From Nitrosarchaeum sp. (GTDB taxonomy: Archaea; Thermoproteota; Nitrososphaeria; Nitrososphaerales; Nitrosopumilaceae), in the NCBI GenBank assembly GCA_965223865.1, contig OZ245020.1:1024001-1088000 (forward strand): 64,000 nucleotides of DNA, read 5' to 3'. Positions 1 through 64,000 of this stretch are shown in pieces; the stretch's first letter is position 1, and each line of letters starts with the position of its first letter. Both the position numbers and the translations under genes were made by a program. The notes beneath the pieces were generated by a model. The model worked only from the letters and a program-made list of their open reading frames with translations. It made no database searches and had not been told where the DNA came from.

Positions 1-526
1 ATCTCCTAGTTGAGCGTCTAGTAGATAATATTCGAAACAGATTTGCCTCAGATAATTCCTCATCCACTTTTTTTGGATTTCCAGAAAGAATTGCTTGAAG
101 GAGAGATTCTTTTGCAGGCTCTTTATTTTTATCATCGACTTGCTTTGCTGTCTTTTCTTTTTGAATCCAGACAGAAGGATAGAATTCTTTTGGATACACC
201 TGAACATATAGTGGCTCATGAGGAACCTTGACGTATTCTAGCACTTTTTTTCTAAAATCATTTGTTTCAGCTTCTAACTGATCTCGTTCTTTTAATCTAA
301 ACTGTACAGTATCTGAATTTATTAAAATTTCACTGAAATTATCTTCTAGCTCGACTTTTCCTACATTGTTATTTTTTAAAATTTCAACTAACTGTGCCAA
401 TTCATCTTTATTCAAGATTACTGTATCAGTATCATCTTCATCTGATCCTGTCCATACTAACCTACATCCTTCTTTTGAGAAATAAGATGGTTCTATCTTT
501 GTAAATTCGCTCAATGTTTTTTTCAA
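1..526 (-). CDS. Probable nitroreductase-family protein with N-terminal extension (runs off window start)
   Basis: Open minus-strand frame from TTG 526 (GGTGA upstream), MKKTLSEFTKIEP...NLFRILSTRRSTRR; RRSxR is the nitroreductase N-terminal motif. Not in ORF track. Confidence 0.6.
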   Translation of the reverse strand, partial: MKKTLSEFTKIEPSYFSKEGCRLVWTGSDEDDTDTVILNKDELAQLVEILKNNNVGKVELEDNFSEILINSDTVQFRLKERDQLEAETNDFRKKVLEYVKVPHEPLYVQVYPKEFYPSVWIQKEKTAKQVDDKNKEPAKESLLQAILSGNPKKVDEELSEANLFRILSTRRSTRR

Positions 527-562
527 GTCATCACCATATAAAAAAGAAGAAAGGTTAAGGAT

Positions 563-700
563 TTAAAATCCAGTAACCAAGTATGCTCCAAACCCCATTC
601 CCATTATTGCACCTAATCCCATGCAGATTAGATCAAATTTTATGACCTTTTTGAATGGGGCGTGGACCATTTTATCCCATGTGTTGTTTTGTGTTTTCAT
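563..700 (-). CDS. Small membrane protein (45 aa)
   Basis: MKTQNNTWDKMVHAPFKKVIKFDLICMGLGAIMGMGFGAYLVTGF*, hydrophobic C-terminus; translated by hand. Confidence 0.5.
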   Translation of the reverse strand: MKTQNNTWDKMVHAPFKKVIKFDLICMGLGAIMGMGFGAYLVTGF

Positions 701-818
701 GTATGTAATTGGTTATGGTAGTTCATCAAGTAGGGTAAAACTAGGATTGGACTGGTAAGCTTGATAGTTGACTACTAGCAGATTTTTCAAAACCATTTGT
801 ATTTCTTCTTTATTCTGG

Positions 819-1253
819 TTAGAGAATCATAATTGGGCATCGTGCATTTCTAAATACATTTTCAATTGTGCTGTGATAATGCAATTTTTCATAAGGTGAA
901 GTAAGTTTTGTTTTTGTCATTATTATAAGGTCAACCTCGTGTTTTTTCGCGAATTCTAATATTCTCATTGAAGGCAATCCATTTTTTAGAATTTTTGTAC
1001 TAATTGTAATATCGTATTTCTTGACAAATTTTTCTAATTCATGATGCTGTTTTTCAACTAGTTTTCGTTCTTTTTCAAATTCTTGTTTGCTTGTCTTTGT
1101 CTTAAAGAACCCAAATGTATGTCGTTCTTCCAAGCAAGTAATAACGGTAATTTTTGCATAAGATATTTGTGCCAAGGCTACTGCTTTTTTGAATGCTTTT
1201 TGACTTCCAGTCGTTCCATTATATGGTACAAGAATGTGTTTTATTGGATTCAT
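819..1253 (-). CDS. Universal stress protein (UspA family)
   Basis: HILVPYNGT..SQKA, DLIIM, C-terminal NARCPIMIL; 144 aa. Confidence 0.9.
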   Translation of the reverse strand: MNPIKHILVPYNGTTGSQKAFKKAVALAQISYAKITVITCLEERHTFGFFKTKTSKQEFEKERKLVEKQHHELEKFVKKYDITISTKILKNGLPSMRILEFAKKHEVDLIIMTKTKLTSPYEKLHYHSTIENVFRNARCPIMIL

Positions 1254-1398
1254 ATTCTTCTTTTTTGCGTATCAGTAAAAAGGATGTGCTTATTTTTTGG
1301 TGTTTTCGTTCTAGGTCTAAACTAATTTCAATTTTTTTCATGAAAGTATTTTGAAAATACTAATCAATTTAATAACTAACTAAAAAAATCTAGAATAA

Positions 1399-2406
1399 TT
1401 GGAAAAGATTGAAGTAACCTCTTATTTGGATAAATGTCAGTTCATTGAAAAATTTCTTTCAAAAAAAGATTTGCCCTACCAGAAAATAGAAGGCAAAACA
1501 TTTGAAGATGTTGAATTGCTTCGCTACATAATTACTGTCCCTGATGACTTGGCACCTAATATTATTGAGAGCCTCTCAAAAATAGTCAACACAAAGCAGA
1601 GAGACATTTTCATAACAACAAGCAAAATTGATGCAACTGTATCTGAATATCTACATGATCTTATTGAAAAAATAAAGAAACCCAAAAAGATGCCCCAGGT
1701 TGTAGAGGAGCTAATTCCCCAAACAGAGCCCTTTGTTCACTTTAAAAAAGACCTCTTTATCATGATAATAATTTCCTCTGTAATAGCGATGACTGGTCTG
1801 TACATGAACAGTCCTGCAGTAGTAATAGGTGCGATGCTTATTTCTCCCCTGATTGGTCCCCTTACAGCTTTTTCTTTTAATGCTGCAATAGGGAGGCCCA
1901 AAAAAATGTTTGATGCATTTGTTTCAGGATTGATTTTGATTGTAACCGTGATTGCTGTAAGTTCGGTAGTGTCTTTAGCTGCGATGCAATTTATCGATCT
2001 TCCAATCACAAACGAAATTGAGATCAGAACATCCTCCTCTCCAGTTGATGTAATAATTGGACTATTGTTGGGTGTCGCAGCTGGAATTGCCATGATCTCA
2101 ACCATTCCAGGCATCTTGGTGGGTGTAGCTATTGCAGCTGCTTTAGTTCCTCCAGCTACAGTTGTAGGAATTGGCATTGCTTTTTTCGATATTGATATTT
2201 TTAATGGTGCCTTATTACTAACGTCATCAAATGTTGTTGGCTTGATTTTAGGTTGTATGATTGTCTTCTTTTTTAGAGGAATTACTCCAAGACGATATCA
2301 TGATAGAAAAACTGCCAAAAAATATTTGATTGGCACAATAGTGTTATACATTTGCTTGGGAATAATTTTGACTTTGTTAAATGGTCTCACTCTGTTAAAT
2401 CCTTAG
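1399..2406 (+). CDS. DUF389 / TIGR00341-family membrane protein
   Basis: NSPAVVIGAMLISPLIGP and GVAIAAALVPP signatures, multiple TM helices. Confidence 0.9.
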   Translation: MEKIEVTSYLDKCQFIEKFLSKKDLPYQKIEGKTFEDVELLRYIITVPDDLAPNIIESLSKIVNTKQRDIFITTSKIDATVSEYLHDLIEKIKKPKKMPQVVEELIPQTEPFVHFKKDLFIMIIISSVIAMTGLYMNSPAVVIGAMLISPLIGPLTAFSFNAAIGRPKKMFDAFVSGLILIVTVIAVSSVVSLAAMQFIDLPITNEIEIRTSSSPVDVIIGLLLGVAAGIAMISTIPGILVGVAIAAALVPPATVVGIGIAFFDIDIFNGALLLTSSNVVGLILGCMIVFFFRGITPRRYHDRKTAKKYLIGTIVLYICLGIILTLLNGLTLLNP

Positions 2407-2497
2407 GCGTTGAACCTTTAGAGATTCATCTAGTTTTAACCAAAAATCAGTTTTGCCCGTTTTATGATGAATGATTTGAGTATACAAAAATAAATGA

Positions 2498-2516
2498 TTA
2501 GAAGAACTTATGAACT
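2498..2516 (+). promoter_or_regulatory. Conserved AGAAGAACTTATGAA motif (putative BRE+TATA variant)
   Basis: TTAGAAGAACTTATGAAC; TTATG begins 30 nt before TTG 2538; recurs about 9 times. Confidence 0.65.
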
Positions 2517-2537
2517 TGCCAAATTCAGTTTGAGCAA

Positions 2538-4346
2538 TTGAAGACCAAGACATTGATTCTGCTTGCAATTCCAATTGTTGTAATTTTTTCTGCCAGTCAA
2601 AGTGCGCATGGATTATGGTTACCACAATCTCCAACGGAACTTCTTGAGAAAAGCCACTTGATCTTTGTTGGAACCATAACCTCTGTAAATTCTTTGGAGT
2701 TTGAACAGTCCAACTCGTACGAAATTGAGGAGGATGGAGTCTCCCAAACTATTGTTGAAAACTACACTCTTGTCCTTGATGAATATACGGTCAGCGTTGA
2801 TGAATTTGTGAAAAATCATCAAGACATAGATACAATTACAGTCAGACAGCCTACAATCAGCATTCCGGGAAGAATTGTACCTCATGGAGGGTTTGACATT
2901 GGTGACAGGGTATTGTTTTACATTGAAAATTTTGACGGTACTAACACCTACTCTAAGGAATCATTCAAAATTCCAGAACATTGTGATGCGGTAGCTGTTG
3001 TTCAGAAACCAAGAATGATTGGGGGTGACCTGAAAATGATGCAGGAAGGTATGGAAAAACAAGATAATTTCACTGCAAAATATCCTGTGATGTTTATTTC
3101 ACAAATGGATTTGGGCACACTGTATGGTGCAAGTCTGGAATATGATGTATACATTAGCAAACAAGTTGACAATATATACAAAGACATAGTTTTTCATGAG
3201 AAAATTACATCATATGCCAAGCCATGTGAATGGTTGTCTGTTGCAAAATGGGAGTTTACACCTGATACAGGCAACTATCTTGTAAATGGGAGAATATACA
3301 AAGAAGATTCCAACTTACCTATTGGCAACCAATTCTTTTCTGTGTTTGCAGAATCTCCGCTAAAGCAGTTCAAGTCAGGAGTTCCAGCTGATAAGATACA
3401 ATGTAATGATGATTTTGTTTTACTCAAAAAATACAACGGCTTCCCTGCATGTGTAAAACAGAACAGCGTCATTGACCTCATAAAACGAAATTGGATGACT
3501 ACTGATCAAATAGATGGTTATGCAATTGATTATGATGGAGATGTAAAACATCTGCCATTTGCTGATATTTGTACTAATGAAATGAGGATAATCTTACTGA
3601 CTCATTCCAACATAAGGTCACCTGAAGAACATTTTGTAATGGAAGATGTGGCTTTACCATCTAGAATGAATCAAGAAGATTTTGAACAATGTGCACGTGA
3701 AACAGATTTTACAAAATCAAGATGGAATATGGTCTCATTGGAAAATCCTGAACCTGAACCATCTAGCTTGAATGAGAAAAATCTCACCGATGCAAGAAAT
3801 AAACTAAGAGAAGTTTATCATGCTAATGCATCTTTTGGTCCATTTACCATCAAAGAGGCTATTGTTGGTTATGGTATGGGTGATGGATTTTTAGTGGTAG
3901 ATATTCTAGAAGATTACTATGATTCAGATGAATACTACCAATTAATAATACAAAAAATAATTGATATAACTGGCGGTAAAGTAGACATTGAGTTTAATTC
4001 ATCAGGCGCAATAGTTCCAACAAACATTGAATCTATATTTCCCCACATATGGAACGGATTTTTACATAGAAATGGAATAGAGTTTACTCCAAAAGATCAA
4101 CCCTATGCAAATAATGACGTTGGATACGATAATGTTCATCGTGTGTGTTCTCCTGTGGTGACATCTAATGGCACTGAACTATACATTTCGTCTGTATTTG
4201 TCTATGAGCCTTTTGAAATCACTGGAACATTTATTGATAAAATAAAACCTGATGACTGTTACAAAGTTTGGAAAACTGACACTGTTCTAGAAGAACCAGA
4301 CAGAATACTCATGTTATGGCTTGAAAATTATCATAAGAGTAATTAG
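2538..4346 (+). CDS. Secreted multidomain protein with PLKQ-Cys-Cys-RGW module
   Basis: Signal peptide MKTKTLILL; SPLKQFKSGV..C..PACVK..RNW. Confidence 0.85.
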   Translation: MKTKTLILLAIPIVVIFSASQSAHGLWLPQSPTELLEKSHLIFVGTITSVNSLEFEQSNSYEIEEDGVSQTIVENYTLVLDEYTVSVDEFVKNHQDIDTITVRQPTISIPGRIVPHGGFDIGDRVLFYIENFDGTNTYSKESFKIPEHCDAVAVVQKPRMIGGDLKMMQEGMEKQDNFTAKYPVMFISQMDLGTLYGASLEYDVYISKQVDNIYKDIVFHEKITSYAKPCEWLSVAKWEFTPDTGNYLVNGRIYKEDSNLPIGNQFFSVFAESPLKQFKSGVPADKIQCNDDFVLLKKYNGFPACVKQNSVIDLIKRNWMTTDQIDGYAIDYDGDVKHLPFADICTNEMRIILLTHSNIRSPEEHFVMEDVALPSRMNQEDFEQCARETDFTKSRWNMVSLENPEPEPSSLNEKNLTDARNKLREVYHANASFGPFTIKEAIVGYGMGDGFLVVDILEDYYDSDEYYQLIIQKIIDITGGKVDIEFNSSGAIVPTNIESIFPHIWNGFLHRNGIEFTPKDQPYANNDVGYDNVHRVCSPVVTSNGTELYISSVFVYEPFEITGTFIDKIKPDDCYKVWKTDTVLEEPDRILMLWLENYHKSN

Positions 4347-4360
4347 AAAATGAAAACTAG
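4344..4360 (+). repeat. Gene-junction motif TAGAAAATGAAAACTAG (representative copy)
   Basis: Exact copy at 26911; near-exact at 9358, 10952(-), 23244, 24695, 30651(-), 33476 and others. Confidence 0.85.
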
Positions 4361-4742
4361 ACTTGTGATAATCGTTGGAATAATTGGAGTTGTCTTGTCA
4401 TTTTTTGTGATAACTGGTTTTCTGGTGTTTGTTATGGGTCCACTTAACCATCAACAAGTTGTTGAATATCAGTCAAATGAATTAGTGCAACAGTTCCTTG
4501 AGACTTATCCTCAAAGTGGGATAACCTCTATGTCTGGAACGTTGTTTGAGAAGGAAATCAGCTTTACATACTCTAAAAATGCAAGATATGTTTCATTGAC
4601 ATTTTCAGATAGTATGGATGGTCAAACAATTTCTTACAAATGTGAGAGAATAATATCCTCACAAGAACCCGTAGAGATATTTCACTTTGAGGAACCCTCT
4701 CCTGAAATCATCAAAAATAACGTATGTGGAGAATATGATTAG
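4350..4742 (+). CDS. Membrane-anchored hypothetical protein
   Basis: MKTRLVII N-terminal TM helix; 130 aa. Confidence 0.8.
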   Translation: MKTRLVIIVGIIGVVLSFFVITGFLVFVMGPLNHQQVVEYQSNELVQQFLETYPQSGITSMSGTLFEKEISFTYSKNARYVSLTFSDSMDGQTISYKCERIISSQEPVEIFHFEEPSPEIIKNNVCGEYD

Positions 4743-4745
4743 AGA

Positions 4746-6281
4746 ATGAAAACCAATCTTTTGGTAATTGCATTACTGTTTGTAGGTGTTTTTAGTTCTG
4801 TGCACTACTATGTTCCTGAGATTGATGATGAAGAATTGTTTGATAAGACGTCTCTGATTTTCCCAACAATGCCTTTTGCATATGCAGGTTGTGCTGCAAC
4901 AATCATACCACAGCCATGTTTTGACTCCTTTATGGGCAGTCATGAACCATTAACTGAAGACATCATCATGAAGGATCTTGCAAGAAACCTCGAAACAAAT
5001 TATGGTGATTGGATTCCTGTTGACAGAAACTGGGATTTTGAAGATGAATCCTTAGACTTGCCTGCAATAATTTGTACTGAATACATAGTTGATGGCTCAA
5101 AACAATACAGGATGGCTCAATGGGTTGATCCTTACAGGATTTCTTCTTGGGAAAATCATTACAATCCCCTCATGTGTGATAGATGGTTGCCTCCTATTGA
5201 TGATGGAATTAAAATCACTTGGGATAAGCAAAGCTATCAGGCAGACAGACAAGGCATTGTAACTGTAATTGACTACTCTATGAATAAGAATCCAAATGAG
5301 GATGAATATTTTGAAATTAAGGTTCATTCGGATGTTGATCATGCTGGTATCTCACTAACGGTAACTGAAACTGAACTTGATTCAGGAATATTTGAAGGCA
5401 TAGTGTTTTTTAGTCCTACTGAGGAATCAAGCGGATCTCTATTGCTAGTTGAAGACGCAGTATATGCAAAACATGCTGGGAATTCTGCCAGATCTAAAAT
5501 AACAATCGTTGAAAATTCCTTTGACGATTCTCAAATTTCATTCTACAATTCTGAGCTTCAACGCTATATCGACGAGTGTGACCCCTTGATCCACAAAGAG
5601 ACACTGCCTGACATTACAATAGAAACTGAAACTGAATGGTATGACTTGCAATACTGTATGTGGAGGCCTCACTATCCTGATGTCTCAAATATTGATAACT
5701 GTGTAGATTTGTTTGATACCCTTTACGCTTTTCATAGTGCACCAAAGCCAAACTGCGGAGTGCAGAGATACAATGAAGACGGCACTCCCAGAGGAATTTG
5801 TGAACCTGAACCATATTTGTCTGGCATGTACAGTGACGAGAATTTGATTAACAGTAACTGTACTGAAAATTATTCAGAATGGGCATACAAAACAGATGCA
5901 AACGATATGGTGTTTTATGTATTTGAAGAGATGGAAAAATATCAAGATTGGCAACTCAAGCGAGTTTTAGATAGATGTGAGGAAAATAATCCAAACAGAT
6001 CCATCAAGTCTTTTGAAAACTATACCCATTACATTGATTCAGGGTTGTGTCAATGGAATCTAAAAGAAATTTCAGAAAAGGTACAGGCTGTTCCTCTTTG
6101 TGTTGATGAAGACACAATACTAAAAGACGGTGTCTGCCAAAAAATTGTAACTGATCCGCAACCTTCTGATTTTAGAGAATCTGGAGGTAGCATAAGCCTG
6201 CTTTATGCTTATTCTGGCTTGGGACTGGTCGGAATTGTTGTTGGATTTTTGGTAATCAAAAAATGGAGAAAGAGAAAATGA
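4746..6281 (+). CDS. Secreted Cys-rich protein with one S-layer-like domain and C-terminal TM anchor
   Basis: Segment VHSDVDHAGISLTVTETELDSGIFEGIVFF matches the protein at 18618-20708; ends in TM + KKWRKRK. Confidence 0.85.
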   Translation: MKTNLLVIALLFVGVFSSVHYYVPEIDDEELFDKTSLIFPTMPFAYAGCAATIIPQPCFDSFMGSHEPLTEDIIMKDLARNLETNYGDWIPVDRNWDFEDESLDLPAIICTEYIVDGSKQYRMAQWVDPYRISSWENHYNPLMCDRWLPPIDDGIKITWDKQSYQADRQGIVTVIDYSMNKNPNEDEYFEIKVHSDVDHAGISLTVTETELDSGIFEGIVFFSPTEESSGSLLLVEDAVYAKHAGNSARSKITIVENSFDDSQISFYNSELQRYIDECDPLIHKETLPDITIETETEWYDLQYCMWRPHYPDVSNIDNCVDLFDTLYAFHSAPKPNCGVQRYNEDGTPRGICEPEPYLSGMYSDENLINSNCTENYSEWAYKTDANDMVFYVFEEMEKYQDWQLKRVLDRCEENNPNRSIKSFENYTHYIDSGLCQWNLKEISEKVQAVPLCVDEDTILKDGVCQKIVTDPQPSDFRESGGSISLLYAYSGLGLVGIVVGFLVIKKWRKRK

Positions 6282-7030
6282 AGACTGGAAATAAAATGAT
6301 CATATCCCTGGTTGCAATATTTGCAGTTTCTATTCCTATTTTTTATTTTACACAGGAAACATCTTTTGAAACCTCAATCCAAACAGATCCAGTAGACAAA
6401 CGAGAAGATCTTGATGAAGTTATACATTCTAACACGTCTTGTGTCAGCTTCTGGCGTACAGAATTATTCGAGATGCGGAAAGATGTCACTTATGATTATA
6501 AAAATGATCCCATATTCATAGAGTGCTCAGATGCCCTGACATCCCAAAGACACCTTGAAAGTCTGGAATTTGACAAATGGAGTGGACAGGGAGACGTTCA
6601 CTATGAAAGGGTAGACAGTGATAAAAAATACTGGGCAACCCTAAAGGACATCAAGTTACGTGGTGATGATGAGTCAATCCAGGTTACTTTTTCAGGCAAT
6701 GACTTTGAGACAAGCTGGACTACCACAGGACAGCAAAAGAAAACCTACACTGTTCCAGACTTTAGGATTGTCACAACAATTCACAAGGGCCAAGAGTTTG
6801 TTGCACTCTGCACCGACACGGTTGAGCGCAGAATTCATGTCCTAAAATATGACGGAATCACAGAAAAAGATGGAATTGACTACTATTCCTTTTGGCACAA
6901 GTCAACTACAATTCCAATTGAAGACTTGCCCAAGTGTCAATATCCGTCCATAATTAAGGACAGCAAAAGTGTTGATTTTGACTTGGGAGAAAAGCCAACT
7001 TCAGAAGTTTGGGACCATGACTGGGAATAG
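6278..7030 (+). CDS. Membrane-anchored hypothetical protein (paralog of 27740-28402)
   Basis: Start moved to ATG 6278 (MKTGNK, ATGA overlap). Confidence 0.8.
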   Translation: MKTGNKMIISLVAIFAVSIPIFYFTQETSFETSIQTDPVDKREDLDEVIHSNTSCVSFWRTELFEMRKDVTYDYKNDPIFIECSDALTSQRHLESLEFDKWSGQGDVHYERVDSDKKYWATLKDIKLRGDDESIQVTFSGNDFETSWTTTGQQKKTYTVPDFRIVTTIHKGQEFVALCTDTVERRIHVLKYDGITEKDGIDYYSFWHKSTTIPIEDLPKCQYPSIIKDSKSVDFDLGEKPTSEVWDHDWE

Positions 7031-7033
7031 AAG

Positions 7034-7990
7034 ATGAAGACTGAATTTGGAATAATTGTTCTGGTGGCAATCATAGCTTCTGCAACATTGTTTTTCATAT
7101 ACCAAAACCCAAATGAAATCCCAAAATCAATGTCATTTAAAAAACAAACAAGTGAAATTATTCAAATCAATGAAAACTCAAAAAAATACAAACTGGATAA
7201 CGACATGCAACAATTCAATGCATCAAAAAAACTGATGGAGGAGAAACTCAAGGAACTTTCATGGGATTTGCTTGGAATCAAGATTTCCAAAGTCACATTA
7301 CTTGAAGGCCAATATCCGTTCCTAACTGTGCAGGAAAGAGCAGAAAAGTTTGACCTTGATCCTTCCTCAGTGTGTGCCTTTGAGCAAAACATCCCTCTGC
7401 AACTACAAAAAATCTCCCAGATAGACAATTTTCAGATGTTTTCCAAAAAATACCGATCACATACTATTGAACTAGACATATTTGATGAGCGAAATGACAT
7501 ATCAAACATTCACTATGGGTTGATTGCAACAAATGACAATGAGCAGAGTGCATCTACTTTCTTTCATCTTGATACGTGTACCAACAAGATAACGGACAAA
7601 CAACCATATTCTTTGAATTGCTTTGATGCAAATAGCGACTATAAGTTTGCCACATTCAACACCGATGATGTTCTGTCTAGCTACTCAAACGGCCATTTCT
7701 GCAAGATAGAGTTGGATCCTTGGCGTCAATCTCTTCATGAATATTCATTGACATTACGTGAGCAACTCCGACAACTAGAACAAGAATCCATGACAGGAAT
7801 TGTAGATCAAGAATCCCATTGGAAGTTCATCTCGGAGATGAACAAACTAGGAGATCTTGGAAACCTTGTTGCACAAGTTACTCACTACAACTATGATGAA
7901 CAAGGCTTACAAGAAAAAATTGAACAATATGAGAAACAGTATGGAAGCATTCCTGAGGAATTGTCAGAACTAATGGAGAAGAGAAAATGA
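7034..7990 (+). CDS. Membrane-anchored hypothetical protein
   Basis: MKTEFGIIVL TM helix; 318 aa. Confidence 0.8.
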   Translation: MKTEFGIIVLVAIIASATLFFIYQNPNEIPKSMSFKKQTSEIIQINENSKKYKLDNDMQQFNASKKLMEEKLKELSWDLLGIKISKVTLLEGQYPFLTVQERAEKFDLDPSSVCAFEQNIPLQLQKISQIDNFQMFSKKYRSHTIELDIFDERNDISNIHYGLIATNDNEQSASTFFHLDTCTNKITDKQPYSLNCFDANSDYKFATFNTDDVLSSYSNGHFCKIELDPWRQSLHEYSLTLREQLRQLEQESMTGIVDQESHWKFISEMNKLGDLGNLVAQVTHYNYDEQGLQEKIEQYEKQYGSIPEELSELMEKRK

Positions 7991-9354
7991 AAACTAACCT
8001 TTTGATAATCATTGGGATTGTTTTGACATCTGCAGTAATTGGAACAATTTTTGCCATTTTTATGATTTCTTATGATAACACACCTCAGACCACATTTGAC
8101 TATGATGTAGATTATGATGATCTTGTAGTGAGAGATGTTAGCATGATAGTGTACAAGACAGTGAATGATCATCCAGGAAAGAGTTGCTTTACTTTGTCTT
8201 CAGATGACCTAAATAGATTCCCAGATGACTTTTTAGATGACCTGAACAGTGCTGCACAAGAAGGGTTGCGTGAAGATCCTCAAATCTATCCTCCAGGCGT
8301 GTATACAGGATACGGCATGAATGCAGAAAAGAATCTTGTACTGGATCTTGTAACAAAGTACAACTTTAGTGAAACCCAAAATGTCTCTACTGACAACATC
8401 GCATCAATTCCTGACTCTGAATACCTTTTTGACTGCTTTTTTGATTATGATGGCAAGCAGTACCTGTTAAGACTAGAGTTTCAGCAACAACTACATGATG
8501 GCAATTTTGCAAATGTAAATGTCACAAAGAACAGTTTGGGCATTCCACATATCCTCAATGAGGATATTGTTGTGTTTCACGGTGGCTTCAACAGTACAGT
8601 TCTGTTTCACAATAACTTGAACACTGAAATCACTCTTTTCACACATGAGCCAACAGTGAATTTTGTAGATGAGGACGATGGAGACATTCATGAAAACAGA
8701 TTTGCAAAAACATTATCTGACTTTGAAACAATCATTCCACCCGGAAAATTCTTCTCATACTATTTTTCGCCGCACAAAGATAAGAATGATTTGCCAATAA
8801 GATATATGATAAAACCTTTTGATCTAGAGGGAACAGTAACTGTGAAACCCTATCCTCGGTGCATGACAGAAAACGAAGTAGCATCACTTTATGGTACGGT
8901 GAATGTGTATCCAAAGTTTCCAAAATATCTTCCAGGGGGATACACCTTTGAATGTGGAGTGCACAATACAAACGCGTTTGTGCATCTTGTTTACATGACT
9001 GACGAACAGCGCTCAAAGTTCACTGACACGGCAAATGCTGCATTTAACAGGGAATTTTTTGCAGATGGGGGTCTGGTGATTGACTATTATGATGAGGCAT
9101 GGAATGGGTGGATTGAAGATCCTAACTATGACAAGTTTGAAAAGGCACAAGAAAATTCACAGCACCCCAAATCCAAGACACTTGTCATTTCAGACCAGCC
9201 AGCAGTAATGATCAAGGAGTATTTTTGGGATGATGGGCAGCAGCATTCCTTTAACCGATTGGAGCTTTTTCTTGATGAAGAGCAAATCCGAATAAAAAGC
9301 GGTTTGGACGAAGAAGAATTGATTAAGATTGCAGAATCTTTTTTTGACAGGTAA
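7987..9354 (+). CDS. Membrane-anchored protein; C-terminal domain shared with 25639-26898
   Basis: MKTNLLII; PKYLPGGY...EEELIKIAESFFDR. Confidence 0.8.
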   Translation: MKTNLLIIIGIVLTSAVIGTIFAIFMISYDNTPQTTFDYDVDYDDLVVRDVSMIVYKTVNDHPGKSCFTLSSDDLNRFPDDFLDDLNSAAQEGLREDPQIYPPGVYTGYGMNAEKNLVLDLVTKYNFSETQNVSTDNIASIPDSEYLFDCFFDYDGKQYLLRLEFQQQLHDGNFANVNVTKNSLGIPHILNEDIVVFHGGFNSTVLFHNNLNTEITLFTHEPTVNFVDEDDGDIHENRFAKTLSDFETIIPPGKFFSYYFSPHKDKNDLPIRYMIKPFDLEGTVTVKPYPRCMTENEVASLYGTVNVYPKFPKYLPGGYTFECGVHNTNAFVHLVYMTDEQRSKFTDTANAAFNREFFADGGLVIDYYDEAWNGWIEDPNYDKFEKAQENSQHPKSKTLVISDQPAVMIKEYFWDDGQQHSFNRLELFLDEEQIRIKSGLDEEELIKIAESFFDR

Positions 9355-9363
9355 GATTTGAAA

Positions 9364-9522
9364 ATGAAAACTAGGTTTTTGGTATTAATTGGAATTGTTA
9401 TTGCATTGACAATTTCTTTCTTTGCTCTAGATCCATCACAAGATCATATTGCCCAGTATTTTCTGACTGATGAACAATTTGAGGAGATGATTTTGAATAA
9501 TGATATGCTGACAGATATTTGA
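9364..9522 (+). pseudogene. Short or truncated cassette-type ORF (52 aa)
   Basis: Begins in junction motif, MKTRFLVLIGIVIALT..., early TGA. Confidence 0.5.
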
Positions 9523-9741
9523 CATATAATGAATCAAGTATTGTACGATGATAGAGATGATCTAAATGAGGTCGTTTATGCTTCCTGTTTCTCACGTATC
9601 ATTAAGGTAACTTCATCTAACTAGAGGAATACAACGAATTTCTTAGAATTTTAAAAGATTAAACCGTAACAAAAATTCCTTCTATGTGAGCGCTTTATTT
9701 TGAAATTATTTTTTGAGAAAGATTTGGTTTTGTGATTACTG

Positions 9742-10962
9742 TTAAGGAGAATCAAGAGTGATGTAACCCGATTTATAATAAACAATATCAATTTCATTCC
9801 CTACAATTTCTCTTAACATCTTGTCAGTTCTTTCTAGAGTCTCTCTGGTAAATTTTTCTTTCACTATTCCTACTTTAATACCTGCAACCTTTCCAGCATA
9901 TCGCTCGTCTAATGAATATGCATCAAGACCAAATGTCACCCCAGAAAAACTTGGAATTGGAAATTTTTCTCTATCATAAGTGCCAAATTTTTCAGAAAAC
10001 AGAGTACTCTTTTCCCAAAGTGTCTTTACTAACTCCCATGATACTTTTTCATTAAAGGCCATATCTGCATGAAGTATAATCAATTCTTGTTCATCATAGA
10101 GTTCATTTCTTTCTTTTTCTGCAATATTTGGATCTTCAATCAAAGTATCTAACTCTAATTTCCTTTTTTCTAATAGTCGAAGATCTTCCAATGACAACAA
10201 ATCTTCCTGTACCATCATCCCTGTGCCCCTTATCACTACTGGACTGTATTTTAGAATATGACTATCTCCTTTAGATTCCTTTTTGGCCCAACCACGTTCT
10301 GTCAATTTTGATATAGAACCTGAATCTACACAAACAGGAATATGCTTTTGTTCATAAAACTTGTATATCTTTGAAAGGTTTGGGTGGCAAATTACTTCCT
10401 GGAAACTGACATCATTTTTCATCTGCTTTAGTGGTGGCAGTATGTGTGAATATGGAGGGTTGTGGATGACGTCACATGAAACATTTGTTATGTTATCAGA
10501 AAGTCCAAACGTACCAATAATTTCAATTTCTTTAGAACCTGACGATAACAAAATTCCGTATTCTCTGCTCTGTGCATGACCTGTTTCATTATAACTTGTT
10601 TCCTCACCATCCACTAAGATGATAAACTCCTTGTCTTTGTCTTCATGTTTCATATCCAACAAATCCCTCGGTATGTCAATTACAAGCGTTCCAGAATCAT
10701 TTGATGTAATGCGGATAACAAGAGAGTTGGATTCGCAATAGGGAATTATCTCATCAATTGTGCTATTTGTTATGTTGTATGGAATATTGTATTTGATCTG
10801 TTTTGTTGTTATGCTGTAAACATCTGATAGTGGAATCGTTGTTGGGGAATAACTAGAAGAGTACATTATCTGGGCATTTGCATCTGGAATAGTCAGAAAA
10901 TAGGACAACGCCGGTACGCCACAAACAGCAATTGCAAAAATTATCAAAAGCCTAGTTTTCAT
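9742..10962 (-). CDS. Secreted protein with PEFG-CTERM-associated-type domain and PLKQ-Cys module
   Basis: MKTRLLII start; GTLVIDIPRDLLD..FIILVDGEE..EIEIIGT; PPLKQ..C..CV..ERGW. Confidence 0.8.
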   Translation of the reverse strand: MKTRLLIIFAIAVCGVPALSYFLTIPDANAQIMYSSSYSPTTIPLSDVYSITTKQIKYNIPYNITNSTIDEIIPYCESNSLVIRITSNDSGTLVIDIPRDLLDMKHEDKDKEFIILVDGEETSYNETGHAQSREYGILLSSGSKEIEIIGTFGLSDNITNVSCDVIHNPPYSHILPPLKQMKNDVSFQEVICHPNLSKIYKFYEQKHIPVCVDSGSISKLTERGWAKKESKGDSHILKYSPVVIRGTGMMVQEDLLSLEDLRLLEKRKLELDTLIEDPNIAEKERNELYDEQELIILHADMAFNEKVSWELVKTLWEKSTLFSEKFGTYDREKFPIPSFSGVTFGLDAYSLDERYAGKVAGIKVGIVKEKFTRETLERTDKMLREIVGNEIDIVYYKSGYITLDSP

Positions 10963-10964
10963 TT

Positions 10965-13109
10965 TCAATCCGAATCTTTGGAAATCAAAAACATGTCATT
11001 GTACTCATGTTCAGGGAAAAAGTTCCTGACAATCTCTTTTTTGATAAATTCCACATTCTTTCCGTTTATGGCATAGTAAAAACCGTCATCTTTGAACCTG
11101 ACCTCATATGTCCTGAGTCTTTCATTGTCTGTATCGTCTTCTCTTTCAAATACGTATTTGTTAACGGTAATTGCTGTGTCTCCTAATTGGAACAATTCAG
11201 AGTGTGATTTTGTCCAGTATGTGTATCCTGTACTGACTGAGTATTTTCCAATTTCCATGAGTATTTTTCCAGAATTGTCAGGAAAGTCAAGATATGATAT
11301 TTTTGCCCTGTATTGCTCGGGCGCAATTTCAGACAAGTCGTATCCGGCAAACTGTAATGGAATGGGCGGATAATCAGGATATGTATTTGCAAACGACTCT
11401 GCAAGGAATTCAGATCCGCTGCGAAAGTCATCAAATGAGATCTCCCTGCCATAGCCGATTACCCCATTCTCTGTTTTGGTCCATCTTGGCGGTTCTGCAT
11501 ACAGCAATCCGTTCTCATCAACTGACAGGTCAAGATAAGGCAGCGCAGTCATCGGAGTTGACCTGTGAATCATTCCGGTAGTCATCGCACCGTCAACTAC
11601 CCTGTACATGCCACCTTGACACGGATTCTCAATCCTCTGCCTTCCGTCATCTGGCCAATACTTTACGATGCATGCATCATCAAGAGACTTTGCATTGTAT
11701 GCCCTGTATGCCGAGGCATCATTTGCATCACCGCCCATCCATTCTGGAAGGCGAATCAGCATGAACAGCCTGTAAGTGTCGGCGTTTCTAGGTATTGGCG
11801 TATTGGGTTCATGTATTGGGGATTCTGGATAATAGAATAATTCCATGCTGTTTGGTTTCATTGTTGAAATATTTTCAAAATTGATAAGATCTTTTTTGAT
11901 TGCCTGAGAATCTTTTGTTTTAGTTTCTGAGATTAGTTTTGTTTCTACAGTTTCTCCATGTTCCTTGCAATCATATTTTGCAATTTTTTGTTCAATATGC
12001 TCTTGAGGCAGTTCATACTGGTGAACCCTTTGATAGTAGCAATGAAAATCAACATTAATTATGTCATGATTCTCATCAAAAACCAAATTCATCCTGACAA
12101 AATAACCCTCATCGCTTCCAGAAGAATATGAGACATGATCCATTCTTACTGAGACCTGTACGTCATCATACGTTTCATAAAACGCTACAACTTCTGGCAG
12201 ATTCTTGAAGCGCTCAAGTAGAGAGAAATCAGATTTTGTTTCATGTTTGGCCCATCCCCTTTCAATGAGCTTGTCCCTTGTTTCGGGTGTAACACATGCG
12301 GTTCTGCCATCATAAAATTGATGTTCCTTTTGTGATAGTTTTTGGTACCCTTCCTTGCACTGTATGAAAAATGACTCCATTCCAAGATCTGACTGCTGGC
12401 GTGGTGAGAGTTGTGCAGTTGCATCTACAAGGTTGCCTGTCTTTGTCTGCACATCTCCTGTTGAAAATTTGCCTTTTTCATTTACCGAAAACTCCCAGTC
12501 AATTACTATTGTACATGTTTTCTTTTCTGTCCTTGGTTGCTCATAATGATACAGTACAATGTTTGTTCTATAGTCTCCCTGTTTTACTGTCTTTGTCAGG
12601 ACTTCAAATTTTGATTTTCCCTCCATAAAGTCGTACAGTCTCTTTTCTTCATCAATTACAGCATCTTTGCCAAAAGTTTCAATTCCGAAGACGAGTGAAC
12701 CAGAATCCAAACCAATTCCAAACCCTGTAACTTGATTGTTGTTCTCATCATATACGTATCCGTAATATCTTGGCTGTCCACTTTCTTCTGGCATAACCGC
12801 TTTGAGGTAACGGTACGAATCAGTCCCGTGTTCATTTAGAAACATGAAAAAATTTCCTTCAGTTTCTGCCAGTTTTTTGGTGGGATTGCTGACTAGGTCA
12901 GTGTCTTTGATTTCAAATGTTGGAATGGTGCATTGTGCATCCTTTGGATCCTGGACAAACTCTCTTACTCCATTTCCAATTCTGTAAATGTTTGGCTGTT
13001 CATCAAAAAATTCTGAAACACCAGAAATGAGACCATGGCCTTGCTGGATTGGTATTGCAAATACAAGCAATCCCAAGACTGCAATTATGACAAAATGTTT
13101 CAAATACAT
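10965..13109 (-). CDS. Secreted multidomain protein with Cys module and degenerate Rieske-like domain
   Basis: Signal peptide; ACVTPETRDKLIERGW; SLDDAC...ENPCQGGMY. Confidence 0.8.
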   Translation of the reverse strand: MYLKHFVIIAVLGLLVFAIPIQQGHGLISGVSEFFDEQPNIYRIGNGVREFVQDPKDAQCTIPTFEIKDTDLVSNPTKKLAETEGNFFMFLNEHGTDSYRYLKAVMPEESGQPRYYGYVYDENNNQVTGFGIGLDSGSLVFGIETFGKDAVIDEEKRLYDFMEGKSKFEVLTKTVKQGDYRTNIVLYHYEQPRTEKKTCTIVIDWEFSVNEKGKFSTGDVQTKTGNLVDATAQLSPRQQSDLGMESFFIQCKEGYQKLSQKEHQFYDGRTACVTPETRDKLIERGWAKHETKSDFSLLERFKNLPEVVAFYETYDDVQVSVRMDHVSYSSGSDEGYFVRMNLVFDENHDIINVDFHCYYQRVHQYELPQEHIEQKIAKYDCKEHGETVETKLISETKTKDSQAIKKDLINFENISTMKPNSMELFYYPESPIHEPNTPIPRNADTYRLFMLIRLPEWMGGDANDASAYRAYNAKSLDDACIVKYWPDDGRQRIENPCQGGMYRVVDGAMTTGMIHRSTPMTALPYLDLSVDENGLLYAEPPRWTKTENGVIGYGREISFDDFRSGSEFLAESFANTYPDYPPIPLQFAGYDLSEIAPEQYRAKISYLDFPDNSGKILMEIGKYSVSTGYTYWTKSHSELFQLGDTAITVNKYVFEREDDTDNERLRTYEVRFKDDGFYYAINGKNVEFIKKEIVRNFFPEHEYNDMFLISKDSD

Positions 13110-13128
13110 CTTGGTTTCAAAATAACAA

Positions 13129-13146
13129 ATTCATAAGTTCTTCTAA
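13129..13146 (-). promoter_or_regulatory. AGAAGAACTTATGAA motif
   Basis: Minus-strand TTAGAAGAACTTATGAAT, 27 nt before ATG 13109. Confidence 0.65.
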
Positions 13147-13184
13147 CAATTTATGTTCCTGAGACAGACATCCAAGAAACTGTT

Positions 13185-14534
13185 TTACGGGATTGGTATT
13201 TTAAATTCCCACGGGCCTTCAATGATAACAAGTTTTCCTGGGGGACGGTGCTCTTGCGGCAAGTTTGTTTGGGATGGTAATGCAGAAGAACGCATACCAG
13301 AATGAGATTCATCAATTCCATCTTGGTTGCGTTTAAACCATTGAATCTCCTTTATACTAACGGTCAACTCCTTAGCTTTTGGATCAAGTAGAGGTAGCAA
13401 GAATTGATACCATTCCTGCTCTGATACTGCCTCTTTTGTGGAAAGGTCTGGCCCTGTATGTCTAGTACCGCCATTTTCAAATGCTGTGTGATATAGATTA
13501 CCTAGATCATCCCTTAGTGCAATTACAAACCGCGGTTCACCAAGCATGCTAGTTATGCTGTTTACCTTATCCACATTGGTAAAATCTTCTTCAGATATCT
13601 TGATTCGTTGCTCAGAATAAAATATCATCTTCATTATATTCTCATAAATCTCAAGTGATGCCATTGTCACCTTGATTCCGTCAACGTAAACCTGCTTTGC
13701 TATTGGCACTACTCTTGTCAGGTTTCTTGGTTTGAGCTTGAATCCCGGCTCTAGCACATCAGGGTCCACGTCCTGGAATTCAAACCTTGTATCCTTGCCG
13801 ATGCTCCAAAATGATCTTCCTTCAGGCTTTACATCCAATATTATTGAGGAAAAACAACGAGGCAATGGAGCAGGCGGAGATGCAGGACGCTTGCCGCCTC
13901 TTTCTCTGCTTTGTCTTCGCTGCAGTCTGAACTGCTCTTGTTGCTGCTGTTCTGTCTTTCTTTGCTCTGCAAAAGAGCCTTCCTTGAAGGAAATGCTGAT
14001 TTTGTCATCTTTTTGAATCAGCAAGTCTTTGGCATCATCCCAGTCTATCTGTTCTTTGTATCCGGGCATTATCTTCTCAAGCATGTCAAGCGTTCCAAGT
14101 GTTATGGTGGTTGCAGTTGAGTCTTTGTCATTTGGAAATGACAAATCTGGATTGTCCTCAAACCTGCTTACTCTCACTAGGCCGGTTTGACCTCCTCTCG
14201 AACCCAAGTGTGATTCTACCAAACGGTTTATTCTGATTTTTGGGTACGGGTCTGGTCTTTCTGATGAGCTGTTTTTGTTTTTATATTCTATTTCAACATC
14301 ATAGATTCTCGCGTTCTTGTTTGTCACATAGTTTCTATCTTCATCAAGGGCAAAACATATGGCAGCAGTACTTTTTGTAGTTCCTTCAAGTTTTACGACA
14401 TTCCCCTGTTTGATGTCAAGCTGTTTCATGTGGCTCTGTCCTATCCTTACAACTGACTTACATTGGTCATCCTCATCTGCAGGATGTATCCTGAACATAA
14501 GATGAGATGTATGTTGATCAGCATTATTGTTCAT
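13185..14534 (-). CDS. Cytoplasmic protein with Cdc48/VAT N-domain-like N-terminus, no AAA domain
   Basis: DQCKSVVRIGQSHMKQLDIKQGNVVKLEG; Gln/Arg/Pro-rich linker; no Walker A. Confidence 0.7.
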   Translation of the reverse strand: MNNNADQHTSHLMFRIHPADEDDQCKSVVRIGQSHMKQLDIKQGNVVKLEGTTKSTAAICFALDEDRNYVTNKNARIYDVEIEYKNKNSSSERPDPYPKIRINRLVESHLGSRGGQTGLVRVSRFEDNPDLSFPNDKDSTATTITLGTLDMLEKIMPGYKEQIDWDDAKDLLIQKDDKISISFKEGSFAEQRKTEQQQQEQFRLQRRQSRERGGKRPASPPAPLPRCFSSIILDVKPEGRSFWSIGKDTRFEFQDVDPDVLEPGFKLKPRNLTRVVPIAKQVYVDGIKVTMASLEIYENIMKMIFYSEQRIKISEEDFTNVDKVNSITSMLGEPRFVIALRDDLGNLYHTAFENGGTRHTGPDLSTKEAVSEQEWYQFLLPLLDPKAKELTVSIKEIQWFKRNQDGIDESHSGMRSSALPSQTNLPQEHRPPGKLVIIEGPWEFKIPIP

Positions 14535-14621
14535 AGAATTAGCCCTCCATAGTTTTCTGATTTAAAACATTGTTCATTTTCTCATGTCTCTTTTTCATTC
14601 TAGATATCTCAATTGATTTTC

Positions 14622-17600
14622 TTATGAACTAAAAGATATTTCCCATGGAATATCTTTTGGAATCACCTCATCGGCTAGAGATGCGTATAGTTCAATTTCA
14701 TCAGGATTATTCTCCAAATCCTTTTGCAATATTATTTCAATTATCTTTGATTGTGAGTTTATCTCCACAAATACTAGTGGGATAGATTCTGTTATGTTTT
14801 GTTGATCAATTTTCCAGTCCAAATTATTTTTTATTGAATCTTCAAAAGTTTCTTTTGCTAAAACATACTTTGCGTATACTTCAGGACCAAACTTGTACAT
14901 CTTGATGTTTTCTGCTTCGATTTCACCTATTCTTTCAAATATCTCCTCAGAAGTGTACTCTATAACATCACCCTCATTTCCGAAAATATTTTGTTGAGAG
15001 TGTATGTTCATCTCAATCATCATGAGTTTTTCTGCAGTCTTAAATCCAAGATCTCCGTTGTAGGTGCCATTTCTGACGGTACCAACATCCATTGTCATCA
15101 GGTTATCTAGTGAAAAGTAATTGTATTTTGCCATAGATTCCAGTTCGGCAAGCTGTTCCTCAATATCCTGTGAAGATTCAGGACCATATGAGACAAATAT
15201 TCTGTCATCTTCAGTTATTACATATTGAGAGATGTCCCCCTTTCTCTCATCATTTACATAAAATTTCAAAACATATTCATCATCATTGCAAAAGTCCCTT
15301 CCATCTGGAAATACAAAACATTCTTGGTTTAGATTCATACCAAGAGTCTCAAAGAACAACCCGATGGTTGCATCTTTAGAGTTTCTGTGGATGAGGTCTG
15401 GTTGTGCAGGCTCTAAATTGATCTTTGGATCTTTTAGATGAAACTGTGGTTGTGAGAAATCAAACTTGTCTCCAAACACCTTGACTAGAATGGTTGCATG
15501 CGCATGTGGTCCTTCTTGAATTATTCCTGATTCTGGAGAATAGTATGATGTGGTCCACTCATCAACTATCTTGTATTGTAGATGAGTATAGTATGCATGT
15601 GTTGCATCATTCATTGTTTTTTCAAACGGACACAAGACAGTCTCATTTATGATTGCCTCAGTATTTGGAAGCAATTCTACTTTGGGCTTGAACATGGAGA
15701 CAAACTTGATGTCATAGATTCCATTTTCGTCAGGATAAATTCCCTTGTCCGTTGACCTAAAGTATACGGTGTCTGTATCAGTCCTTGTGGGCAATGTGTA
15801 GTGCCAACCAGATTCTCCTTCGACTCTTTCCTCTCCATTACATAACAAAGGAAATACAAAAAGTGGCATGGGAATACCAAAGTTTTCAGGCATTCTTTCT
15901 CTGTCTATTGCATCATTTCCATTCTGGTCCACTGTTTCAGATATTCTGTATGGGTCAGGCAAAAAGCCCCACAACTTGTCACGGTTGTCTCCGTGATATC
16001 CGATTGATTGAAATGTCCAGTGGGTTGTGTCTGGATATCCTCCCTGAGATACCTCGGTAATCAACAAAGGAATCAATCCCTTATTGTTTACCCTATCACC
16101 TGGACTCAATATGGTGCCAATTGTAGGAGATACAATAGTTCTATCCCTTGGGTTTTGTCTTTCTGTCAAATCCTCAGATTCAGTTAGCAGAAAAGTATCA
16201 TCAATCTCTGCAAGATGTACTATGTTGTTTTGTACAAGTGTAATCTCTACTGTGTGTTTTAGTGGATTCTTGTCACCATCATATATTGGATTATTTGACT
16301 CAAAAGAACCTTTGATGATAAATGCTGGAGGAACAGAATGCCTTGTCATGTAAATTTCCAATTTTAAAGAGTCTTCAACTATTTTTGTAGAAAGTTTAGG
16401 ATGTGACAGAAGATAGTTTTTTGCAGCATTAAGCGCTATCGTTTCAAATGACTTGTCAGATATAATTTCCCTATCCAGCATTCTGTCATAACTTGCAGCA
16501 GTGACACATATTGGCTGCATGTCATCATCTTGTCGCAGTGCAAGTACATATCCTTTAGAGCGTTCTTCATTGCATCGTACATCTTCAATCTCAACTCCTG
16601 ATTTTATCTGATGGTTTGGTGGCAGTATCTCTTTGATTATTCCGAGACATTCTTTAGGTGTCCCATTGGGACTCAGATTCTTCATGTCTTCAAAAGAGCC
16701 TCCCAAGTCATGGCTTGCAGTATACAGTATGCAGTTGGTATCAGAGTCTCCTTTTGCAACAAAGTAAATGCTGTCGTTTTGAGTTGCAATGTCTGGAAAT
16801 CTAAATGCAGGAGGATTGCTCTCCAGCACATCTACAGGTTTTGCAAACGACTTGCCACCATCATTGCTGCGAGAAACATAGATGGCGCCATCACCATACG
16901 GAGGATTCTTGGTAGTCATTGCCATAGAGTAGAGATTCGAATCATTTTTGACAGTAATTATATCCCCATACATGTTGAGTAGATCATTTAATGGGTGAAC
17001 CTTTACCTCAAAGTCACCACCTAAATTATCACTTGTCGCGTACCATATTTTCTCTGTCTGGTTTTTTCCATCCCAGTAAACCTCATTCCATTTGACATAG
17101 ACAAAGTCATCATGTGCAAAAATGCTAGATCCTTGTGAGCCATGAATATCAATTGATTCTGGATCAGAGTTGAGCTTGGAGGGTTCTGAGAACGTCTCAC
17201 CCCTGTCATGACTCTTAACAAACACAAAATGCCATCTGTCATTTTCCCATGCCCTCCATGCAGCATACACGTTATCTTCTGAAACAGCAATGTTTGCAAA
17301 TGTAACTGCAGTGTCTCCCCCATTAACGCTGATAATTTCACTCAGGGTTCCATTAGGAAGAATCTTTCTTAGTAACAATTCTCCTTTCTCGTCATAGTTT
17401 TTTCCGTCATCTGCCATGACATAGATTGTACCATCTCGTTTGTCCACTTCAAAGTCTACAAACTCATCCCATTGTGAAAACTCAAAGATTACCTTGGGTT
17501 CAGAAAATGTGTTTCCAAAATCATTACTGCTTATGACAATGATGTTGTTGTTCTTTGTGTTTCTATCCCAGTTGTTTGCAAATATGTACACAACATCATT

Positions 17601-18059
17601 TGATTCTATGATGCCAAGTGGTCTGAATATTAAATTCTCAGGATCATTTACTGGATCCATTATCCGTGGTTTGTCAAACGTGTTACCACCATCGTTGCTT
17701 TTTGTAAAGTAGATGGCATCAATACCGTCTGGGTCGATTCTATCCTCCCAGACTATGTAGACATTATTTTCTGCAACTATGATTTTTGGATCAGGATAAA
17801 ATGAGCTGCCATTTGTGAGATTTATTGGCTCATCAAATGTTTTTCCGTTATCAGTGCTTTTTGCAAAAAACAAATCCAAAAACTGTGGACCAGAACCTTC
17901 CGGCCACACCACATACACTCCAGAACCATCCACGGCAATTTTAGGGTCATCAACTCCCCTTGATGCGTGGATGTCATGCACTGAATATGCAGAATTATTG
18001 ATTCCAAAAGAAAACAGCATTACTATTCCAAGAACTAGCACAATCACACCAAAATGCAT
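14622..18059 (-). CDS. Large secreted BNR/Asp-box (sialidase-like propeller) multidomain protein
   Basis: Repeated S-x-D-x-G-x-(T/S)-F boxes; start moved to ATG 18059 because ATG 18086 lies inside the upstream motif. Confidence 0.85.
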   Translation of the reverse strand: MHFGVIVLVLGIVMLFSFGINNSAYSVHDIHASRGVDDPKIAVDGSGVYVVWPEGSGPQFLDLFFAKSTDNGKTFDEPINLTNGSSFYPDPKIIVAENNVYIVWEDRIDPDGIDAIYFTKSNDGGNTFDKPRIMDPVNDPENLIFRPLGIIESNDVVYIFANNWDRNTKNNNIIVISSNDFGNTFSEPKVIFEFSQWDEFVDFEVDKRDGTIYVMADDGKNYDEKGELLLRKILPNGTLSEIISVNGGDTAVTFANIAVSEDNVYAAWRAWENDRWHFVFVKSHDRGETFSEPSKLNSDPESIDIHGSQGSSIFAHDDFVYVKWNEVYWDGKNQTEKIWYATSDNLGGDFEVKVHPLNDLLNMYGDIITVKNDSNLYSMAMTTKNPPYGDGAIYVSRSNDGGKSFAKPVDVLESNPPAFRFPDIATQNDSIYFVAKGDSDTNCILYTASHDLGGSFEDMKNLSPNGTPKECLGIIKEILPPNHQIKSGVEIEDVRCNEERSKGYVLALRQDDDMQPICVTAASYDRMLDREIISDKSFETIALNAAKNYLLSHPKLSTKIVEDSLKLEIYMTRHSVPPAFIIKGSFESNNPIYDGDKNPLKHTVEITLVQNNIVHLAEIDDTFLLTESEDLTERQNPRDRTIVSPTIGTILSPGDRVNNKGLIPLLITEVSQGGYPDTTHWTFQSIGYHGDNRDKLWGFLPDPYRISETVDQNGNDAIDRERMPENFGIPMPLFVFPLLCNGEERVEGESGWHYTLPTRTDTDTVYFRSTDKGIYPDENGIYDIKFVSMFKPKVELLPNTEAIINETVLCPFEKTMNDATHAYYTHLQYKIVDEWTTSYYSPESGIIQEGPHAHATILVKVFGDKFDFSQPQFHLKDPKINLEPAQPDLIHRNSKDATIGLFFETLGMNLNQECFVFPDGRDFCNDDEYVLKFYVNDERKGDISQYVITEDDRIFVSYGPESSQDIEEQLAELESMAKYNYFSLDNLMTMDVGTVRNGTYNGDLGFKTAEKLMMIEMNIHSQQNIFGNEGDVIEYTSEEIFERIGEIEAENIKMYKFGPEVYAKYVLAKETFEDSIKNNLDWKIDQQNITESIPLVFVEINSQSKIIEIILQKDLENNPDEIELYASLADEVIPKDIPWEISFSS

Positions 18060-18080
18060 ATGACAAAGCATCGGTACCAA

Positions 18081-18098
18081 GTTCATAAGTTCTTCTAA
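18081..18098 (-). promoter_or_regulatory. AGAAGAACTTATGAA motif
   Basis: Minus-strand TTAGAAGAACTTATGAAC, 29 nt before ATG 18059. Confidence 0.65.
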
Positions 18099-18189
18099 GA
18101 ATTCCCATTAATAGAAAAAATACTAGTCGATTTGGAGTAAAAGAATCATGGATTAGATGAGGTCCTATCTTATCTGTATCAATTTGGAA

Positions 18190-18575
18190 TCTAGTTTATC
18201 ATTTCAGCAATATTGATTATCAATTCGGCATCTTTTCGGAGAGTCAAATTATCAATTCAGAAATAAATTCTAACAATTCAGTATCAATTCGGTGGAAGAT
18301 TTCGATTGATCCGGATTGATAACTATCTTTCCGGTAAACAAAAATGACTTTATCGGATTGATATTCAGATAGAATTCAAATGTACCGGAAAGATACCTGA
18401 AAAATCAAGCCTTTTCAAGCTTCTATCGAGAGCCACAAGGCTTGACCTGAAGCCTCTACCGATGGACATTTCTGGACATTGTCCAATTTTATCCGATAAA
18501 ATTCAAAACTGTCCAATTTTGTCTACAAAATTCACGTATGTCAAGAATTATCTGAGAATATCCATTCTGTCCAAA
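18190..18575 (+). repeat. Repeat-rich non-coding region, copy 1 (inverted homolog of 47990-48500)
   Basis: Blocks of ATCAATTCGG/CCGGATTGAT, AAGCCT and GGACATT/TGTCCAA units; long near-identity to the reverse complement of copy 2. Confidence 0.9.
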
Positions 18576-18617
18576 GAATAGCAATAGTTATCAACAATCA
18601 TTTTGGGCAGGATCGCA

Positions 18618-20708
18618 TTGAGGATACTCCTATTTGCACTGATGACAATTTTCATTTTTGGAGTTACTACTATGGCCTATGCTTCTGAACATTCAAACAC
18701 AAGCGGATACTCGGTCTCACTTGACAGGAATGTATATCCTGTGCCATTTGGAGGAATCCGAGACTTTGAAGACATAACATCTTCACATCCAGATGGCAGA
18801 TCATTGTTTCCTGTGCATCATACTGCGATAGCAGCCGAGAAAATGCAAGAAAAGCACACACTAGGACATGGTGACCTTACATTGCATATCAGAATACACG
18901 ATTCTGACTTTGACATATCATCACAAACAACAGACAAGATCTCCCAAGATATTCCTGGCAAGAGTGTTGGTCCGTTGAAGATATCAGTGTCCAGGGATTC
19001 GCAGACAATGGTGCTTGCATATGCTGGTGGCAGCACCCCGAACACCAGCGGAGTAATTGATGTCGGAGATGACAGTCCAGACAACACAAGGCAACTGGGA
19101 TCAATCTTTGAGGTTGCTCCCGAATCAGGAATATTTGAGCTGGACTTTGAAGTAAGATACACAGACGGCCCCTCCAATCCCAGATGTCCTGCAACTGTGG
19201 TATTTACTGCATTAGACTATGATGCGGCACCTGGCAGCGAAGAGTCAAGGTTTGATGTCCTGTCCTCTCCAAAGGAGAATTACTGCATTATGAAAGGAGA
19301 CATGTTAACTGTGGAATACACTAAACTAGATTCTTCTGGAAACATCATAGATGTGCTGACTGATTCTGCAACATTTGACATGAGAGACGCGTCGCTGAAA
19401 TCAGACAGGTCAATGTACATAATAGGTTCGGACATGATACTGACACTTACTGAGCCAGACCTTGATCTGGACAATGACGTTGCTGAGAGATATGACTTGG
19501 ATTTGATAGAGTGGGACTCGGATGCGGCAACGCTGACTTTGGGCGACCTTGGCGGAGAGGAGTCATCGTTTGATCCGGAACCTGCCACGTTTAGAGAAAC
19601 AGGGGACAGCACCGGCATCTTTCAGGTGGTAGTTGAGATTCCAGAAAAACTTCATGATGACTATCTGGAAAGAGGGGAGGAAATTTTGTTGGAGTACACT
19701 GACTGGAGCCCTTCTGGTGCTCAGTATGTTGGACAGGAAGATGAGGATGTAAACTGGACTCTTCACACATCAAACTTTGGTGCGACAGTTGAGCTTGACA
19801 AAAAGGCATACACCTGGACTGACAAGGTCTACATCACCATAGTTGCAAGAGACCACAACTTTGACAGTGATCTGATTGACGAGATTGGCAACTCTGATCA
19901 ATATCCTGTGACAGTATCCACTCAAGGTTTCACACTTGACAGATACAAGCTGGTCGAGACTGGTGTTGACACGGGAATTTTTACGGGAGAGGTGGCCCTG
20001 ACTGGATTTTTGCATGATGCTGATGGAAACAAGATTACAGGCAATGCAGACGGCTCTGACACCAGTCCCAAAACCTCCGGTAATGGAGCAACTGATGGAT
20101 TAATAGAGGCAACCAACAACGACAGCGTTTTCATATCCTTTACCTTTTCTGAAGATGAGACAGTAGTGGGGTCTGCCCTTATCCGATGGAATGAGGGAAA
20201 GGTAAGATGGCTTGAAGACAGTTATCCTACAAGCGGAACAGGAGTGGTCAGGGTGACTGATCCTGACATGAATCTGAATCCTGACAGAATCGACAACTTT
20301 GACATAGACGTGTGGTCTGATTCTGACCCTGGAGGAATTGACCTTACTGTAACTGAGACCGATGATTCAACTGGAATCTTTGAGGGGACTGTATTTTTTA
20401 CCACCACAGACGAGTCCTCAGGTCACAGGCTTCGAGTCATAGAAGGCGACACCCTGACTGCAGAGTATGAGGACAACACACTGCCTGAGCCATATACTCC
20501 TGCAGACGAGCAAGACATCACTGCAAAATCAATGATAATGGAGATGCCTTTATCTCCACTAAAACAGCAGCTGTCAGGAGTGCTTCCAGATGATGTTGCA
20601 TGCAAGAAAGGCCTGGAGAAAGTTTTCAGGTATGATGGCTCTGCAGCTTGTGTGAGTCCATTGACTGCAGAAAAACTGGATCATAGAGGCTGGATCACAC
20701 ACAAATGA
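18618..20708 (+). CDS. Shortened S-layer-protein-like protein with C-terminal PLKQ-Cys module
   Basis: SLDRNVYPVPFG, DLDLIEWDSDAA, RETGDSTGIFQ, TSNFGATVELD resemble the Nitrosopumilus S-layer protein as recalled; start TTG 18618 or 18603. Confidence 0.75.
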   Translation: MRILLFALMTIFIFGVTTMAYASEHSNTSGYSVSLDRNVYPVPFGGIRDFEDITSSHPDGRSLFPVHHTAIAAEKMQEKHTLGHGDLTLHIRIHDSDFDISSQTTDKISQDIPGKSVGPLKISVSRDSQTMVLAYAGGSTPNTSGVIDVGDDSPDNTRQLGSIFEVAPESGIFELDFEVRYTDGPSNPRCPATVVFTALDYDAAPGSEESRFDVLSSPKENYCIMKGDMLTVEYTKLDSSGNIIDVLTDSATFDMRDASLKSDRSMYIIGSDMILTLTEPDLDLDNDVAERYDLDLIEWDSDAATLTLGDLGGEESSFDPEPATFRETGDSTGIFQVVVEIPEKLHDDYLERGEEILLEYTDWSPSGAQYVGQEDEDVNWTLHTSNFGATVELDKKAYTWTDKVYITIVARDHNFDSDLIDEIGNSDQYPVTVSTQGFTLDRYKLVETGVDTGIFTGEVALTGFLHDADGNKITGNADGSDTSPKTSGNGATDGLIEATNNDSVFISFTFSEDETVVGSALIRWNEGKVRWLEDSYPTSGTGVVRVTDPDMNLNPDRIDNFDIDVWSDSDPGGIDLTVTETDDSTGIFEGTVFFTTTDESSGHRLRVIEGDTLTAEYEDNTLPEPYTPADEQDITAKSMIMEMPLSPLKQQLSGVLPDDVACKKGLEKVFRYDGSAACVSPLTAEKLDHRGWITHK

Positions 20709-22156
20709 ATTCCAAGATTTTGATTAGTGTTGGCGCTATTGCAGGAATTTCTATCGCAGCAGTTATGGCAATTACATTTGTTGCAACTCTTGGAGATGAT
20801 TCAGATGTATCACTGTCACCTGAAGAGATAAACAAGCTAGAACAGAGTGAAAACATTCCAAGGCAGTTCATAGAAATCACTAATGACAATCCCGAATTCT
20901 TTGAGAAATGGTGTCGTGACCAAAATGGTAACTGGGAGATTAAACAATCACAGATTGGAGGATTCTGCTATTTTGACTCTAGAACTGAAAAGATCAAGGC
21001 AGAACTTGAATGGGACAGATTGCAGCATCCAGTCATTATTGGAGATGACGCGCAGAAGATATGCCATGTTTTGGATTTGAAGTGTAATCAGGATGCAGAG
21101 TTTGAAGGATGGTTTGATGATGAAACAGGATATGTGAAACTTGATTATTCCTTGCATGACAAAGAATATTCATTTAGAATACAGGGAGACAGTATAGAAT
21201 ACTCAAGGCCTGACGTGTCAAGTTTTTGGTATTCATATGACGAGGCCTTTGATCAGCGACTTAATTTTGAACTGTCTGATAATTTCTATTTTGCAGGTAA
21301 TGAGATTCAAATATCTGGAAACGTCTTTGAGCATCCGGTAAATGATGTTGGTGATATGCCTGTAATACTTCAGGTATATTTTGGTAATGATGTGGTAGAG
21401 ATTGCCCAGATTCCTGTCTCTTCTAACGATCGATTTTCCCATCAGATAAAGACAGAAGGCCCGCAATGGCAACAGAGTGGTCGTTATACTGCTGTGGTCT
21501 CATTTGATTCTGGAAAGATGGAAAAAGACTTTGGGTTTTCCACATACTATGTTGGCAAGCCAACAAAATATTTCACAGACCTTGACTCTGGTGATTATGA
21601 GGAGTTGTGCGGTTATCCTGTAACCCATAAGATGCAGCAAGAGTTTTTGGAATCATGGAAGGCAAGACACGATGACAAGGATCCATTCCTTACAATCAGA
21701 CAGGGCACTTTCTCCCATGTTGAACGCTCTCAGTATCTGACTGCCATGCCAATTCTTCACTATTGGTATGACCTGAAAAATGGACAGCAGATCTATTTTG
21801 GCATGGAAGCATGCAGTCTTGACAGAATGTTGTTCAGGGCAGAGCCTGGTCCAAACTGGGAACCACCAAAAGAGTTTGAGATTGATGGCATTACATATGT
21901 GGAGTTGGAGGCTCCTGGAAGGCCATTGATCTACAAGGATACTTTGCTTCCAGTTCTGGATACAGATAACTGCAAACGAGTTGCAGACGAATACACAAAA
22001 CAACAAAGTCAAAAGATATACCTTCGCGAAAACACTTTTTCTGAAAGGGATTGGGAAAATCAAGTTTTCCCTCTGATGGACTATTGTACTGATATTGGGG
22101 AGTACGAGTCAAATACCCGTGATGGAAACATATCGTGGAATTTTATTCTGAAATGA
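20705..22156 (+). CDS. Membrane-anchored protein (shares domains with 46724-47932)
   Basis: N-terminal TM; GPQWQQSGRY, DYEELCGYPVT. Confidence 0.85.
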   Translation: MNSKILISVGAIAGISIAAVMAITFVATLGDDSDVSLSPEEINKLEQSENIPRQFIEITNDNPEFFEKWCRDQNGNWEIKQSQIGGFCYFDSRTEKIKAELEWDRLQHPVIIGDDAQKICHVLDLKCNQDAEFEGWFDDETGYVKLDYSLHDKEYSFRIQGDSIEYSRPDVSSFWYSYDEAFDQRLNFELSDNFYFAGNEIQISGNVFEHPVNDVGDMPVILQVYFGNDVVEIAQIPVSSNDRFSHQIKTEGPQWQQSGRYTAVVSFDSGKMEKDFGFSTYYVGKPTKYFTDLDSGDYEELCGYPVTHKMQQEFLESWKARHDDKDPFLTIRQGTFSHVERSQYLTAMPILHYWYDLKNGQQIYFGMEACSLDRMLFRAEPGPNWEPPKEFEIDGITYVELEAPGRPLIYKDTLLPVLDTDNCKRVADEYTKQQSQKIYLRENTFSERDWENQVFPLMDYCTDIGEYESNTRDGNISWNFILK

Positions 22157-22174
22157 AATCAAGTTGCAAAACAT

Positions 22175-22191
22175 CAGAAGAACTTATGAAC
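22175..22191 (+). promoter_or_regulatory. AGAAGAACTTATGAA motif
   Basis: CAGAAGAACTTATGAAC, 34 nt before ATG 22218. Confidence 0.6.
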
Positions 22192-22217
22192 ATCACACAT
22201 GACCCATAATTGATGCA

Positions 22218-22685
22218 ATGAGCATAGAAAAACTTGGAAAGATTGGAATCAGCGTCGGCATAGCAGTTGGAGTGTTGGTGATATTCATGATTGGCGCGGC
22301 AATTCCTGACACGATTGAACGCTACCATCCTCAGCCACACTTGGTAACTCAGTTTGATCAAACCACAAATGAATATGATATAGATGCTGAATTTTTGATG
22401 AGCAAATTTAACCAGACAGAGGCATATTCAGTTTTTGTCCATCGATATCCTGATCATGTGTCTAACTTGGATGTGCATGAACATGGAGGATATCTCAGAC
22501 TGATTGCAGTAAATACGGATAGAAACAATGTCTTAGAGCTAAGACTGAATATGAATGCAGGAGACAACTGGAGACTAGAACAAGATGCAGAATGCCAAAT
22601 AGGTGCCAGCACAGACAGGGGAGAGATACGTGCAAGAAATTCTGCAGTTGTGGAGTTTATCAAAAAGACAGATTGTATTGAGTGA
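22218..22685 (+). CDS. Membrane-anchored hypothetical protein
   Basis: N-terminal TM; 155 aa. Confidence 0.8.
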   Translation: MSIEKLGKIGISVGIAVGVLVIFMIGAAIPDTIERYHPQPHLVTQFDQTTNEYDIDAEFLMSKFNQTEAYSVFVHRYPDHVSNLDVHEHGGYLRLIAVNTDRNNVLELRLNMNAGDNWRLEQDAECQIGASTDRGEIRARNSAVVEFIKKTDCIE

Positions 22686-22721
22686 TGATAGCAACAGGTG
22701 TAAATGCTGAAAAACAATAAA

Positions 22722-23246
22722 ATGAAAACCAAATTTTTGAAAATTCAGTCAAGTGAGAAAAAGACCGTCTGTTTTATCATAGGTCTCTTTGTCCTCAATG
22801 CCTTTGGACTAATTCCAGTTGGAGTCATTGGCGCATATACTGCAGAGCCCATGAAAATAACTTCAAGTGAAACACTAGAGGATGGAACCATCAAAGAAAC
22901 AACAAATCTAAAGTATTACACTGAAGGATTATCTGAGAACATCCAATCCAATGTCTATGAATTTTTTAGATATTCGCTCCCGCTTGCCATGTCAGGATAT
23001 TTTCTAGTCACACCTCCTGACTTTACACATGATTACATTGGAGTTGTAGTGTGGATATTGGCATTTGCATCAATTCCACTTGCAATAAGATACACTGCAA
23101 AATTTCCAAGGTGGCACAGAATAGTCTACGTTTATCTCATTGCAGTACAGATATCGGGAATGTGGGCACTGCACCATATCAATTTTGAATGCATTTCACT
23201 TATCGACTATCCAATTAGACCAGGTCCCCCTTGTAAGGTAATATAG
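22722..23246 (+). CDS. Multi-pass membrane protein
   Basis: Start moved to MKTKFL; several hydrophobic segments. Confidence 0.75.
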   Translation: MKTKFLKIQSSEKKTVCFIIGLFVLNAFGLIPVGVIGAYTAEPMKITSSETLEDGTIKETTNLKYYTEGLSENIQSNVYEFFRYSLPLAMSGYFLVTPPDFTHDYIGVVVWILAFASIPLAIRYTAKFPRWHRIVYVYLIAVQISGMWALHHINFECISLIDYPIRPGPPCKVI

Positions 23247-23249
23247 AAA

Positions 23250-23669
23250 ATGAATACTAGAAACAAAATAATATTGATTGCAGTAATTGCCATTATTGCA
23301 ACATTTGTGATAAACTCAGCTATCCCTGGAATATTATTTAGAATGCAAGACAATCTTGGGTTGATTCTATACACTTGCACGCTTGGAATAGAGCGTACTG
23401 GTCCATTAATGCTAATTTCTTATAACAATGGAACACATACCATTGATGAAAATTCCTGTGCTTGGATAAAAAATCCTGGTTACAAACCTGCTTCAATGGA
23501 ACATCAAGAAATTAATGAAATGTCTTGTCAAGAACTTTTAGAAAGACATGCTGCAGGTGACCCTTATCAAAATAAAGAAAACAAGATATTTGCAGAATCA
23601 AAGATCTCAAACTGTAATTTTGTAGATGGCTGGTCTGAAGCACAGAAAAAGGTTGATGATTGGAAATAA
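23250..23669 (+). CDS. Membrane-anchored hypothetical protein
   Basis: MNTRNKII TM; starts in junction motif. Confidence 0.8.
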   Translation: MNTRNKIILIAVIAIIATFVINSAIPGILFRMQDNLGLILYTCTLGIERTGPLMLISYNNGTHTIDENSCAWIKNPGYKPASMEHQEINEMSCQELLERHAAGDPYQNKENKIFAESKISNCNFVDGWSEAQKKVDDWK

Positions 23670-23672
23670 GAA

Positions 23673-24175
23673 ATGACGACCAGAGAAATGCTAACCCTGT
23701 GTTTTGCCTTGATGATCATAGTTGGCATCAACCTTAATTTTGTTTTTTACCAAAACATTGTCCCTCCACTGTATATGTCAATGGACCATCTAGATGGGGG
23801 TCATTGGCTCATCTGATCCTGAATTGATTCGGACTCATCTTGCAGGATTAAAACAAGAGTTAAAGAGTATAATGCAGAGTCTGCCTGAAGGCAAGAATCC
23901 GGTCTGGTTTTATCCAACAGAGTCGACCAATTTTCTTAGAATTGAAAGTGACGTAAACACCATGATCACAAGCGTTGAAAAGATTTCTGCATTTCCAAAG
24001 GATACTCTTGCATATCATACTGGAATTATGGATATCAGCAGCAGGGCCTCATTAATCAAAGAAAACCTGTCAGATGCCAAGAGGTTTTCTGTATGCAAGT
24101 GCAACAAATGTAGTTTTTACCCTGATATGGCCGGCCGGTGCTATGGAATTTGCAAAGATATGGATTAGAGAATGA
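23673..24175 (+). pseudogene. Frameshifted paralog of 37813-38322
   Basis: MTTREML.. frame breaks at GGGGG 23796-23800; SSDPE..NPVWFYPT matches the paralog; a second shift near 24078 restores a hydrophobic C-terminus ending ATGA at 24172-24175. Confidence 0.7.
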
Positions 24176-24340
24176 AAACAGGTAAAAAAATGTTAATTGA
24201 ATTTATTGGCAAACACAATAAACTGCTCTTGTGAGAAAAAGCAGTGCATGATAGGACTTGCAAGTATCACAATAGGTGTTGGCGGGTTTATCTTGGCATC
24301 TTTGCTCTAAACACTTCCTTTCTTCTGACATTATAATTAA

Positions 24341-24358
24341 TTAGAAGAACTTATGAAT
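24341..24358 (+). promoter_or_regulatory. AGAAGAACTTATGAA motif
   Basis: TTAGAAGAACTTATGAAT, 29 nt before ATG 24380. Confidence 0.65.
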
Positions 24359-24379
24359 CTCATAGTTAAGACTAGTCAG

Positions 24380-24697
24380 ATGACAAAGATTGATTGTGCA
24401 CAAAACACTGAGCTTGCAGAAGAGATTGCAGAATTTCTACAGGAAAAGAATTTTTCAATAACATGCGAAAATGATCTGCTGATTACAAATGCAAGACTTT
24501 CAAAATCATTGCTTGAGTTATTTCTTGAAAAAACTGACAGGACCAGACACAAAATCACGCTTGTCGAACCAGATACTTTCCTGATTGCAATTCCTGTAAA
24601 GATGGAGGAAATCGGATTAGAGTCTTGTGAATTTTGCGGGTATACGAGCCACCATGATCTAGTTGAAGTTCATAGAAGGACACACCAAGGCTTGTAG
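24380..24697 (+). CDS. Small protein with C-terminal C2H2-type zinc finger
   Basis: CEFCGY...HRRTH; start moved to MTKIDC. Confidence 0.75.
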   Translation: MTKIDCAQNTELAEEIAEFLQEKNFSITCENDLLITNARLSKSLLELFLEKTDRTRHKITLVEPDTFLIAIPVKMEEIGLESCEFCGYTSHHDLVEVHRRTHQGL

Positions 24698-24700
24698 AAA

Positions 24701-25642
24701 ATGAAGACTAGGTTCTTGATGATTGTTCTTGTATTTGCAGGTATTTTTGGAACCGTTTATGCTGTTCCAGAGCCTGATCCTGAACACAGCTTTAGATATT
24801 CTGAAATTGTTATTGAGGGCAGGATTTTGTCAGTCAGCATTATTTCTGAGCCCATAATTTACAGAACTGAAGACACTTACTATGAGCAATCAGGAATTGC
24901 AGTTTATGATGTGCAAGTTGTAAAGTCCCTAAAGAACCCTGGTAATGTCAAAACGATTACTGTTGCAGGATATTTCTTAAGAGAACCTCATCCTATGGCC
25001 TATGAGACTTATCCATATGAAGTTGGACAAAAGGTACTGTTGTATTTGCAAGAAAATACTCATGGAGATGGAAATACAGATTTGATTATTCGCTCCAGCA
25101 CTTCAAAGATAGTTGCAGAACCTGATTCTGATTTGGAATCATTGCCTCCTTGTAAGAGTGGACCTTCCCCAGGAAGAAATTTTGTTTTCTTTGATTGTAA
25201 TTGGGTTGAGGTTCCGGATCATTGGAAGTTTGAAAATGGAAAGTGGCAAGAAGATCCATCTGTACTAAAACTTGGACCCGAACCTGATCCCGTATGTCCA
25301 GAAGTTGCTGTTTGTACCTGTCCAGGAAAATACAACTACTACAATTCCACTGACAATCGATGCTACTCTTCACCGTACATTCCGACATCTTATCAGAATG
25401 CATGTAAGCAGTATGCGCAACTTGACTTTGCAGGATGGGCCTTTAATGAAAACACGTGTGACTGGGTTTCTGCCTCTAACCCATACACTGATGATGAAAG
25501 ATTACGTCTGGCGTCTGAGAAGGTAGAACCAGGAGGTCTTGGCATCGATCCTGTCTTTGATGCAAGTACTATTATCGTTGGTGTGTTGATTGGAGCAAGT
25601 GTTGTAGTTGGCATAACATACTACTGGAGAAAAAGAAGATGA
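24701..25642 (+). CDS. Secreted Cys/Pro-rich protein with C-terminal TM anchor
   Basis: MKTRFL signal; N-domain resembles 2538-4346; ends in TM + WRKRR. Confidence 0.85.
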   Translation: MKTRFLMIVLVFAGIFGTVYAVPEPDPEHSFRYSEIVIEGRILSVSIISEPIIYRTEDTYYEQSGIAVYDVQVVKSLKNPGNVKTITVAGYFLREPHPMAYETYPYEVGQKVLLYLQENTHGDGNTDLIIRSSTSKIVAEPDSDLESLPPCKSGPSPGRNFVFFDCNWVEVPDHWKFENGKWQEDPSVLKLGPEPDPVCPEVAVCTCPGKYNYYNSTDNRCYSSPYIPTSYQNACKQYAQLDFAGWAFNENTCDWVSASNPYTDDERLRLASEKVEPGGLGIDPVFDASTIIVGVLIGASVVVGITYYWRKRR

Positions 25643-26898
25643 AAACTGGAACTTTGATAATTGTTGGTGTAATTGCAATATTTGCAGTGTTTTTTGTACC
25701 TGTAAATGGTTTTTCTGAAGATAATTTTGATATTGGGAGATTTAGCTATTTTCATTACGGGGAAAAATTTTACCAATACAAGTACTATCCATTTGGCACG
25801 TTAGCAAGTGAGTCTTCTAGCAGATGCTATTTTACATCCGATTTTGTTCTTGATAAAAATTCTTTTTCAGAGCCAGGACATGTCATGTACAAATTTCCTA
25901 ATGACATGGTCTGGCCTGGCGGATATGCAAATAGCACATTTTTTGTCATGAGTTCACCCTCATTTAACTTTCCTGAAGATAACAACTTTGAGAGGATAAT
26001 TCCAACCAAAACTGAAGAAGGCAGTATAGTTTTAGAGTTCAATCTTGTGCCCGGACTCAACACATTTCTTGCAAACTCTACTGCTTTTTGGGACTCTCAA
26101 AAATCACAGATAATTGATTGCCCAAACCCATTTGATTATGAAAGACAAGATTATGGATATTATGACTTTGTGTATCCTCTTAAGGTTCAGCAGGACCGTG
26201 CAATGATTTTTGATTTGGACAAAGGTGATTTTTTGTGCAAACCAGAATTTGTTTTAATCAAAAAATATGATGGCTCTCCCGCATGTGTAAGGGAACAAAC
26301 TGCTCCAAAACTAACTGATAAAGAAGAAAGATCAGGTTGGAATGTAAGTGAACAGTTGTGGGAGTCGCTATCAAAGAATATGAATGAATATTATTCTGAT
26401 GATAACTGTCCAAGGCATTGTCTTATCTTTGATGAAAAATATGTTGTAAATGGGATAGAACAAACTTTAGGAAAAACAATTGGACTGCCAAAACTTTTGC
26501 CGGACGGTTATGACCATTTTCAATTTCATCATAGAGACACGTATTCTGTAGTTCAAATTTCTCCCAATTCTATTTCTTTGGATACATCTTGGAATGATTT
26601 TTACTGGGAAGATAATGGAATATTTCTATTATTTTCTGAAACCCCTGTAACTGTTGATGGAAGGACCCAAACTGAATACTGGGCAAAAAACAACGATGCA
26701 CAAAAACTAGATTTGATTACATCTGATGAACATGTGTATATCAAAGAAAGAGGAATTTTTTATGATGATAAACTTGACATTCTTTATCCAACATTTACAG
26801 AAGCCAAATTTAATTATGGAGACCTAACAATTACAGTAACAGGTTATGTTTCAAGTGAAGAAATGTTTAGAATAGTGAATTCATTTTTTGAAAAATAA
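25639..26898 (+). CDS. Secreted mosaic protein with Cys module
   Basis: MKTGTL; KKYDGSPACV; N-domain shared with 28992, C-domain with 7987. Confidence 0.85.
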   Translation: MKTGTLIIVGVIAIFAVFFVPVNGFSEDNFDIGRFSYFHYGEKFYQYKYYPFGTLASESSSRCYFTSDFVLDKNSFSEPGHVMYKFPNDMVWPGGYANSTFFVMSSPSFNFPEDNNFERIIPTKTEEGSIVLEFNLVPGLNTFLANSTAFWDSQKSQIIDCPNPFDYERQDYGYYDFVYPLKVQQDRAMIFDLDKGDFLCKPEFVLIKKYDGSPACVREQTAPKLTDKEERSGWNVSEQLWESLSKNMNEYYSDDNCPRHCLIFDEKYVVNGIEQTLGKTIGLPKLLPDGYDHFQFHHRDTYSVVQISPNSISLDTSWNDFYWEDNGIFLLFSETPVTVDGRTQTEYWAKNNDAQKLDLITSDEHVYIKERGIFYDDKLDILYPTFTEAKFNYGDLTITVTGYVSSEEMFRIVNSFFEK

Positions 26899-26916
26899 TT
26901 GTTGATTAAATAGAAA

Positions 26917-27480
26917 ATGAAAACTAGACGTCTAGAGAATTTACGAAAAAGAATAATTCTGGTAATCTTGGGAATTGTTGCATCCTATTTTGGAATTATA
27001 CCATTAGGCATGTTTTATCATATGTTTACATCTTTTTCATCATCTGATCCTGTATTCTCATACTTTTTCTTTAACGGTGCAAGAATCGGGATTATGGTAT
27101 TGTTTTTGTATTTTGCACTAGTACGTGTAAAACCATCACTTGTTCCACAACAAGAAAAATACAGAAAACTTGTCCTGCTTGCAATATTTGTGATTGTTGC
27201 ACTTGCTGTTTGTCTGCCAAGCGGATATGTCATTCCTCAACTAGAACAAGGCGGATGTATCACAAAATCCGGAAACTATAATGATGATGGTAATTTTGGC
27301 GGTTCTTCATCCCAGGGGATAACAACTGAATCTGAATGTATTGACAATTGTGTATTTTCTGGCAAGTTTAACACCCGAGAAGAAAAGTTTTGCGAGTTTA
27401 AGGGAGTATTTGGAAAAACACAATGGGTACAAACTCCTGCTGATTTTGAGACTCCAGTATTTGGTGAAATTGTAAAATGA
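26917..27480 (+). CDS. Membrane protein
   Basis: MKTRRL; 3 TM segments and Cys-containing tail. Confidence 0.8.
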   Translation: MKTRRLENLRKRIILVILGIVASYFGIIPLGMFYHMFTSFSSSDPVFSYFFFNGARIGIMVLFLYFALVRVKPSLVPQQEKYRKLVLLAIFVIVALAVCLPSGYVIPQLEQGGCITKSGNYNDDGNFGGSSSQGITTESECIDNCVFSGKFNTREEKFCEFKGVFGKTQWVQTPADFETPVFGEIVK

Positions 27481-27743
27481 AAATACTTTTGGCAATCATT
27501 GGAATTTCTTTATTATTTGTAATTTCAACTAGTGTTGTATTGTGGCCTGAATACGGAATGGTTTGCAACAATGCCGTAACGAAACATCTCCAAAAACATT
27601 CCAATCTGTTTGATGAAAATACTACTCATGAAACATATGCCATACAGGACATTGGATTTCCGTTTGGAGTGCATTCTTGGAACGTTCAAGAGTGTGTAAA
27701 TTATACATTTGAACAGCGCATCACAAAGGATGATGTAAAATGA
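27477..27743 (+). CDS. Small exported protein
   Basis: Signal-like N-terminus; ATGA overlaps at both ends. Confidence 0.75.
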   Translation: MKILLAIIGISLLFVISTSVVLWPEYGMVCNNAVTKHLQKHSNLFDENTTHETYAIQDIGFPFGVHSWNVQECVNYTFEQRITKDDVK

Positions 27744-28402
27744 AAGATAGTACCAAGAATGCTTCTTATGCAATTCTGTCTGTTATAATCGTCCTGCCTG
27801 CAATTTTTCTTGTCAGCGATTACATCTACTTTCAAGAGCCGTTATCAAGAGTAGCATTGTATCCGGATGATCCTATGTGTGACAAAGACTGCACTGAACA
27901 AGTCTCTGACGGATACAAGTGTACCGAGATAAAACAAGATGAATATGTGTGCAGAAAGCAACGCGGATTTTCCATTGGAGATGATGCTGTTTTCTATCAT
28001 TCAGCAGGGCCAATTTCCTATGGTGAAATCGTATCATTTCCAGAGGGGAAGTTTGAGGATATCTGGTTTAACATATACAATGTGAGAGTAATCGATAAAA
28101 ACTCAAAGACAATACAGGTCGATTTTGTCGAATCTGAAGATTCTTCTAGTGTGATATACAGTGCAAAGCTCAAACCGAATGACTCTTTTCTTTCATGCAT
28201 AAACCCGTGGAAATCTACACATCTTGTGTACTACACAGATCTATACGAGTATGAAAGCAAGACATATGCAGAATTCTGGGGACTTCATCCATACGCCCCT
28301 CCAGAGTTATTTCCCTGTGACATGCCAAAGATACTGGAATACTCATTGAGGACAGACTATGACATCTTGCTGCCAGAATATGAAAAGTTTGGATTTGATT
28401 AG
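27740..28402 (+). CDS. Membrane-anchored protein (paralog of 6278-7030)
   Basis: TIQVDF..FW..CDMPKILEYS vs SIQVTF..FW..CQYPSIIKDS. Confidence 0.8.
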   Translation: MKDSTKNASYAILSVIIVLPAIFLVSDYIYFQEPLSRVALYPDDPMCDKDCTEQVSDGYKCTEIKQDEYVCRKQRGFSIGDDAVFYHSAGPISYGEIVSFPEGKFEDIWFNIYNVRVIDKNSKTIQVDFVESEDSSSVIYSAKLKPNDSFLSCINPWKSTHLVYYTDLYEYESKTYAEFWGLHPYAPPELFPCDMPKILEYSLRTDYDILLPEYEKFGFD

Positions 28403-28425
28403 AAAATATCCAATATACAAAATAT

Positions 28426-28442
28426 CAGAATCACTTATGAAC
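28426..28442 (+). promoter_or_regulatory. Variant AGAAGAACTTATGAA motif
   Basis: CAGAATCACTTATGAAC, 32 nt before ATG 28467 of a 27-aa remnant ORF. Confidence 0.55.
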
Positions 28443-28546
28443 ATGCTACATGGCGTCTAGTTGAGCATGAAGCACTTGTTGATTTTTCTTATTTTGTTCA
28501 GTATTACGGTCAAAACCCCGCAAGACATTGAAGAGTTTGAATGCAT

Positions 28547-28822
28547 ATGAATAGCAAATTCACTATAATCAGGAAAACAAACTCAATTCCGTTGTTTGTT
28601 CTGGGAGGACTATCGTTGCTTATGATTCTGATTAATGCAGAAGCGTACTATTTTGGAATCAAGTTCAACGGACTTACCGCATTGTTGTTTGTAGGTTCCA
28701 TTGGATTGGTTGGAATTGTTCTTGGCATTTTTCATGGTGCAAATAAAAGAAAAGCAGACATCCCAGTTGTTATCTGGTATGTTATATTTACATCAGTAAT
28801 TGTAGGAAACCAGCTGTTTTGA
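28547..28822 (+). CDS. Small membrane protein
   Basis: 3 hydrophobic segments; start MNSKF. Confidence 0.7.
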   Translation: MNSKFTIIRKTNSIPLFVLGGLSLLMILINAEAYYFGIKFNGLTALLFVGSIGLVGIVLGIFHGANKRKADIPVVIWYVIFTSVIVGNQLF

Positions 28823-28952
28823 AAACAAGTGGTGATACTCTTGCAGATTAGTACTGCTTTATGGTGATTGATTTTGGATTTATCTTTGGTATTATTTTTT
28901 GGAGAGATAAAAAATGAATACTAGATTCTAACTAGACTGTAAAAGAGCAAAA

Positions 28953-28970
28953 TTAGAATTGTTTATGAAT
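28953..28970 (+). promoter_or_regulatory. Variant AGAAGAACTTATGAA motif
   Basis: TTAGAATTGTTTATGAAT, 29 nt before ATG 28992. Confidence 0.5.
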
Positions 28971-28991
28971 CTCTTGTCTAACTCTCTTGTT

Positions 28992-29792
28992 ATGCAATTT
29001 TTTGCAATTTTATTAGTGCTTGCGAGCCTTGGGTTTTCATTATTTTTCTTGTCTTCTTATCAAGAATCTCATGCAATACTTGTATCAATAGTAAAAGAAC
29101 CAACTCCTGGCGAAATCAAACTTGCCGAAGAGGGATATTTTGCAGAATCTTACTCTCTTATGCCATTTGGCAACAAGCATTTTTTCTACAAATCTGAACC
29201 GATGCCCAACATTGGAGAAATATCAATGTCAAGATGTATGTTTTCTGCAACATTTCTTCCTAAAGACGGGCAACCTGTACACATGACTATGAAGTTTCCA
29301 CATGACCTAATATGGCCCGGCATGTATGACAATAGTACTTTCTTTTCAATCAAGGATCGATTTGCCTCATTTACTGATGAGTCAGGAAATACCGTCATCA
29401 ATGAAAGAATTCCTCCAAAATACGAAAAGGTAGCTCCAGTAAGGGATTCAGAGTTTACAACAATTGATTTTGATCTTAGGGGTGAGGTCAGTCATGTACT
29501 GATTAACATGACTACATATCCTGCCACTTTGGGGCCAGTAGATTTTAACAAAATATGTCCTACTATACTGCCCCCAATGAGTTCAGACTATTATGATACC
29601 ATTTCATCAAAAAATGCCCAGAAAATGATTGCCGGACGATGGGGGTTTCCACCAGATACATACATCTGTCCAAACAACAAGATTGGTGCAATAAAGGCAA
29701 CAGATAATTCTGAAGTGTGTGTAAAACCAGAGTCAAAAATCAAGCTAGTAGATAGGGATTGGGCAAAGGACTATTCTGATTATAAAAACTAA
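28992..29792 (+). CDS. Secreted protein with C-terminal Cys module
   Basis: KFPHDLIWPGMYDNSTFF shared with 25639; VCVKPESKIKLVDRDW. Confidence 0.8.
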   Translation: MQFFAILLVLASLGFSLFFLSSYQESHAILVSIVKEPTPGEIKLAEEGYFAESYSLMPFGNKHFFYKSEPMPNIGEISMSRCMFSATFLPKDGQPVHMTMKFPHDLIWPGMYDNSTFFSIKDRFASFTDESGNTVINERIPPKYEKVAPVRDSEFTTIDFDLRGEVSHVLINMTTYPATLGPVDFNKICPTILPPMSSDYYDTISSKNAQKMIAGRWGFPPDTYICPNNKIGAIKATDNSEVCVKPESKIKLVDRDWAKDYSDYKN

Positions 29793-29960
29793 GTTCTTGA
29801 TAATTTCAAGTATTATTTTGATTGGTGTTATTTGCATGGAGAAATAGTTAGGTGATTGATTAAGGTCCACATGGAAAAGGATTTGTTTGTAGCAGAATAT
29901 ATGTTTCTGCAGACTTGATTTGGAAGAAAACCTAAAACTATCTCACAAATAACTTGTAGC

Positions 29961-30347
29961 ATGAACAAAGTAGTTCACTTTGAGATTCCATATGACGACC
30001 AAGCAAGAGCACAAAAGTTCTATCAAGACGTTTTTGGCTGGCAGATAACAAAATTTCCAGAGATGGATTACCACATGGTAACCACAACTGACTCAGATCC
30101 AAAAACCATGAGACCAAAAGAACCTGGTGCAATCAATGGGGGTTTGTTGCCAAAAGATCCTACAGGAAATAATCCAGTGATTGTAATTGATGTTCCATCA
30201 GTAGATGAACATATCAAGAAAATAGAATCTGCCGGAGGCAAGACTGTTATGCCAAAGTTGGAGGTAGGTGATTTTGGGCTGTACGCCAGAGTCTCAGATA
30301 CCGAAGGTAATGTTATTGGCATCTGGCAAACACTCAAGCAATGCTAA
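29961..30347 (+). CDS. VOC / glyoxalase-bleomycin resistance family protein
   Basis: VVHFEIPYDD..AQKFY..VFGW; DTEGNVIGIWQ. Confidence 0.9.
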   Translation: MNKVVHFEIPYDDQARAQKFYQDVFGWQITKFPEMDYHMVTTTDSDPKTMRPKEPGAINGGLLPKDPTGNNPVIVIDVPSVDEHIKKIESAGGKTVMPKLEVGDFGLYARVSDTEGNVIGIWQTLKQC

Positions 30348-30358
30348 CTCATAATTTT

Positions 30359-30661
30359 TTATTTTTTTAAACTGAGATTTTTTAGTTTTTGTAAACTACC
30401 ATGTCTATTTATTATTAGATGAATCATCATACCAAGACCTATTACAAATAATGTGCTGCTTATTATTTGACCAACAAAGGGTACAAGACAATCAGGATTT
30501 GACAGTATTGCCCTTGAATCAAACCCTAAAGTAACAAAAACAAACAATGCCATTCCTGTAAATCTTTTACATTCAGGTATTGTAGAATCTAAAAATAAAA
30601 CTCCATCGATACCAAAAATCATCAAGAACGTTCCAATAATTAGCAAAATTCTAGTCTTCAT
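30359..30661 (-). CDS. Small membrane protein
   Basis: MKTRILLII; starts in junction motif. Confidence 0.75.
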   Translation of the reverse strand: MKTRILLIIGTFLMIFGIDGVLFLDSTIPECKRFTGMALFVFVTLGFDSRAILSNPDCLVPFVGQIISSTLFVIGLGMMIHLIINRHGSLQKLKNLSLKK

Positions 30662-30664
30662 TTT

Positions 30665-31315
30665 CTATCCCGGTATTGGCGCCCATCCTCGTGTGATTAA
30701 TTCATGCCTTGAATCAATCTTGATGCATACCAATTTGGAAAAATCATGTTTTACAATCGATGATAATTCTGGATTCTTACATCTTCCATTTGCATCAACT
30801 GCCTTGCTATACTCTGAAACTACCCAATATCCACCTCCACTCGAACCGCTTCCTTTTTCTTTTCCAAGCGAATGATCAAAATAATGATACTGATATCTTC
30901 CAGGCTTGTCAAAAGAAACGGTAAAGTTTACAAGCATTGGCAAATCTGATTGTTCTGTATCTATATCGGTAGAGTTTCTCAGAGATAAAACCTGTCTAGT
31001 ATCCTCAAATCCTGTAAATGTTCTATTGTATTCTGGAGTCATGTGGTTGGGAATTTTGTCTAACAAGTAAAACCCATATCCTACCCTTACCTGAGACTCT
31101 TGGTTTCTAGATTGATCATCCAGTACTATTTGTAGGCGGTACTCTTTTCCAACAAGTGGAAAAATAATTTGATTTGATTCAAATCCGTCATCTGTAAAAA
31201 GACCACTTTGGGGAACATATTTTCTTTTTTCTAGTTCCTCATGATATGCAAATGACTCGTTTATAAAAAACACTGTAACCAAAACAAGAAAAATCACGAG
31301 ATATTTCATACGCAT
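30665..31315 (-). CDS. Secreted protein with C-terminal Cys module
   Basis: MRMKYLVIF signal; C..VKHDFSKLVCI..TRGW. Confidence 0.8.
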   Translation of the reverse strand: MRMKYLVIFLVLVTVFFINESFAYHEELEKRKYVPQSGLFTDDGFESNQIIFPLVGKEYRLQIVLDDQSRNQESQVRVGYGFYLLDKIPNHMTPEYNRTFTGFEDTRQVLSLRNSTDIDTEQSDLPMLVNFTVSFDKPGRYQYHYFDHSLGKEKGSGSSGGGYWVVSEYSKAVDANGRCKNPELSSIVKHDFSKLVCIKIDSRHELITRGWAPIPG

Positions 31316-31562
31316 TTTCAAAATCGAATGGTCATAAATTCTTCTAATCATTTAATCTTCGCAGCAGTTTTAGACTAACCTTTACGGGTTACTTTGCAGG
31401 GGAGTTAACTGGAACTTCTCTATTATACCACATGCATGTCGTGCTGTGATTATAGGAGTAGGCCTTTTTTCTTCACCAACGTTACAGTTTCTTGTTCAAA
31501 ATTAACTGAATCTAGTTGTTTATTCGTAAATTTTTTAGGCTTACACATTAAACAAATCATGA

Positions 31563-32159
31563 ATGTCCTCTCAGCCATTAAGGGCAAGACGTAATACGTG
31601 GTACCTTTTGCCAATCTTCTTTCATATCATAGGAGGAGCAATTGCATTTTTTGCAATAAGACATGATGACCCAAAAAAGGCAAGAAGATGCCTTGTTTTG
31701 GGAGCGATACTTTTTGCCATTAACATTGTAATTGGTCTTTCTGTTGGAATGTCATTGTCTAGTCCAGACAACCTGTTTGGGCAAATGACTGATGAGAGTC
31801 AGATTGAAATGAAATTCCAAACCGATTCTGTTGAGATTCACCTAAACGACAAGGCACAATTTCTGGCAGTAAAATGGGACCCAATAATAATTCCAGCTGA
31901 GAATGTGGTTACGGTTCATGACCAGATACCCAAGCAATCTGTAAAGGATCTCAGAATTCCAGGCACATATGTTCCAAATGTTGTAAAGGCAGGAACTTAT
32001 GTCACTAAAGATGCCAGTAAGGAATTTTGGTTTACAAAAAATGGCAAAGACAGAATCATTACAATCGAGCTTGAAAACCACGAATATAACCGCATAGTAC
32101 TAGAATCTCATAAAAGTAATGAATGGGCTGACAGTATGAATTTGCTCATATCAAAATAA
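31563..32159 (+). CDS. Membrane protein with soluble C-terminal domain
   Basis: WYLLPIFFHIIGG TM pair; LRIPGTYVP domain. Confidence 0.8.
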   Translation: MSSQPLRARRNTWYLLPIFFHIIGGAIAFFAIRHDDPKKARRCLVLGAILFAINIVIGLSVGMSLSSPDNLFGQMTDESQIEMKFQTDSVEIHLNDKAQFLAVKWDPIIIPAENVVTVHDQIPKQSVKDLRIPGTYVPNVVKAGTYVTKDASKEFWFTKNGKDRIITIELENHEYNRIVLESHKSNEWADSMNLLISK

Positions 32160-32211
32160 AGAAATTGTAAAAATTTGTTATCAGTGTTGATGTTTTGAGA
32201 TTTGCCCTATG

Positions 32212-32280
32212 CTGATGGTAGAACTTTTGTGTTCTTTCCTGGCCATCAAATTGAATACAAAAGTGAACTACGTTATTCAT
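32212..32280 (-). pseudogene. Decayed 5' fragment of a VOC-family gene
   Basis: MNNVVHFCIQFDGQERTQKFYHQ vs MNKVVHFEIPYDDQARAQKFYQD (29961). Confidence 0.75.
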
Positions 32281-32452
32281 GTTACAGGTGATTTGCGATA
32301 TTGTTTTTAGATCTTCTTCTAAAATTATTAGTTTGCAGAATCTCGAAAAATCTAACAAAAAATTAAATATTTTCCACGTGGGACTTAAAACTAATCCAAT
32401 AAATGATTTTTAGTATAACAATCATAATTAATCATCACAGTTTCATCATTTT

Positions 32453-32662
32453 GTGACTAGAAAAGCTCAATTCAATAAGAAAATCTTGATAATGATAATT
32501 TTAGCAGGAATTGGACTTGTAATTCAAATGATTCTTTCTTCAATGTACCCTGCATCTGAGTATAGTTTTACGTTTGGTGTTGCACTTGCTATTTTTGGAG
32601 TAATTATTGCAATAATGATTGCAATGTATAACAAAGTTAGAAAAGAAATTCCTAGAGAGTAA
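32453..32662 (+). CDS. Small two-TM protein
   Basis: 69 aa, two hydrophobic helices. Confidence 0.65.
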   Translation: MTRKAQFNKKILIMIILAGIGLVIQMILSSMYPASEYSFTFGVALAIFGVIIAIMIAMYNKVRKEIPRE

Positions 32663-32835
32663 AAATGCAATTAAAATTCATTCTGATGATATTGGGGGCT
32701 ATTGGTGCAGCATTACTAGAATTTGTAATTTTACTTGGATTCATTCCTACTCCTAATTTCTAAAAATGGTTCAATCCTTTATGGATTCAAACATTTAGTA
32801 GAACACTTTATCATATAGCCTACAAAATGTTCGGT

Positions 32836-33492
32836 ATGAGGTTAGGAGTCATCGTAATTCTGTCGTCTGCAATGATGTTGATTCCAGTAACTGTTTTTGA
32901 CGCGTATGCAAAATGCTTGCATGATGAGGAGTGTTATGGTGCTCCAGCATTTTTCCCACTGAAATACCAACTTGAGTTTTACATCCTCCCAAACATCGTA
33001 TGTCCCAACCAAGATCATGTTTTGGCTGAAAGACCAAACGGAAAATTGGCATGTGTTACAAATAGTACTGCAGAAAAAACTGGATGGCTAATTCATTACA
33101 GGAACGTAGTTGATACCAAAGGTGTAGTTCCAATAAATTCTCCTGGAACAGTAAATCTAGTTCGTTTTGAAATTACAGGAGCCACACTTGATAAGATGAT
33201 ATATGAAAATCAGATGCTGATTACCTCAGTTACTCCTAATGAAGAATACGGAGTGTTGTCAGTTGAATTACCTACAGGTACATTTCCTGCAAACTTCAAG
33301 TATTGTGATCCTAGGATGGAAAACCCTCCAAACACACCATACATTATGATTGTTGATGGTACAGAACGCCCATTAGTTGAAGGTGTAAATTCCCGTTTTC
33401 AACCTGCTTTTAACATCCCACTTAATGAAAACTCTAGAACCATTGAAATTATTAGAACATGTATTGATCTTGAAGTAGAAAATAAAAACTAG
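32836..33492 (+). CDS. Secreted protein with N-terminal Cys module
   Basis: PLKYQ..C..PNGKLACVT..KTGW; start 32836 or 32827. Confidence 0.8.
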   Translation: MRLGVIVILSSAMMLIPVTVFDAYAKCLHDEECYGAPAFFPLKYQLEFYILPNIVCPNQDHVLAERPNGKLACVTNSTAEKTGWLIHYRNVVDTKGVVPINSPGTVNLVRFEITGATLDKMIYENQMLITSVTPNEEYGVLSVELPTGTFPANFKYCDPRMENPPNTPYIMIVDGTERPLVEGVNSRFQPAFNIPLNENSRTIEIIRTCIDLEVENKN

Positions 33493-33538
33493 AATTCAGA
33501 AAAAAATGATATTATTTTCTAAGATTATCTAACTATAT

Positions 33539-33904
33539 TCATTTGACCATGTTCAATATTATTGGTACAATTTTTAAATAATCTAGTGTTGATTGCATTA
33601 CAACATAAAGCACATCTTCGTTAATTGGTACGCTGATTTCAGTCATCTTTTGTCTTGTTGCCATTGCAAAATTGACTGGACCTAACTGTTTGTCAAACTC
33701 TTTTCTCATCCTCGCTCTCAACAAAAGTTCCATGTACAACCTTTCATCTTCTTGTGGAGTATCAAATGGTTCTGTGCCTTCTCTTAGTCCTCCTGCAGCA
33801 AGCCTTCCACGCTCATTAATGACGCCTGAAAACACTATTGCTTCATCAATTTTCTTGATTTTATCACATATTGCAAAATAATCATAGATTTTTCTTTGCA
33901 TCAA
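33539..33904 (-). CDS. DUF6659-like (roadblock/sensor-like) protein
   Basis: FSGVINERGRLAAGG..RKEFDKQLGPV. Confidence 0.75.
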   Translation of the reverse strand: MMQRKIYDYFAICDKIKKIDEAIVFSGVINERGRLAAGGLREGTEPFDTPQEDERLYMELLLRARMRKEFDKQLGPVNFAMATRQKMTEISVPINEDVLYVVMQSTLDYLKIVPIILNMVK

Positions 33905-33915
33905 ATTTCATCGTA

Positions 33916-34452
33916 TCATCTTACAGTAACCTGTCCTATTCTCCAGGGATGAAGTGAACAATAGTAGTGATATGTACCTTCTTCATCAAAATTATATGCA
34001 AATCTCTCACCTGTCTTGAGTGGAGCGCTATTGAACATGCCAATTATGTTTCCTTGCTCATCTATGCTTTGAACTGTGTGAAGCACCGCATCATCATTTA
34101 CCCAGACAACTGTAGTTCCTTTATCCACTTCCAGATTCAAAGGAATGTAGAATCCAGTGTGTTCAATGTTGGCATTTCCATTAGGGATTATGATATTGGA
34201 AGTAGTTGATTTTTTAGATGACTCTTGTTTTGCAGTATCTTTTGTTTCTATTACAATAACATTGTTTTCTATTAGAAACTTTATTGCATTAAGAAATTCT
34301 GTTTCTGAAATGTTTCCTTGTCCATACCATAATGCGGTATTCTTAATCCATTCGGGAATGCTTTGGGCTGAAACAGTTGGGATGATCACAGTTACAGCAA
34401 TTAGAATTGCACATAATCCAGTAACTACAAGTTTTAATTTTTTGTTAATCAT
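33916..34452 (-). CDS. Secreted cupredoxin (plastocyanin/azurin-like)
   Basis: IPEWIKNTALW domain; WVNDDAVLHTV; YYCSLHPW. Confidence 0.85.
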   Translation of the reverse strand: MINKKLKLVVTGLCAILIAVTVIIPTVSAQSIPEWIKNTALWYGQGNISETEFLNAIKFLIENNVIVIETKDTAKQESSKKSTTSNIIIPNGNANIEHTGFYIPLNLEVDKGTTVVWVNDDAVLHTVQSIDEQGNIIGMFNSAPLKTGERFAYNFDEEGTYHYYCSLHPWRIGQVTVR

Positions 34453-34909
34453 GATTCCACTCATTTGAATCCGAGTTGTCATGTCTGATTTGTCTAATTG
34501 ATTCGTTTTGGGAATTCTCATATAGTTCTCCTAGCGTAATTGAAATCCTAAATGCCAGTCTGTCAATATTTACGTGTGGTTCGGCTACGATCATCAACAC
34601 GTTCTCAAAAATAGGAAAGCTCATAATAACAACATGCCTTCTTCTGGATGCGGAATATTTTACCTGTCCCAGCTCATCATCAAATTTTTTTCGCTTCTCA
34701 ACACGTGATGCTAATTCCTGGCATACTGATCTGTGCTGCTCCTCAGACAGTCTTGGAACCAAATCGTCCTTGTATCCACCTGCAAGAACCGCTCCAGAAG
34801 AATCAAGATAGCCTGCAAATCTAATTTCAACATCTTTTACTAGTTCAGAGCAAATCCTTTCAAACTCTTTTTCTGTTTGAATCATCTCGTCAAGAGATTT
34901 CACAAGCAT
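34445..34909 (-). CDS. DUF6659-like protein (paralog of 33539-33904)
   Basis: IRFAGYLDSSG..AGG..RKKFDDELGQV. Confidence 0.75.
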   Translation of the reverse strand: MLVKSLDEMIQTEKEFERICSELVKDVEIRFAGYLDSSGAVLAGGYKDDLVPRLSEEQHRSVCQELASRVEKRKKFDDELGQVKYSASRRRHVVIMSFPIFENVLMIVAEPHVNIDRLAFRISITLGELYENSQNESIRQIRHDNSDSNEWNHD

Positions 34910-34987
34910 CTAAACTTTCTCAGAAATAAAGATAATAACTTTGTTGATATTAATAATGTTAATAATCTTAAGAAATAATACTGTATT

Positions 34988-35710
34988 ATGCAGTCAAAGC
35001 TTCGAGTCCACATAGCTGCAGTCGATCATCATATCGAAAGAATTGTAGAACCGATGATACGGCTCCGTGCAGACAAGGCATATCTGTTAGCATTTGGTGA
35101 AAATGATTCAGCAACAGAGTTTCTCAAAAAAACCAAAACCATACTAAAAAAGAACCACATAACCATCCAAGTTGAATATGTAGACCTTTGGGATCTGATG
35201 GCATGTGTTGGCAAGGCCCGAGACATAATTCACGATGAGAAAGAAAATCAGGTTTTCTTCAACGTTTCTGCAGGAACAAAGATCTGCGCAATATCATTTA
35301 TGCTTGCATGCATGCTTTGGGATTGCGAGCCCTATTATGCCAAGACAGAATACAATGAAATAAAAATTTCAAAAAAGATCATTCCAGAGAAAATCAACGA
35401 TGTCATTGCAATTCCCACCTACAAGATGATAACGCCAAAACCTGAATTTCTTCAGGTATTAAAAATTCTCAAAAACAATGATAATAAGATAAAGAAAAAA
35501 CATCTCATTGATCAACTAAAAAAACTAGAATTAATTTTCCCAATGGGTGGTGCATCTTTAAGTAAGCCTGCAGAGCACGGACAGCTAAGAACTATCTTAG
35601 AACCCATGATGAAGATGGGTTATGTGGATGTGGAAAACATTGGAAGAAACAGTTTTGTGTCTGTGACCAAACAAGGTGAGAACACCTTGGAAATATTTGG
35701 AGTGCCATAG
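34988..35710 (+). CDS. DUF6293 / HFX_2341-type regulator (CARF-like Rossmann + wHTH)
   Basis: RVHIA..RIVEP..ADKAYLL; NVSAGTKI; C-terminal wing VSVTKQG. Confidence 0.75.
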   Translation: MQSKLRVHIAAVDHHIERIVEPMIRLRADKAYLLAFGENDSATEFLKKTKTILKKNHITIQVEYVDLWDLMACVGKARDIIHDEKENQVFFNVSAGTKICAISFMLACMLWDCEPYYAKTEYNEIKISKKIIPEKINDVIAIPTYKMITPKPEFLQVLKILKNNDNKIKKKHLIDQLKKLELIFPMGGASLSKPAEHGQLRTILEPMMKMGYVDVENIGRNSFVSVTKQGENTLEIFGVP

Positions 35711-35860
35711 ATGTTTTAGAAATTTCAAAAATTCTAGTTAAGGTAAAATGATCTGACTCTAATTTAATCTCGTCATTAGCTGTATTGACTTTAATTTAAT
35801 TAACATTATTAATGCAATTATAGTTAATAATTTGATATTATATGTGAATCTAGGAACAGC

Positions 35861-36124
35861 ATGGCAAAATTGACTTGCAAGAATTTTGGATTTGAGTGTA
35901 ACTTTGAAATTGAAGAAAATGATGAATCAAAGTTGGTAGATACATTCTCAAACCATGTTTCACTTGAGCATAAGACATCATTGTCCAAAGAATCTCTCTT
36001 GAAGATGATTTCAGGCAACCAAGTACTCTGTCCATATTGCAATTCAGAATTTGCAAGCAAGGAACTTCTATCAAAGCACATTGACAAGATACATCACGGT
36101 TCAGGAATTCTGGAGGGATTATAG
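35861..36124 (+). CDS. DUF1059-like metal-binding protein with C2H2 finger
   Basis: LTCKNFGFEC..H..H; CPYC..HIDKIH. Confidence 0.8.
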   Translation: MAKLTCKNFGFECNFEIEENDESKLVDTFSNHVSLEHKTSLSKESLLKMISGNQVLCPYCNSEFASKELLSKHIDKIHHGSGILEGL

Positions 36125-36126
36125 CT

Positions 36127-36303
36127 ATGGCAAGGCTAGTTTGTAGTGACTATGGTTTTGAGTGTAATTTTGTTTCAGAGTCTGAAGAGATAGAAGATGT
36201 TCTAAAGGAATTTGCCAAGCATACGGAAAATGAACACGGGATAGACTATCCAAAGGAAGCTTTGATGCAATTTATTGTCAGACAAAATGGAGGATCAGTT
36301 TGA
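36127..36303 (+). CDS. DUF1059-like small protein
   Basis: MARLVCSDYGFECNF..HTENEHG (58 aa; translated by hand). Confidence 0.75.
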   Translation: MARLVCSDYGFECNFVSESEEIEDVLKEFAKHTENEHGIDYPKEALMQFIVRQNGGSV

Positions 36304-36306
36304 AGT

Positions 36307-36621
36307 ATGAAAAAACTCGAAGTTATAGTTAGACCTGAATTAAAAGACAAGACTGTTTCTGCAATCAAAAAAACGGGAGTTGGAGGAGTTACTGTTTATT
36401 CTGTGCAGGGTCTGGGTTCTGAAGACCCACCGTTAGTGGGCCAGTATTTCTCTAAAGACATGATCGTCTGCGTAGTTGATGATCGTAAGTTAGATGGTGT
36501 CCTTAATGCAATTGCAAACGTAGCGTGCACGGGTGAAAAAGGAGACGGCAAAGTCTTTGTAGTTCCTGTAGAGGATGCACTTGACATTTGTACAAAAAAA
36601 CGTGGGACAGACTCCATCTAA
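36307..36621 (+). CDS. P-II family signal transduction protein
   Basis: MKKLEVIVRPE; TGEKGDGKVFVVPVE. Confidence 0.9.
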   Translation: MKKLEVIVRPELKDKTVSAIKKTGVGGVTVYSVQGLGSEDPPLVGQYFSKDMIVCVVDDRKLDGVLNAIANVACTGEKGDGKVFVVPVEDALDICTKKRGTDSI

Positions 36622-36712
36622 TCAACAATGCAGAAGAACCAAGTAGCATCACTTTGAAAAAATTATTCATACAATAATAATATAAATTCAAAAAAGACAA
36701 ACAACTATTACA

Positions 36713-37024
36713 TTGAAAAATATTCTAGTCCCCTTTGATGGTTCTGGATACTCTGAAAAGACATTTGAAAAAGCATTAGAGATAGCATCAAAATTTGATT
36801 CAAAACTGACAGCGTTAACTGTATTGCATGCAAAATTAGAAGAATCTTCTGGCGTTTCCATTGAACGACTCGGAGAAATACAGGATGAGCAGATTGATGA
36901 GGCTACTGCAATGCTAAAGAATCTTGAAGAAAAGGCAAAATCCAAAAATATACAGTTGTCAATAAAAGTAACTCACAACCCATGCAAAGTAAACTGGTCT
37001 AACCAAAATTGCAAAAAAATGTAG
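36713..37024 (+). pseudogene. Truncated universal stress protein
   Basis: KNILVPFDGSGYS N-terminus but lacks the DLIVMG..GS C-terminal part; 103 aa. Confidence 0.65.
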
Positions 37025-37440
37025 CCAACATAATCCTGTGAATGTATTTGAGATTGCCTAGTATGGAATGCTACATTTTATTTAATGTGAGAATAAAATG
37101 ATGTTCAAATATGAGTAAAAAATTAGCTGGTTTCTTGGCAGGTGTTATAGTTTGTTATGCAGCAGCATTTGCAATTTTTTATCCAGGATGATAAAATGAC
37201 AGAAAATAAAACATGTCCTCACTTTTACACTCTTCACACTATTCATGCAAGTTTTGTGGTAGACCTCAATGTGATCGTTGCAGAAAAAAACATGAAGAAC
37301 AACATATCAAAAACAACGATAAAGAATTATCATATTCTCCAGAGAAGGATATGTGGTAGATATGACAAGTGAATTAGAAAGTTTCTTTGATGTGTTATCT
37401 TGGTTTCACACACCAAGAATATCCTGAATTATAGGTAATT

Positions 37441-37722
37441 CTAATTTAATTTGGGAATGTCATCTATTGACATTCCAGACGTAGGTTTTGTCTTGATTTT
37501 AGAACCAAATTTTGAATTTCCCATCTTGATTGAATATCCTATCAGCAAAAATAGTGCAATTGCAGGAATTATGAACCCAACTGCAACGGCAATGTATAAC
37601 ACATCTTTTGTCAATACATTTACAAGAAAATTATGGATTGGAGGAAAAATCACTATGATTAAACTAGTTAAAAGAGAAGAGAACATAAAAAGTCCAAAAA
37701 ATTGCCACTTGTGATTTTGCAT
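37441..37722 (-). CDS. Small membrane protein
   Basis: Two TM segments. Confidence 0.65.
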   Translation of the reverse strand: MQNHKWQFFGLFMFSSLLTSLIIVIFPPIHNFLVNVLTKDVLYIAVAVGFIIPAIALFLLIGYSIKMGNSKFGSKIKTKPTSGMSIDDIPKLN

Positions 37723-37812
37723 TTGTAATTGTTGGTTAGCGATAGAATTTATCTTTGATTAAAAATAGCGTAAACTGGGTTGGCAATTAAAGTAATTTAT
37801 TAATTGAACAAA

Positions 37813-38322
37813 TTACCTATGTGCATTCATCTGATCTCTTTTCTGTTTGAATGCCCAAAATATCGCTACAAAAACAGATACCATAACCGAGCTAAATACC
37901 ATGTTTGCTATACTAAACATTGCATAAAGCGAAGCTTCTGCAATGTTTTCACGAAGAATCAGTGAATTATTGCTGATTTCAACTAGTTTTACATGATATG
38001 AAGAACTATCTTGTTGAGTCCACGAAAGTGATTCTGCATTCAGAATCATTCTATCTAGATTCTCTTGCATACGGTTAAAATCAGCAGTCATTGTGGGATA
38101 GATAAAAACGGGGTTTCCCTTGTGCGGCAGATTTGTTTTTATCTCTTCAAGATTGGAATAGATCTCTTGAGGATCAGAGGAACTCATTACGATTCCTAAC
38201 TGTGTTCTACTTTTGTCAAGTGGGTAAATTGCACCAAAATAATAACCAGTAAACATATAGCCTGTAAAAGCAACAACTGCAAGCATTCCAACCATATATG
38301 GAACATATACCTTGTTTATCAT
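37813..38322 (-). CDS. Membrane protein (intact paralog of 23673-24175)
   Basis: SSSDPQE..GNPVFIYPT. Confidence 0.8.
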   Translation of the reverse strand: MINKVYVPYMVGMLAVVAFTGYMFTGYYFGAIYPLDKSRTQLGIVMSSSDPQEIYSNLEEIKTNLPHKGNPVFIYPTMTADFNRMQENLDRMILNAESLSWTQQDSSSYHVKLVEISNNSLILRENIAEASLYAMFSIANMVFSSVMVSVFVAIFWAFKQKRDQMNAHR

Positions 38323-38379
38323 CTGTTTTCAATTTTGTTTTGTTTATGTGCTTTATTTCTTTTTTTGAAACTTGGGCGA

Positions 38380-38544
38380 TTACAATCCAAAAATCTCTTC
38401 CATCTCTATTCTTGGATTCTTTTTTGGAATTTTTCTAATAGAATTTCCAATATTCAAATTTCTGTATTTTATCATGCATGCAATTGTAAATCCGATGATT
38501 CCCAACATCATTAGATCAATAGGCGTAGGTACAGGAAGATTCAT
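38380..38544 (-). CDS. Small membrane protein (54 aa)
   Basis: MNLPVPTPIDLMMLGIIGFTIACMIKY...; translated by hand. Confidence 0.4.
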   Translation of the reverse strand: MNLPVPTPIDLMMLGIIGFTIACMIKYRNLNIGNSIRKIPKKNPRIEMEEIFGL

Positions 38545-38606
38545 GATTAAGATATTACATTTGTGATTTTATAAAATATTGTTTTTTTCACGTGAGTGTT
38601 ATTTTT

Positions 38607-38894
38607 TTAGTTTTCCAAAAAAATTATTTGTACATAAAATACAAAGTATAAACCACAACCTTGACTGCTGTCAAAATCAAGGCTATTTTCAGAATCTTGT
38701 TTGTGTTTCTTGTAAAAAAACTGGTTATTTCCATGTCTAATCTCTTTTCTCTTTGATTTCACTGCAATTTTGATTGCAACAAAGATGCCTCCCAACATAA
38801 CAATTATCCCTCCAATCAAACTTGCTTGAGAATTTTGCTGGTTTATTGTAAGTGTTGTTTGAATAATTACACCTATTCCCACTAGAAAAAACAT
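38607..38894 (-). CDS. Small membrane protein
   Basis: Hydrophobic N-half. Confidence 0.45.
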   Translation of the reverse strand: MFFLVGIGVIIQTTLTINQQNSQASLIGGIIVMLGGIFVAIKIAVKSKRKEIRHGNNQFFYKKHKQDSENSLDFDSSQGCGLYFVFYVQIIFLEN

Positions 38895-38924
38895 AATGAA
38901 AAAACTTCTTCACAATGATTAAAA

Positions 38925-38958
38925 ATTAAATACTTAAATAAATCTTTAATTATTTAAT
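38925..38958. promoter_or_regulatory. AT-rich inverted repeat, putative ArsR operator
   Basis: ATTAAATAcTTAAA...TTTAAtTATTTAAT immediately before the ArsR start. Confidence 0.45.
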
Positions 38959-38962
38959 CACA

Positions 38963-39259
38963 TTGGAATCCCCTTGGAAGGCTTTGGCAGACGATAACAG
39001 AAGAAAGATCCTCTTGTTGTTAAAGAAAAAAAGCATGACACCTACTGAGATTTTGTCGCATTTTGACTTTACCTTGCCTGCATTATCCACACATCTGAGA
39101 ATTCTGAAGAGCTCGGATCTAGTAAATGAAAAAAAGATTGGAAAAAACAGAGTCTATTCGATAAATCATGACAAGACATTTGAGATGATGAAGTTCTTTA
39201 GCCAAATGCATGGTTATTCTCTTCATAGTCTCAAGGAATTTCTGGAGAATGAAAAGTAA
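38963..39259 (+). CDS. ArsR/SmtB family transcriptional regulator
   Basis: KALADDNRRKILLLL..PALSTHLRILK. Confidence 0.9.
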   Translation: MESPWKALADDNRRKILLLLKKKSMTPTEILSHFDFTLPALSTHLRILKSSDLVNEKKIGKNRVYSINHDKTFEMMKFFSQMHGYSLHSLKEFLENEK

Positions 39260-40116
39260 TGGAGATTAAAAAAGAGATAACAATCAATGCATCTGCTCCA
39301 AGGGTTTTCAAGGCAATAACTGACCCCAAACAACTCACAAAGTGGTTTCCAGATGTAGAGTCAATTGAGCCTAGAATTGGAGGGAAGATATCCTTCAAGT
39401 TTTTAGATGATACAGGCATACAAAATGACAAACAAACTCTTGAAGGAAAAATCGTAGAGTTGGAAGAAAACAAGAAATTGTCCTATATGTGGGGAGATTC
39501 TGAAACACCAGAGTCTCCATTAACAAGAATAACGTGGATTTTAGAAGAGATAGATGCAAAAAAGACAAGAGTCACAATAACTCACACAGGATTCCTAGAT
39601 GAGGTCTCAATGAAACCATACAATGAACAGTGGGACTGGCTTACAGAAAGTTTGAATGCATTTGCCGAATCAAAAAAACGAATTAATTGTAGCTGGAAGC
39701 AAATTTCTACTCTGTTTTCTAGTTTTTTTGCAAGTGTTTCACTAGACAAGATAAAACCCGCCAAAGGAGAGGTAGATGTGAGATGGCAAATTGTGTTTTC
39801 ATTTATTCCAGGGATTCTTATCTGGTCCTTTTACAGAGTAAAAAAACTAAGATTATTTTTGGCAACAATGGTGATTCCAATACTTGCTCTAATGTACATT
39901 ATACCATTGGCAGCAATAGGCCCCGAGTATTTTGAATACTGTGATCCTTATCTTTTACTAGTCTGGGATTTTGAAGGTTCTTGTATTAATGAAGATATTT
40001 TTCTACCCCTCTTAATTGCAGATGTGACATATAATGTGTTTAAAACGTATTTCATAATCAGATGGTCAAGACAGTGGAATGAAGGCGTCATACAGGGAGT
40101 CAAGAATTTAAAATGA
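39259..40116 (+). CDS. SRPBCC/AHSA1 domain protein fused to membrane domain
   Basis: INASAPRVFKAITDPKQLTKWF; hydrophobic C-half. Confidence 0.85.
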   Translation: MEIKKEITINASAPRVFKAITDPKQLTKWFPDVESIEPRIGGKISFKFLDDTGIQNDKQTLEGKIVELEENKKLSYMWGDSETPESPLTRITWILEEIDAKKTRVTITHTGFLDEVSMKPYNEQWDWLTESLNAFAESKKRINCSWKQISTLFSSFFASVSLDKIKPAKGEVDVRWQIVFSFIPGILIWSFYRVKKLRLFLATMVIPILALMYIIPLAAIGPEYFEYCDPYLLLVWDFEGSCINEDIFLPLLIADVTYNVFKTYFIIRWSRQWNEGVIQGVKNLK

Positions 40117-40141
40117 TTTCACAGGAGGGTATGACTTGAAA

Positions 40142-40519
40142 ATGAAAGCTCTACTTCCTGCAGATGGTCCTGTAGATGTCAAAAAATATACCCTTTATGC
40201 AATGATTCCTGGTTTGGATACCTATGTGGCATCAAAACTTGACAAGAAAAAATTTGCTACAATATACACAGTAATCTTCATGGCAGCAATACTAGCGGCA
40301 ACTGCAGTCTTGATGTATCAATTGACAACTGATCCAATATTGAGTGGAAATGAACTTGAGCCACAACAAAGAGTGGAAATGGTAAATGAAAAGTTCATGC
40401 CAAGAATAATCTATGTAATTGTAATTTCACTTGGAATTCATCTTCCTATTTACACGTATCTTGTACGTAAGTGGGCCAAAGAATGGAATGAAAACGTATC
40501 AAAAGACTCAAAAAAATAA
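40142..40519 (+). CDS. Membrane protein, weakly similar to C-half of upstream gene
   Basis: VDV..IPG..RKWAKEWNE vs VDV..IPG..RWSRQWNE. Confidence 0.75.
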   Translation: MKALLPADGPVDVKKYTLYAMIPGLDTYVASKLDKKKFATIYTVIFMAAILAATAVLMYQLTTDPILSGNELEPQQRVEMVNEKFMPRIIYVIVISLGIHLPIYTYLVRKWAKEWNENVSKDSKK

Positions 40520-40532
40520 CACATGAGAGAAA

Positions 40533-40772
40533 ATGAATAGAAAATTTTGGATATATCTAACTCTCATTTGTATGGTATTTGTTATTGTGACTTTGATAGA
40601 ATTTTCATTTTGGAATGCAGAACGGTATTCTGTCTTAAAATCAATGTCTGACATTCAGGTAATATTGTTTACAACAATTGGTCTGATTCTGACATTCGTT
40701 GCATACTTGTATGTTAGAAGCAAAGGTTGGTGGAATGTCAATGCAAAACGACCAGAAGAAGACAAGATGTAG
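40533..40772 (+). CDS. Small two-TM protein
   Basis: 79 aa. Confidence 0.7.
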   Translation: MNRKFWIYLTLICMVFVIVTLIEFSFWNAERYSVLKSMSDIQVILFTTIGLILTFVAYLYVRSKGWWNVNAKRPEEDKM

Positions 40773-40817
40773 AAAATAGTGATAATTCAGAACAAATGTC
40801 AAAAGAAAAAATAGAAA

Positions 40818-41909
40818 ATGAATCCCGAGATCCTAATAAAAAAACATATTGAAAAATCCAAAATTCCAGGAATTTCGGTTGGAATAGTAAATGAGAGGGG
40901 CATCGAGACATTCACTTACGGTGAAACCAGAAAAGACTCTGGAGTCTTACCAACATCAGACACAATTTATGAAATTGGTTCGATGACAAAGACATTCACT
41001 GCCATTCTAACAGTCAAATTACAAGAGGAGGGGCTGTTATCATTAGATGATCCGATAACCAAGTTTTTACCAGAATTTACAGGAACTGATTTTGACAAAA
41101 ACAGAATAACTCTTTTTCATTTGATTACTCATACTTCTGGCATAGTTGAGGTCCCATTCAAAGCATATTTCAAATATCTGATAAAATTCTTGTTTCGCGC
41201 TACTGGTGGGAAGATCTTCCCACAAAGATACAGTCTTGACACATCTTCATTTCTTCAAGAGATATCCCAGCTAAAATTAAAAGGCAATCCTGGAACAAAA
41301 TTCCGTTATTCGAATTCCGGAGTGGGCCTTGTTGGAAAAATTCTTGAGCGCGTAACTGGTTCCACATATGAGGAATTAATCAAAAGCAGAATTTTGAGTG
41401 CATTGAGCATGCATGACACCACAATTACCCTTTCAGATAACCACAAAGAAAGACTGGCAATAGGCTATATGCATACTGGAAAAGAAGCAGACCCCATCAA
41501 CATTCCTGCAGTTGAAAGTGCGGGTAGTATTTACTCTACCGTATCTGATCTACTGAAATTTCTTAAAGTCAATATGGGTCTTGAGCAATCCTCTTTGTCT
41601 CCTGTTTTGGAATATTGCAAGTCTACAAGAATTGATCCTTCGCTATCCTTCTTCCAAAAATTTACCGCTAAGTTGCTAATGGGGATTCAATCTATTGAAA
41701 TTGGATTGGGATGGGTTGCAGCAGATCTGAAAAATATCAATATACTTCAGCATTCAGGTGGAACTGAGGGATTTTCAACTACCATGATGATTAATCCAAA
41801 TAATAAAACTGGTGTTGTAGCATTATCCAATGCTGCATTCAAAGATAACTCAAAGTTATGTCTTGAGTTGTTAAAAAAATTAGATGGTAATGAAAATGAA
41901 AAGGGATAA
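40818..41909 (+). CDS. Serine hydrolase, beta-lactamase class C/AmpC-like family
   Basis: GSMTK (SxxK), YSN, HSGG motifs. Confidence 0.9.
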   Translation: MNPEILIKKHIEKSKIPGISVGIVNERGIETFTYGETRKDSGVLPTSDTIYEIGSMTKTFTAILTVKLQEEGLLSLDDPITKFLPEFTGTDFDKNRITLFHLITHTSGIVEVPFKAYFKYLIKFLFRATGGKIFPQRYSLDTSSFLQEISQLKLKGNPGTKFRYSNSGVGLVGKILERVTGSTYEELIKSRILSALSMHDTTITLSDNHKERLAIGYMHTGKEADPINIPAVESAGSIYSTVSDLLKFLKVNMGLEQSSLSPVLEYCKSTRIDPSLSFFQKFTAKLLMGIQSIEIGLGWVAADLKNINILQHSGGTEGFSTTMMINPNNKTGVVALSNAAFKDNSKLCLELLKKLDGNENEKG

Positions 41910-41958
41910 CACATTCAAAGAAAAGTTTTATCATTAACCAATGGAGTAGGAACTTAAA

Positions 41959-42084
41959 ATGAGTAGAAAATCAGGATCCCCTAGACAGCAGTCAATATTC
42001 AAATGTACACATTGTGATTTTATGTCCAAAAAGAATTCAAATTTTATTTTACATGTTAAGGAAAAACACGGGATTGAACTGTAG
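41959..42084 (+). CDS. Tiny C2H2-type zinc finger protein (41 aa)
   Basis: FKCTHCDF...HVKEKHG; translated by hand. Confidence 0.5.
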   Translation: MSRKSGSPRQQSIFKCTHCDFMSKKNSNFILHVKEKHGIEL

Positions 42085-42155
42085 GGAGAAACAAGTCAAT
42101 ATGACTCTTCAAATCCGCCTCTTGAAATTTATACTGTAATTTTACGGATACTAGA

Positions 42156-42914
42156 GTGCTCAAAAGCAACAATGACAGTTTTTTGAAAAAAAATTATCCA
42201 CTGGTGTTAATTATAGTTGGATTTTTTCTTGTGTTTTTCCCTTTTGGCTTGGTAGGAGCAAGTGAGTTGGGAGATGGGGCAGTTTTCTTGCATGGTTTAG
42301 CTGCCGTATTGGTGGTAGGTTTTGTGTCATACTACAAAAAAAGAAAGGAATACTCGACTAAAACAAGAAAATATGTAAAAATAACGGCACTTGCAATTCC
42401 TCTATTCTTTGCTGCAGCAGTTTTTGTTGGAATTGCAATGGGTATCAGCAGCGTACTCTTCACGCTGTCACTTGAGCCAACCAAGCACATGGACACAGAT
42501 TTAGTTGAGAAAAGAGTCCTTGATTGGGTAAACATACACCGTGCCCAAAATAATGTGAGTGGAGTCAATATGGATACAACACTGAACCGTCTTGCAGAAA
42601 TCCGCAGTTTGGAAATATTCCATGCACCTCATGAAGACAGAGAGGATGTCTCCAATGTAGACATAAATGAGATTGCAAAAAGGGAAGGAATTGAGTGCAC
42701 AATCAACGGTGAATCTGTCAGCATCTATGATTATGTCTTACTCTTTCCGCCTAAATCCTATTCCGATATGGAAAAGGCAATAGACCATGCCATGAAGCAT
42801 ATGACTGTCGAGGACGATTACGGGGATATTGTTTTTTCACCAAATGCTACAAGAACCGGCATTAACTCGTTTGTGGATGGAAATTACCTGTTTGTGGTTC
42901 AAAATTTTTGTTAG
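42156..42914 (+). CDS. Membrane protein with C-terminal CAP/SCP-like domain
   Basis: 3 TMs; WVNIHRAQ..LNRLAEIRS..VVQNFC. Confidence 0.75.
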   Translation: MLKSNNDSFLKKNYPLVLIIVGFFLVFFPFGLVGASELGDGAVFLHGLAAVLVVGFVSYYKKRKEYSTKTRKYVKITALAIPLFFAAAVFVGIAMGISSVLFTLSLEPTKHMDTDLVEKRVLDWVNIHRAQNNVSGVNMDTTLNRLAEIRSLEIFHAPHEDREDVSNVDINEIAKREGIECTINGESVSIYDYVLLFPPKSYSDMEKAIDHAMKHMTVEDDYGDIVFSPNATRTGINSFVDGNYLFVVQNFC

Positions 42915-43000
42915 ATGACATCAAGTCATTTCTCAATCTTTTTGGTTGATGTTTTTTTCAAGATTATGAGTAATGTCGTTACTTCATCATGCACGTCATT

Positions 43001-43100
43001 ATTTCCACGTGGGTCCAGTAATTAACCATCTAACTATATCCTCAGCACAACATGCATGGGGATATAGTTAGCGGTGTTTTTGTTGTACCCACGTGGAAAT
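43001..43100. repeat. 100-bp nested palindromic element (MITE- or att-like)
   Basis: Perfect 14-bp outer IR ATTTCCACGTGGGT and perfect 12-bp inner IR CTAACTATATCC. Confidence 0.85.
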
Positions 43101-43202
43101 GGTTTGTAAGTTCAGAAATCTAACAGATAAGAAAAATTAGAGACGTATAAAAAACAACCAACTTGTCATCTTAACCAGTTCTTCTTTTAGACAAGTTTGT
43201 GC

Positions 43203-44528
43203 TTATGGTTCAGTGAAAAATATTCCACTGCCGCATTCTCCCTTGTGCTTCATGACAATATGCTCTGCATCTAGCATGCACATGTTGCCATAAGTCTTGT
43301 TGTTGACTCCACATACAGGATCATACTCCAAAATGCATGCGACAATGCGGGGCATCATGCTCCATCCCCTGTTTTCCAACTTTGATGCAGATTCTTGTTT
43401 TACACATGCAGGAGAACCGGTATGTTTGAAGACCAACTGCAATGGCTCTGCACATATGACATCACTTGCTGCAATTCCCGCATTTCCTTGTTGTGATGGT
43501 TTAAGATATGGTTTTGTTTTGCCATCCATTGTGCAAACTTTTCCCGGATATGCCCCAGGACCACACCTGTCGTCTAGAACGCAGATCTCATCTAGTGGAA
43601 CAAAACCTGGTGCGCAAAGACCCCCATATGGAACATGTCTTGTTTTGTCATATGGCACAAATTCTGGTTTTGTATCTGAAGATGGATTCTTGTATGATGG
43701 TTGCGATGTTTTTTCCTGCTTTGTTGTAGCATTGATTTGTTTGTCTTGCTCAGTTGTTGCTTTCAGGTAAAACTGCCTATCATTTGTTGAACCTGCAAAC
43801 TCTGCAACAACATCATAAAATCCACGAGAAGTTCCAAATGGGGAAGGCACAGATTGTGTAGTGTAATCCCATTTTGTATCATCCGATGTGTCTAGATAAT
43901 ACGAAAATTCGCCATATTCATCTAAACTAACTTCAGCTTCATGAAGTAATATTTTGCTGTTTTTTCCGTAGATTTTGAGCGTAACTGGTTCATCAGTACT
44001 CACTTCACTGTCATCAACAGAATGTCCATATCCGTAAATCTTGAGCATGTCGCCCTGCACATAATTTGCCTTGTCTGCATTCACACCTACGTGATTACCA
44101 AGTGAATTTTTTGCATGTTTTATTATTGCCTTTTTTTCTTGGTCTTTTTGATAGTGTGTTATGTCACTTTCAGTTAGTACATAATTGACACCAAAAATCT
44201 CCACAAATTCTTTACCTGACCCGCTCACGATTATCTTGTAAATCCCATCTTCCCAAGATGATGGTATTATGCGAGTCTCCATTCCAATAGAATCATAGGG
44301 GCCATAACTGTGACTAGAACTCATAATTTCACCTGACGGATGCACAATGATAATTGTAAGAACATGACCACCCTTATCCTCAATAAAGCCAGACATTTTC
44401 ACTACATCTCCGTCTGAATAGTTTTGCCGGTCAAGTGTAATGTAGTCTTCTTGAGCAAAAGCGTTGGCAGTCACCACCACTGCAGTCAAGACAAGTATCG
44501 AGGATAACAGTAGTTTTATCATGATCAA
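43203..44528 (-). CDS. Secreted protein with Ig-like repeats, Cys module and C-terminal Kazal-type domain
   Basis: ACILEYDPVCGVNNKTYGNMC..KHKGEC; GSPACVKQESASKLENRGW. Confidence 0.85.
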   Translation of the reverse strand: MIMIKLLLSSILVLTAVVVTANAFAQEDYITLDRQNYSDGDVVKMSGFIEDKGGHVLTIIIVHPSGEIMSSSHSYGPYDSIGMETRIIPSSWEDGIYKIIVSGSGKEFVEIFGVNYVLTESDITHYQKDQEKKAIIKHAKNSLGNHVGVNADKANYVQGDMLKIYGYGHSVDDSEVSTDEPVTLKIYGKNSKILLHEAEVSLDEYGEFSYYLDTSDDTKWDYTTQSVPSPFGTSRGFYDVVAEFAGSTNDRQFYLKATTEQDKQINATTKQEKTSQPSYKNPSSDTKPEFVPYDKTRHVPYGGLCAPGFVPLDEICVLDDRCGPGAYPGKVCTMDGKTKPYLKPSQQGNAGIAASDVICAEPLQLVFKHTGSPACVKQESASKLENRGWSMMPRIVACILEYDPVCGVNNKTYGNMCMLDAEHIVMKHKGECGSGIFFTEP

Positions 44529-44679
44529 CGTGTAAGATTCTGATACAAAAGTGATGTTATAGAAAGGTTTGAAATTAGACCCACGTGGAAAAAAATACTA
44601 TGCAAAAAATAGTATACATATTATGAAATTACAAGATTATAGGGATCCTCTTAAATTGAACAATTTCATAGGATACTAA

Positions 44680-46401
44680 TTGCTTGTTGAATATGACAAA
44701 CCCTCAAAAAAATTTACTGATAGTATAAGACAAGGAATTACTGAAGAGATTTCAAAAGCAACCAATAGTGTCCAGAAGGGGAGATTATTCTTGAAATGGG
44801 TACTTACAAAAGCATTTCAGGCTACAATCGATGATGCAGATAATGGAATTTTAGATGGGCCAAATGATCATGGGATTGATGCAATTCTAGAAGTACAAGG
44901 AAGTGAAATGAGTTTTTTTAGAATTTTTCAAGCGAAGTATGGCAAGTCTCATAGTTCCGATGCAATCCAAGCATTTAAAGCAAAAATGGATGAATTTGTT
45001 AGACAAAATCCTAATGATTTGCCAGAAGGAAGAATTCGTGATGCCTTAATCAACATCAAAAGAAAAGGATGGGATGTAGAAGCAATCTATATTACAAATG
45101 AAAAAACGGATTTTCAAAGTAAGGATAATTTTCAGGTTTATGGTTTTGATCGAATTGTTAAAAAAATGTGGGAAGATATATCAGAACCAGCAGAAGGAAA
45201 AACAGAAAAAATTACTTTAGAAGAATATATGAAATATGATCATACAATCATAGGAGTAATTTCACTTCGTGAGTTAGGTGAGCTTGTTCTAAGAAGTAAG
45301 AAATACATTTTTGAATCAAATATTAGAAAATTTCTGCCAGTAAAAACCAAAGTTAACAAACAATTAAGAGAATCATTGAAGACAGAACCTGAAGAGGTGT
45401 TTTATTACAATAATGGAATTACAATAGTTGTAAAAAAAGTAAACGAATTGGGTGATGCTAAACTTCAACTTATATCTCCTCAAATTGTTAATGGGGCACA
45501 GACATCAAGCACGATAGCAGACATTGTTAGAGGGGATAGAAACATTAAAGGAAATATTCAGATTACAATCATTACAGAAGATATCAGAACAACACGAAAT
45601 AATATCACAAAATACAGAAATTCACAGAACGCAGTTAAGGGAAGAGACTTAATATCATTAGAAAGATTCCATGATTCGATTTATGGTCAACTAAAAGCAA
45701 AATTAGGATATTACTATGAACTACAGGCGGGCTCGTGGGAAGCAATGACACGTCAAGAAAGAGAATCTTACAAAGGAGATACAATTCTCAATAATTACCT
45801 TCCTGAAAACCATGAAATGAAAATACCAGCAAATGATTCTATTCAGGCTATGGCAGCTGCAATAACCCAAGATCCCGCAAAACCCTATGGGAGTATAAGC
45901 AAATATTTACCTGGTGGAACAGAATATGAAAAAATCTTCAAAGAAGAGGGATTAGAAAAAGAAGATGATTATAGATTATTGTTGTATCCTTATTTAGTAA
46001 AATCATATTGTGAAAAGGCATTCAATTATGGCAGTAAAAAAGCCAATATGGATGAAAAAAAATATGCAAGACTTCTCTTTGTTACTGCATACTTTATGGC
46101 ATTACAAAATCATATTCTAGATAAGAAAAGGAACTATAAAGAAAACCCAAAGTTGTTAGATCTGTATTTTGAAAATTTTGAGACAAATAAAAAATTATTT
46201 GAATTGACAGATAGTGTATTAGACCAATTCTTTGATCAAACTGAATTCATTAGGCAGGATGAAGATGGAAAAGATAAAATGACGTTACACAACTTCTTTG
46301 CAAGACATGTTTGGTCATCTGAAGCAAAAACAATCCTTCGAAATATTATGAAACGAAAAAAAGAAAAATTCAAAGAGATTAGAGTTGAATTTGAAAAATA
46401 A
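44680..46401 (+). CDS. AIPR family protein (abortive infection / RM-associated)
   Basis: DGPNDHGIDA, FQAKY, NIRKFL, YYNNGITI, QIVNGAQT, NSQNAV. Confidence 0.9.
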   Translation: MLVEYDKPSKKFTDSIRQGITEEISKATNSVQKGRLFLKWVLTKAFQATIDDADNGILDGPNDHGIDAILEVQGSEMSFFRIFQAKYGKSHSSDAIQAFKAKMDEFVRQNPNDLPEGRIRDALINIKRKGWDVEAIYITNEKTDFQSKDNFQVYGFDRIVKKMWEDISEPAEGKTEKITLEEYMKYDHTIIGVISLRELGELVLRSKKYIFESNIRKFLPVKTKVNKQLRESLKTEPEEVFYYNNGITIVVKKVNELGDAKLQLISPQIVNGAQTSSTIADIVRGDRNIKGNIQITIITEDIRTTRNNITKYRNSQNAVKGRDLISLERFHDSIYGQLKAKLGYYYELQAGSWEAMTRQERESYKGDTILNNYLPENHEMKIPANDSIQAMAAAITQDPAKPYGSISKYLPGGTEYEKIFKEEGLEKEDDYRLLLYPYLVKSYCEKAFNYGSKKANMDEKKYARLLFVTAYFMALQNHILDKKRNYKENPKLLDLYFENFETNKKLFELTDSVLDQFFDQTEFIRQDEDGKDKMTLHNFFARHVWSSEAKTILRNIMKRKKEKFKEIRVEFEK

Positions 46402-46424
46402 TCAGGGTTAAAATCTTGAGAATA

Positions 46425-46653
46425 ATTTTACTGATTCAGTAAATATTCCTGAAGTGGTGAAAATTCAGAATTTCCTAATACTCGTTTCATATGTAATCCT
46501 ACATTTTTTGATTTGACAGAATCACATAATTCAGACGCAATTAAATCAAGATCATATAATCTGTGAATTCTACGTTTCTCGTTAATAATATAATCAAAAA
46601 AATCCTGTTGTTGTGATTGCAGATAACAAAAAAATGATTGAAAAATATTTCAT
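46425..46653 (-). pseudogene. Frameshifted remnant downstream of promoter-like motif
   Basis: MKYFSIIFLLSAITTTGFF* stops at a T-run; end coordinate approximate. Confidence 0.4.
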
Positions 46654-46677
46654 GATTTGATAAACCTAGAATTTCAA

Positions 46678-46695
46678 GTTCATAAGTACTTCTGA
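46678..46695 (-). promoter_or_regulatory. AGAAGAACTTATGAA motif variant
   Basis: TCAGAAGTACTTATGAAC, 32 nt before ATG 46653. Confidence 0.6.
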
Positions 46696-46723
46696 TGTTT
46701 TATGGCATCCATTGTAGTGTATT

Positions 46724-47932
46724 CTAATTTCTTCTCTCAACCATTGACATGTTAGAGCCATCAACATCGCAGGCCCCAATCTTAAATCCAATTTGCTTGT
46801 CTCTGTTGTCAAAGTCAAACCAGTACACTAGGTGGGGGTCATTTGCTGGATAATTAGGAGCATGCTCAATATGTGTAAAGGTCACACTGTACAAATCAAA
46901 GTATGGAATGCCCTCTCTCGTAAACCTGTGGCTGTTGTCATGAATTGCCTGCATTCGCATCTCATCGGTCACAGGAAATCCACACAGGCTTTCATAATCG
47001 TTGGATTCTGGTTGCAGGTAATCTGAAAGTGGAAATTCATCAGGATTGACAGTAAAGCCAAATGTTATCTTCTCAATGGTCTTGCCTCCATAGGAGATGT
47101 CTACTGTATACAGGCCATTTTTCTGCCACTGGGGTCCTGCTGCATCAATCGGATATGAGAATTCACCTTCTCTTATATTTGCAAGCTGATCCACCTCTAC
47201 TAGGTCTCCATTAGGATTGATTACCTGGATAACTAATGGCATTATCTCATCATTGATGATGTTGCCTTTATCATCTTTGTAGTCTGTGAACCAGAAAAAT
47301 CCTTGAATGAGGATTTGGTCTCCAATCTTGTAATGGTCGCTTAAGCGCCAAAGAGACATGCCAGCAAGAACAGGCATCTCATCATGAGATGCCGTTTTCA
47401 TTATGGAGTTTGGATCGTGTCCTACCCATCCTCTCTCCATCAACTTGCTTGATGTCGCTTCAGAGACACATACTGCACTGCTATAGTCGGGCCTTACGAT
47501 TATCTTGTGGGCTGTATTGCATCCGCTCAGGGCTTTTCCAGAAAGATCATCAACTATGACAAATTTCTTGATTTGCGTGTCTTTGTGTGGTTGTCCGTTT
47601 ATCTCATACTCTGTATGGATAAGGAACTGGCCCGGATTTCTCATAAAGTATGCTTGGTCTGCAATGAATTTCGAGTTGCCGTCTACAAGGCCCGTGTGTA
47701 CCTTGTCTGAAAATTCATTTCCACTATCAATGTCCTCAAAGACAAACTTTATTGTTGCAGATGCCATCTTTTGTGATGGATTTTGGATGTAATCGTGAAG
47801 CGAGACTGCGTCATCTACTTGGTTATACGCAATGGCATGGTAATTTCCAGACGATTCTGCAAATGCGAAATTGTCAAGTACAAAGAATAAACTCGCAAAT
47901 ACCGTTAATCCGAAGAAAAGTTCAGTTTTCAT
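46724..47932 (-). CDS. Secreted mosaic protein (N-half like 30665, C-half like 20705)
   Basis: Start MKTELFF; AVCVSEATSSKLMERGW; GPQWQKNGLY; DYESLCGFPVT. Confidence 0.85.
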   Translation of the reverse strand: MKTELFFGLTVFASLFFVLDNFAFAESSGNYHAIAYNQVDDAVSLHDYIQNPSQKMASATIKFVFEDIDSGNEFSDKVHTGLVDGNSKFIADQAYFMRNPGQFLIHTEYEINGQPHKDTQIKKFVIVDDLSGKALSGCNTAHKIIVRPDYSSAVCVSEATSSKLMERGWVGHDPNSIMKTASHDEMPVLAGMSLWRLSDHYKIGDQILIQGFFWFTDYKDDKGNIINDEIMPLVIQVINPNGDLVEVDQLANIREGEFSYPIDAAGPQWQKNGLYTVDISYGGKTIEKITFGFTVNPDEFPLSDYLQPESNDYESLCGFPVTDEMRMQAIHDNSHRFTREGIPYFDLYSVTFTHIEHAPNYPANDPHLVYWFDFDNRDKQIGFKIGACDVDGSNMSMVERRN

Positions 47933-47989
47933 GAATATGACCAATTTTTGGTTATCGCTTTTAGCAATTACCATGAAATTACACACACA

Positions 47990-48500
47990 GTTTTGGACAA
48001 ATCTTGACATTTGTAGACATTTGTGGATATTTCTGGATAAAATTGGACAATTTTGGACTTTTTTGGATAATGTCCAGAAATGTCCACCGGTAGAGGCTTA
48101 CGATAAAGCCTAGAGGCTTTCGATAGAGGCTTGCAAAGGCTTGATTTTTCTGATATCTTTCCGGTACATTTGAATTCTATCTGAATATCAATCCGGTAGA
48201 ACACATTATCAATCCGGTAAAATCATTTTTGTTTACCGGAATGATAACTATCAATCCGAACTAATCAAAACATCCTGCCGGATTGATAGAAAAATACACT
48301 GGAATGATAGATGACAGCACCGGAAAAATAAACTCTGTTATCTGAAAGATTACCATTCCACCGAATTGATAGAATTTATCTCCGAATTGATAACTTGACT
48401 CTCCGAAAAAATACCGAAATGATAAATCTGTTTTACCGAAATGATAAACCCCACACCGAATTGTTAATTCGTTCCATCGAATTGATGCCGAAAAGATGCT
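47990..48500 (-). repeat. Repeat-rich non-coding region, copy 2
   Basis: Reverse complement shares e.g. CGGATTGATATTCAGATAGAATTCAAATGTACCGGAAAGATA with 18354-18395. Confidence 0.9.
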
Positions 48501-48529
48501 GGAAAAGCCCCATTTTATGAGCAAAATCA

Positions 48530-48546
48530 TAGAACTACTTATGAAT
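48530..48546 (+). promoter_or_regulatory. AGAAGAACTTATGAA motif variant
   Basis: TAGAACTACTTATGAAT; same side of the repeat region as the 18081 copy; followed only by a 12-codon ORF. Confidence 0.5.
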
Positions 48547-48653
48547 CTCCAGATAAAAAAGGAAAAACGTGTGGATGGGAATTGCTACGGTTTTGTTATT
48601 ACCCTAATCGTATATGATGCTCATTCCAGACAAATAATGTGTGAATAGTGAAT

Positions 48654-49283
48654 TTATTTTTTTGAACTGTAAATGACATAAATTGTTCTTACCCATGTCT
48701 TTTTGATTTCTTTAGGATCTTTTCCGGCAAGTTTCTCTAAAAATAGGCCCCTAAACACTGCAATCATTCCATTTGCAATCTCTAGTAACTCTGCATCATT
48801 ATATCCTTCCAGTATCCCAATTTGTGGTCTTATTTGTTTAATGGATCCAACTACTATCCGTGCAATTTCTTTATCTTGCATTGTCATCATTTCTCTTAAT
48901 TTTGGATTGTTCCCAGACTCAATTCTTCCTTCAAGCCATAATCTTTCAAACTCACTTGGTTCTGAAGAGGTCAAGTCATAATATTTTTTCAAATCTTCAA
49001 ACATGTTTTCTCTTTTTTTGAACAATTTACCTCCTTTTTTTTCAAAAATCTCAAATACTCTCTGAAATTCTTGTTTAACACCCAGTCTTAGAACCTGAAA
49101 AAATAATTCTTCCTTACTGTGAAAATGATAAAACAACGAACCCTTACTTACCCCTGCAGCAGATACAATTTCATTCATTGATGTTTTTTGATATCCGTTT
49201 TTTGCAAATTTTTTTGTGGCTACCTTGATAATCTTTTTTTGTACCTGTGTAAGGGGTTTTTCATTTATGTTTAATTTCTCCAT
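48654..49283 (-). CDS. TetR/AcrR family transcriptional regulator
   Basis: FAKNGYQKTSMNEIVSAAGVSKGSLFYHFHSKEELF. Confidence 0.92.
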   Translation of the reverse strand: MEKLNINEKPLTQVQKKIIKVATKKFAKNGYQKTSMNEIVSAAGVSKGSLFYHFHSKEELFFQVLRLGVKQEFQRVFEIFEKKGGKLFKKRENMFEDLKKYYDLTSSEPSEFERLWLEGRIESGNNPKLREMMTMQDKEIARIVVGSIKQIRPQIGILEGYNDAELLEIANGMIAVFRGLFLEKLAGKDPKEIKKTWVRTIYVIYSSKK

Positions 49284-49359
49284 ACTCTAATTCTTATTGC
49301 TAGTGACTCTTAATGATTTAATGTTTGTGATATTTTTTCATACAATAATATTACTGACT

Positions 49360-49371
49360 GACCGGACGGTC
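49360..49371. promoter_or_regulatory. Putative TetR operator
   Basis: Palindrome GACCG-GA-CGGTC between divergent tetR and monooxygenase, beside TTTATAT. Confidence 0.55.
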
Positions 49372-49402
49372 GATTTATATAATATTGTGCAGATTTAATA
49401 AC

Positions 49403-50599
49403 ATGTCAACATCAGATGATAAAAAAATTGCAATAATTGGATGTGGAATTGCAGGTGCTGTTCTTGCAATGGCTTTACAAAAATGTGGAATTTCTAGTAC
49501 TATTTACGAATCACAAAGTGCAGAGGATAGCAGTGGTGGATGGTTTTTGTACCTTGGTCCCAATGGAATGGACGTATTCAAAACATTAGGGATGCAGGAA
49601 ACTGTAAGAGAACACGGTTATGAATGCAAAAACCTAGCATTTGAAAACAAACTTGGCATTCCCATAGCTAAGGTGGATACAACCCATGATGAACAAAAAT
49701 ATGGCTCACATGGAGTAGTCATTAAACGTTCGTCATTACATAAACTCTTACGTGAGGAACTTGAATCGCGTGGAATTCAAATAGAATGGAATAAGAAAAT
49801 AACCGACATCAAAACTAATGATTCCACTACAGTACTTTTCAAAGATCAAAGTAGCATTGAATGTGATTACATCATAGGATGTGATGGTCTTTATTCTCAG
49901 ACTAGAAAAATCATAATGCCTGATGCTCCTGTCCCCCGATATTCAGGCAACGTCCTTGCAGGTGCAATAACTCAAAGACAAATTAATGCCCCTGTAAACA
50001 GGTTGTCATTTCATTATGGAAAAAAAGCATACATGGTTTATTTTGTAACTCCAGATCATGAGGCGTTATGGGGTGCAGTAATTCCCGTTCCCGAAGAATC
50101 CCTCTCAGAAATAAAGTCCCTTTCTTATCCAGAATGGAGGGAAAAAGTATTGGATGAATATGAAAAGGATGCAGACTATTTCTCAAAATTCATTCAGGAT
50201 AATGAAAATATTAACCGAATTCCATTATATGACTTGGAATCACTTCCATCGTGGCATAAAGGAAATGTGTGTCTTGTTGGAGATTCTGCACATGCGATGA
50301 CTCCTCATGCAGGGCAAGGTGCATCAATGGCACTAGAAAGTTCCATTATTTTGGCAAAATGTATACGTGACATACCTGATACTCAAAAAGCATTTGCAAA
50401 ATTCCAGGAATTGCGAAAACCAAGAGTAGAACACATGATATTACAAGCAAGGAAGCAGGGTAAATTCTCCACAATGACTAATCCCGTAATGAAATGGTTT
50501 AGGGCAAAACTTCTTCCGTTGATGATAAAACGTGGTTCTAGTCAGTTAGATGAAATCTACAACTACAAAACTGATTGGGATAAAAAAATAGAAACATGA
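49403..50599 (+). CDS. FAD-dependent monooxygenase
   Basis: IIGCGIAG, IGCDGLYS, LVGDSAHAMTPHAGQGASMA. Confidence 0.92.
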   Translation: MSTSDDKKIAIIGCGIAGAVLAMALQKCGISSTIYESQSAEDSSGGWFLYLGPNGMDVFKTLGMQETVREHGYECKNLAFENKLGIPIAKVDTTHDEQKYGSHGVVIKRSSLHKLLREELESRGIQIEWNKKITDIKTNDSTTVLFKDQSSIECDYIIGCDGLYSQTRKIIMPDAPVPRYSGNVLAGAITQRQINAPVNRLSFHYGKKAYMVYFVTPDHEALWGAVIPVPEESLSEIKSLSYPEWREKVLDEYEKDADYFSKFIQDNENINRIPLYDLESLPSWHKGNVCLVGDSAHAMTPHAGQGASMALESSIILAKCIRDIPDTQKAFAKFQELRKPRVEHMILQARKQGKFSTMTNPVMKWFRAKLLPLMIKRGSSQLDEIYNYKTDWDKKIET

Positions 50600-50634
50600 G
50601 TTCAACGTCTGGGGCTTAGATTTAGGTAAGTAAA

Positions 50635-51702
50635 ATGGGAATTGAAGAAAAAATCAAGAATCATGTTACATCTGGGAAAAGTCCCGGAATTTCTGTTGGG
50701 TTAATCAATGAAAGTGGCATTCAAACTTTCAATTACGGTGAAATTAAAAAAAAATCAAATACGGTACCCACTCCTGATACTACTTTTGAAATTGGTTCAA
50801 TGACAAAAACATTTACTGCAATACTTGCAGTTCGATTACAACAAGAAGGGATTTTATCTCTTGACGAACATATAACTGAATTTTTGCCAGAGTTAAAAGA
50901 TTCTATGTTTGACAAAAATAATGTCACTTTATATCATCTTCTAACTCATACCTCAGGAATTTCCGAATTTTCCTTGTCTGTCTTTGTTTCACAAATGTCT
51001 TCAATAATGTTTACAGGAAAATCACACATTACTGAATATGAATACGATACAGAAAAATTTCTAAATTATATTTCTACATTAAAATTAAAAAATTTACCTG
51101 GAAGTACATGGATGTATTCAAATCTGGGTTTTGGTTTGGTAGGAAAAATACTTGAAAGAATAACTGGAAAATCATATGAAGATCTTGTAAAAAATCATAT
51201 TTGTAATGTACTTGATATGAAGAATACTGGAATTGATGTTTTAGAACCCTCTAAAAATGGGTTAGCAACTGGTTATTCTTTTAGGAGCGAACAATCAGAT
51301 TACTGGAATGTGCCTGCAATACAGGCCGCAGCAAGTTTACGTTCAACTACATCGGATACGCTAAAATTCCTGAAAGCGAATCTAGGTTTGAGCAAAACAA
51401 AACTTTCACCCGTTTTTGAATACTGTCAAAATACCAAAACCACTACAAAAATCCCCACATCTATGAAATTATTTACAAAATCTGTTGGAATTTTCTTGTC
51501 TACTTTTCGTATAGGGTGGTTTGTGTTTCCACAAGAAAATGTCGATGTTCTTGGACATGATGGTGGCACACAAGGGTTTTCTAGTTTCATGTGCATGAAT
51601 CTGCAAAACCAATCAGCTGTTGTTATTCTAACAAACAGAGCAATGAAACCTGTCCACAGATTAGGACTATCATTAATTAAAGAAATGGAAAATGAGAGTT
51701 AA
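50635..51702 (+). CDS. Serine hydrolase, beta-lactamase class C-like (paralog of 40818-41909)
   Basis: EIGSMTKTFTAIL, YSN, HDGG. Confidence 0.9.
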   Translation: MGIEEKIKNHVTSGKSPGISVGLINESGIQTFNYGEIKKKSNTVPTPDTTFEIGSMTKTFTAILAVRLQQEGILSLDEHITEFLPELKDSMFDKNNVTLYHLLTHTSGISEFSLSVFVSQMSSIMFTGKSHITEYEYDTEKFLNYISTLKLKNLPGSTWMYSNLGFGLVGKILERITGKSYEDLVKNHICNVLDMKNTGIDVLEPSKNGLATGYSFRSEQSDYWNVPAIQAAASLRSTTSDTLKFLKANLGLSKTKLSPVFEYCQNTKTTTKIPTSMKLFTKSVGIFLSTFRIGWFVFPQENVDVLGHDGGTQGFSSFMCMNLQNQSAVVILTNRAMKPVHRLGLSLIKEMENES

Positions 51703-52714
51703 AAGATTCTTCAAGTATTTGAGCATCAGTATTGCCATTTTGATTTTAGGTTTTCTTGCTGTAGCACAAATTGCATATCAAAGTGTACCTCAAATCGAAC
51801 CTCCAGGTAAAATGTACTCTGTTAATGGTGGAGAAGTTCACATGTATTGTACTGGGCCAGAAGATAACAACAAACCAACCATCATCATCATATCTGGCGG
51901 AGGCACTCCTAGTTTTCTGTATTTTGATCTTCAAGAAAAACTCTCTGAAAATATTCGCACTTGCACATATGATACTGCAGGAATTGGGTGGAGTAAAGCA
52001 AATGATATTCCATATACTACACAAAACATGTCTGATGAATTGTATCAACTACTTCAAACTGCACACATTGATGGCCCAATAATCTTGGCAGGACATTCTC
52101 TTGGAGGAATTGTAAGCTTGATTTACAGTGACGAGCATGAGGAACAAGTTGCAGGAATTGCTTTTATTGATTCAAGCCACTATAATCAATTCGATTATTT
52201 TGGAGAAGAATATCGAGATGCGACATTCAATCAAATTGATGAGCATCTGCCAAATTTCTGGCTAATAGATCTAGGAAATAATCTTGGAGTTTTTAGACTA
52301 ATGGCCATCTTTAACACATCCATGACAGAAGAACAGGCAGAAGAATTCAAGATAGTGGATTCTCTTAATAGGTGGAATCCGCCATATTCTACAATGAAAT
52401 CCATGGCCAGTAATCTCAAGTTGTCTTTTGAACAAGGAAAAGAAGTACATTATGACAGAGGGGATTTGCCAATAGTTGTTCTTTCAGCAGCAGATCCAAT
52501 TGCAGGTGCTTCTCAAGAAATAGGAGGCGTATCTACAGAGGAGTTTAGAGAAGGTTTTGATGTACTTCAGAAAGACTTGGCAGCATTGTCAAGTAATGGC
52601 AAACACATCTTTGTAAATGGAACAAATCATATCAGCATAGTGGACAGTGATGAAACTGCAGATCATATTCTAAGTTTAATCCCTCTGATTGGAGAAAAAA
52701 TAGAAAATGGATGA
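51692..52714 (+). CDS. Membrane-anchored alpha/beta hydrolase
   Basis: GHSLGG nucleophile elbow; N-terminal TM. Confidence 0.9.
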   Translation: MRVKRFFKYLSISIAILILGFLAVAQIAYQSVPQIEPPGKMYSVNGGEVHMYCTGPEDNNKPTIIIISGGGTPSFLYFDLQEKLSENIRTCTYDTAGIGWSKANDIPYTTQNMSDELYQLLQTAHIDGPIILAGHSLGGIVSLIYSDEHEEQVAGIAFIDSSHYNQFDYFGEEYRDATFNQIDEHLPNFWLIDLGNNLGVFRLMAIFNTSMTEEQAEEFKIVDSLNRWNPPYSTMKSMASNLKLSFEQGKEVHYDRGDLPIVVLSAADPIAGASQEIGGVSTEEFREGFDVLQKDLAALSSNGKHIFVNGTNHISIVDSDETADHILSLIPLIGEKIENG

Positions 52715-52961
52715 AGAAAACAAATTCTATCTGTCAAATGCCCTAAAAGAAACAATACGGGAAAAAGCAGACACTGGAAAAAATCAATTTATCTTTGTTG
52801 GAATTGTCGATGAGAATGATACTGATTACTATTACTATAGAAATACTGCAAAAGACGGATTGCCCATGATTAAGTTCACCGTTTACGATCGTGTCTGCCA
52901 AAATAAGAGACAGGAAGACTTGCTTATCGAGTCAATCTCAAATATCGTGTTCTCATTATAG
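52707..52961 (+). CDS. Hypothetical protein
   Basis: 84-aa ORF overlapping the upstream stop. Confidence 0.55.
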   Translation: MDEENKFYLSNALKETIREKADTGKNQFIFVGIVDENDTDYYYYRNTAKDGLPMIKFTVYDRVCQNKRQEDLLIESISNIVFSL

Positions 52962-53152
52962 ATGATCCAGTCAAAAAGTTCTTGCCAGAAAATGTCAAGG
53001 TTCCATCAAAAAGGATGGAAAAAAGAATAGAACTTTGATTGAGTCATTCTAATTTCAATCATAACAAAGTTACTATATCCTTAAGTTCAAACTTTGACGT
53101 CTTCAACATTAGAAATGAATTCTGATACAGATAGGCATTTCGTTTAAAATAC

Positions 53153-53458
53153 ATGATAAAATTGGCCAAAGGACACAGAGATAGAATATACATCAGGAAG
53201 GACATCCTCTTAAAATTGTATGACTCAGGAGAGATGAATCAAAGTAGATTACTAAGCGAGTGTGGGTTAAACAATTCAAAACACAAAGAAATCTTGGAGG
53301 ATTTAGCTAAAAATGGGTTTATAGAACACAAAAACGAGCTAGAAGGAAAAAAATCTATCTCGAAATACAAGATCACTCAAAAAGGAATTGAAATTCTAAA
53401 TGAAATTTTTGAACGATATGAACTATTATTTCCAAGAGGAGATAATGTTGAATCATAA
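53153..53458 (+). CDS. Winged-helix DNA-binding protein
   Basis: QSRLLSECGLN..YKITQKG. Confidence 0.8.
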   Translation: MIKLAKGHRDRIYIRKDILLKLYDSGEMNQSRLLSECGLNNSKHKEILEDLAKNGFIEHKNELEGKKSISKYKITQKGIEILNEIFERYELLFPRGDNVES

Positions 53459-53502
53459 CAAAGTTACTCAATCAATAAGTATCATACAGGAGATAAGCTG
53501 CC

Positions 53503-54393
53503 ATGTTTAATTCTGACAATCAGAATAGAGGGAGAAAACGACAAAGCATTTTTGAGACTATTGACAGTGTAACATACCACCTCCATCTTTCAAAAAAGAT
53601 GTTTCTGATTATGATCATCACAGCAATGATTATTCCTCCTGCAGTATTAACTGGTGTAGTTATTGGTGGGGAAATGACAGATGGTGGACCAAGAGTGATA
53701 AAACTTAACTCCCTTGTAGACCAATTAGAAAACCGGGAAATATCATCACAGGAATTCGTTGATGAAACTCGACATGTACAATCAGCTCCTTTGTATGGGG
53801 GACCAAAAATAGGGTACTATCTTAATTTTGTAATTTGGGCTACCATGTTGTTTTGGATAGGTTATGGAATAAGACAATGGCTAATTCATTCAAGACTTAA
53901 CAGCAAATACCAGTCACTGAAAACTGCACAAAATTTGGATTTACAAAATACAAAGAGTAAAAGAAAGAACTTTTTTGAGATTGCAGATTACGCAATACAA
54001 GAGCTAAATTCTACCAAGAAAATATTTTTTATAATGTTGGCCTTGGCAGTAGTCATACCTCCACTGTTAATGACTGGATTTGCATTACTAGTAGTGGAGC
54101 CAATACATGCACCTCTTATGATCAAAACAGATGAACTGCTATTGCAATTAGAGAATGAGGAAATTACAGTAGAATCTTTTGTTGAGCAATACCGAGATAT
54201 CAGATCTTTTTACCTTCTGGGAAATGGCAAGTTTACTCCATTGCTTTATGTGGTTGTGATAAAACTGTTAATTTCATTATTTTGGATTTGGTATGGTATT
54301 AAGCAATGGTTATCACACACAAAATGGAACAAAAAATATGCGGAATTTCAGATAAAAGATGATGAAATCAATCATAAATTAGGTAAAACATGA
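53503..54393 (+). CDS. Membrane protein with internal duplication
   Basis: Two halves each with FE..KK.F.IM..IPP...WYG/GYGI.QWL.H...N.KY. Confidence 0.8.
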   Translation: MFNSDNQNRGRKRQSIFETIDSVTYHLHLSKKMFLIMIITAMIIPPAVLTGVVIGGEMTDGGPRVIKLNSLVDQLENREISSQEFVDETRHVQSAPLYGGPKIGYYLNFVIWATMLFWIGYGIRQWLIHSRLNSKYQSLKTAQNLDLQNTKSKRKNFFEIADYAIQELNSTKKIFFIMLALAVVIPPLLMTGFALLVVEPIHAPLMIKTDELLLQLENEEITVESFVEQYRDIRSFYLLGNGKFTPLLYVVVIKLLISLFWIWYGIKQWLSHTKWNKKYAEFQIKDDEINHKLGKT

Positions 54394-54466
54394 GCTAAAA
54401 ATATCTATATTAATTTAGATAAAAGTTCTTTCCTTGGAAACAAATCATAACCTAATACATAATACC

Positions 54467-55033
54467 TTATTTGGAATTCTCCTCTATCCATTCTATAATT
54501 TCAAAGACGTGTGTGTCAGGCGGAAAAACTGGATAAAATACTTTCACTATTTTTGCGTCTTTGACAATCAGTGTGAGTCTTTTGTACATTGTTTTATCTT
54601 CCATCTGAAAGGTTGGAATGTCCAGTTTATCTTTGAATTCCAAACAGGCATCAGATAACAGTATTTGAGACAACCCTCTCAATTTTGATAACTTTGATAG
54701 TTTTTCTTTTGGTTGAGCTGAAACTCCAATTGGAATTGTATCGTATTTTAGCAATTCATCCTGATTTTGACTAATTGTGACGTTTTGAGGGGTACATCCA
54801 CGTGCGCCTGGAATATCATTCCATCCTGATGGCAAATCTTCTTCATTGATTGCCATCATTGGAAAGAAGTACAAAATCACAAATTTGTAGTCAAGATCAC
54901 AAATATTCAATAAATTTCCATCTTTATCTGAGAGGGTCATGTCAGGAATTATCTTTCCTACAAGATAATCGCATGCACCGTCATCTTCGGGTTTTGGAAG
55001 ATTAGCAGGAAGCTTTGCAAAATCTTTATTCAT
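54467..55033 (-). CDS. Peroxiredoxin / redoxin family protein
   Basis: LPKPEDDGACD, IPGARGCTPQ, KVFYPVFPPD. Confidence 0.88.
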   Translation of the reverse strand: MNKDFAKLPANLPKPEDDGACDYLVGKIIPDMTLSDKDGNLLNICDLDYKFVILYFFPMMAINEEDLPSGWNDIPGARGCTPQNVTISQNQDELLKYDTIPIGVSAQPKEKLSKLSKLRGLSQILLSDACLEFKDKLDIPTFQMEDKTMYKRLTLIVKDAKIVKVFYPVFPPDTHVFEIIEWIEENSK

Positions 55034-55464
55034 TTGACCTTTCAGGAATTTTCTCTCATCTATAAAATTGTGTTTAGAAAACAATAATGATGCTATTTCA
55101 AATCTTCCAATTGGCCTACTCTGCCACTTTGCTCTCAGAAACAGAGACCATACTCATCTTTAGTATGATTCAGTAGTTTTGTTATCAACACAATTTTAGG
55201 TTCTGCCAATTTTTTCCATAATATGCTTGTCCCAAAAATTGAGAACAAAATTTATGCATTGAATTATCTCATAGCATCAAAGCCACCTAATACAGGGGAG
55301 CCTATCACCACTGCAAAAGTAACTATTATCCCTAATGCAGCAATTACAATACCAAAACGTCTGTTCATACAAAACATGGGATTGTTTTAGTTAAAAAGTA
55401 TCTTGATTATTTTTTTGGAAATTATGTTACAATTGCTTTTATAATAAATTTGAATTGAGTTGCA

Positions 55465-55722
55465 ATGATGGAAGAATATGAAATTACTTGTGTTAAGCAA
55501 GATTTTTTTGGAAACATAACGGATGTAAAAGTCAACGGGAAACAGCTCCGTTCAGAGACGATCATACATTGGTTACGAACTGAAAGATACAAGTTCTATG
55601 TGTTTAAAGGAGAACACAAAGCTTACGTTTATCCAAAAAGAAATTGGTTTTCAGGATGGTTTTTAACAACGGATCCACACAGTGACCAAGCAAACAACTT
55701 AGAATTTTTGTGTGAATGTTAA
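55465..55722 (+). CDS. DUF3892-like protein
   Basis: YEITCV..FLTTDP...NNL. Confidence 0.65.
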   Translation: MMEEYEITCVKQDFFGNITDVKVNGKQLRSETIIHWLRTERYKFYVFKGEHKAYVYPKRNWFSGWFLTTDPHSDQANNLEFLCEC

Positions 55723-55900
55723 AGATTCCAACAAAATCGACAAAAAAACACGCCATAACCACTTGTTATTCAATTTGATTAATCCGTTAAGTGAGAGTTC
55801 TTAGTTCAAGTGACAATTCTGTTGAAAATAATTTTAAAAAAATATCAACATCTATCATTTTTTGGATTATTATTTCCATGCATGTCTTTTATTTTACAAT

Positions 55901-56215
55901 CTAACCTGTAGTCAAAAACAATATTGCTCTTGCTATGTCACCTTTTGCCTCAACTAGTGCATTTTTTGCCTTTTCTCTGTCCACTCCTGCTTGTTGGGCA
56001 ACAAGATTGACATCTTCCTCAGAAAAAACAGGAATCTCGTCTTCCAGTACGCCAAATTTCTTTACAAGTTCTTCACTGTCCTGACTCATTACTAGATCAC
56101 TCCACGCAACCCCATTGTGATCTGAGACGTGGTTTATGCAGTATACTCCCCTATGGATCAGACAAAAATGTGTGGCATGTTGCTTGCACACATCACATTT
56201 TGCAGGAAATTCCAT
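55901..56215 (-). CDS. Cys/His-rich domain fused to NAC-type C-terminal UBA-like domain
   Basis: CDVC..HFC..H..C..H; [34 protein letters not shown]; start uncertain (56215 or 56344). Confidence 0.65.
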
Positions 56216-56349
56216 TTGATTAACATCAAAGGCGATATGTTTTCTAAAATCAAAGATACTGCATTCTACAGCATGTTCATCCACAGGTTTTTTCACTAGT
56301 CTAGATATTATTAGAATTTCCGCCTTATGGATTTTTTTTACCATTTATG

Positions 56350-56405
56350 TTTCCACGTGGGTACGAAAAATATCCGCCTAACTATATCCCCCATCATGTT
56401 GTGCT
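56350..56405. repeat. Half copy of the 43001-43100 element
   Basis: TTTCCACGTGGGTAC...CTAACTATATCCCC.ATCATGTTGTGCT. Confidence 0.8.
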
Positions 56406-56586
56406 CCCAATCAAATTTGAATCCATCAAAAATATTCTCTTTTATTGATGATATTGTTCAGTCTTACTAATACCTAATTATGATTATTGATTCGATAAAG
56501 ATTTTAGAAAGATACCTCGTATAATTTTAGAAGAAAATGACAATCTTACTAGATCATTATCCTACATACACAAAAAATACCGTATT

Positions 56587-56611
56587 TGGAACCCAAAACT
56601 TAGGGGTTCCA
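56587..56611. other. Hairpin just downstream of the tRNA 3' end
   Basis: TGGAACCC-N9-GGGTTCCA. Confidence 0.5.
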
Positions 56612-56625
56612 TACAGTGGAGTGTA

Positions 56626-56716
56626 TGGACCGGATGGGATTTGAACCCACGACCTTTGCGGGAAATTCCTTACGCAGTGTGAGTGCGTTATCCAAACCAA
56701 ACTAGACGACCGGTCC
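56626..56716 (-). tRNA. tRNA-Val(CAC) with 16-nt non-canonical intron (56655-56670)
   Basis: Acceptor GGACCGG/CCGGTCC-A; anticodon arm ACGCA-CTCACAC-TGCGT; T arm GTGGG-TTCAAAT-CCCAT; BHB motif. Confidence 0.92.
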
Positions 56717-56811
56717 AACAAATAAACAAAACAAGAACCTTTTTTGTCTTTAGGTTAGGCTGTATATTGCGATAACCTTGACCTTTTCTACTTCTACTCA
56801 AAATAATTATT

Positions 56812-57060
56812 GTGTCTCTGCAAGAATTTGATGCAATTATAGATAAAATGCAATTAGCATTTGAATACTCTCTAAATCTAGGCCAACCTATTGAAGCGGT
56901 AAAGATTCTGTACCAAATGAATGAGCAATTACCTGATGACTTGCAATTATTATTTGAAGATCCCGAAAATGAAGATGCTGTAGACTCATTTATCTCCCAA
57001 TACAAAACTCAGATAAAATCTGCAATAGTCGAATATAGGCAAAGATTGATGAGTTATTAA
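56812..57060 (+). CDS. Hypothetical protein
   Basis: 82-aa acidic ORF. Confidence 0.65.
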   Translation: MSLQEFDAIIDKMQLAFEYSLNLGQPIEAVKILYQMNEQLPDDLQLLFEDPENEDAVDSFISQYKTQIKSAIVEYRQRLMSY

Positions 57061-57071
57061 AATTAAAAATT

Positions 57072-57239
57072 CTATTTTTTTACGCCAAGGTTTCTGTTCT
57101 TTAGTCTCAAGTATGGATTTCTACATTTTCTGCATCTTGTAGCTCCTATGTCATTTCTACAACCACAATTAAAACAGATTCTCATGACAAGACGGGAATT
57201 TTGAGCAATACGTTTCTTTTCTGGATCTGTGATTGGCAT
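57072..57239 (-). CDS. rpl40e: 50S ribosomal protein L40e
   Basis: MPITDPEKKRIAQ..ICFNCG..ATRCRKC..LRLKN (55 aa; translated by hand). Confidence 0.92.
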   Translation of the reverse strand: MPITDPEKKRIAQNSRLVMRICFNCGCRNDIGATRCRKCRNPYLRLKNRNLGVKK

Positions 57240-57271
57240 TGATTTACTCCTCTCTGTATCTCTCTTTTATT

Positions 57272-58189
57272 CTAATCGGATTTTTCCATTTTTCCTGCTA
57301 ATAAAACAGGTACTTCGGCAGGTCTTTTGGCTACTGGGATGTTTGCTTTGTTAAACATTGAAACTTTGGATTCAGCTGAACCATAAGTTCCCATTACGAT
57401 TGCTCCTGCATGTCCCATTCTCTTTTCTTTTGGAGCTGCTCTTCCTGCAATATAAGCTACAGTTGGTTTGTTAAATCCACTATCGATAATTCTTTGAGCC
57501 AAAATTTCTTCAGAGTCTCCGCCAATTTCTCCTACTACTACCATTCCTTCCAAATCCGGAATATCTTTTACCATATCAAATGCATCAATCATCCTTGTTC
57601 CATTAATTGGGTCTCCTCCAATTCCTATGGTAATCGATTGACCAAATCCTGCATTTGTTAATGCATCTGAAATCTCATAAAGTAATGTTCCACTTTTTGA
57701 CAATACTGCAATTTTCCCTGCTTTAAATGGGGTCGGAGGCATTATTCCAACTTTGATTACTTCTGGAATCATAATTCCTGGAGTATTTGGACCAATGATC
57801 ACTGCATCTTTTTCTTTTGCTAAATTCAAAACCTCCATAGTATCTCTGACTGGGACATGCTCAGGAATTGCAACAAGCAATTTAATTCCGGCCTCTAGTG
57901 CTTCTTTTGCAGCACCTAAGAAGAATTTTGCTGGAACATAAATAATCGAAATCTTTGCACCTGTGGCATCTACTGCCTCTTGCATTGTATTGTAAATTGG
58001 AACTTTGTCATCAAATTTCTGCCCTCCTTTTCCAGGGGTAACTCCTGCAACAACATTTGTTCCATAATTCATCATATTTCTTGCATGAAGTGAGCCATAT
58101 GCTCCTGTAATTCCTTGAATGATTACTCCTTTTTTCTTGTAATCTGAATCTTCTGGATTTCCTTGTAGTGTTCTAAAAATGTCTATCAA
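57272..58189 (-). CDS. sucD: Succinyl-CoA synthetase alpha subunit
   Basis: QGITG, GVTPGKGG, IGPNTPG, RMGHAGAI. Confidence 0.97.
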   Translation of the reverse strand: MIDIFRTLQGNPEDSDYKKKGVIIQGITGAYGSLHARNMMNYGTNVVAGVTPGKGGQKFDDKVPIYNTMQEAVDATGAKISIIYVPAKFFLGAAKEALEAGIKLLVAIPEHVPVRDTMEVLNLAKEKDAVIIGPNTPGIMIPEVIKVGIMPPTPFKAGKIAVLSKSGTLLYEISDALTNAGFGQSITIGIGGDPINGTRMIDAFDMVKDIPDLEGMVVVGEIGGDSEEILAQRIIDSGFNKPTVAYIAGRAAPKEKRMGHAGAIVMGTYGSAESKVSMFNKANIPVAKRPAEVPVLLAGKMEKSD

Positions 58190-59292
58190 TTCTTTACTCC
58201 CATCACTGCTGCATTGATTGCCTCTTCTACTGAGTCAAAAATCTTTGTTCTAGATCCTTGGAGCATTTCTTTTGCTTTGTCTGATTCTGTACCTTTTAGT
58301 CTTGAAAATACTGGAAGGTCAATTAAATTATTTTCATATGCCTTTAAGAATGCCTCTGCAACTACTGTTGTCTTTACAATTCCTCCATAGAGATTTACAA
58401 GAATTCCCTTTATTCTGTCCATTTTACTAATCAAGGTCAATGCTTCATAAACTGATTCAGTTGTAGCGCCGCCACCCACATCTAAAAAGCATGCTGGCTT
58501 TCCACCATTGTCTGATAGCATGTCAAGTGTTGACATTACTAATCCTGCACCATTTCCAACAACTGCAATGTCTCCATCTAACTCCACAAGTGAGAATCCA
58601 CTCTTTTCAGCTCGTTCTTCAATTTCTGTTTTTTCTTGATACTTTTGTAATTCTGGATGTCTAAAGTTACTATTATCATCTGTCACAAATTTTCCATCTA
58701 ATGCCATCAATGAGTTATCTTGCATTATTGCAAGTGGATTGATTTCAGCTAACTCTGCTTCTTTTTCTATGGTGAGTTTTGATAGCTTTTGTAATATTTC
58801 TACAAAGCCATCTGCAGATTTTCCTTCTAGGCCCATCTCATTTGCAACTTCTTTTGCAATTTCTTCAGAAACATCGCCTAAACCGACTTCTTTAATTATC
58901 TGGTTTTTTACTGATTCAATTTCCACTCCTCCTTCTGATGATGCAATAATTGTGTAACATCTCTTTGAGCGATTAAGAAATATTGAAAGATACAACTCTT
59001 TTTTGATATCTGCCATTTTTTCAAGAAGAATTGCCCTTGCTTTTTCTCCTTTTATTGTCAATCCCATGACCTGGGGGTATTTTAGCTCAAATTCATCATC
59101 ATTTTGACATTTCTGAATGCCTCCTGCTTTTCCTCTTCCTCCTACTGGAACCTGAATTTTAATTACAAATGGATATCCTAATTCTTTTGCATGATTTCTG
59201 CCCTCTTCAATTGTTGTTGATGATTTGCTTGGAAGCAGATTTATTCCATATTCTCTGAATAATTCTTTTGCTTGGAATTCTAATAATCGCAT
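58186..59292 (-). CDS. sucC: Succinyl-CoA synthetase beta subunit
   Basis: LLEFQAKELF, GGRGKAGG, EINPL, NGAGLVM, FLDVGGGA. Confidence 0.97.
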   Translation of the reverse strand: MRLLEFQAKELFREYGINLLPSKSSTTIEEGRNHAKELGYPFVIKIQVPVGGRGKAGGIQKCQNDDEFELKYPQVMGLTIKGEKARAILLEKMADIKKELYLSIFLNRSKRCYTIIASSEGGVEIESVKNQIIKEVGLGDVSEEIAKEVANEMGLEGKSADGFVEILQKLSKLTIEKEAELAEINPLAIMQDNSLMALDGKFVTDDNSNFRHPELQKYQEKTEIEERAEKSGFSLVELDGDIAVVGNGAGLVMSTLDMLSDNGGKPACFLDVGGGATTESVYEALTLISKMDRIKGILVNLYGGIVKTTVVAEAFLKAYENNLIDLPVFSRLKGTESDKAKEMLQGSRTKIFDSVEEAINAAVMGVKN

Positions 59293-59331
59293 GTAAAAAT
59301 CATGAAAATTATGGTCTTTATTAACTATGAG

Positions 59332-59661
59332 TTATCTTAATTGCTCTTCTAGAAAATCAATAATTTGCAAAAAGCGATCTTTGCTTTTTCTCTGCAATTC
59401 TTGAGGAAATTCTTCAATTGTAAATACAAATTGTTGATGAAAGCTTGGAACCAATACTCCCCCTGATGTTACAAGCTGTTCAATGACATAATCTTTAGTT
59501 AAAGTGCATACTATTTCTTCATAAGAATCGTCTTCTTCTTCTAATGTTTGCCTGTAAAGAACAATAGGCTTGTTTGTCTTGGTGACAATCTCTGAGCCTT
59601 TCTTTAATAGTTCAATTAGATGTTGTATCTGCCACGAGTCTAGGCTGATCTGTTTTACCAT
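59332..59661 (-). CDS. Hypothetical protein
   Basis: 109-aa ORF co-oriented with backbone genes. Confidence 0.75.
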   Translation of the reverse strand: MVKQISLDSWQIQHLIELLKKGSEIVTKTNKPIVLYRQTLEEEDDSYEEIVCTLTKDYVIEQLVTSGGVLVPSFHQQFVFTIEEFPQELQRKSKDRFLQIIDFLEEQLR

Positions 59662-59920
59662 ATTTTCAATATGTGTATTTTCTATTTATTATGCCAGTTT
59701 AGCTAAAAGCTAGCTAATTTGTTGATTTTAGATTAGAAAATTCAACTTAAAATAAAAAAGAATCATAGGTTTTCTAGGGATATAGAATACTTAATGATAT
59801 GCTTCGGGAAAATAGTATTTTTTTGGGGAGACTGGTATTTCTCCTCTGTAAATATGATTAAAAAATATCCTTAGAATAAATAAAAAATAAATCTACTTTG
59901 CACTAATTTCTGAATTATAA

Positions 59921-62900
59921 TCATTCCACTGAAATTCTAATCTTTTGTCCATCAATGTCGTCATCCTTGTATTCTTTGCATGTCTGCTCAAAATTTACCT
60001 GTTTTACTCTTACCAAAAATGACAATTCTTGAGCCTTTTCTTTTATCATCTCTAGCGACTCCTCATCCAAATCCAAAATTGACGCTACAGTGAGTACATC
60101 AGTTGGATTGTACCCTCTTTCTTTTCTTAATGTTTGAAGTCTTCTTGCAATATCTTTGATCAATCCTCTTGCCATCATCTCCTTATTTCTAGTAGTTGAG
60201 ATAAATACTACATAGTTGTCTCTTTTTGAAACTGCAAATCCATCTTTTGCATCAAAATCAATTACAAAGTCTTCACTTTCTAATGAAATTTCTGCTCCGT
60301 CAAACTCAAAGTTATATTTTGAATTTTTTTGAAGTGATGAAATTATGTTTTCAGGATCAGTTTCTGAAAAGACACTAACAAGCTTTCCCATGTGTTGTTT
60401 TGCTTTTGGTCCTATCTTCTTTCTCTCTAACTCTACCACAGCTTTAACCGGTAATTCTTTTGATTGTAGTTCTATTAGTTGCTCAAATCCAGATTCTTTT
60501 TCAATTTCATAAATTGAAAACTTTTCCACATTAAGCTGAGAAATTAATAATTCTGAAAGCAGTTCCAGTTTTTGCTTTTGTCCTTTTGATACACAAATTA
60601 GTGCCTCATTTAGCGGCCATCTTCTCTTTAGTTTACCTTTCATTCTTGCAGCAGCAGAGATAGAGACAACATCTTTCATAATGTCAAATGATTCTTCAAT
60701 TTCTTCATTGACTAGGGATTCTTGATATTGCGGCCACTTTTCAAGCAGGATGCTTTTTTCTCCTTTAAACACTGAATGGTAAAGACACTCACTGGTAAAT
60801 GGGCATAATGGATGAATCAAAATATCTAGAGATTTGAGCACATCATGTAACACTGCATAAATTGCCAGTCTCCTGTTTTTTTTCTCATCGTCTTCATCCC
60901 ACAACTCCCCTCTAGTAATGGGAATGTAGATCTGACTAAGATTATTTATTATAAAATCATCTATTGACTTTGCAGCTTCGTGGAATTTGCAAACTTGGTT
61001 TTTCTCTGTAATTTTTCTGATTAGTTTTTGCATCTTTGACAAGAGCCAAATATCTGGAGATGTTAAATGGGAATTTTCTTTTGCCCATGTGATTGTTTTT
61101 GATTCATCAAATTTATCATATTCGCTATTTTGCTTGAAATACAAATGCAAGTTAAACAATGTGTTTAGCACTTGATAGGGTCTTGACATTAACTCGTCTG
61201 TACTAAAGCTTAGAGGCTCTATCGGGCTTGCTTTCCAAATAAAATAAAACCTAACCAAATCAACTGGATATTTTTCTAATAGATCTTTTCCATCAATTAC
61301 ATTTCCCAGACTCTTACTCATCTTTCCTCCCTTTTCATCAAGAACATGTCCTTGGAACAAAAATGATTTGTATGGAGCAATAGGTCCATTGTTTAAGATT
61401 ACATTTTCAATCAATAGTGTATATGCCCATCCTCTTGTTTGATCAATCCCTTCAGTGAAAAACGGAGCTGGGATTTCTTTTGAATAATCTTCATCAGAAA
61501 GTGAGGAGTATGGTGCAGAACCACTATTATGCCAGGTATCTAGTACATATTCTTCTCTTTTTGTTTTATTGCTCCCACAATGTGTGCACTTTATTGTGAT
61601 CTTATCTATCCATGGACGATGCAATTCAAAATTAGGGCCATCAGGTAAATCTACTGCAGAATTTACTATCTCCTTTCTTGTGAAAAACCAGTTTTGTTTG
61701 TGACAATCATTGCAAATCCATACAGGTAGTGGACATCCCCAGAATCTCTCACGAGAAATACACCAAGGGTGTTTTTCTTTGATAATTCCCAAGAATCTAT
61801 TTTTTGGTTGATCAAAAAAATACTGCACATCTTCAGCTGCCTTGATTGCTTTATCTTCTAGCCTGTCAAGTTTGTAAAACCATCCTTTTCTTGCCAACCA
61901 TACTATGGGGTGGTGTGATCTCCAACATAATGGATACTTGTGTTTTATTCTTCCAATCTTTACTAAGGCATTGTGTTCTTTTAGGTCTTCAACAATTGCA
62001 CTGTCTGCATCTCTGACAAACATTCCTTCATATTTTCCTGCAAGACCAGTAAATTTGACCTCGTCATTGATTGGATTAAATATCTTGACTTTTCTTTTGT
62101 TTGCAATTCCGATATCCTCCTCACCATTTGCAGGAGACAGGTGCACCAAGCCACTTCCTGTTGTTGCATCTACAAATTCTTCAGATACTACAACATGAAA
62201 GTTGTCTTCTATTGAACATTCCTCTAGACCGGAAATTAAGTTCAAAAGTGGATGGATGTATTTTTTTCCTTCAAATTCTGAACCCTTGATGGTTTTTTCA
62301 ATTTTATAATCTTCAATTTTTATTTCATTCAAAAATTCTTCTAGTCTAGTTTTTCCAACTACCCAGGTTTCGTTTTCTACTTTGATATACACATAATCTT
62401 CTTCTGGTTTGACCCCTACCATTGCATCAGTTACCAAAGTAAATGGCATTGTAGTCCATACAATCAAAAAAACGTCTTCATCTTTTAGCTTGACTTTGTA
62501 GTACAATGATGGGTCTTTAACCTCTTCATAACCTTGGTTTACTTCTGCATGACTAAGTGATGTCTGACAGCTAGGACAATATGCTATTACGGTAAAGTCT
62601 TCTTCTAAAATTCCATTCTGACGCGCCTTTTTGAGAATTTGCCATTCTCTTTCTATGTACTCATCTCTGTATGTCCAGTATGCTCTTTCATGATTAAATG
62701 ACATTCCAAGTAATTCATCTACATTCACCCATTCTGAATTGAATTTTTTTACAAGACTTTTGCATTCTTCAACTAGTTTTTCTATTCCCACTTTTTCAAT
62801 AACTTCCGACTTTCCGCCAGTAACGCCTAGTTCTTTTTCTGCTTGTAATTCAACGGGGAGTCCCTGAGTGTCCCATCCTCCATTAAAGACAATTTTTTTT

Positions 62901-63118
62901 CCATTTAGGGTGTTGAATCTATACCACAAATCTTTGATGACTCTGCCTCTAAGGTGTCCTGCGTGTGGGATACCGTTCATCGTTGGTGGTCCTTCTATGA
63001 AAATGATCTTTTCAGGTTTGTCTGAGTCAAAGATCATTTTTTCCACATCTATTGATTTGGTATGCTCCTTTACCTGACTCTCAATTATTTTCGCATCAAA
63101 TTTTGATGATAATTCCAT
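59921..63118 (-). CDS. ileS: Isoleucine--tRNA ligase
   Basis: EGPPTMNGIPHAGH, WCISRER, EGIDQTRGW, KMSKS. Confidence 0.97.
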   Translation of the reverse strand: MELSSKFDAKIIESQVKEHTKSIDVEKMIFDSDKPEKIIFIEGPPTMNGIPHAGHLRGRVIKDLWYRFNTLNGKKIVFNGGWDTQGLPVELQAEKELGVTGGKSEVIEKVGIEKLVEECKSLVKKFNSEWVNVDELLGMSFNHERAYWTYRDEYIEREWQILKKARQNGILEEDFTVIAYCPSCQTSLSHAEVNQGYEEVKDPSLYYKVKLKDEDVFLIVWTTMPFTLVTDAMVGVKPEEDYVYIKVENETWVVGKTRLEEFLNEIKIEDYKIEKTIKGSEFEGKKYIHPLLNLISGLEECSIEDNFHVVVSEEFVDATTGSGLVHLSPANGEEDIGIANKRKVKIFNPINDEVKFTGLAGKYEGMFVRDADSAIVEDLKEHNALVKIGRIKHKYPLCWRSHHPIVWLARKGWFYKLDRLEDKAIKAAEDVQYFFDQPKNRFLGIIKEKHPWCISRERFWGCPLPVWICNDCHKQNWFFTRKEIVNSAVDLPDGPNFELHRPWIDKITIKCTHCGSNKTKREEYVLDTWHNSGSAPYSSLSDEDYSKEIPAPFFTEGIDQTRGWAYTLLIENVILNNGPIAPYKSFLFQGHVLDEKGGKMSKSLGNVIDGKDLLEKYPVDLVRFYFIWKASPIEPLSFSTDELMSRPYQVLNTLFNLHLYFKQNSEYDKFDESKTITWAKENSHLTSPDIWLLSKMQKLIRKITEKNQVCKFHEAAKSIDDFIINNLSQIYIPITRGELWDEDDEKKNRRLAIYAVLHDVLKSLDILIHPLCPFTSECLYHSVFKGEKSILLEKWPQYQESLVNEEIEESFDIMKDVVSISAAARMKGKLKRRWPLNEALICVSKGQKQKLELLSELLISQLNVEKFSIYEIEKESGFEQLIELQSKELPVKAVVELERKKIGPKAKQHMGKLVSVFSETDPENIISSLQKNSKYNFEFDGAEISLESEDFVIDFDAKDGFAVSKRDNYVVFISTTRNKEMMARGLIKDIARRLQTLRKERGYNPTDVLTVASILDLDEESLEMIKEKAQELSFLVRVKQVNFEQTCKEYKDDDIDGQKIRISVE

Positions 63119-63384
63119 CTAAGTTTGGGTGTTGATGTGGCATTATAAAGTTAAATTGTATTTTGTAATATTGGAATTTTCATTGAATTGAACCGTTGCA
63201 TTATTCATGTCTTTATGATCCCACTCAAATCCTAGAATTGCATGCTTTAGATAAAAATTCTATGATCCCCGAAAATCACAAAGGAGACTGAAAGTATATC
63301 ATTTTTTCAAACAGATTTGAATAAACAAATTCTGTTTTGTCATTGATGCCTTGGATTATATATTTAAGAAAATGAGATTTTTTG

Positions 63385-64000
63385 TTGGTAAACATTCTCG
63401 TAGTTGGATCAGGTGGCAGAGAACATGCTTTGTCTTGGAAACTATCACAGAGCTCAAAAGTTGACAAGGTTTTTACAGCTCCTGGAAATGGTGGGACCAA
63501 AAATAATATCTCAATAGATATGGCCGACTTAGATTCTCTTGCAGAATTTGCAAAAAAAAATAATTGCTTTACTGTTGTAGGGCCTGAAGCTCCATTAGCA
63601 GCAGGAATTGTTGATAAATTCAATAAAATGAATCTTAAAATTTTTGGTCCTTCAAAAAGTGCAGCCCAATTAGAATCAAGTAAAATTTGGGCAAAAAAAT
63701 TCATGAAAAGAAATGACATTCCAACTGCTAGGTTTGAAATTTTTGATGATCCAAAAAAAGCTGAAGAGCATGTAAAATCCCTCGATTATAATGTGGTAGT
63801 AAAAGCTGATGGTCTTGCAGCAGGTAAGGGTGTTATTGTTTGTAACAGTACTGATGATGCAATATCTGCAATTAATACAATTTTGGTCAAAAAAACATTT
63901 GGTGAGGCTGGAAATCAAATAATTATAGAGGAAAGAATTGATGGAACAGAGGCCTCCTACATCGCATTGTCTGATGGTAACATTGCAATCCCTATGGCAA
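63385..64000 (+). CDS. purD: Phosphoribosylamine--glycine ligase (partial, runs off window)
   Basis: VNILVVGSGGREHAL, VGPEAPL, LESSK, VVKADGLAAGKGV. Confidence 0.95.
   Translation, partial: MVNILVVGSGGREHALSWKLSQSSKVDKVFTAPGNGGTKNNISIDMADLDSLAEFAKKNNCFTVVGPEAPLAAGIVDKFNKMNLKIFGPSKSAAQLESSKIWAKKFMKRNDIPTARFEIFDDPKKAEEHVKSLDYNVVVKADGLAAGKGVIVCNSTDDAISAINTILVKKTFGEAGNQIIIEERIDGTEASYIALSDGNIAIPMA

What the first reader, a model, noticed from the sequence alone, without database searches (positions are those of the whole stretch)
2538..33492. Candidate gene-cassette system: unrelated surface-protein genes joined by a conserved 17-bp junction motif TAGAAAATGAA(A/G)ACTAG
Seen: about 17 junctions carry a near-identical sequence spanning the upstream stop and downstream start. 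Copies are at 4344, 4740, 6272, 7028, 7981, 9358, 10968(-), 22716, 23244, 23667, 24166, 24695, 25633, 26911, 28908, 30667(-) and 33476. Otherwise unrelated proteins therefore begin M-K/N-T-R/K/G/N/E. Seven junctions have exactly 3 nt between stop and ATG; most others overlap as ATGA. The full motif persists where its first triplet is not the upstream stop (26911, 9358) and where no gene follows (28908, 33476), which translational coupling or signal-peptide selection does not explain. The backbone genes here (sucCD, ileS, rpl40e) lack it. Inference: the motif is a recombination core that lets single-gene cassettes insert into or excise from operons pre-coupled for translation. This would be integron-like in logic but without attC hairpins. 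No recombinase is encoded in this window.
Basis: partly seen in the sequence, partly recalled or inferred. Interest (0 to 1): 0.92.

Follow-up and report, generated by a model that had tools for sequence, protein, structure and literature searches.

The report
Shared stop-start joint between archaeal surface genes
Many unrelated secreted-protein genes of ammonia-oxidising archaea are joined by one nearly identical 17-letter sequence that ends the gene before it in any reading frame and starts the next, and genes have been swapped between genomes exactly at this joint.

Summary
TAGAAAATGAARACTAG occurs 18 times in the window at up to 3 mismatches, against 0.84 expected. Fifteen copies lie in 4344-33492, at starts of genes coding MKT(R/N/G)+membrane anchor.

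It is not a general start or coupling signal: 12 of 341 tight gene junctions and 16 of 208 signal-like starts in the genome carry it. It is kept at nucleotide level. In other genera Thr codon 3 is ACT in 54 of 55 starts, against 36% genome usage.

It holds a stop in all three frames around the ATG. Upstream genes end at each of them: 26, 36 and 16 of 123 sites.

A same-genus genome (backbone about 80% identical) carries about 23 kb of this island at 98.5-99% identity in another genomic place. A 4-gene block is present or absent with the crossover inside 15 shared letters of the motif. One 130-aa gene sits between two motifs in four different neighbourhoods.

No recombinase lies nearby, and there is no hairpin or dyad symmetry.

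Best reading: a stop/start joint that keeps translation coupled and also serves as an in-register short-homology crossover point. A dedicated integron-like system is not shown.

The parts
4344..4360 (+). Motif, exact. TAG stop of the 602-aa gene, 3-nt spacer, ATG of the 130-aa gene. Left copy of the direct repeat that bounds the 4-gene block.
4740..4756 (+). Motif (3 mismatches). Junction of the 130-aa and 511-aa genes, 3-nt spacer. Homology with the G004 copy of the 511-aa gene starts here.
6272..6288 (+). Motif (2 mismatches), ATGA overlap. The upstream 511-aa protein ends in a TM anchor plus WRKRK.
7028..7044 (+). Motif (3 mismatches). Junction of the 250-aa and 318-aa genes, 3-nt spacer.
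7981..7997 (+). Motif (2 mismatches), ATGA overlap. Junction of the 318-aa and 455-aa genes. Right copy of the direct repeat that bounds the 4-gene block.
4359..7995 (+). Four-gene block (130, 511, 250 and 318 aa). It is present here in G000 and absent at this place in G004. The crossover lies within the shared 15 nt AGAAAATGAAAACTA.
9358..9374 (+). Motif (TTG variant) 9 nt after the stop of the last gene of the operon. It leads only a 52-aa ORF. It forms a 45-nt inverted repeat (82% complementary) with the copy at 10924-10968.
10952..10968 (-). Motif (TTG variant). The TGA stop of the 714-aa gene lies inside it, followed by a 2-nt spacer and the start of the 406-aa gene.
22716..22732 (+). Weak copy (4 mismatches), start of the 174-aa gene.
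23244..23260 (+). Motif (1 mismatch, codes MNTR), 3-nt spacer.
23667..23683 (+). Weak copy (4 mismatches, codes MTTR), TAA stop plus 3 nt. The ORF is cut to 47 aa here and is 166 aa in G004.
24166..24182 (+). Motif (3 mismatches) at the end of an operon. It leads only 20 codons.
24695..24711 (+). Motif, exact, 3-nt spacer, start of the 313-aa gene.
25633..25649 (+). Motif (3 mismatches), ATGA overlap. The upstream protein ends in a TM anchor plus WRKRR.
26911..26927 (+). Motif, exact, 18 nt after the upstream TAA. Its own TAG is not the stop.
28908..28924 (+). Solo motif (2 mismatches) followed by 5 codons. The 277-aa gene starts about 50 nt further on.
30651..30667 (-). Motif, exact, 3-nt spacer. 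Junction of the 228-aa and 100-aa genes.
33476..33492 (+). Terminal solo motif with ATA for ATG. The 221-aa gene reads through it in the third frame and ends at its last TAG.
29776..29792 (+). Decayed copy (ATA for ATG) at the end of the 277-aa gene, which ends at the third-frame stop. Codons resembling a signal anchor follow.
2422..28732 (+). Stretch shared with G004 at 98.5-99% identity, minus the 4-gene block. The genome backbone is about 80% identical, and in G004 the stretch lies in another genomic place.
2498..2514 (+). Operon-head module TTAGAAGAACTTATGAA. Its ATG opens a 7-codon uORF just before the TTG start of the 602-aa gene. A copy stands before the 511-aa gene in G004.
13130..13146 (-). 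Operon-head module (exact), with a 5-codon uORF before the 714-aa gene.
18082..18098 (-). Operon-head module (exact). Its ATG is the start of the 1154-aa BNR-repeat protein.
22174..22190 (+). Operon-head module (1 mismatch), with a 7-codon uORF before the 155-aa gene.
24341..24357 (+). Operon-head module (exact). Its ATG starts the 114-aa gene.

Best explanation
The 17-mer is a shared stop/start joint. It holds a stop in each reading frame: TAG at -6, TGA inside ATGA, and TAG at +9. These stops surround an ATG that opens MKT(R) plus a hydrophobic signal anchor.

The joint is used by a family-wide pool of otherwise unrelated secreted or membrane-anchored 'island' genes of Nitrosopumilaceae. The window's genome shares its genus with a record titled Nitrosarchaeum sp.

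Within operons headed by a second conserved module (a promoter plus an ATG that opens a mini-uORF), the joint puts each start within 0-3 nt of the previous stop. This genome uses few Shine-Dalgarno sites, so ribosomes could pass from gene to gene by termination and reinitiation.

The same 15-26 letters recur at every gene boundary. They therefore also act as an in-register short-homology crossover point. Genes or gene blocks are inserted, deleted and re-assorted, also between species, without breaking either neighbour.

Shown: the enrichment, the class specificity, the nucleotide-level conservation, the use of all three stops, crossovers inside the motif, and reshuffled neighbours.

Inferred: translational coupling, and the recombination mechanism (host homologous or microhomology recombination, not a dedicated integrase).
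For: Enrichment and clustering.

Class specificity in this genome:
- AGAAAATG occurs at 12 of 341 tight junctions, and 11 of those 12 are MKT genes.
- G at -4 is 13% in 643 ordinary starts, against 24 of 25 in the motif class.
- 16 of 208 signal-like starts carry the core.

Nucleotide-level constraint:
- In loci of other genera, 54 of 55 MKT+anchor starts use ACT for Thr. Genome usage is ACT 36%, ACA 46%.
- 52 of 55 use AAA for Lys, and 34 of 55 have AGAAA upstream.
- Single-letter variants change the residue (MNTR, MRTR, MKIR) while keeping the rest.

All-frame stops are used. Of 123 distinct sites, the upstream ORF ends at -6 in 26, at ATGA in 36 and at +8 in 16.

Crossovers:
- G004 joins the 602-aa gene directly to the 455-aa gene. 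The switch lies inside the 15 nt shared by window copies 4344 and 7981.
- The G004 copy of the 511-aa gene is fused to a copy of the 602-gene head module, with the switch at the start motif.
- The 130-aa gene is homologous from motif to motif in 4 loci whose flanks are all different.

Neighbours of homologous motif-led genes differ:
- 60-90% aa identity: 11 of 12 upstream, 5 of 6 downstream.
- Under 60% identity: 30 of 30 upstream, 18 of 21 downstream.

The motif is widespread in the family. The core is found in 48 of 151 genomes, with clusters in several genera. Of the 80 listed stretches holding the exact 17-mer across 185,579 species, 45 are labelled Nitrosopumilales or Thaumarchaeota.

The junctions are unstructured: MFE -5.2 against -6.0 kcal/mol in shuffles.

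The 16S 3' end carries CCTCC, but only 94 of 643 genes have an SD-like 4-mer.

No recombinase lies nearby.
Against: - 15-17 identical letters is short for RadA-type recombination. I have no direct evidence of ongoing recombination. One search gave only fragmented contigs with no clean joint.
- Genes are packed with 0-3 nt between them, so selection for intact genes alone pushes surviving breakpoints to gene boundaries, which are the motif.
- Recent events come from one genome pair (about 3 junctions). The neighbour pairs are not independent, and no backbone control was computed.
- The third-frame stop cannot be the whole reason for the conserved T at +9. The genus-g10 variant ...ACTCT (MKTL) keeps that T without forming a stop.
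- Unused first-frame stops are kept only in 10 of 36 ATGA-type sites.
- In the 130-aa gene quartet the start motif differs at 3-4 of 17 letters, about as much as the gene does. This argues against very strong purifying selection.
- Translational coupling is inferred from geometry only. No RNA or ribosome data were available.
Confidence: 0.5

Rival explanations
1. A dedicated site-specific gene-cassette system, integron-like in logic. A recombinase encoded elsewhere in the genome recognises the 17-mer, excises motif-bounded genes as circles and inserts them at resident motifs. Solo motifs at operon ends would be the landing sites.
For: - A sharp about 16-nt conserved block with unrelated flanks on both sides.
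- Exact crossover inside the block.
- Solo copies are common. Of 48 exact copies in Thaumarchaeota-labelled loci, 19 lead ORFs under 40 aa, 4 of them cut by the locus end.
- Terminal copies at operon ends in the window: 9358, 24166, 33476, 29776.
- In L043 and L074 only the motif plus about 30 nt is shared, and the flanks are unrelated.
- Operon heads look like a common promoter module.
- The island moved between species.
Against: - No tyrosine recombinase within about 29 kb of clusters in 6 genomes.
- 0 hits for resolvase, Y1 transposase and TnpB families in this genome.
- No dyad symmetry and no hairpin.
- Every copy is in frame with a start codon, which a pure DNA site would not need.
- One breakpoint lies outside the motif, in anchor codons.
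- Many solos keep 3-10 further anchor codons and look like truncated genes.
- No circles seen (uninformative).
Confidence: 0.15
2. A purely expression-related cis element. It would be a class-specific translation start, reinitiation or regulatory operator (read by the ribosome, an RNA-binding protein or a small RNA) for a regulon of secreted proteins. Recombination at it would be incidental or only apparent.
For: - Always at a start codon, in frame, unstructured, with purine-rich GGAG-like elements at -9 to -14 in many copies.
- Tight stop/start geometry.
- Family-wide conservation of synonymous positions.
- The MKTL variant stands behind promoter-like sequence, where no upstream gene needs a stop.
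Against: - It does not by itself explain exact in-register exchange of unrelated neighbours.
- It does not explain perfect solo copies without a gene.
- No excess complementarity to 16S rRNA: -9.8 against -8.9 +/- 1.6 kcal/mol in shuffles.
- No candidate antisense copy seen among genome-wide hits.
- Ordinary secreted genes do without it: 192 of 208.
Confidence: 0.25
3. Plain shared descent. The genes would be diverged tandem paralogues, or would share a duplicated signal-peptide exon-like 5' end. The motif would have no function of its own.
For: - Signal anchors resemble each other (MKTRLLIIIGI...) and similarity extends to about 26-47 nt in some pairs (families D1 and D2).
- Paralogous clusters exist in the genome, such as C1:205001-208488.
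- Some proteins share WING-49.
Against: - Mature parts fall in at least 10 unrelated blastp groups.
- Synonymous ACT in 54 of 55 starts across genera, although the neighbouring anchor codons have diverged.
- Upstream AGAAA is kept whether it is spacer or codes R-K.
- Gene order is reshuffled, not tandem-conserved.
Confidence: 0.07

Closest known systems
Integron gene cassettes (IntI, attI, attC, Pc)
   Same: Arrays of mostly promoterless single genes sit behind a common promoter region. The units are bounded by a recurring short site at which genes are gained, lost and reordered. Terminal copies of the site exist.
   Different: No integrase is adjacent. There is no attC-type imperfect hairpin. 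The site lies at the 5' end and contains the start codon and three stops. The mechanism is unproven. I saw the papers on integrons in Archaea only as a search listing.
Translational coupling by overlapping or adjacent stop/start codons (ATGA type; termination-reinitiation in bacteria and archaea)
   Same: The stop lies within 0-3 nt of the next ATG in 12 of 17 sites. ATGA is also the commonest tight junction genome-wide, at 92 of 341.
   Different: Here a fixed 17-mer with stops in all three frames is shared by unrelated genes and conserved at synonymous sites. Ordinary coupled genes of the same genome lack it. The literature on termination-reinitiation is recalled, not read here.
Conserved 5' regions shared by unrelated surface lipoproteins and used in recombination (Borrelia erp/ospE-F upstream homology box; Mycoplasma vsa/vsp/vpma loci; Campylobacter sap)
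   Same: Unrelated or variable surface proteins carry a common 5' end. Recombination at that end reshuffles which protein is made.
   Different: Those systems use longer conserved regions (tens to hundreds of bp). Where the recombination is site-specific, they have an adjacent recombinase and inverted sites. Here the element is 17 nt, mostly in direct orientation and operon-internal.
Short conserved boundary sequences at module junctions of mosaic lambdoid phages
   Same: Short shared sequences at gene boundaries mark where unrelated modules are exchanged.
   Different: This is a cellular archaeal island, not a phage. The exact 17-mer gave only 7 stretches in 2.9 million viral contigs. The joint also has a translational role. 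The phage comparison is recalled, not read.
Hypervariable archaeal surface and conflict islands (VARTIG of Thermococcales; flexible genomic islands of marine ammonia oxidisers)
   Same: Recombination-driven variable islands coding secreted proteins in archaea. Flexible islands are described for Nitrosopumilus and Nitrosopelagicus.
   Different: Neither text that I saw mentions a junction motif. I saw the VARTIG abstract and outline and passages of the AOA microdiversity preprint. In that preprint 'signal peptide', 'recombination' and 'cassette' had 0 occurrences.

Membership tests
Integron | Integron-type tyrosine recombinase (IntI) adjacent to the array | tested here: not met
   PF00589 hits in G000 lie only at C1:860764, 866048, 1627454 and 1856771. 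The nearest is about 158 kb from the window. In G004, G157, G113, G015 and G149 none lies within about 29 kb of a motif cluster.
Integron | attC sites: imperfect inverted repeats that fold as single-strand hairpins at the 3' end of each cassette | tested here: not met
   60-nt windows around 25 sites have mean MFE -5.2 against -6.0 kcal/mol in shuffles (z +0.38). The core has -0.13 kcal/mol. The motif has no dyad symmetry beyond TAG...CTA, as read from the sequence.
Integron | Common promoter upstream of mostly promoterless cassettes | tested here: inconclusive
   A conserved head module T[TC]AGAAGAACTTATGAA stands at 7 operon heads in the window. Its promoter function is inferred from an upstream A/T-rich box. 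No transcript data were available.
Integron | Cassette gain or loss with breakpoints in the recombination site | tested here: met
   The 4-gene block is bounded by motif copies, with the crossover inside the 15 shared nt. The 130-aa gene runs motif to motif in 4 contexts. Short-homology recombination predicts the same.
Translationally coupled operon junction (termination-reinitiation) | Stop of the upstream gene within a few nt of, or overlapping, the downstream start on the same strand | tested here: met
   12 of 17 listed sites: 8 with a 3-nt spacer, 3 with ATGA, 1 with 2 nt. 78 of 123 sites in 19 sources end within the motif.
Translationally coupled operon junction (termination-reinitiation) | Downstream translation depends on upstream termination | not testable with these tools
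   Needs reporters or ribosome profiling. No RNA run was listed.
Site-specific inversion or shufflon-type surface-variation locus | Inverted copies of the site flanking invertible segments, plus an adjacent invertase | tested here: not met
   15 of 17 copies are in direct orientation. One inverted pair, 9358 and 10968, has 45-nt arms. No recombinase lies nearby.
Special conserved signal-peptide class (conservation at protein level only) | N-terminal basic residues plus a hydrophobic core | tested here: met
   All intact motif-led ORFs begin MKT/MNT + R/N/G/K/E followed by a hydrophobic stretch.
Special conserved signal-peptide class (conservation at protein level only) | Conservation explained by the amino acids alone | tested here: not met
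   ACT in 54 of 55 starts against 36% genome usage. Non-coding AGAAA upstream in 34 of 55. G at -4 in 24 of 25 against 13%.

The most novel reading that the evidence does not exclude
Nitrosopumilaceae run a cassette-type gene-exchange system of a kind not described before. A 17-nt joint is at once an all-frame translational stop, a start codon and the attachment site. It lets single genes or blocks for surface proteins be captured from a pool shared between species. They are inserted at solo joints behind a leaderless promoter/uORF head, and are expressed at once by ribosome hand-over. The exchange would run without attC hairpins and without a linked integrase, using either a trans-acting enzyme or an unusually efficient short-homology pathway.
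Probability: 0.2. Interest if true: 0.9.

Novelty: new variant of a known kind. Interest (0 to 1): 0.7.

Why it matters
Ammonia-oxidising archaea are among the most abundant microbes, and they have small genomes and few known mobile elements. How they vary their cell surface, for instance against viruses or to fit a niche, is poorly understood.

A short sequence that both keeps translation coupled and marks where unrelated secreted-protein genes are exchanged, even between species about 20% apart in sequence, would explain how their flexible islands are built.

It would also give a simple marker for finding those islands and their gene pool in metagenomes. And it is a compact natural 'plug-and-play' operon joint: a stop in every frame followed by a start.

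Tried and rejected
**Reads and runs**
- Sequencing runs: 20 runs from 17 studies hold part of window 2400-10400, with shares from 0.06 to 0.86. No RNA holder was listed.
- Laying 4 runs on window 2001-22000 gave only short Logan contigs. Some contigs end at or near motifs: X1 at 7982; X2 and X6 at 9335; X6 diverges upstream of 4330. The four listed joints have short sides (23-36 letters) and none lies at a motif. No circle or clean deletion joint could be read. I draw no conclusion from this.

**Ribosomal RNA and RNA families**
- Motif complementarity to 16S rRNA is no better than for shuffled motifs.
- Rfam found only a tRNA-Val in the window.

**Protein families**
- Pfam gave no family above its cut-off for 17 of the 20 proteins scanned. 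The three exceptions are BNR_2 on the 1154-aa protein and DUF389 on the flanking gene (both above cut-off) and CDC48_N on the 449-aa protein (34.1 bits, just under its 35.1-bit cut-off).
- NCBIfam gave WING-49 on 4 proteins.

**Viruses**
- The exact 17-mer gave 7 stretches in the viral collection, which I take as no association.

**Metagenome scan with the 455-aa protein**: 3 loci.
- L024 shows the gene in another motif-rich context.
- L025 has Ns and an apparent 602-like/455-like fusion, so it is too poor to polarise the 4-gene event.

**Differences between G000 and G004 over the shared 20.7 kb**
- There are 309 differences and they are patchy. One step, from 0.5% to 2.5%, coincides with the motif at 25633. 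Overall the patches are not bounded by motifs.

**A multi-copy element**
- A multi-copy element near the G004 island turned out to be a cation/proton antiporter-like membrane protein family, not a transposase. This is my reading of the translation; no family search was run.

**Solo-motif count**
- The count (54 of 148) includes stretches L108-L142, whose organisms were not listed. I do not use it as a rate. The cleaner figures are those.

**Literature**
- Five searches found no description of the motif. The motif core and MKTRLLII as text gave 0 papers.
- One paper on Red Sea transcript starts had nothing on Nitrosopumilus promoters.
The island gene tables of the AOA microdiversity preprint might list such genes.

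**Not done**
- No phyletic co-variation of motif counts with recombinase families across the 151 genomes.
- No control for neighbour conservation of backbone operons.
- No structure predictions.

**Unpublished genomes**
- The 48-of-151 tally includes the unpublished genomes G095 (6 matches) and G110 (1 match). No other claim rests on them.

Full report
**1. The observation**

The pattern TAGAAAATGAARACTAG matches 18 times in the window at up to 3 mismatches. Shuffles give 0.84, and none of 100 reaches 18. The two remaining listed sites (22716, 23667) have 4 mismatches each.

In the whole 2.01-Mb genome there are 5 exact copies, 13 at <=1 mismatch and 23 at <=2. Of these, 4, 8 and 11 lie in this window. 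Smaller clusters lie at C1:205001-208488, 1685343/1685981 and 1974208/1976749.

Each intact copy holds the ATG of an ORF that begins MKT or MNT, then R/N/G/K/E, then a hydrophobic stretch.

Junction geometry:
- 3-nt spacer after TAG or TAA at 8 sites.
- ATGA overlap at 3 sites.
- 2, 9, 18 and 36 nt at one site each.
- No upstream ORF at 28908.
- At 33476 (ATA instead of ATG) the upstream gene ends at the last TAG of the motif.

**2. What the genes are**

The mature parts of motif-led proteins from this genome and a relative fall into at least 10 groups without blastp similarity. One larger group is linked only by a roughly 50-aa stretch. NCBIfam names that stretch the WING-49 domain; it is present in the 602-, 406-, 419- and 701-aa proteins.

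Pfam gives almost nothing:
- BNR repeats on a 1154-aa protein.
- CDC48_N, just below its cut-off, on a 449-aa cytoplasmic-looking protein.
- DUF389 on the flanking gene.

Several proteins end in a C-terminal membrane anchor followed by W-R-K-R-K. The codons of that tail (TGG AGA AAR AGA AAA TGA) supply a GGAG and the AGAAA of the next joint.

**3. The motif is class-specific and conserved as nucleotides**

Comparison with ordinary genes of this genome:
- Of 341 tight same-strand junctions, ATGA overlap is the commonest type (92). Only 12 junctions carry AGAAAATG, and 11 of those lead MKT genes.
- In 643 genes with fairly unambiguous ATG starts, G at -4 is 13%, AGAAAATG occurs 6 times and SD-like 4-mers occur in 94.
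- In 25 non-redundant motif sites, G at -4 is 24 of 25. This set was chosen by the motif, so its inner columns are inflated.
- Of 208 ORFs with signal-like N-termini, 16 carry the core. Ten of the 16 are in this island.

A less biased test used loci of other genera. Those loci were chosen because they held core matches, but within them every MKT+anchor start was counted:
- Thr codon ACT in 54 of 55. Genome usage here is ACT 36%, ACA 46%.
- Lys codon AAA in 52 of 55.
- AGAAA upstream in 34 of 55.

Variants such as MNTR, MRTR, MKIR and MKPR differ by one letter from the consensus and change the residue. So it is the letters, not only the peptide, that are kept.

Beyond +12 the conservation falls to the pattern expected of hydrophobic codons. 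In some pairs similarity runs on for 26-47 nt.

**4.

The 17-mer holds a stop in every forward frame:
- TAG at positions 1-3, in frame with the ATG.
- TGA at 8-10, the ATGA overlap.
- TAG at 15-17, made by the T of ACT and the AG of the Arg codon.

All three are used. In 123 distinct sites from 19 sources, the upstream ORF of at least 60 codons ends as follows:

| Where the upstream ORF ends | Sites |
|---|---|
| At -6 | 26 |
| At ATGA | 36 |
| At +8 | 16 |
| At -5 (TTG variant) | 4 |
| Elsewhere within 30 nt | 27 |
| No upstream ORF found | 14 |

The same 130-aa gene family is joined to its upstream neighbour through the first-frame TAG in the window and through ATGA in G004 and at C1:205750.

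Two caveats apply:
- The unused first-frame T is not kept (10 of 36 ATGA-type sites).
- The T at +9 is also kept in the MKTL variant of another genus, where it makes no stop.

So the all-frame stop is a real and used property, but it does not fully explain the conservation.

**5. Comparative evidence for exchange at the joint**

A genome of the same genus, G004 (record title 'Nitrosarchaeum sp.'), is about 80% identical to G000 in backbone stretches. Yet it carries two stretches of this island at far higher identity:
- Window 2422-4381 at 99.1%.
- Window 7982-28732 at 98.5%.

The two stretches are adjacent in G004 and lie in a different genomic neighbourhood. This is a recent transfer between species, or from a common donor.

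At the seam, G004 reads like window copy 4344 on the left and like copy 7981 on the right. The switch lies somewhere within the shared AGAAAATGAAAACTA. The 4 genes in between (130, 511, 250 and 318 aa) are therefore an insertion or deletion bounded by two motif copies.

G004 holds those genes elsewhere:
- The 130-aa gene at 81% identity, behind a different gene.
- The 511-250-318 genes at 93% identity, behind a copy of the 44 nt that precede the 602-aa gene in the window. The switch there lies at the degenerate start motif GAGCAA(A/T)TGAAG.

The right end of the 98.5% stretch (28732) lies in anchor codons about 20 nt before the motif in G004. This shows that other shared modules can also serve as crossover points.

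Four loci of the 130-aa gene (two in G000, one each in G004 and G003) are alignable from its start motif to the start motif of the next gene, and not beyond on either side.

I compared the upstream and downstream neighbours of 53 pairs of homologous motif-led genes:

| aa identity of the pair | Upstream neighbour differs | Downstream neighbour differs |
|---|---|---|
| 60-90% | 11 of 12 | 5 of 6 |
| under 60% | 30 of 30 | 18 of 21 |
| 90% or more | 1 of 7 | 1 of 5 |

These pairs share families and are not independent, and I computed no control for ordinary operons.

**6. Distribution**

The core AGAAAATGAARACT matches in 48 of 151 genomes sampled from the family. This tally includes the unpublished G095 and G110.

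The reversed-pattern control also hits many genomes once or twice. The excess lies in clustered hits:

| Genome | Core matches | Control matches |
|---|---|---|
| G004 | 14 | 2 |
| G157 | 15 | 1 |
| G000 | 10 | 2 |
| G015 | 9 | 2 |
| G113 | 8 | 2 |

Fetched clusters from five further genera show the same joint at starts of MKTR+anchor genes. In genus g10 and in G010 of genus g5 the variant is TAGAAAATGAAAACTCT (MKTLH...), standing behind promoter-like sequence.

At <=1 mismatch, none of 16 genomes from other families of the order matched.

Of the 80 listed, 45 are labelled Nitrosopumilus, Nitrosarchaeum, Nitrosotenuis, Nitrosotalea, Nitrosopumilales or Thaumarchaeota. The other 35 are single hits in assorted, mostly A+T-rich bacteria.

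**7. Solo copies**

Of the 48 exact copies in Thaumarchaeota-labelled loci:
- 26 lead an ORF of at least 60 aa with a hydrophobic start.
- 19 lead fewer than 40 codons; 4 of these are cut by the locus end.

Many solos sit where the motif supplies the stop of the upstream gene. Many also keep a few more anchor codons, like truncated genes.

Two solos in different genomes (L043, L074) share only the motif plus about 30 nt. Their flanks are unrelated on both sides.

In the window, terminal copies or remnants follow the last gene of several units: 9358, 24166, 29776, 33476, and a half motif at the stop of the 220-aa gene. Three terminal copies have ATA for ATG: 29776, 33476, and G004 at 137342.

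**8. A second module**

T[TC]AGAAGAACTTATGAA stands at the head of seven transcription units in the window. Four copies are exact, and there are no other exact copies in the genome. It also stands next to other motif clusters, at C1:1977792 and 1340148.

Its ATG either starts the first gene or opens a 4-9-codon uORF that stops just before the first gene. An A/T-rich box lies about 27 nt upstream of that ATG. This fits a leaderless start, but that is my inference only.

**9. Tests of the integron-like reading**

- Tyrosine-recombinase hits in G000 lie at 860764, 866048, 1627454 and 1856771, far from the window and from the other clusters.
- In five other motif-rich genomes the nearest hit is about 29 kb from a cluster, and that one is syntenic with a G000 gene that lies away from any island.
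- Resolvase, Y1 transposase and TnpB families have no hit in G000.
- The joints are less structured than shuffles, and the motif has no dyad symmetry.
- Sequencing-run contigs were too fragmented to show joints or circles.
- The motif has no special match to 16S rRNA.

**10. Reading**

The data fit best a stop/start joint that belongs to a mobile pool of secreted-protein genes. It keeps each start next to a stop in whatever frame the upstream gene arrives. This matters in a genome with few SD sites and many ATGA junctions. Because it recurs at each boundary, recombination between copies exchanges whole genes in register.

Whether host recombination on 15-26 shared letters suffices, or a dedicated enzyme exists, is open. 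Selection for intact genes alone would also place surviving breakpoints at these boundaries. So the enrichment of breakpoints in the motif still needs population data.

I put 0.5 on the joint-plus-short-homology reading, 0.25 on a purely expression-related element, 0.15 on a dedicated cassette system and 0.07 on plain paralogy.

**11. Novelty**

Five literature searches found no description of the motif. The texts I read on archaeal variable islands do not mention one.

The nearest known things are integron cassettes, ATGA-type coupling, and conserved 5' ends of variable surface proteins in Borrelia and Mycoplasma. The last comparison is recalled, not checked here.

I file the finding as a new variant of a known kind: short conserved junctions that guide modular exchange. 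It has an unusual dual role in translation.

Noticed in passing
window 2422-28732; G004:C1:109392-132068: About 23 kb is 98.5-99% identical between two genomes whose backbone is about 80% identical, and it lies in different genomic neighbourhoods. This indicates a recent transfer of a surface-protein island between species without any visible integrase or tRNA target. The left edge lies 116 nt before the 602-aa gene. The right edge lies in C-terminal anchor codons.
   Followed up: partly
window 2498, 13146(-), 18098(-), 22174, 24341, 28425, 31347(-); G000 C1:118926, 1340148, 1977792: A second conserved module, T[TC]AGAAGAACTTATGAA, stands at operon heads. Its ATG opens a 4-9-codon uORF (MNL..., MNI..., MNM...) or the gene itself. 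It is probably a core promoter with a leaderless start. A copy of it has moved in front of another gene in G004.
   Followed up: partly
window 6222-6281, 25580-25642; many loci of other genera: C-terminal membrane anchors end in W/Y-R-K-R-K. The codons (T)GGAGAAARAGAAAATGA double as a GGAG element, the spacer and the overlapping stop/start of the next gene. One sequence is therefore shaped by two readings.
   Followed up: partly
window 31380-31432: A 53-nt G+C-richer element between divergent genes has 89-91% copies at two places in G004 (near 534374 and 138585). There is only one copy in G000 and no Rfam match. It could be a small RNA or a regulatory site.
   Followed up: partly
window 29934-30025 and 32216-32307: A 92-nt inverted repeat (79% complementary) flanks a 2.2-kb segment that holds a small 128-aa gene, a two-gene minus-strand unit joined by an exact motif, and a 198-aa gene.
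   Followed up: no
window 9358-9402 and 10924-10968: Two motif copies of the same rare TTG variant form a 45-nt inverted repeat (82% complementary) around a 1.5-kb segment that carries the 406-aa gene. This could be the trace of an inversion.
   Followed up: no
L043 3634-3672(-), L074 973-1011(+): A roughly 47-nt unit, the exact motif plus a T-rich tail, is shared by two genomes between unrelated flanks. It could be an operon-end module or terminator, or a minimal mobile unit.
   Followed up: partly
window 29776-29792, 33476-33492; G004:C1:137342: Three terminal motif copies have ATA in place of ATG while the rest of the motif is kept. In the two window copies the upstream gene reads through the motif to its third-frame stop.
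   Followed up: partly
window 13185-14534 (-): A 449-aa protein without a signal anchor sits in the middle of the island. It has a CDC48_N-like N-terminus (just below the Pfam cut-off) and a weak DUF5643 match.
   Followed up: no
window 33001-53000: This stretch has almost no synteny with three genomes of the same genus, only scattered matches.
   Followed up: partly
window 18603-20708: The 701-aa secreted protein has a weak match (far below cut-off) to a repeat region of an anammox S-layer glycoprotein model, and a C-terminal WING-49 domain.
   Followed up: no

Follow-up and report, generated by a model that had tools for sequence, protein, structure and literature searches.

A family of phased-repeat intergenic regions at secreted-protein operons in some Nitrosopumilaceae, possibly acting as promoter-operator platforms

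Results

Two inverted copies of a repeat-rich intergenic region

The window, a 64,000-nucleotide stretch of the Nitrosarchaeum sp. chromosome (GCA_965223865.1 OZ245020.1:1024001-1088000), contains two intergenic regions built of short repeats, here called hub A (18177-18575, plus strand; chromosomal position C1:1042177) and hub B (47991-48487, minus strand; C1:1071991). The parts of the two hubs and their flanking features, in window coordinates, are as follows.

18078..18103, minus strand: start motif (TT)AGAAGAACTTATGAAC, which holds the ATG (18086) of the first gene of the leftward operon
18177..18292, plus strand: hub A forward array, six 11-bp units of the TATCAATTYRG type (unit search, TRF)
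18303..18395, no strand: hub A inverted units (palindrome, spacer, reverse units)
18408..18452, plus strand: hub A AAGCCT(CTA)/AGGCTT block, the variable middle module
18455..18575, plus strand: hub A GGACATT/TGTCCAA array, 10-bp period
18603..20708, plus strand: first gene of the rightward operon, 701 aa, signal peptide, no Pfam family
46724..47932, minus strand: secreted-protein gene headed by hub B (signal peptide)
47991..48085, minus strand: hub B GGACATT/TGTCCAA array (TRF period 10, 8.5 copies)
48092..48142, minus strand: hub B AAGCCTCTA block, three direct copies and one inverted copy
48154..48290, no strand: hub B inverted units and palindrome TTCGGATTGATAGTTATCATTCCGG (48236-48260)
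48361..48487, minus strand: hub B forward (minus-strand) unit array (unit search, TRF)
48531..48545, plus strand: degenerate start motif AGAACTACTTATGAA with two mismatches, directed away from hub B

The original prediction had described the two regions as homologous, inverted non-coding copies, and sequence comparisons bear this out. A whole-genome BLAST search with hub A retrieved hub B (E-values of 2.4e-55 and 5.3e-21) and no other match below 1e-3, and once hub B is reverse-complemented, hub A aligns with it over three collinear inverted-repeat segments of 179, 82, and 66 nt (80%, 82%, and 88%, respectively). The predicted exact 42-bp stretch lies at 18354-18395, and the predicted gain or loss of repeat units was recovered as whole-block differences, such as an extra 70 bp and an extra 21 bp in hub B. 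The repeats are nearly private to the hubs: the unit TATC[AT][AT]T[TC]CGG occurs 17 times in the 2.0-Mb genome, 14 times inside the two hubs, and the stricter form TATCA[AT]T[TC]CGG 12 times, with 11 copies inside them. In a scan of the same genome, clusters of at least three units and clusters of at least five TGTCNAN words were confined to the two hubs.

The units of hub A start at 18177, 18197, 18218, 18250, 18271, and 18282 (spacings of 20, 21, 32, 21, and 11 bp) and are followed by the 24-bp palindrome CCGGATTGATAACTATCTTTCCGG (18311-18334), a conserved AAACAAAAATGA spacer, and reverse units at 18353-18363 and 18385-18395. Hub B has exact units at 48361, 48382, 48414, and 48436 and degenerate units as far as 48487, and its inverted-unit part is one 21-bp unit longer than that of hub A. 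A periodicity analysis agreed with the helical phasing proposed for the repeats, as TRF reported periods of 11 (18250-18290), 21 (48361-48407), and 10 with 8.5 copies (47987-48071). One metagenome contig carries hub A with an additional 21-bp unit behind 18353. Hub B shares the AAGCCT(CTA)/AGGCTT block, as does L029, a hub that matches hub B at 82% over 234 bp; most other hubs have TTTCCGAAAC/GTCGAAAC repeats instead. Within 3.5 kb on each side, hub A, hub B, and L029 have no sequence in common beyond the hub itself.

As had been predicted, the unit end of each hub leads to a start motif, which in the hub B copy has two mismatches, and the TGTCCAA end leads to a signal-peptide gene. To the left of hub A, an exact AGAAGAACTTATGAA motif at 18082 (minus strand) includes the ATG of ORF 14622-18086, the first gene of the leftward operon, which encodes a BNR-like protein of 1154 aa whose N-terminus has a hydrophobic segment. 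To the right, 29 bp separate the end of the TGTCCAA array from the start codon of the gene for the 701-aa protein, which has look-alike clusters in Nitrososphaerota only. The secreted-protein gene at hub B likely starts with the ATG at 47932 (MKTELFF...); the start of the longest ORF, 48010, falls within the array. At the place of the 48531-48545 motif, L095 and the genome G004 carry a gene for a small heptad-repeat membrane protein, flanked by the hub, or what remains of it, on one side and by a TetR gene on the other. The divergent setting expected at both hubs holds for hub A but not for hub B, where the TetR gene (48654-49283) and the secreted-protein gene share a strand. Similarly, the hubs are better conserved than their neighbors, as had been claimed, but the flanking genes are not wholly unrelated: ORFs 20705-22156 and 46724-48010 have a 161-aa stretch in common (35% identity), and a short Cys...RGW motif is common to the flanking genes. 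No clear TATA/BRE element was identified between arrays and genes at hubs A and B.

A multi-copy, patchily distributed hub family

The block order of the two hubs recurs at 18 further loci, spread over four other genomes labeled Nitrosopumilus or Nitrosopumilaceae (by contig accession prefix, seven in NZ_CBDCVU01, genome G042; nine in JAJCXK01; one in OX638319, genome G041; and one in CAZDPM01), and G004 carries a copy of hub A. Hubs A and B thus belong to a family of 0.4-0.7 kb putative intergenic control regions in some Nitrosopumilaceae, which is apparently undescribed, as no earlier account of it was found. The family is multi-copy and patchily distributed among ammonia-oxidizing archaea: a unit pair was present in three of 151 sampled family genomes, and two genomes have 7-9 hubs. 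Each hub begins with TATCAWTYCGG units at multiples of 10.5 bp, which are followed by a 24-bp palindrome and inverted units; a variable middle, a CCGGAAAGATAC box, and a TGTCCAA array at exactly 10 bp come next, usually leading to a signal-peptide gene. In four of five neighboring hub pairs, the two hubs are in inverted orientation.

The 20 hubs (six genomes) were found via the unit pattern itself, so that the following associations are counted on a selected set. The 116 same-strand unit spacings of up to 90 bp fall into classes of 11-12 bp (16), 19-22 bp (56, 46 of them exactly 21 bp), 31-32 bp (14), 41-42 bp (14), 52 bp (3), 62-64 bp (9), 73-74 bp (3), and 84 bp (1). TGTCCA words are spaced by 10 bp (60), 20 bp (11), or 30 bp (3), with 15 other spacings. 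At 14 of the 20 hubs, an ORF of 100 aa or more that carries a hydrophobic stretch within its first ~85 residues starts in the interval from 60 bp before to 450 bp after the end of the TGTCCAA array; at six hubs, no ORF of this length directly follows the array. A divergent ORF starts no more than 450 bp from the first unit at 12 hubs, and the cluster of the 701-aa protein recurs beside 11. Several hubs have a CAG[GA]AGAACTTATGAAC start motif, so the predicted link of hubs to operons with the junction motif extends to other genomes. In G042, two hubs head "MKTR"-type operons, one on both sides and one on the TGTCCAA side; at the remaining five hub loci of this genome, no such ORF comes immediately after the array.

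The hub unit inside casposon-like modules

The 11-bp unit also exists in a coding version, as the repeats in the 5' coding part of the small membrane-protein gene. In casposon-like modules, this gene comes after a polymerase gene and a small putative HTH gene. The membrane-protein gene is represented by 17 distinct copies (66 motifs), in which the unit is translated as [ATS]-G-[LMK]-I, and its codons differ sharply from those of eight neighboring polymerase genes: GGA accounts for 65 of 66 codons (48% in the polymerase genes), ATA for 65 of 66 (35%), ACC for 51 of 52 (20%), TTG for 24 of 24 (41%), and GCC for 11 of 11 (13%). The three codons between motifs vary freely. Since the synonymous positions of the 11-mer are nearly invariant, the constraint acts on the nucleic acid, with the proviso that repeats within one gene are not independent, so that part of the invariance could reflect recent duplication or gene conversion. 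In two complete genomes, a unit array follows all six polymerase loci, one of which has Cas1 just upstream, and short hubs come after casposon-like polymerase modules. The window's genome has no polymerase homologue by tblastn (E 1e-3), and no Cas1 family was found among the 62 ORFs of the window.

Hub A lies in a recently exchanged island

G004 contains window positions 2422-28732 at 98.3-99.1% identity, placed in another chromosomal context, and the conserved flanks of this segment are 79-93% identical. Hub A is therefore within a 26-kb island that two species exchanged recently. The collinearity of G000 with G004 runs unbroken through hub A, and their breakpoints fall in similar coding 5' ends and in a TM-coding stretch, not in the hub, which indicates homologous recombination.

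Discussion

Alternative explanations

The original prediction offered an iteron origin, a centromere-like site, and a recombination or leader region as possible identities of the hubs. Iteron origins classically combine direct iterons with inverted half-iterons that serve as the rep operator, and the hubs resemble them in having 4-10 direct repeats in helical phase (~21-bp period) followed by an inverted pair of the half-site. As an origin or partition site of a mobile element that is integrated or used to be extrachromosomal, a hub would bind an initiator or centromere-binding protein as monomers on the 21-bp-spaced units and as a dimer on the palindrome, with the 10-bp array as an unwinding or bending region. 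The patchy, multi-copy distribution, the physical tie of the units to casposon-like polymerase modules, the location of hub A within the transferred island, and the single-strand folding of the hubs, which is better than that of shuffled sequences (z -3.5 and -4.6), all speak for this reading. Nonetheless, we consider it unlikely. The 62 ORFs of the window include no initiator, helicase, ParA/ParM-type or other partition NTPase, or integrase family, and the genes flanking hubs, which in other genomes were clustered and in part scanned with Pfam, encode secreted proteins; neither the origin nor the centromere claim was upheld, even though the arrays themselves are present. Unlike iteron plasmid origins, the hubs adjoin no rep gene, lie in multiple chromosomal copies, and have secreted-protein genes as neighbors, and 7-9 origins on a 1.8-Mb chromosome are implausible. 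The AT content of the TGTCCAA array does not markedly exceed that of the genome (34% GC), and replication of elements with a protein-primed polymerase is expected to begin at their termini rather than at internal iterons. Archaeal oriC sites have origin-recognition boxes beside orc1/cdc6, in opposite orientations around a central region. Repeated boxes in opposite orientation are found in the hubs as well, but the unit sequence is presumably unrelated to the TTTCCA-type boxes of oriC, other genomes contain many hub copies, and no orc1/cdc6 gene lies beside the hubs; the only Cdc6_C match of the genome (C1:383554-383814) is ~650 kb away. In the cumulative GC skew of C1, which is noisy, no maximum or minimum falls near 1.04-1.07 Mb. 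Iteron plasmids are the subject of the review "Iteron plasmids", cited in PMC6563490.

Still less probable, in our view, is a site of recombination or cassette acquisition, at which hub and AGAAGAACTTATGAAC motif would join secreted-protein cassettes in an integron-like manner or as a casposase landing pad, and whose inverted pair would permit inversion of the intervening 29 kb. Metagenome contigs that match hub A depart from the window sequence precisely at 18077/18081, within the start motif, but such contig ends can also come from strain variation alone. The 29 kb may invert; the contigs showed no strand-changing joint. The loss of similarity at the end of the hub among polymerase-module copies, with different genes downstream, and the predominantly inverted hub pairs fit this reading, as does the family-1 casposase target (PMC8464041): this 13-bp sequence begins with ATTGATAA, and the reverse unit has the same core. 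The same target requires a TTT leader and an A at position 11, both of which are missing from the context of the unit. Helical phasing and a 10-bp array are not known features of att sites. No recombinase was found near the hubs in the window, and the visible rearrangement breakpoints between G000 and G004, which are collinear through hub A, lie outside the hub; the idea of a leader from which arrays grow therefore found no support. Integron platforms have a tyrosine-recombinase integrase beside attI and attC hairpins between cassettes. In the window, there is no integrase family, and the inter-cassette junctions consist of stop-ATG overlaps and a conserved signal-peptide 5' end, with no attC-type hairpins. 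A CRISPR array, with identical repeats of ~23 bp or more and unique spacers of ~26 bp or more on one strand, was rejected, as the hubs have an 11-bp core, gaps of 0, 10, or 21 bp, and both orientations.

Two further readings are much less probable than either of these. The hubs could be transcribed as non-coding RNA or mRNA leaders, in which repeated CCGGAUUGAUA motifs would bind an RNA-binding protein as a sponge or for translational control. The hub motif contains GGA, and the synonymous-site constraint inside an mRNA would fit an RNA-level signal equally well; against this, the 10.5-bp periodicity, both orientations, and a palindrome with a 2-nt center fit double-stranded DNA and not RNA, and Rfam yielded no match (the best hub A scores at E up to 1 were 20.6 and 17.5 bits, with gathering thresholds of 58 and 60). 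This is very improbable, and only marginally more credible than decayed coding sequence, a possibility that the original prediction had itself raised, in which the hubs are the eroded, functionless heptad-repeat 5' end of the small membrane-protein gene. The repeats of this gene are indeed encoded by the same 11-mer, G004 and L095 carry the gene at the place corresponding to hub B, and an 89-aa ORF contained in hub B (48261-48530, minus strand) is an antisense reading of its repeats. We reject erosion as the nature of the hubs on three grounds: spacings of 11, 32, 52, and 74 bp are not multiples of three and would break any frame, which rules out coding repeats as the nature of the hub arrays; the units are found in either orientation; and the order with palindrome spacer, CCGGAAAGATAC box, and TGTCCAA array is fixed in 20 loci. 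In addition, synonymous sites are fixed inside intact genes, which indicates selection at the DNA level and not decay, and the repeat part of the protein (residues 1-48) is predicted to be disordered (pLDDT <50).

A putative promoter-operator platform

The reading we favor, at roughly even confidence, is that the hub is a bidirectional promoter-operator platform, coated by an oligomerizing DNA-binding protein, which controls horizontally exchanged secreted-protein operons; an origin, a centromere, or a recombination site is less likely. Repeated sites on one face of the helix adjoin gene starts and a putative promoter. The multi-protein binding platform of the original prediction is supported indirectly, by the phasing in 20 hubs, the dimer-type palindrome, conservation restricted to the hub, and the DNA-level constraint on the translated unit. 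In such a platform, one protein would read the 11-bp half-site TATCAWTYCGG in direct arrays on one helix face (spacings of 11, 21, 32, 42 bp, and so on), then as the inverted pair that makes up the 24-bp palindrome and would suit a dimer, and then in the reverse units. The same or a second protein may polymerize on the 10-bp-phased TGTCCAA array, which would abut or overlap the core promoter of the secreted-protein operon. Cooperative occupancy could then switch the operon on the TGTCCAA side, by repression or activation, together with a second operon or the small membrane-protein gene on the unit side, where present. Unit number changes as complete 21-bp steps are gained or lost, hubs move along with their operons, and the hub units are built into the right-hand end of casposon-like polymerase modules. 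A candidate binder is the small protein adjoining the arrays in these modules, which has no Pfam or PDB match; searches of the window's genome for this protein gave nothing with tblastn and a best E-value of 0.47 with HMMER. A CDC48-N-like protein encoded near hubs in three genomes is an unlikely binder, as it has a protein-recognition fold rather than a DNA-binding one and is absent from G043.

Comparison with known systems

In the phased operator arrays of plasmids, many short units of 7-11 bp, direct and inverted, stand in helical phase over a promoter or directly upstream of it; a small dimeric protein binds them cooperatively, repressing transcription and organizing the DNA. Examples of such operator or centromere arrays are parC of plasmid R1 with ParR and the heptad arrays of pSM19035 with the omega protein. 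The hubs likewise contain many short phased units, direct and inverted, next to gene starts, but they lack a partition ATPase or ribbon-helix-helix gene nearby, combine two unit types with a variable middle block, and lie in archaeal chromosomes at one to nine copies per genome, where they head secreted-protein operons. Among mobile elements, the family 1 casposons of Thaumarchaeota are closest (PMC6563490, PMC8464041); the sections consulted make no mention of the repeats described here. Family 1 casposons contain Cas1 and a protein-primed PolB, neither of which is near hubs A and B; both occur beside unit arrays in other genomes. Casposon-like modules have the 11-bp unit in common with the hubs, within the gene that follows the polymerase and the small putative HTH gene.

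Homology and architecture of the two hubs

The window, from a thaumarchaeal genome with a GC content of 34%, contains two non-coding stretches of phased repeats, here called hubs.

18177-18575 (+), hub A
47991-48487 (-), hub B

As originally predicted, the hubs are inverted homologous copies. They match over three collinear segments, of 179 nt (80% identity), 82 nt (82%) and 66 nt (88%), and BLAST gives E 2.4e-55. The exact 42-bp stretch said to be common to both was verified, and the proposed gain or loss between copies is apparent as differences of whole blocks. Both hubs share an order of forward 11-bp units (TATCAWTYCGG), a 24-bp palindrome, a AAACAAAAATGA spacer, reverse units, an AAGCCT block and an array of GGACATT/TGTCCAA words. 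The palindrome is formed by two unit half-sites, and the spacer that adjoins it is conserved. Of the 17 matches to TATC[AT][AT]T[TC]CGG in the 2.0-Mb genome, 14 fall inside the two hubs, to which clusters of units and of TGTCNAN words are confined; this concentration is far from chance.

Two claims about the surroundings held in part. Each hub was thought to separate divergent transcription units, which is true of hub A but not of hub B, whose TetR neighbour is co-directional with the secreted-protein gene. The flanking genes, described as different, are mostly unrelated, but ORFs 20705-22156 and 46724-48010 have 161 aa at 35% identity in common. Rfam recognized only a tRNA-Val, which bears an intron, above threshold in the whole window, and just two chance-level matches in hub A at E values up to 1. 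Hub B DNA had no match in the phage collection, and a scan of viral_contigs for the unit pair returned 0 matches. RNA runs were also searched with 17000-20000, and none was found to cover it.

The hub family in other genomes

One genome per prokaryote species was scanned for two units 9-12 bp apart, which gave 77 stretches. The 53 thaumarchaeal or archaeal-labelled stretches were kept and, with L050 left out because it overlaps L049, 52 were analysed, many of them at contig ends. Under a rule that requires a unit cluster flanked on one side, no more than 400 bp away, by four or more GGACATT-type words, 18 of these loci have the window-type architecture.

Hub-type loci by contig accession prefix
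NZ_CBDCVU01 (genome G042): 7
JAJCXK01: 9
OX638319 (genome G041): 1
CAZDPM01: 1

Forward units, TATCTTTCCGG variants, the palindrome plus spacer, reverse units, a CCGGAAAGATAC box and the 10-bp array recur family-wide. The middle block differs between members, with AAGCCT in hubs A and B and in one other scanned locus (L029), and TTTCCGAAAC/GTCGAAAC repeats in others; the seven G042 hubs additionally carry TTTCC-N4-GAAA repeats 3' of the array. Across 20 hubs, same-strand units are spaced by 11-12 bp (16 cases), 19-22 bp (56, of which 46 are at exactly 21), 31-32 bp (14) and 41-42 bp (14), and at longer range by 52 bp (3), 62-64 bp (9), 73-74 bp (3) and 84 bp (1). TGTCCA words are 10 bp (60), 20 bp (11) or 30 bp (3) apart, compared with 15 other spacings. 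The units therefore track the 10.5-bp helical repeat, and TGTCCA follows a strict 10-bp period.

When 3.5 kb on either side was compared, the hub was the sole sequence common to A, B and L029, and hub B is nearer to L029 (82% over 234 bp) than to hub A. The distribution is patchy: when 151 family genomes were sampled evenly, the unit pair occurred in just 3, each of the window's genus. The G042 hubs include three back-to-back inverted pairs, 10-23 kb apart (L040/L031, L038/L086, L023/L032), and the window pair stands face-to-face at 29.5 kb; of the five neighbouring pairs observed, four have inverted orientation, which is no more than suggestive. No published description of the repeats was found in the literature searched, and the available portions of PMC6563490 and PMC8464041 do not mention them.

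The unit inside a coding gene

At other loci, the opposite strand of the 11-mer encodes three to six heptads (x-x-x-[ATS]-G-[LMK]-I) at the N-terminal start of a small protein of 114-153 aa, which has a basic stretch and a C-terminal TM helix; 14 copies of this gene are intact and 17 distinct. The repeat region is predicted to be disordered. Codons within the motif are nearly fixed, and the three codons between motifs are variable.

Codon use in 66 heptad motifs (repeats in one gene have common ancestry) and in eight neighbouring polymerase genes
Gly GGA: motif 65/66; polymerase genes 48%
Ile ATA: motif 65/66; polymerase genes 35%
Thr ACC: motif 51/52; polymerase genes 20%
Leu TTG: motif 24/24; polymerase genes 41%
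Ala GCC: motif 11/11; polymerase genes 13%

This pattern points to a unit that is a DNA signal tolerated within a reading frame.

Genes beside hubs and the start motif

Associations were counted on loci picked via the unit pattern, from six genomes. Fourteen of the 20 hubs have an ORF of 100 aa or more, with a hydrophobic stretch among its ~85 N-terminal residues, whose start lies from -60 to +450 bp relative to the end of the TGTCCAA array; in 12 of 20, a divergent ORF begins within 450 bp of the first unit. A single protein cluster, to which the 701-aa protein of the window belongs, lies beside 11 of the 20; its members belong to no Pfam family and have look-alikes solely in Nitrososphaerota. 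Two G042 hubs head operons for "MKTR..." signal-peptide proteins that resemble those of the window, one of the two on both sides, and the remaining five hub loci of this genome have no such ORF directly 3' of the array.

Several hubs carry CAG[GA]AGAACTTATGAAC 3' of the array, which we interpret as a GGAG/GAAG of Shine-Dalgarno type followed, after a spacer of 5-6 nt, by the ATG and a codon for Asn. On this reading, the simplest account of what was first called a junction motif is that it is the region where translation of the first gene starts. The start motif AGAAGAACTTATGAA has seven exact copies in the genome, five of them at 2.5-24.4 kb of the window (2500, 13130, 18082, 22176 and 24343), within the 26-kb island described below. 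Its ATG opens a long ORF at 18082 and 24343 and a 7-aa ORF only at 2500 and 22176, and at 13130 its frame is not that of the nearest following long ORF, which starts at 13109; the latter three might be leader peptides or mis-set starts. One idea is that the motif resembles a casposon TIR end (...TTCTA).

Island exchange and hub variation

The 26-kb segment 2422-28732, which mostly encodes secreted or membrane proteins and has hub A mid-segment, is 98.3-99.1% identical to 109392-132068 of the same-genus genome G004. There its chromosomal context is different, and the conserved flanks of the two genomes are 79-93% identical, which looks like a recent transfer between species. The island ends and an internal 3.6-kb difference fall within similar stretches that encode signal peptides or TM segments. 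The segment 4344-8052 is absent at the matching place in G004 and present ~27 kb further on at 93.6% identity; its breakpoints lie in a 47-bp repeat (GAAAATGAAAACTAG...), a conserved stop/ATG/signal-peptide junction between cassettes. Metagenome contigs include a hub A variant with one additional 21-bp unit, and some depart from hub A into other sequence exactly at the start motif. As to a possible inversion of the 29 kb between the hubs, no strand-changing joint was present in contigs over 16500-20500, and "skip" joints of 126 bp and 40 bp, which were weak, with short sides and low depth, were set aside.

Other features of the window and assembly

The 13-mer TTTCCACGTGGGT has six exact copies in the genome, four of them in the window (43002, 43087, 44579 and 56350), where six matches at up to 2 mismatches were observed against 1.0 expected. 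The copies are embedded in longer repeats, both inverted and direct, on either side of a Kazal-domain gene (43203-44528), and one is 275 bp from the tRNA-Val; the 13-mer may serve as a binding site or as an att-like repeat. A gene for an AIPR (abortive-infection-type) protein, 44680-46401 (+), adjoins the secreted-protein gene of hub B; it falls within a strain-specific stretch (28.7-48.7 kb) for which G004 has no counterpart. ORFs 40818-41909 and 50635-51702 encode serine beta-lactamase-family paralogues, which share a direct repeat of 196 nt (70% identity); the second ORF is part of a cluster (TetR / FAD-monooxygenase / hydrolase) with 88% identity to G004. Among the other contigs of the genome, C4 (11096 bp) repeats a ~2.58 kb unit four times and C2 (3969 bp) is a palindromic duplicate with a simple (TATA-like) repeat; both may be contaminants or assembly artefacts, because neither resembles the archaeal chromosome.

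Candidate binding proteins

13185-14534 (-), CDC48-N-like protein, 449 aa, cytoplasmic
24353-24697 (+), small C2H2-type protein

In the CDC48-N-like protein, the fold of the CDC48/VAT N-domain is complete (Foldseek E 4e-10) but no ATPase accompanies it; a coiled linker comes next, and the C-terminal domain is rich in beta structure. Its family has only 25 members, apparently all thaumarchaeal, encoded within secreted-protein operons. It was rejected as a hub binder, as the VAT/p97 N-domain is a protein-recognition module and the protein is absent from genome G043. The small heptad-repeat membrane protein gave a poor model (mean pLDDT 56), with disordered repeats and a single TM helix. The divergent partner of the TetR gene beside hub B is a monooxygenase gene, and we reason that the TetR operator would belong at that pair. 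The C2H2-type protein, the first gene after a start motif, has a zinc-finger motif at its end and no N-terminal hydrophobic segment; only one homologue was found near another hub (L106, in the G042 region between two hubs).

Function of the hubs

The evidence supports the hub as a protein-docking platform on double-stranded DNA, which is sited where it could control the flanking operons and travels with them. More specifically, we favour, with moderate confidence, a bidirectional promoter-operator platform. A replication origin or centromere would account for the iteron-like layout but is unlikely: no initiator or partition gene was found in the window ORFs, the sole Cdc6_C match lies ~650 kb off, and some genomes would need 7-9 origins. 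A role as recombination site or landing pad could explain the junctions at the start motif and the ATTGATAA core that the hub unit has in common with the casposase target published in PMC8464041; we nevertheless consider it improbable, as no recombinase was found and the breakpoints seen look homologous.

Function at the RNA level fits poorly with helical phasing and a palindrome, and is very improbable. The original prediction had itself raised decayed coding sequence as a possible undoing, but the motif codons are near-invariant and hub spacings of 11, 32, 52 and 74 bp break the frame and cannot be coding. The decayed-coding reading is therefore largely rejected, and we regard it as the least probable of all.

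The hub motif set is well defined, highly specific and essentially hub-only in a 2-Mb genome, and can serve directly as bait for a regulator. The hub also serves as a marker of flexible islands that move between species, and the unit in the small heptad-repeat gene cleanly illustrates how a DNA signal can be superimposed on a repeat that encodes protein.

Link to casposon-like modules

The small heptad-repeat gene lies 3' of genes for a 749-aa polymerase (YMDTDS motif) and a small array-adjacent protein, which we tentatively read as helix-turn-helix; it has no match in Pfam or PDB. Cas1 is directly upstream of one copy of this module, and a unit array follows the polymerase in 6/6 polymerase loci of two complete genomes. 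In a second form of the module, the polymerase and the small protein are joined by a different TM protein and a terminator-like hairpin, after which come a short hub (forward units and GAAAC repeats), then the start motif and a gene for a secreted protein. Between module copies, similarity stops where the hub ends. At L095 and L061, a full hub directly adjoins the small heptad-repeat gene, which is oriented away from it. The position of hub B, beside the TetR gene, is occupied by this gene and a hub at L095, by the small gene with a premature TGA and no hub in G004, and by a hub with only a degenerate start motif in the window genome. Searches of the window genome found neither the polymerase nor the small array-adjacent protein, a search for terminal inverted repeats around the polymerase modules of G041 and G043 gave none, and the polymerase protein had no match in the phage collection. 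L055 (JAJDDX010000210.1), a 10.5-kb contig binned as a Phycisphaerae bacterium and probably mis-binned, carries the polymerase / small protein / heptad-membrane-protein module in full, with 80% identity to the Nitrosopumilus modules; the contig shares its study series with the JAJCXK01 bin (isolate names OFTM243, OFTM383).

Ammonia-oxidising archaea are among the most abundant microbes of oceans and soils and, to our knowledge, almost nothing is known of their gene regulation and surface-protein exchange. Casposon relatives are proposed ancestors of CRISPR adaptation, and the hub forms an unexpected physical link between them and host secreted-protein operons. A bolder proposal, which we hold to be distinctly unlikely, is that the hub is a portable "expression site" common to family-1 casposon-like elements and the flexible islands of these archaea. 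A casposon-borne or host factor would coat the phased arrays and govern how horizontally acquired secreted- or surface-protein cassettes joined at the conserved start motif are expressed. If so, casposon relatives would supply a control module, and perhaps a landing pad, besides moving themselves, and ammonia-oxidising archaea would swap and switch their cell-surface repertoire through that module. The gene order of the polymerase / small-protein modules, with Cas1 directly upstream of one copy, is that of family-1 casposons (PMC6563490, section 11).
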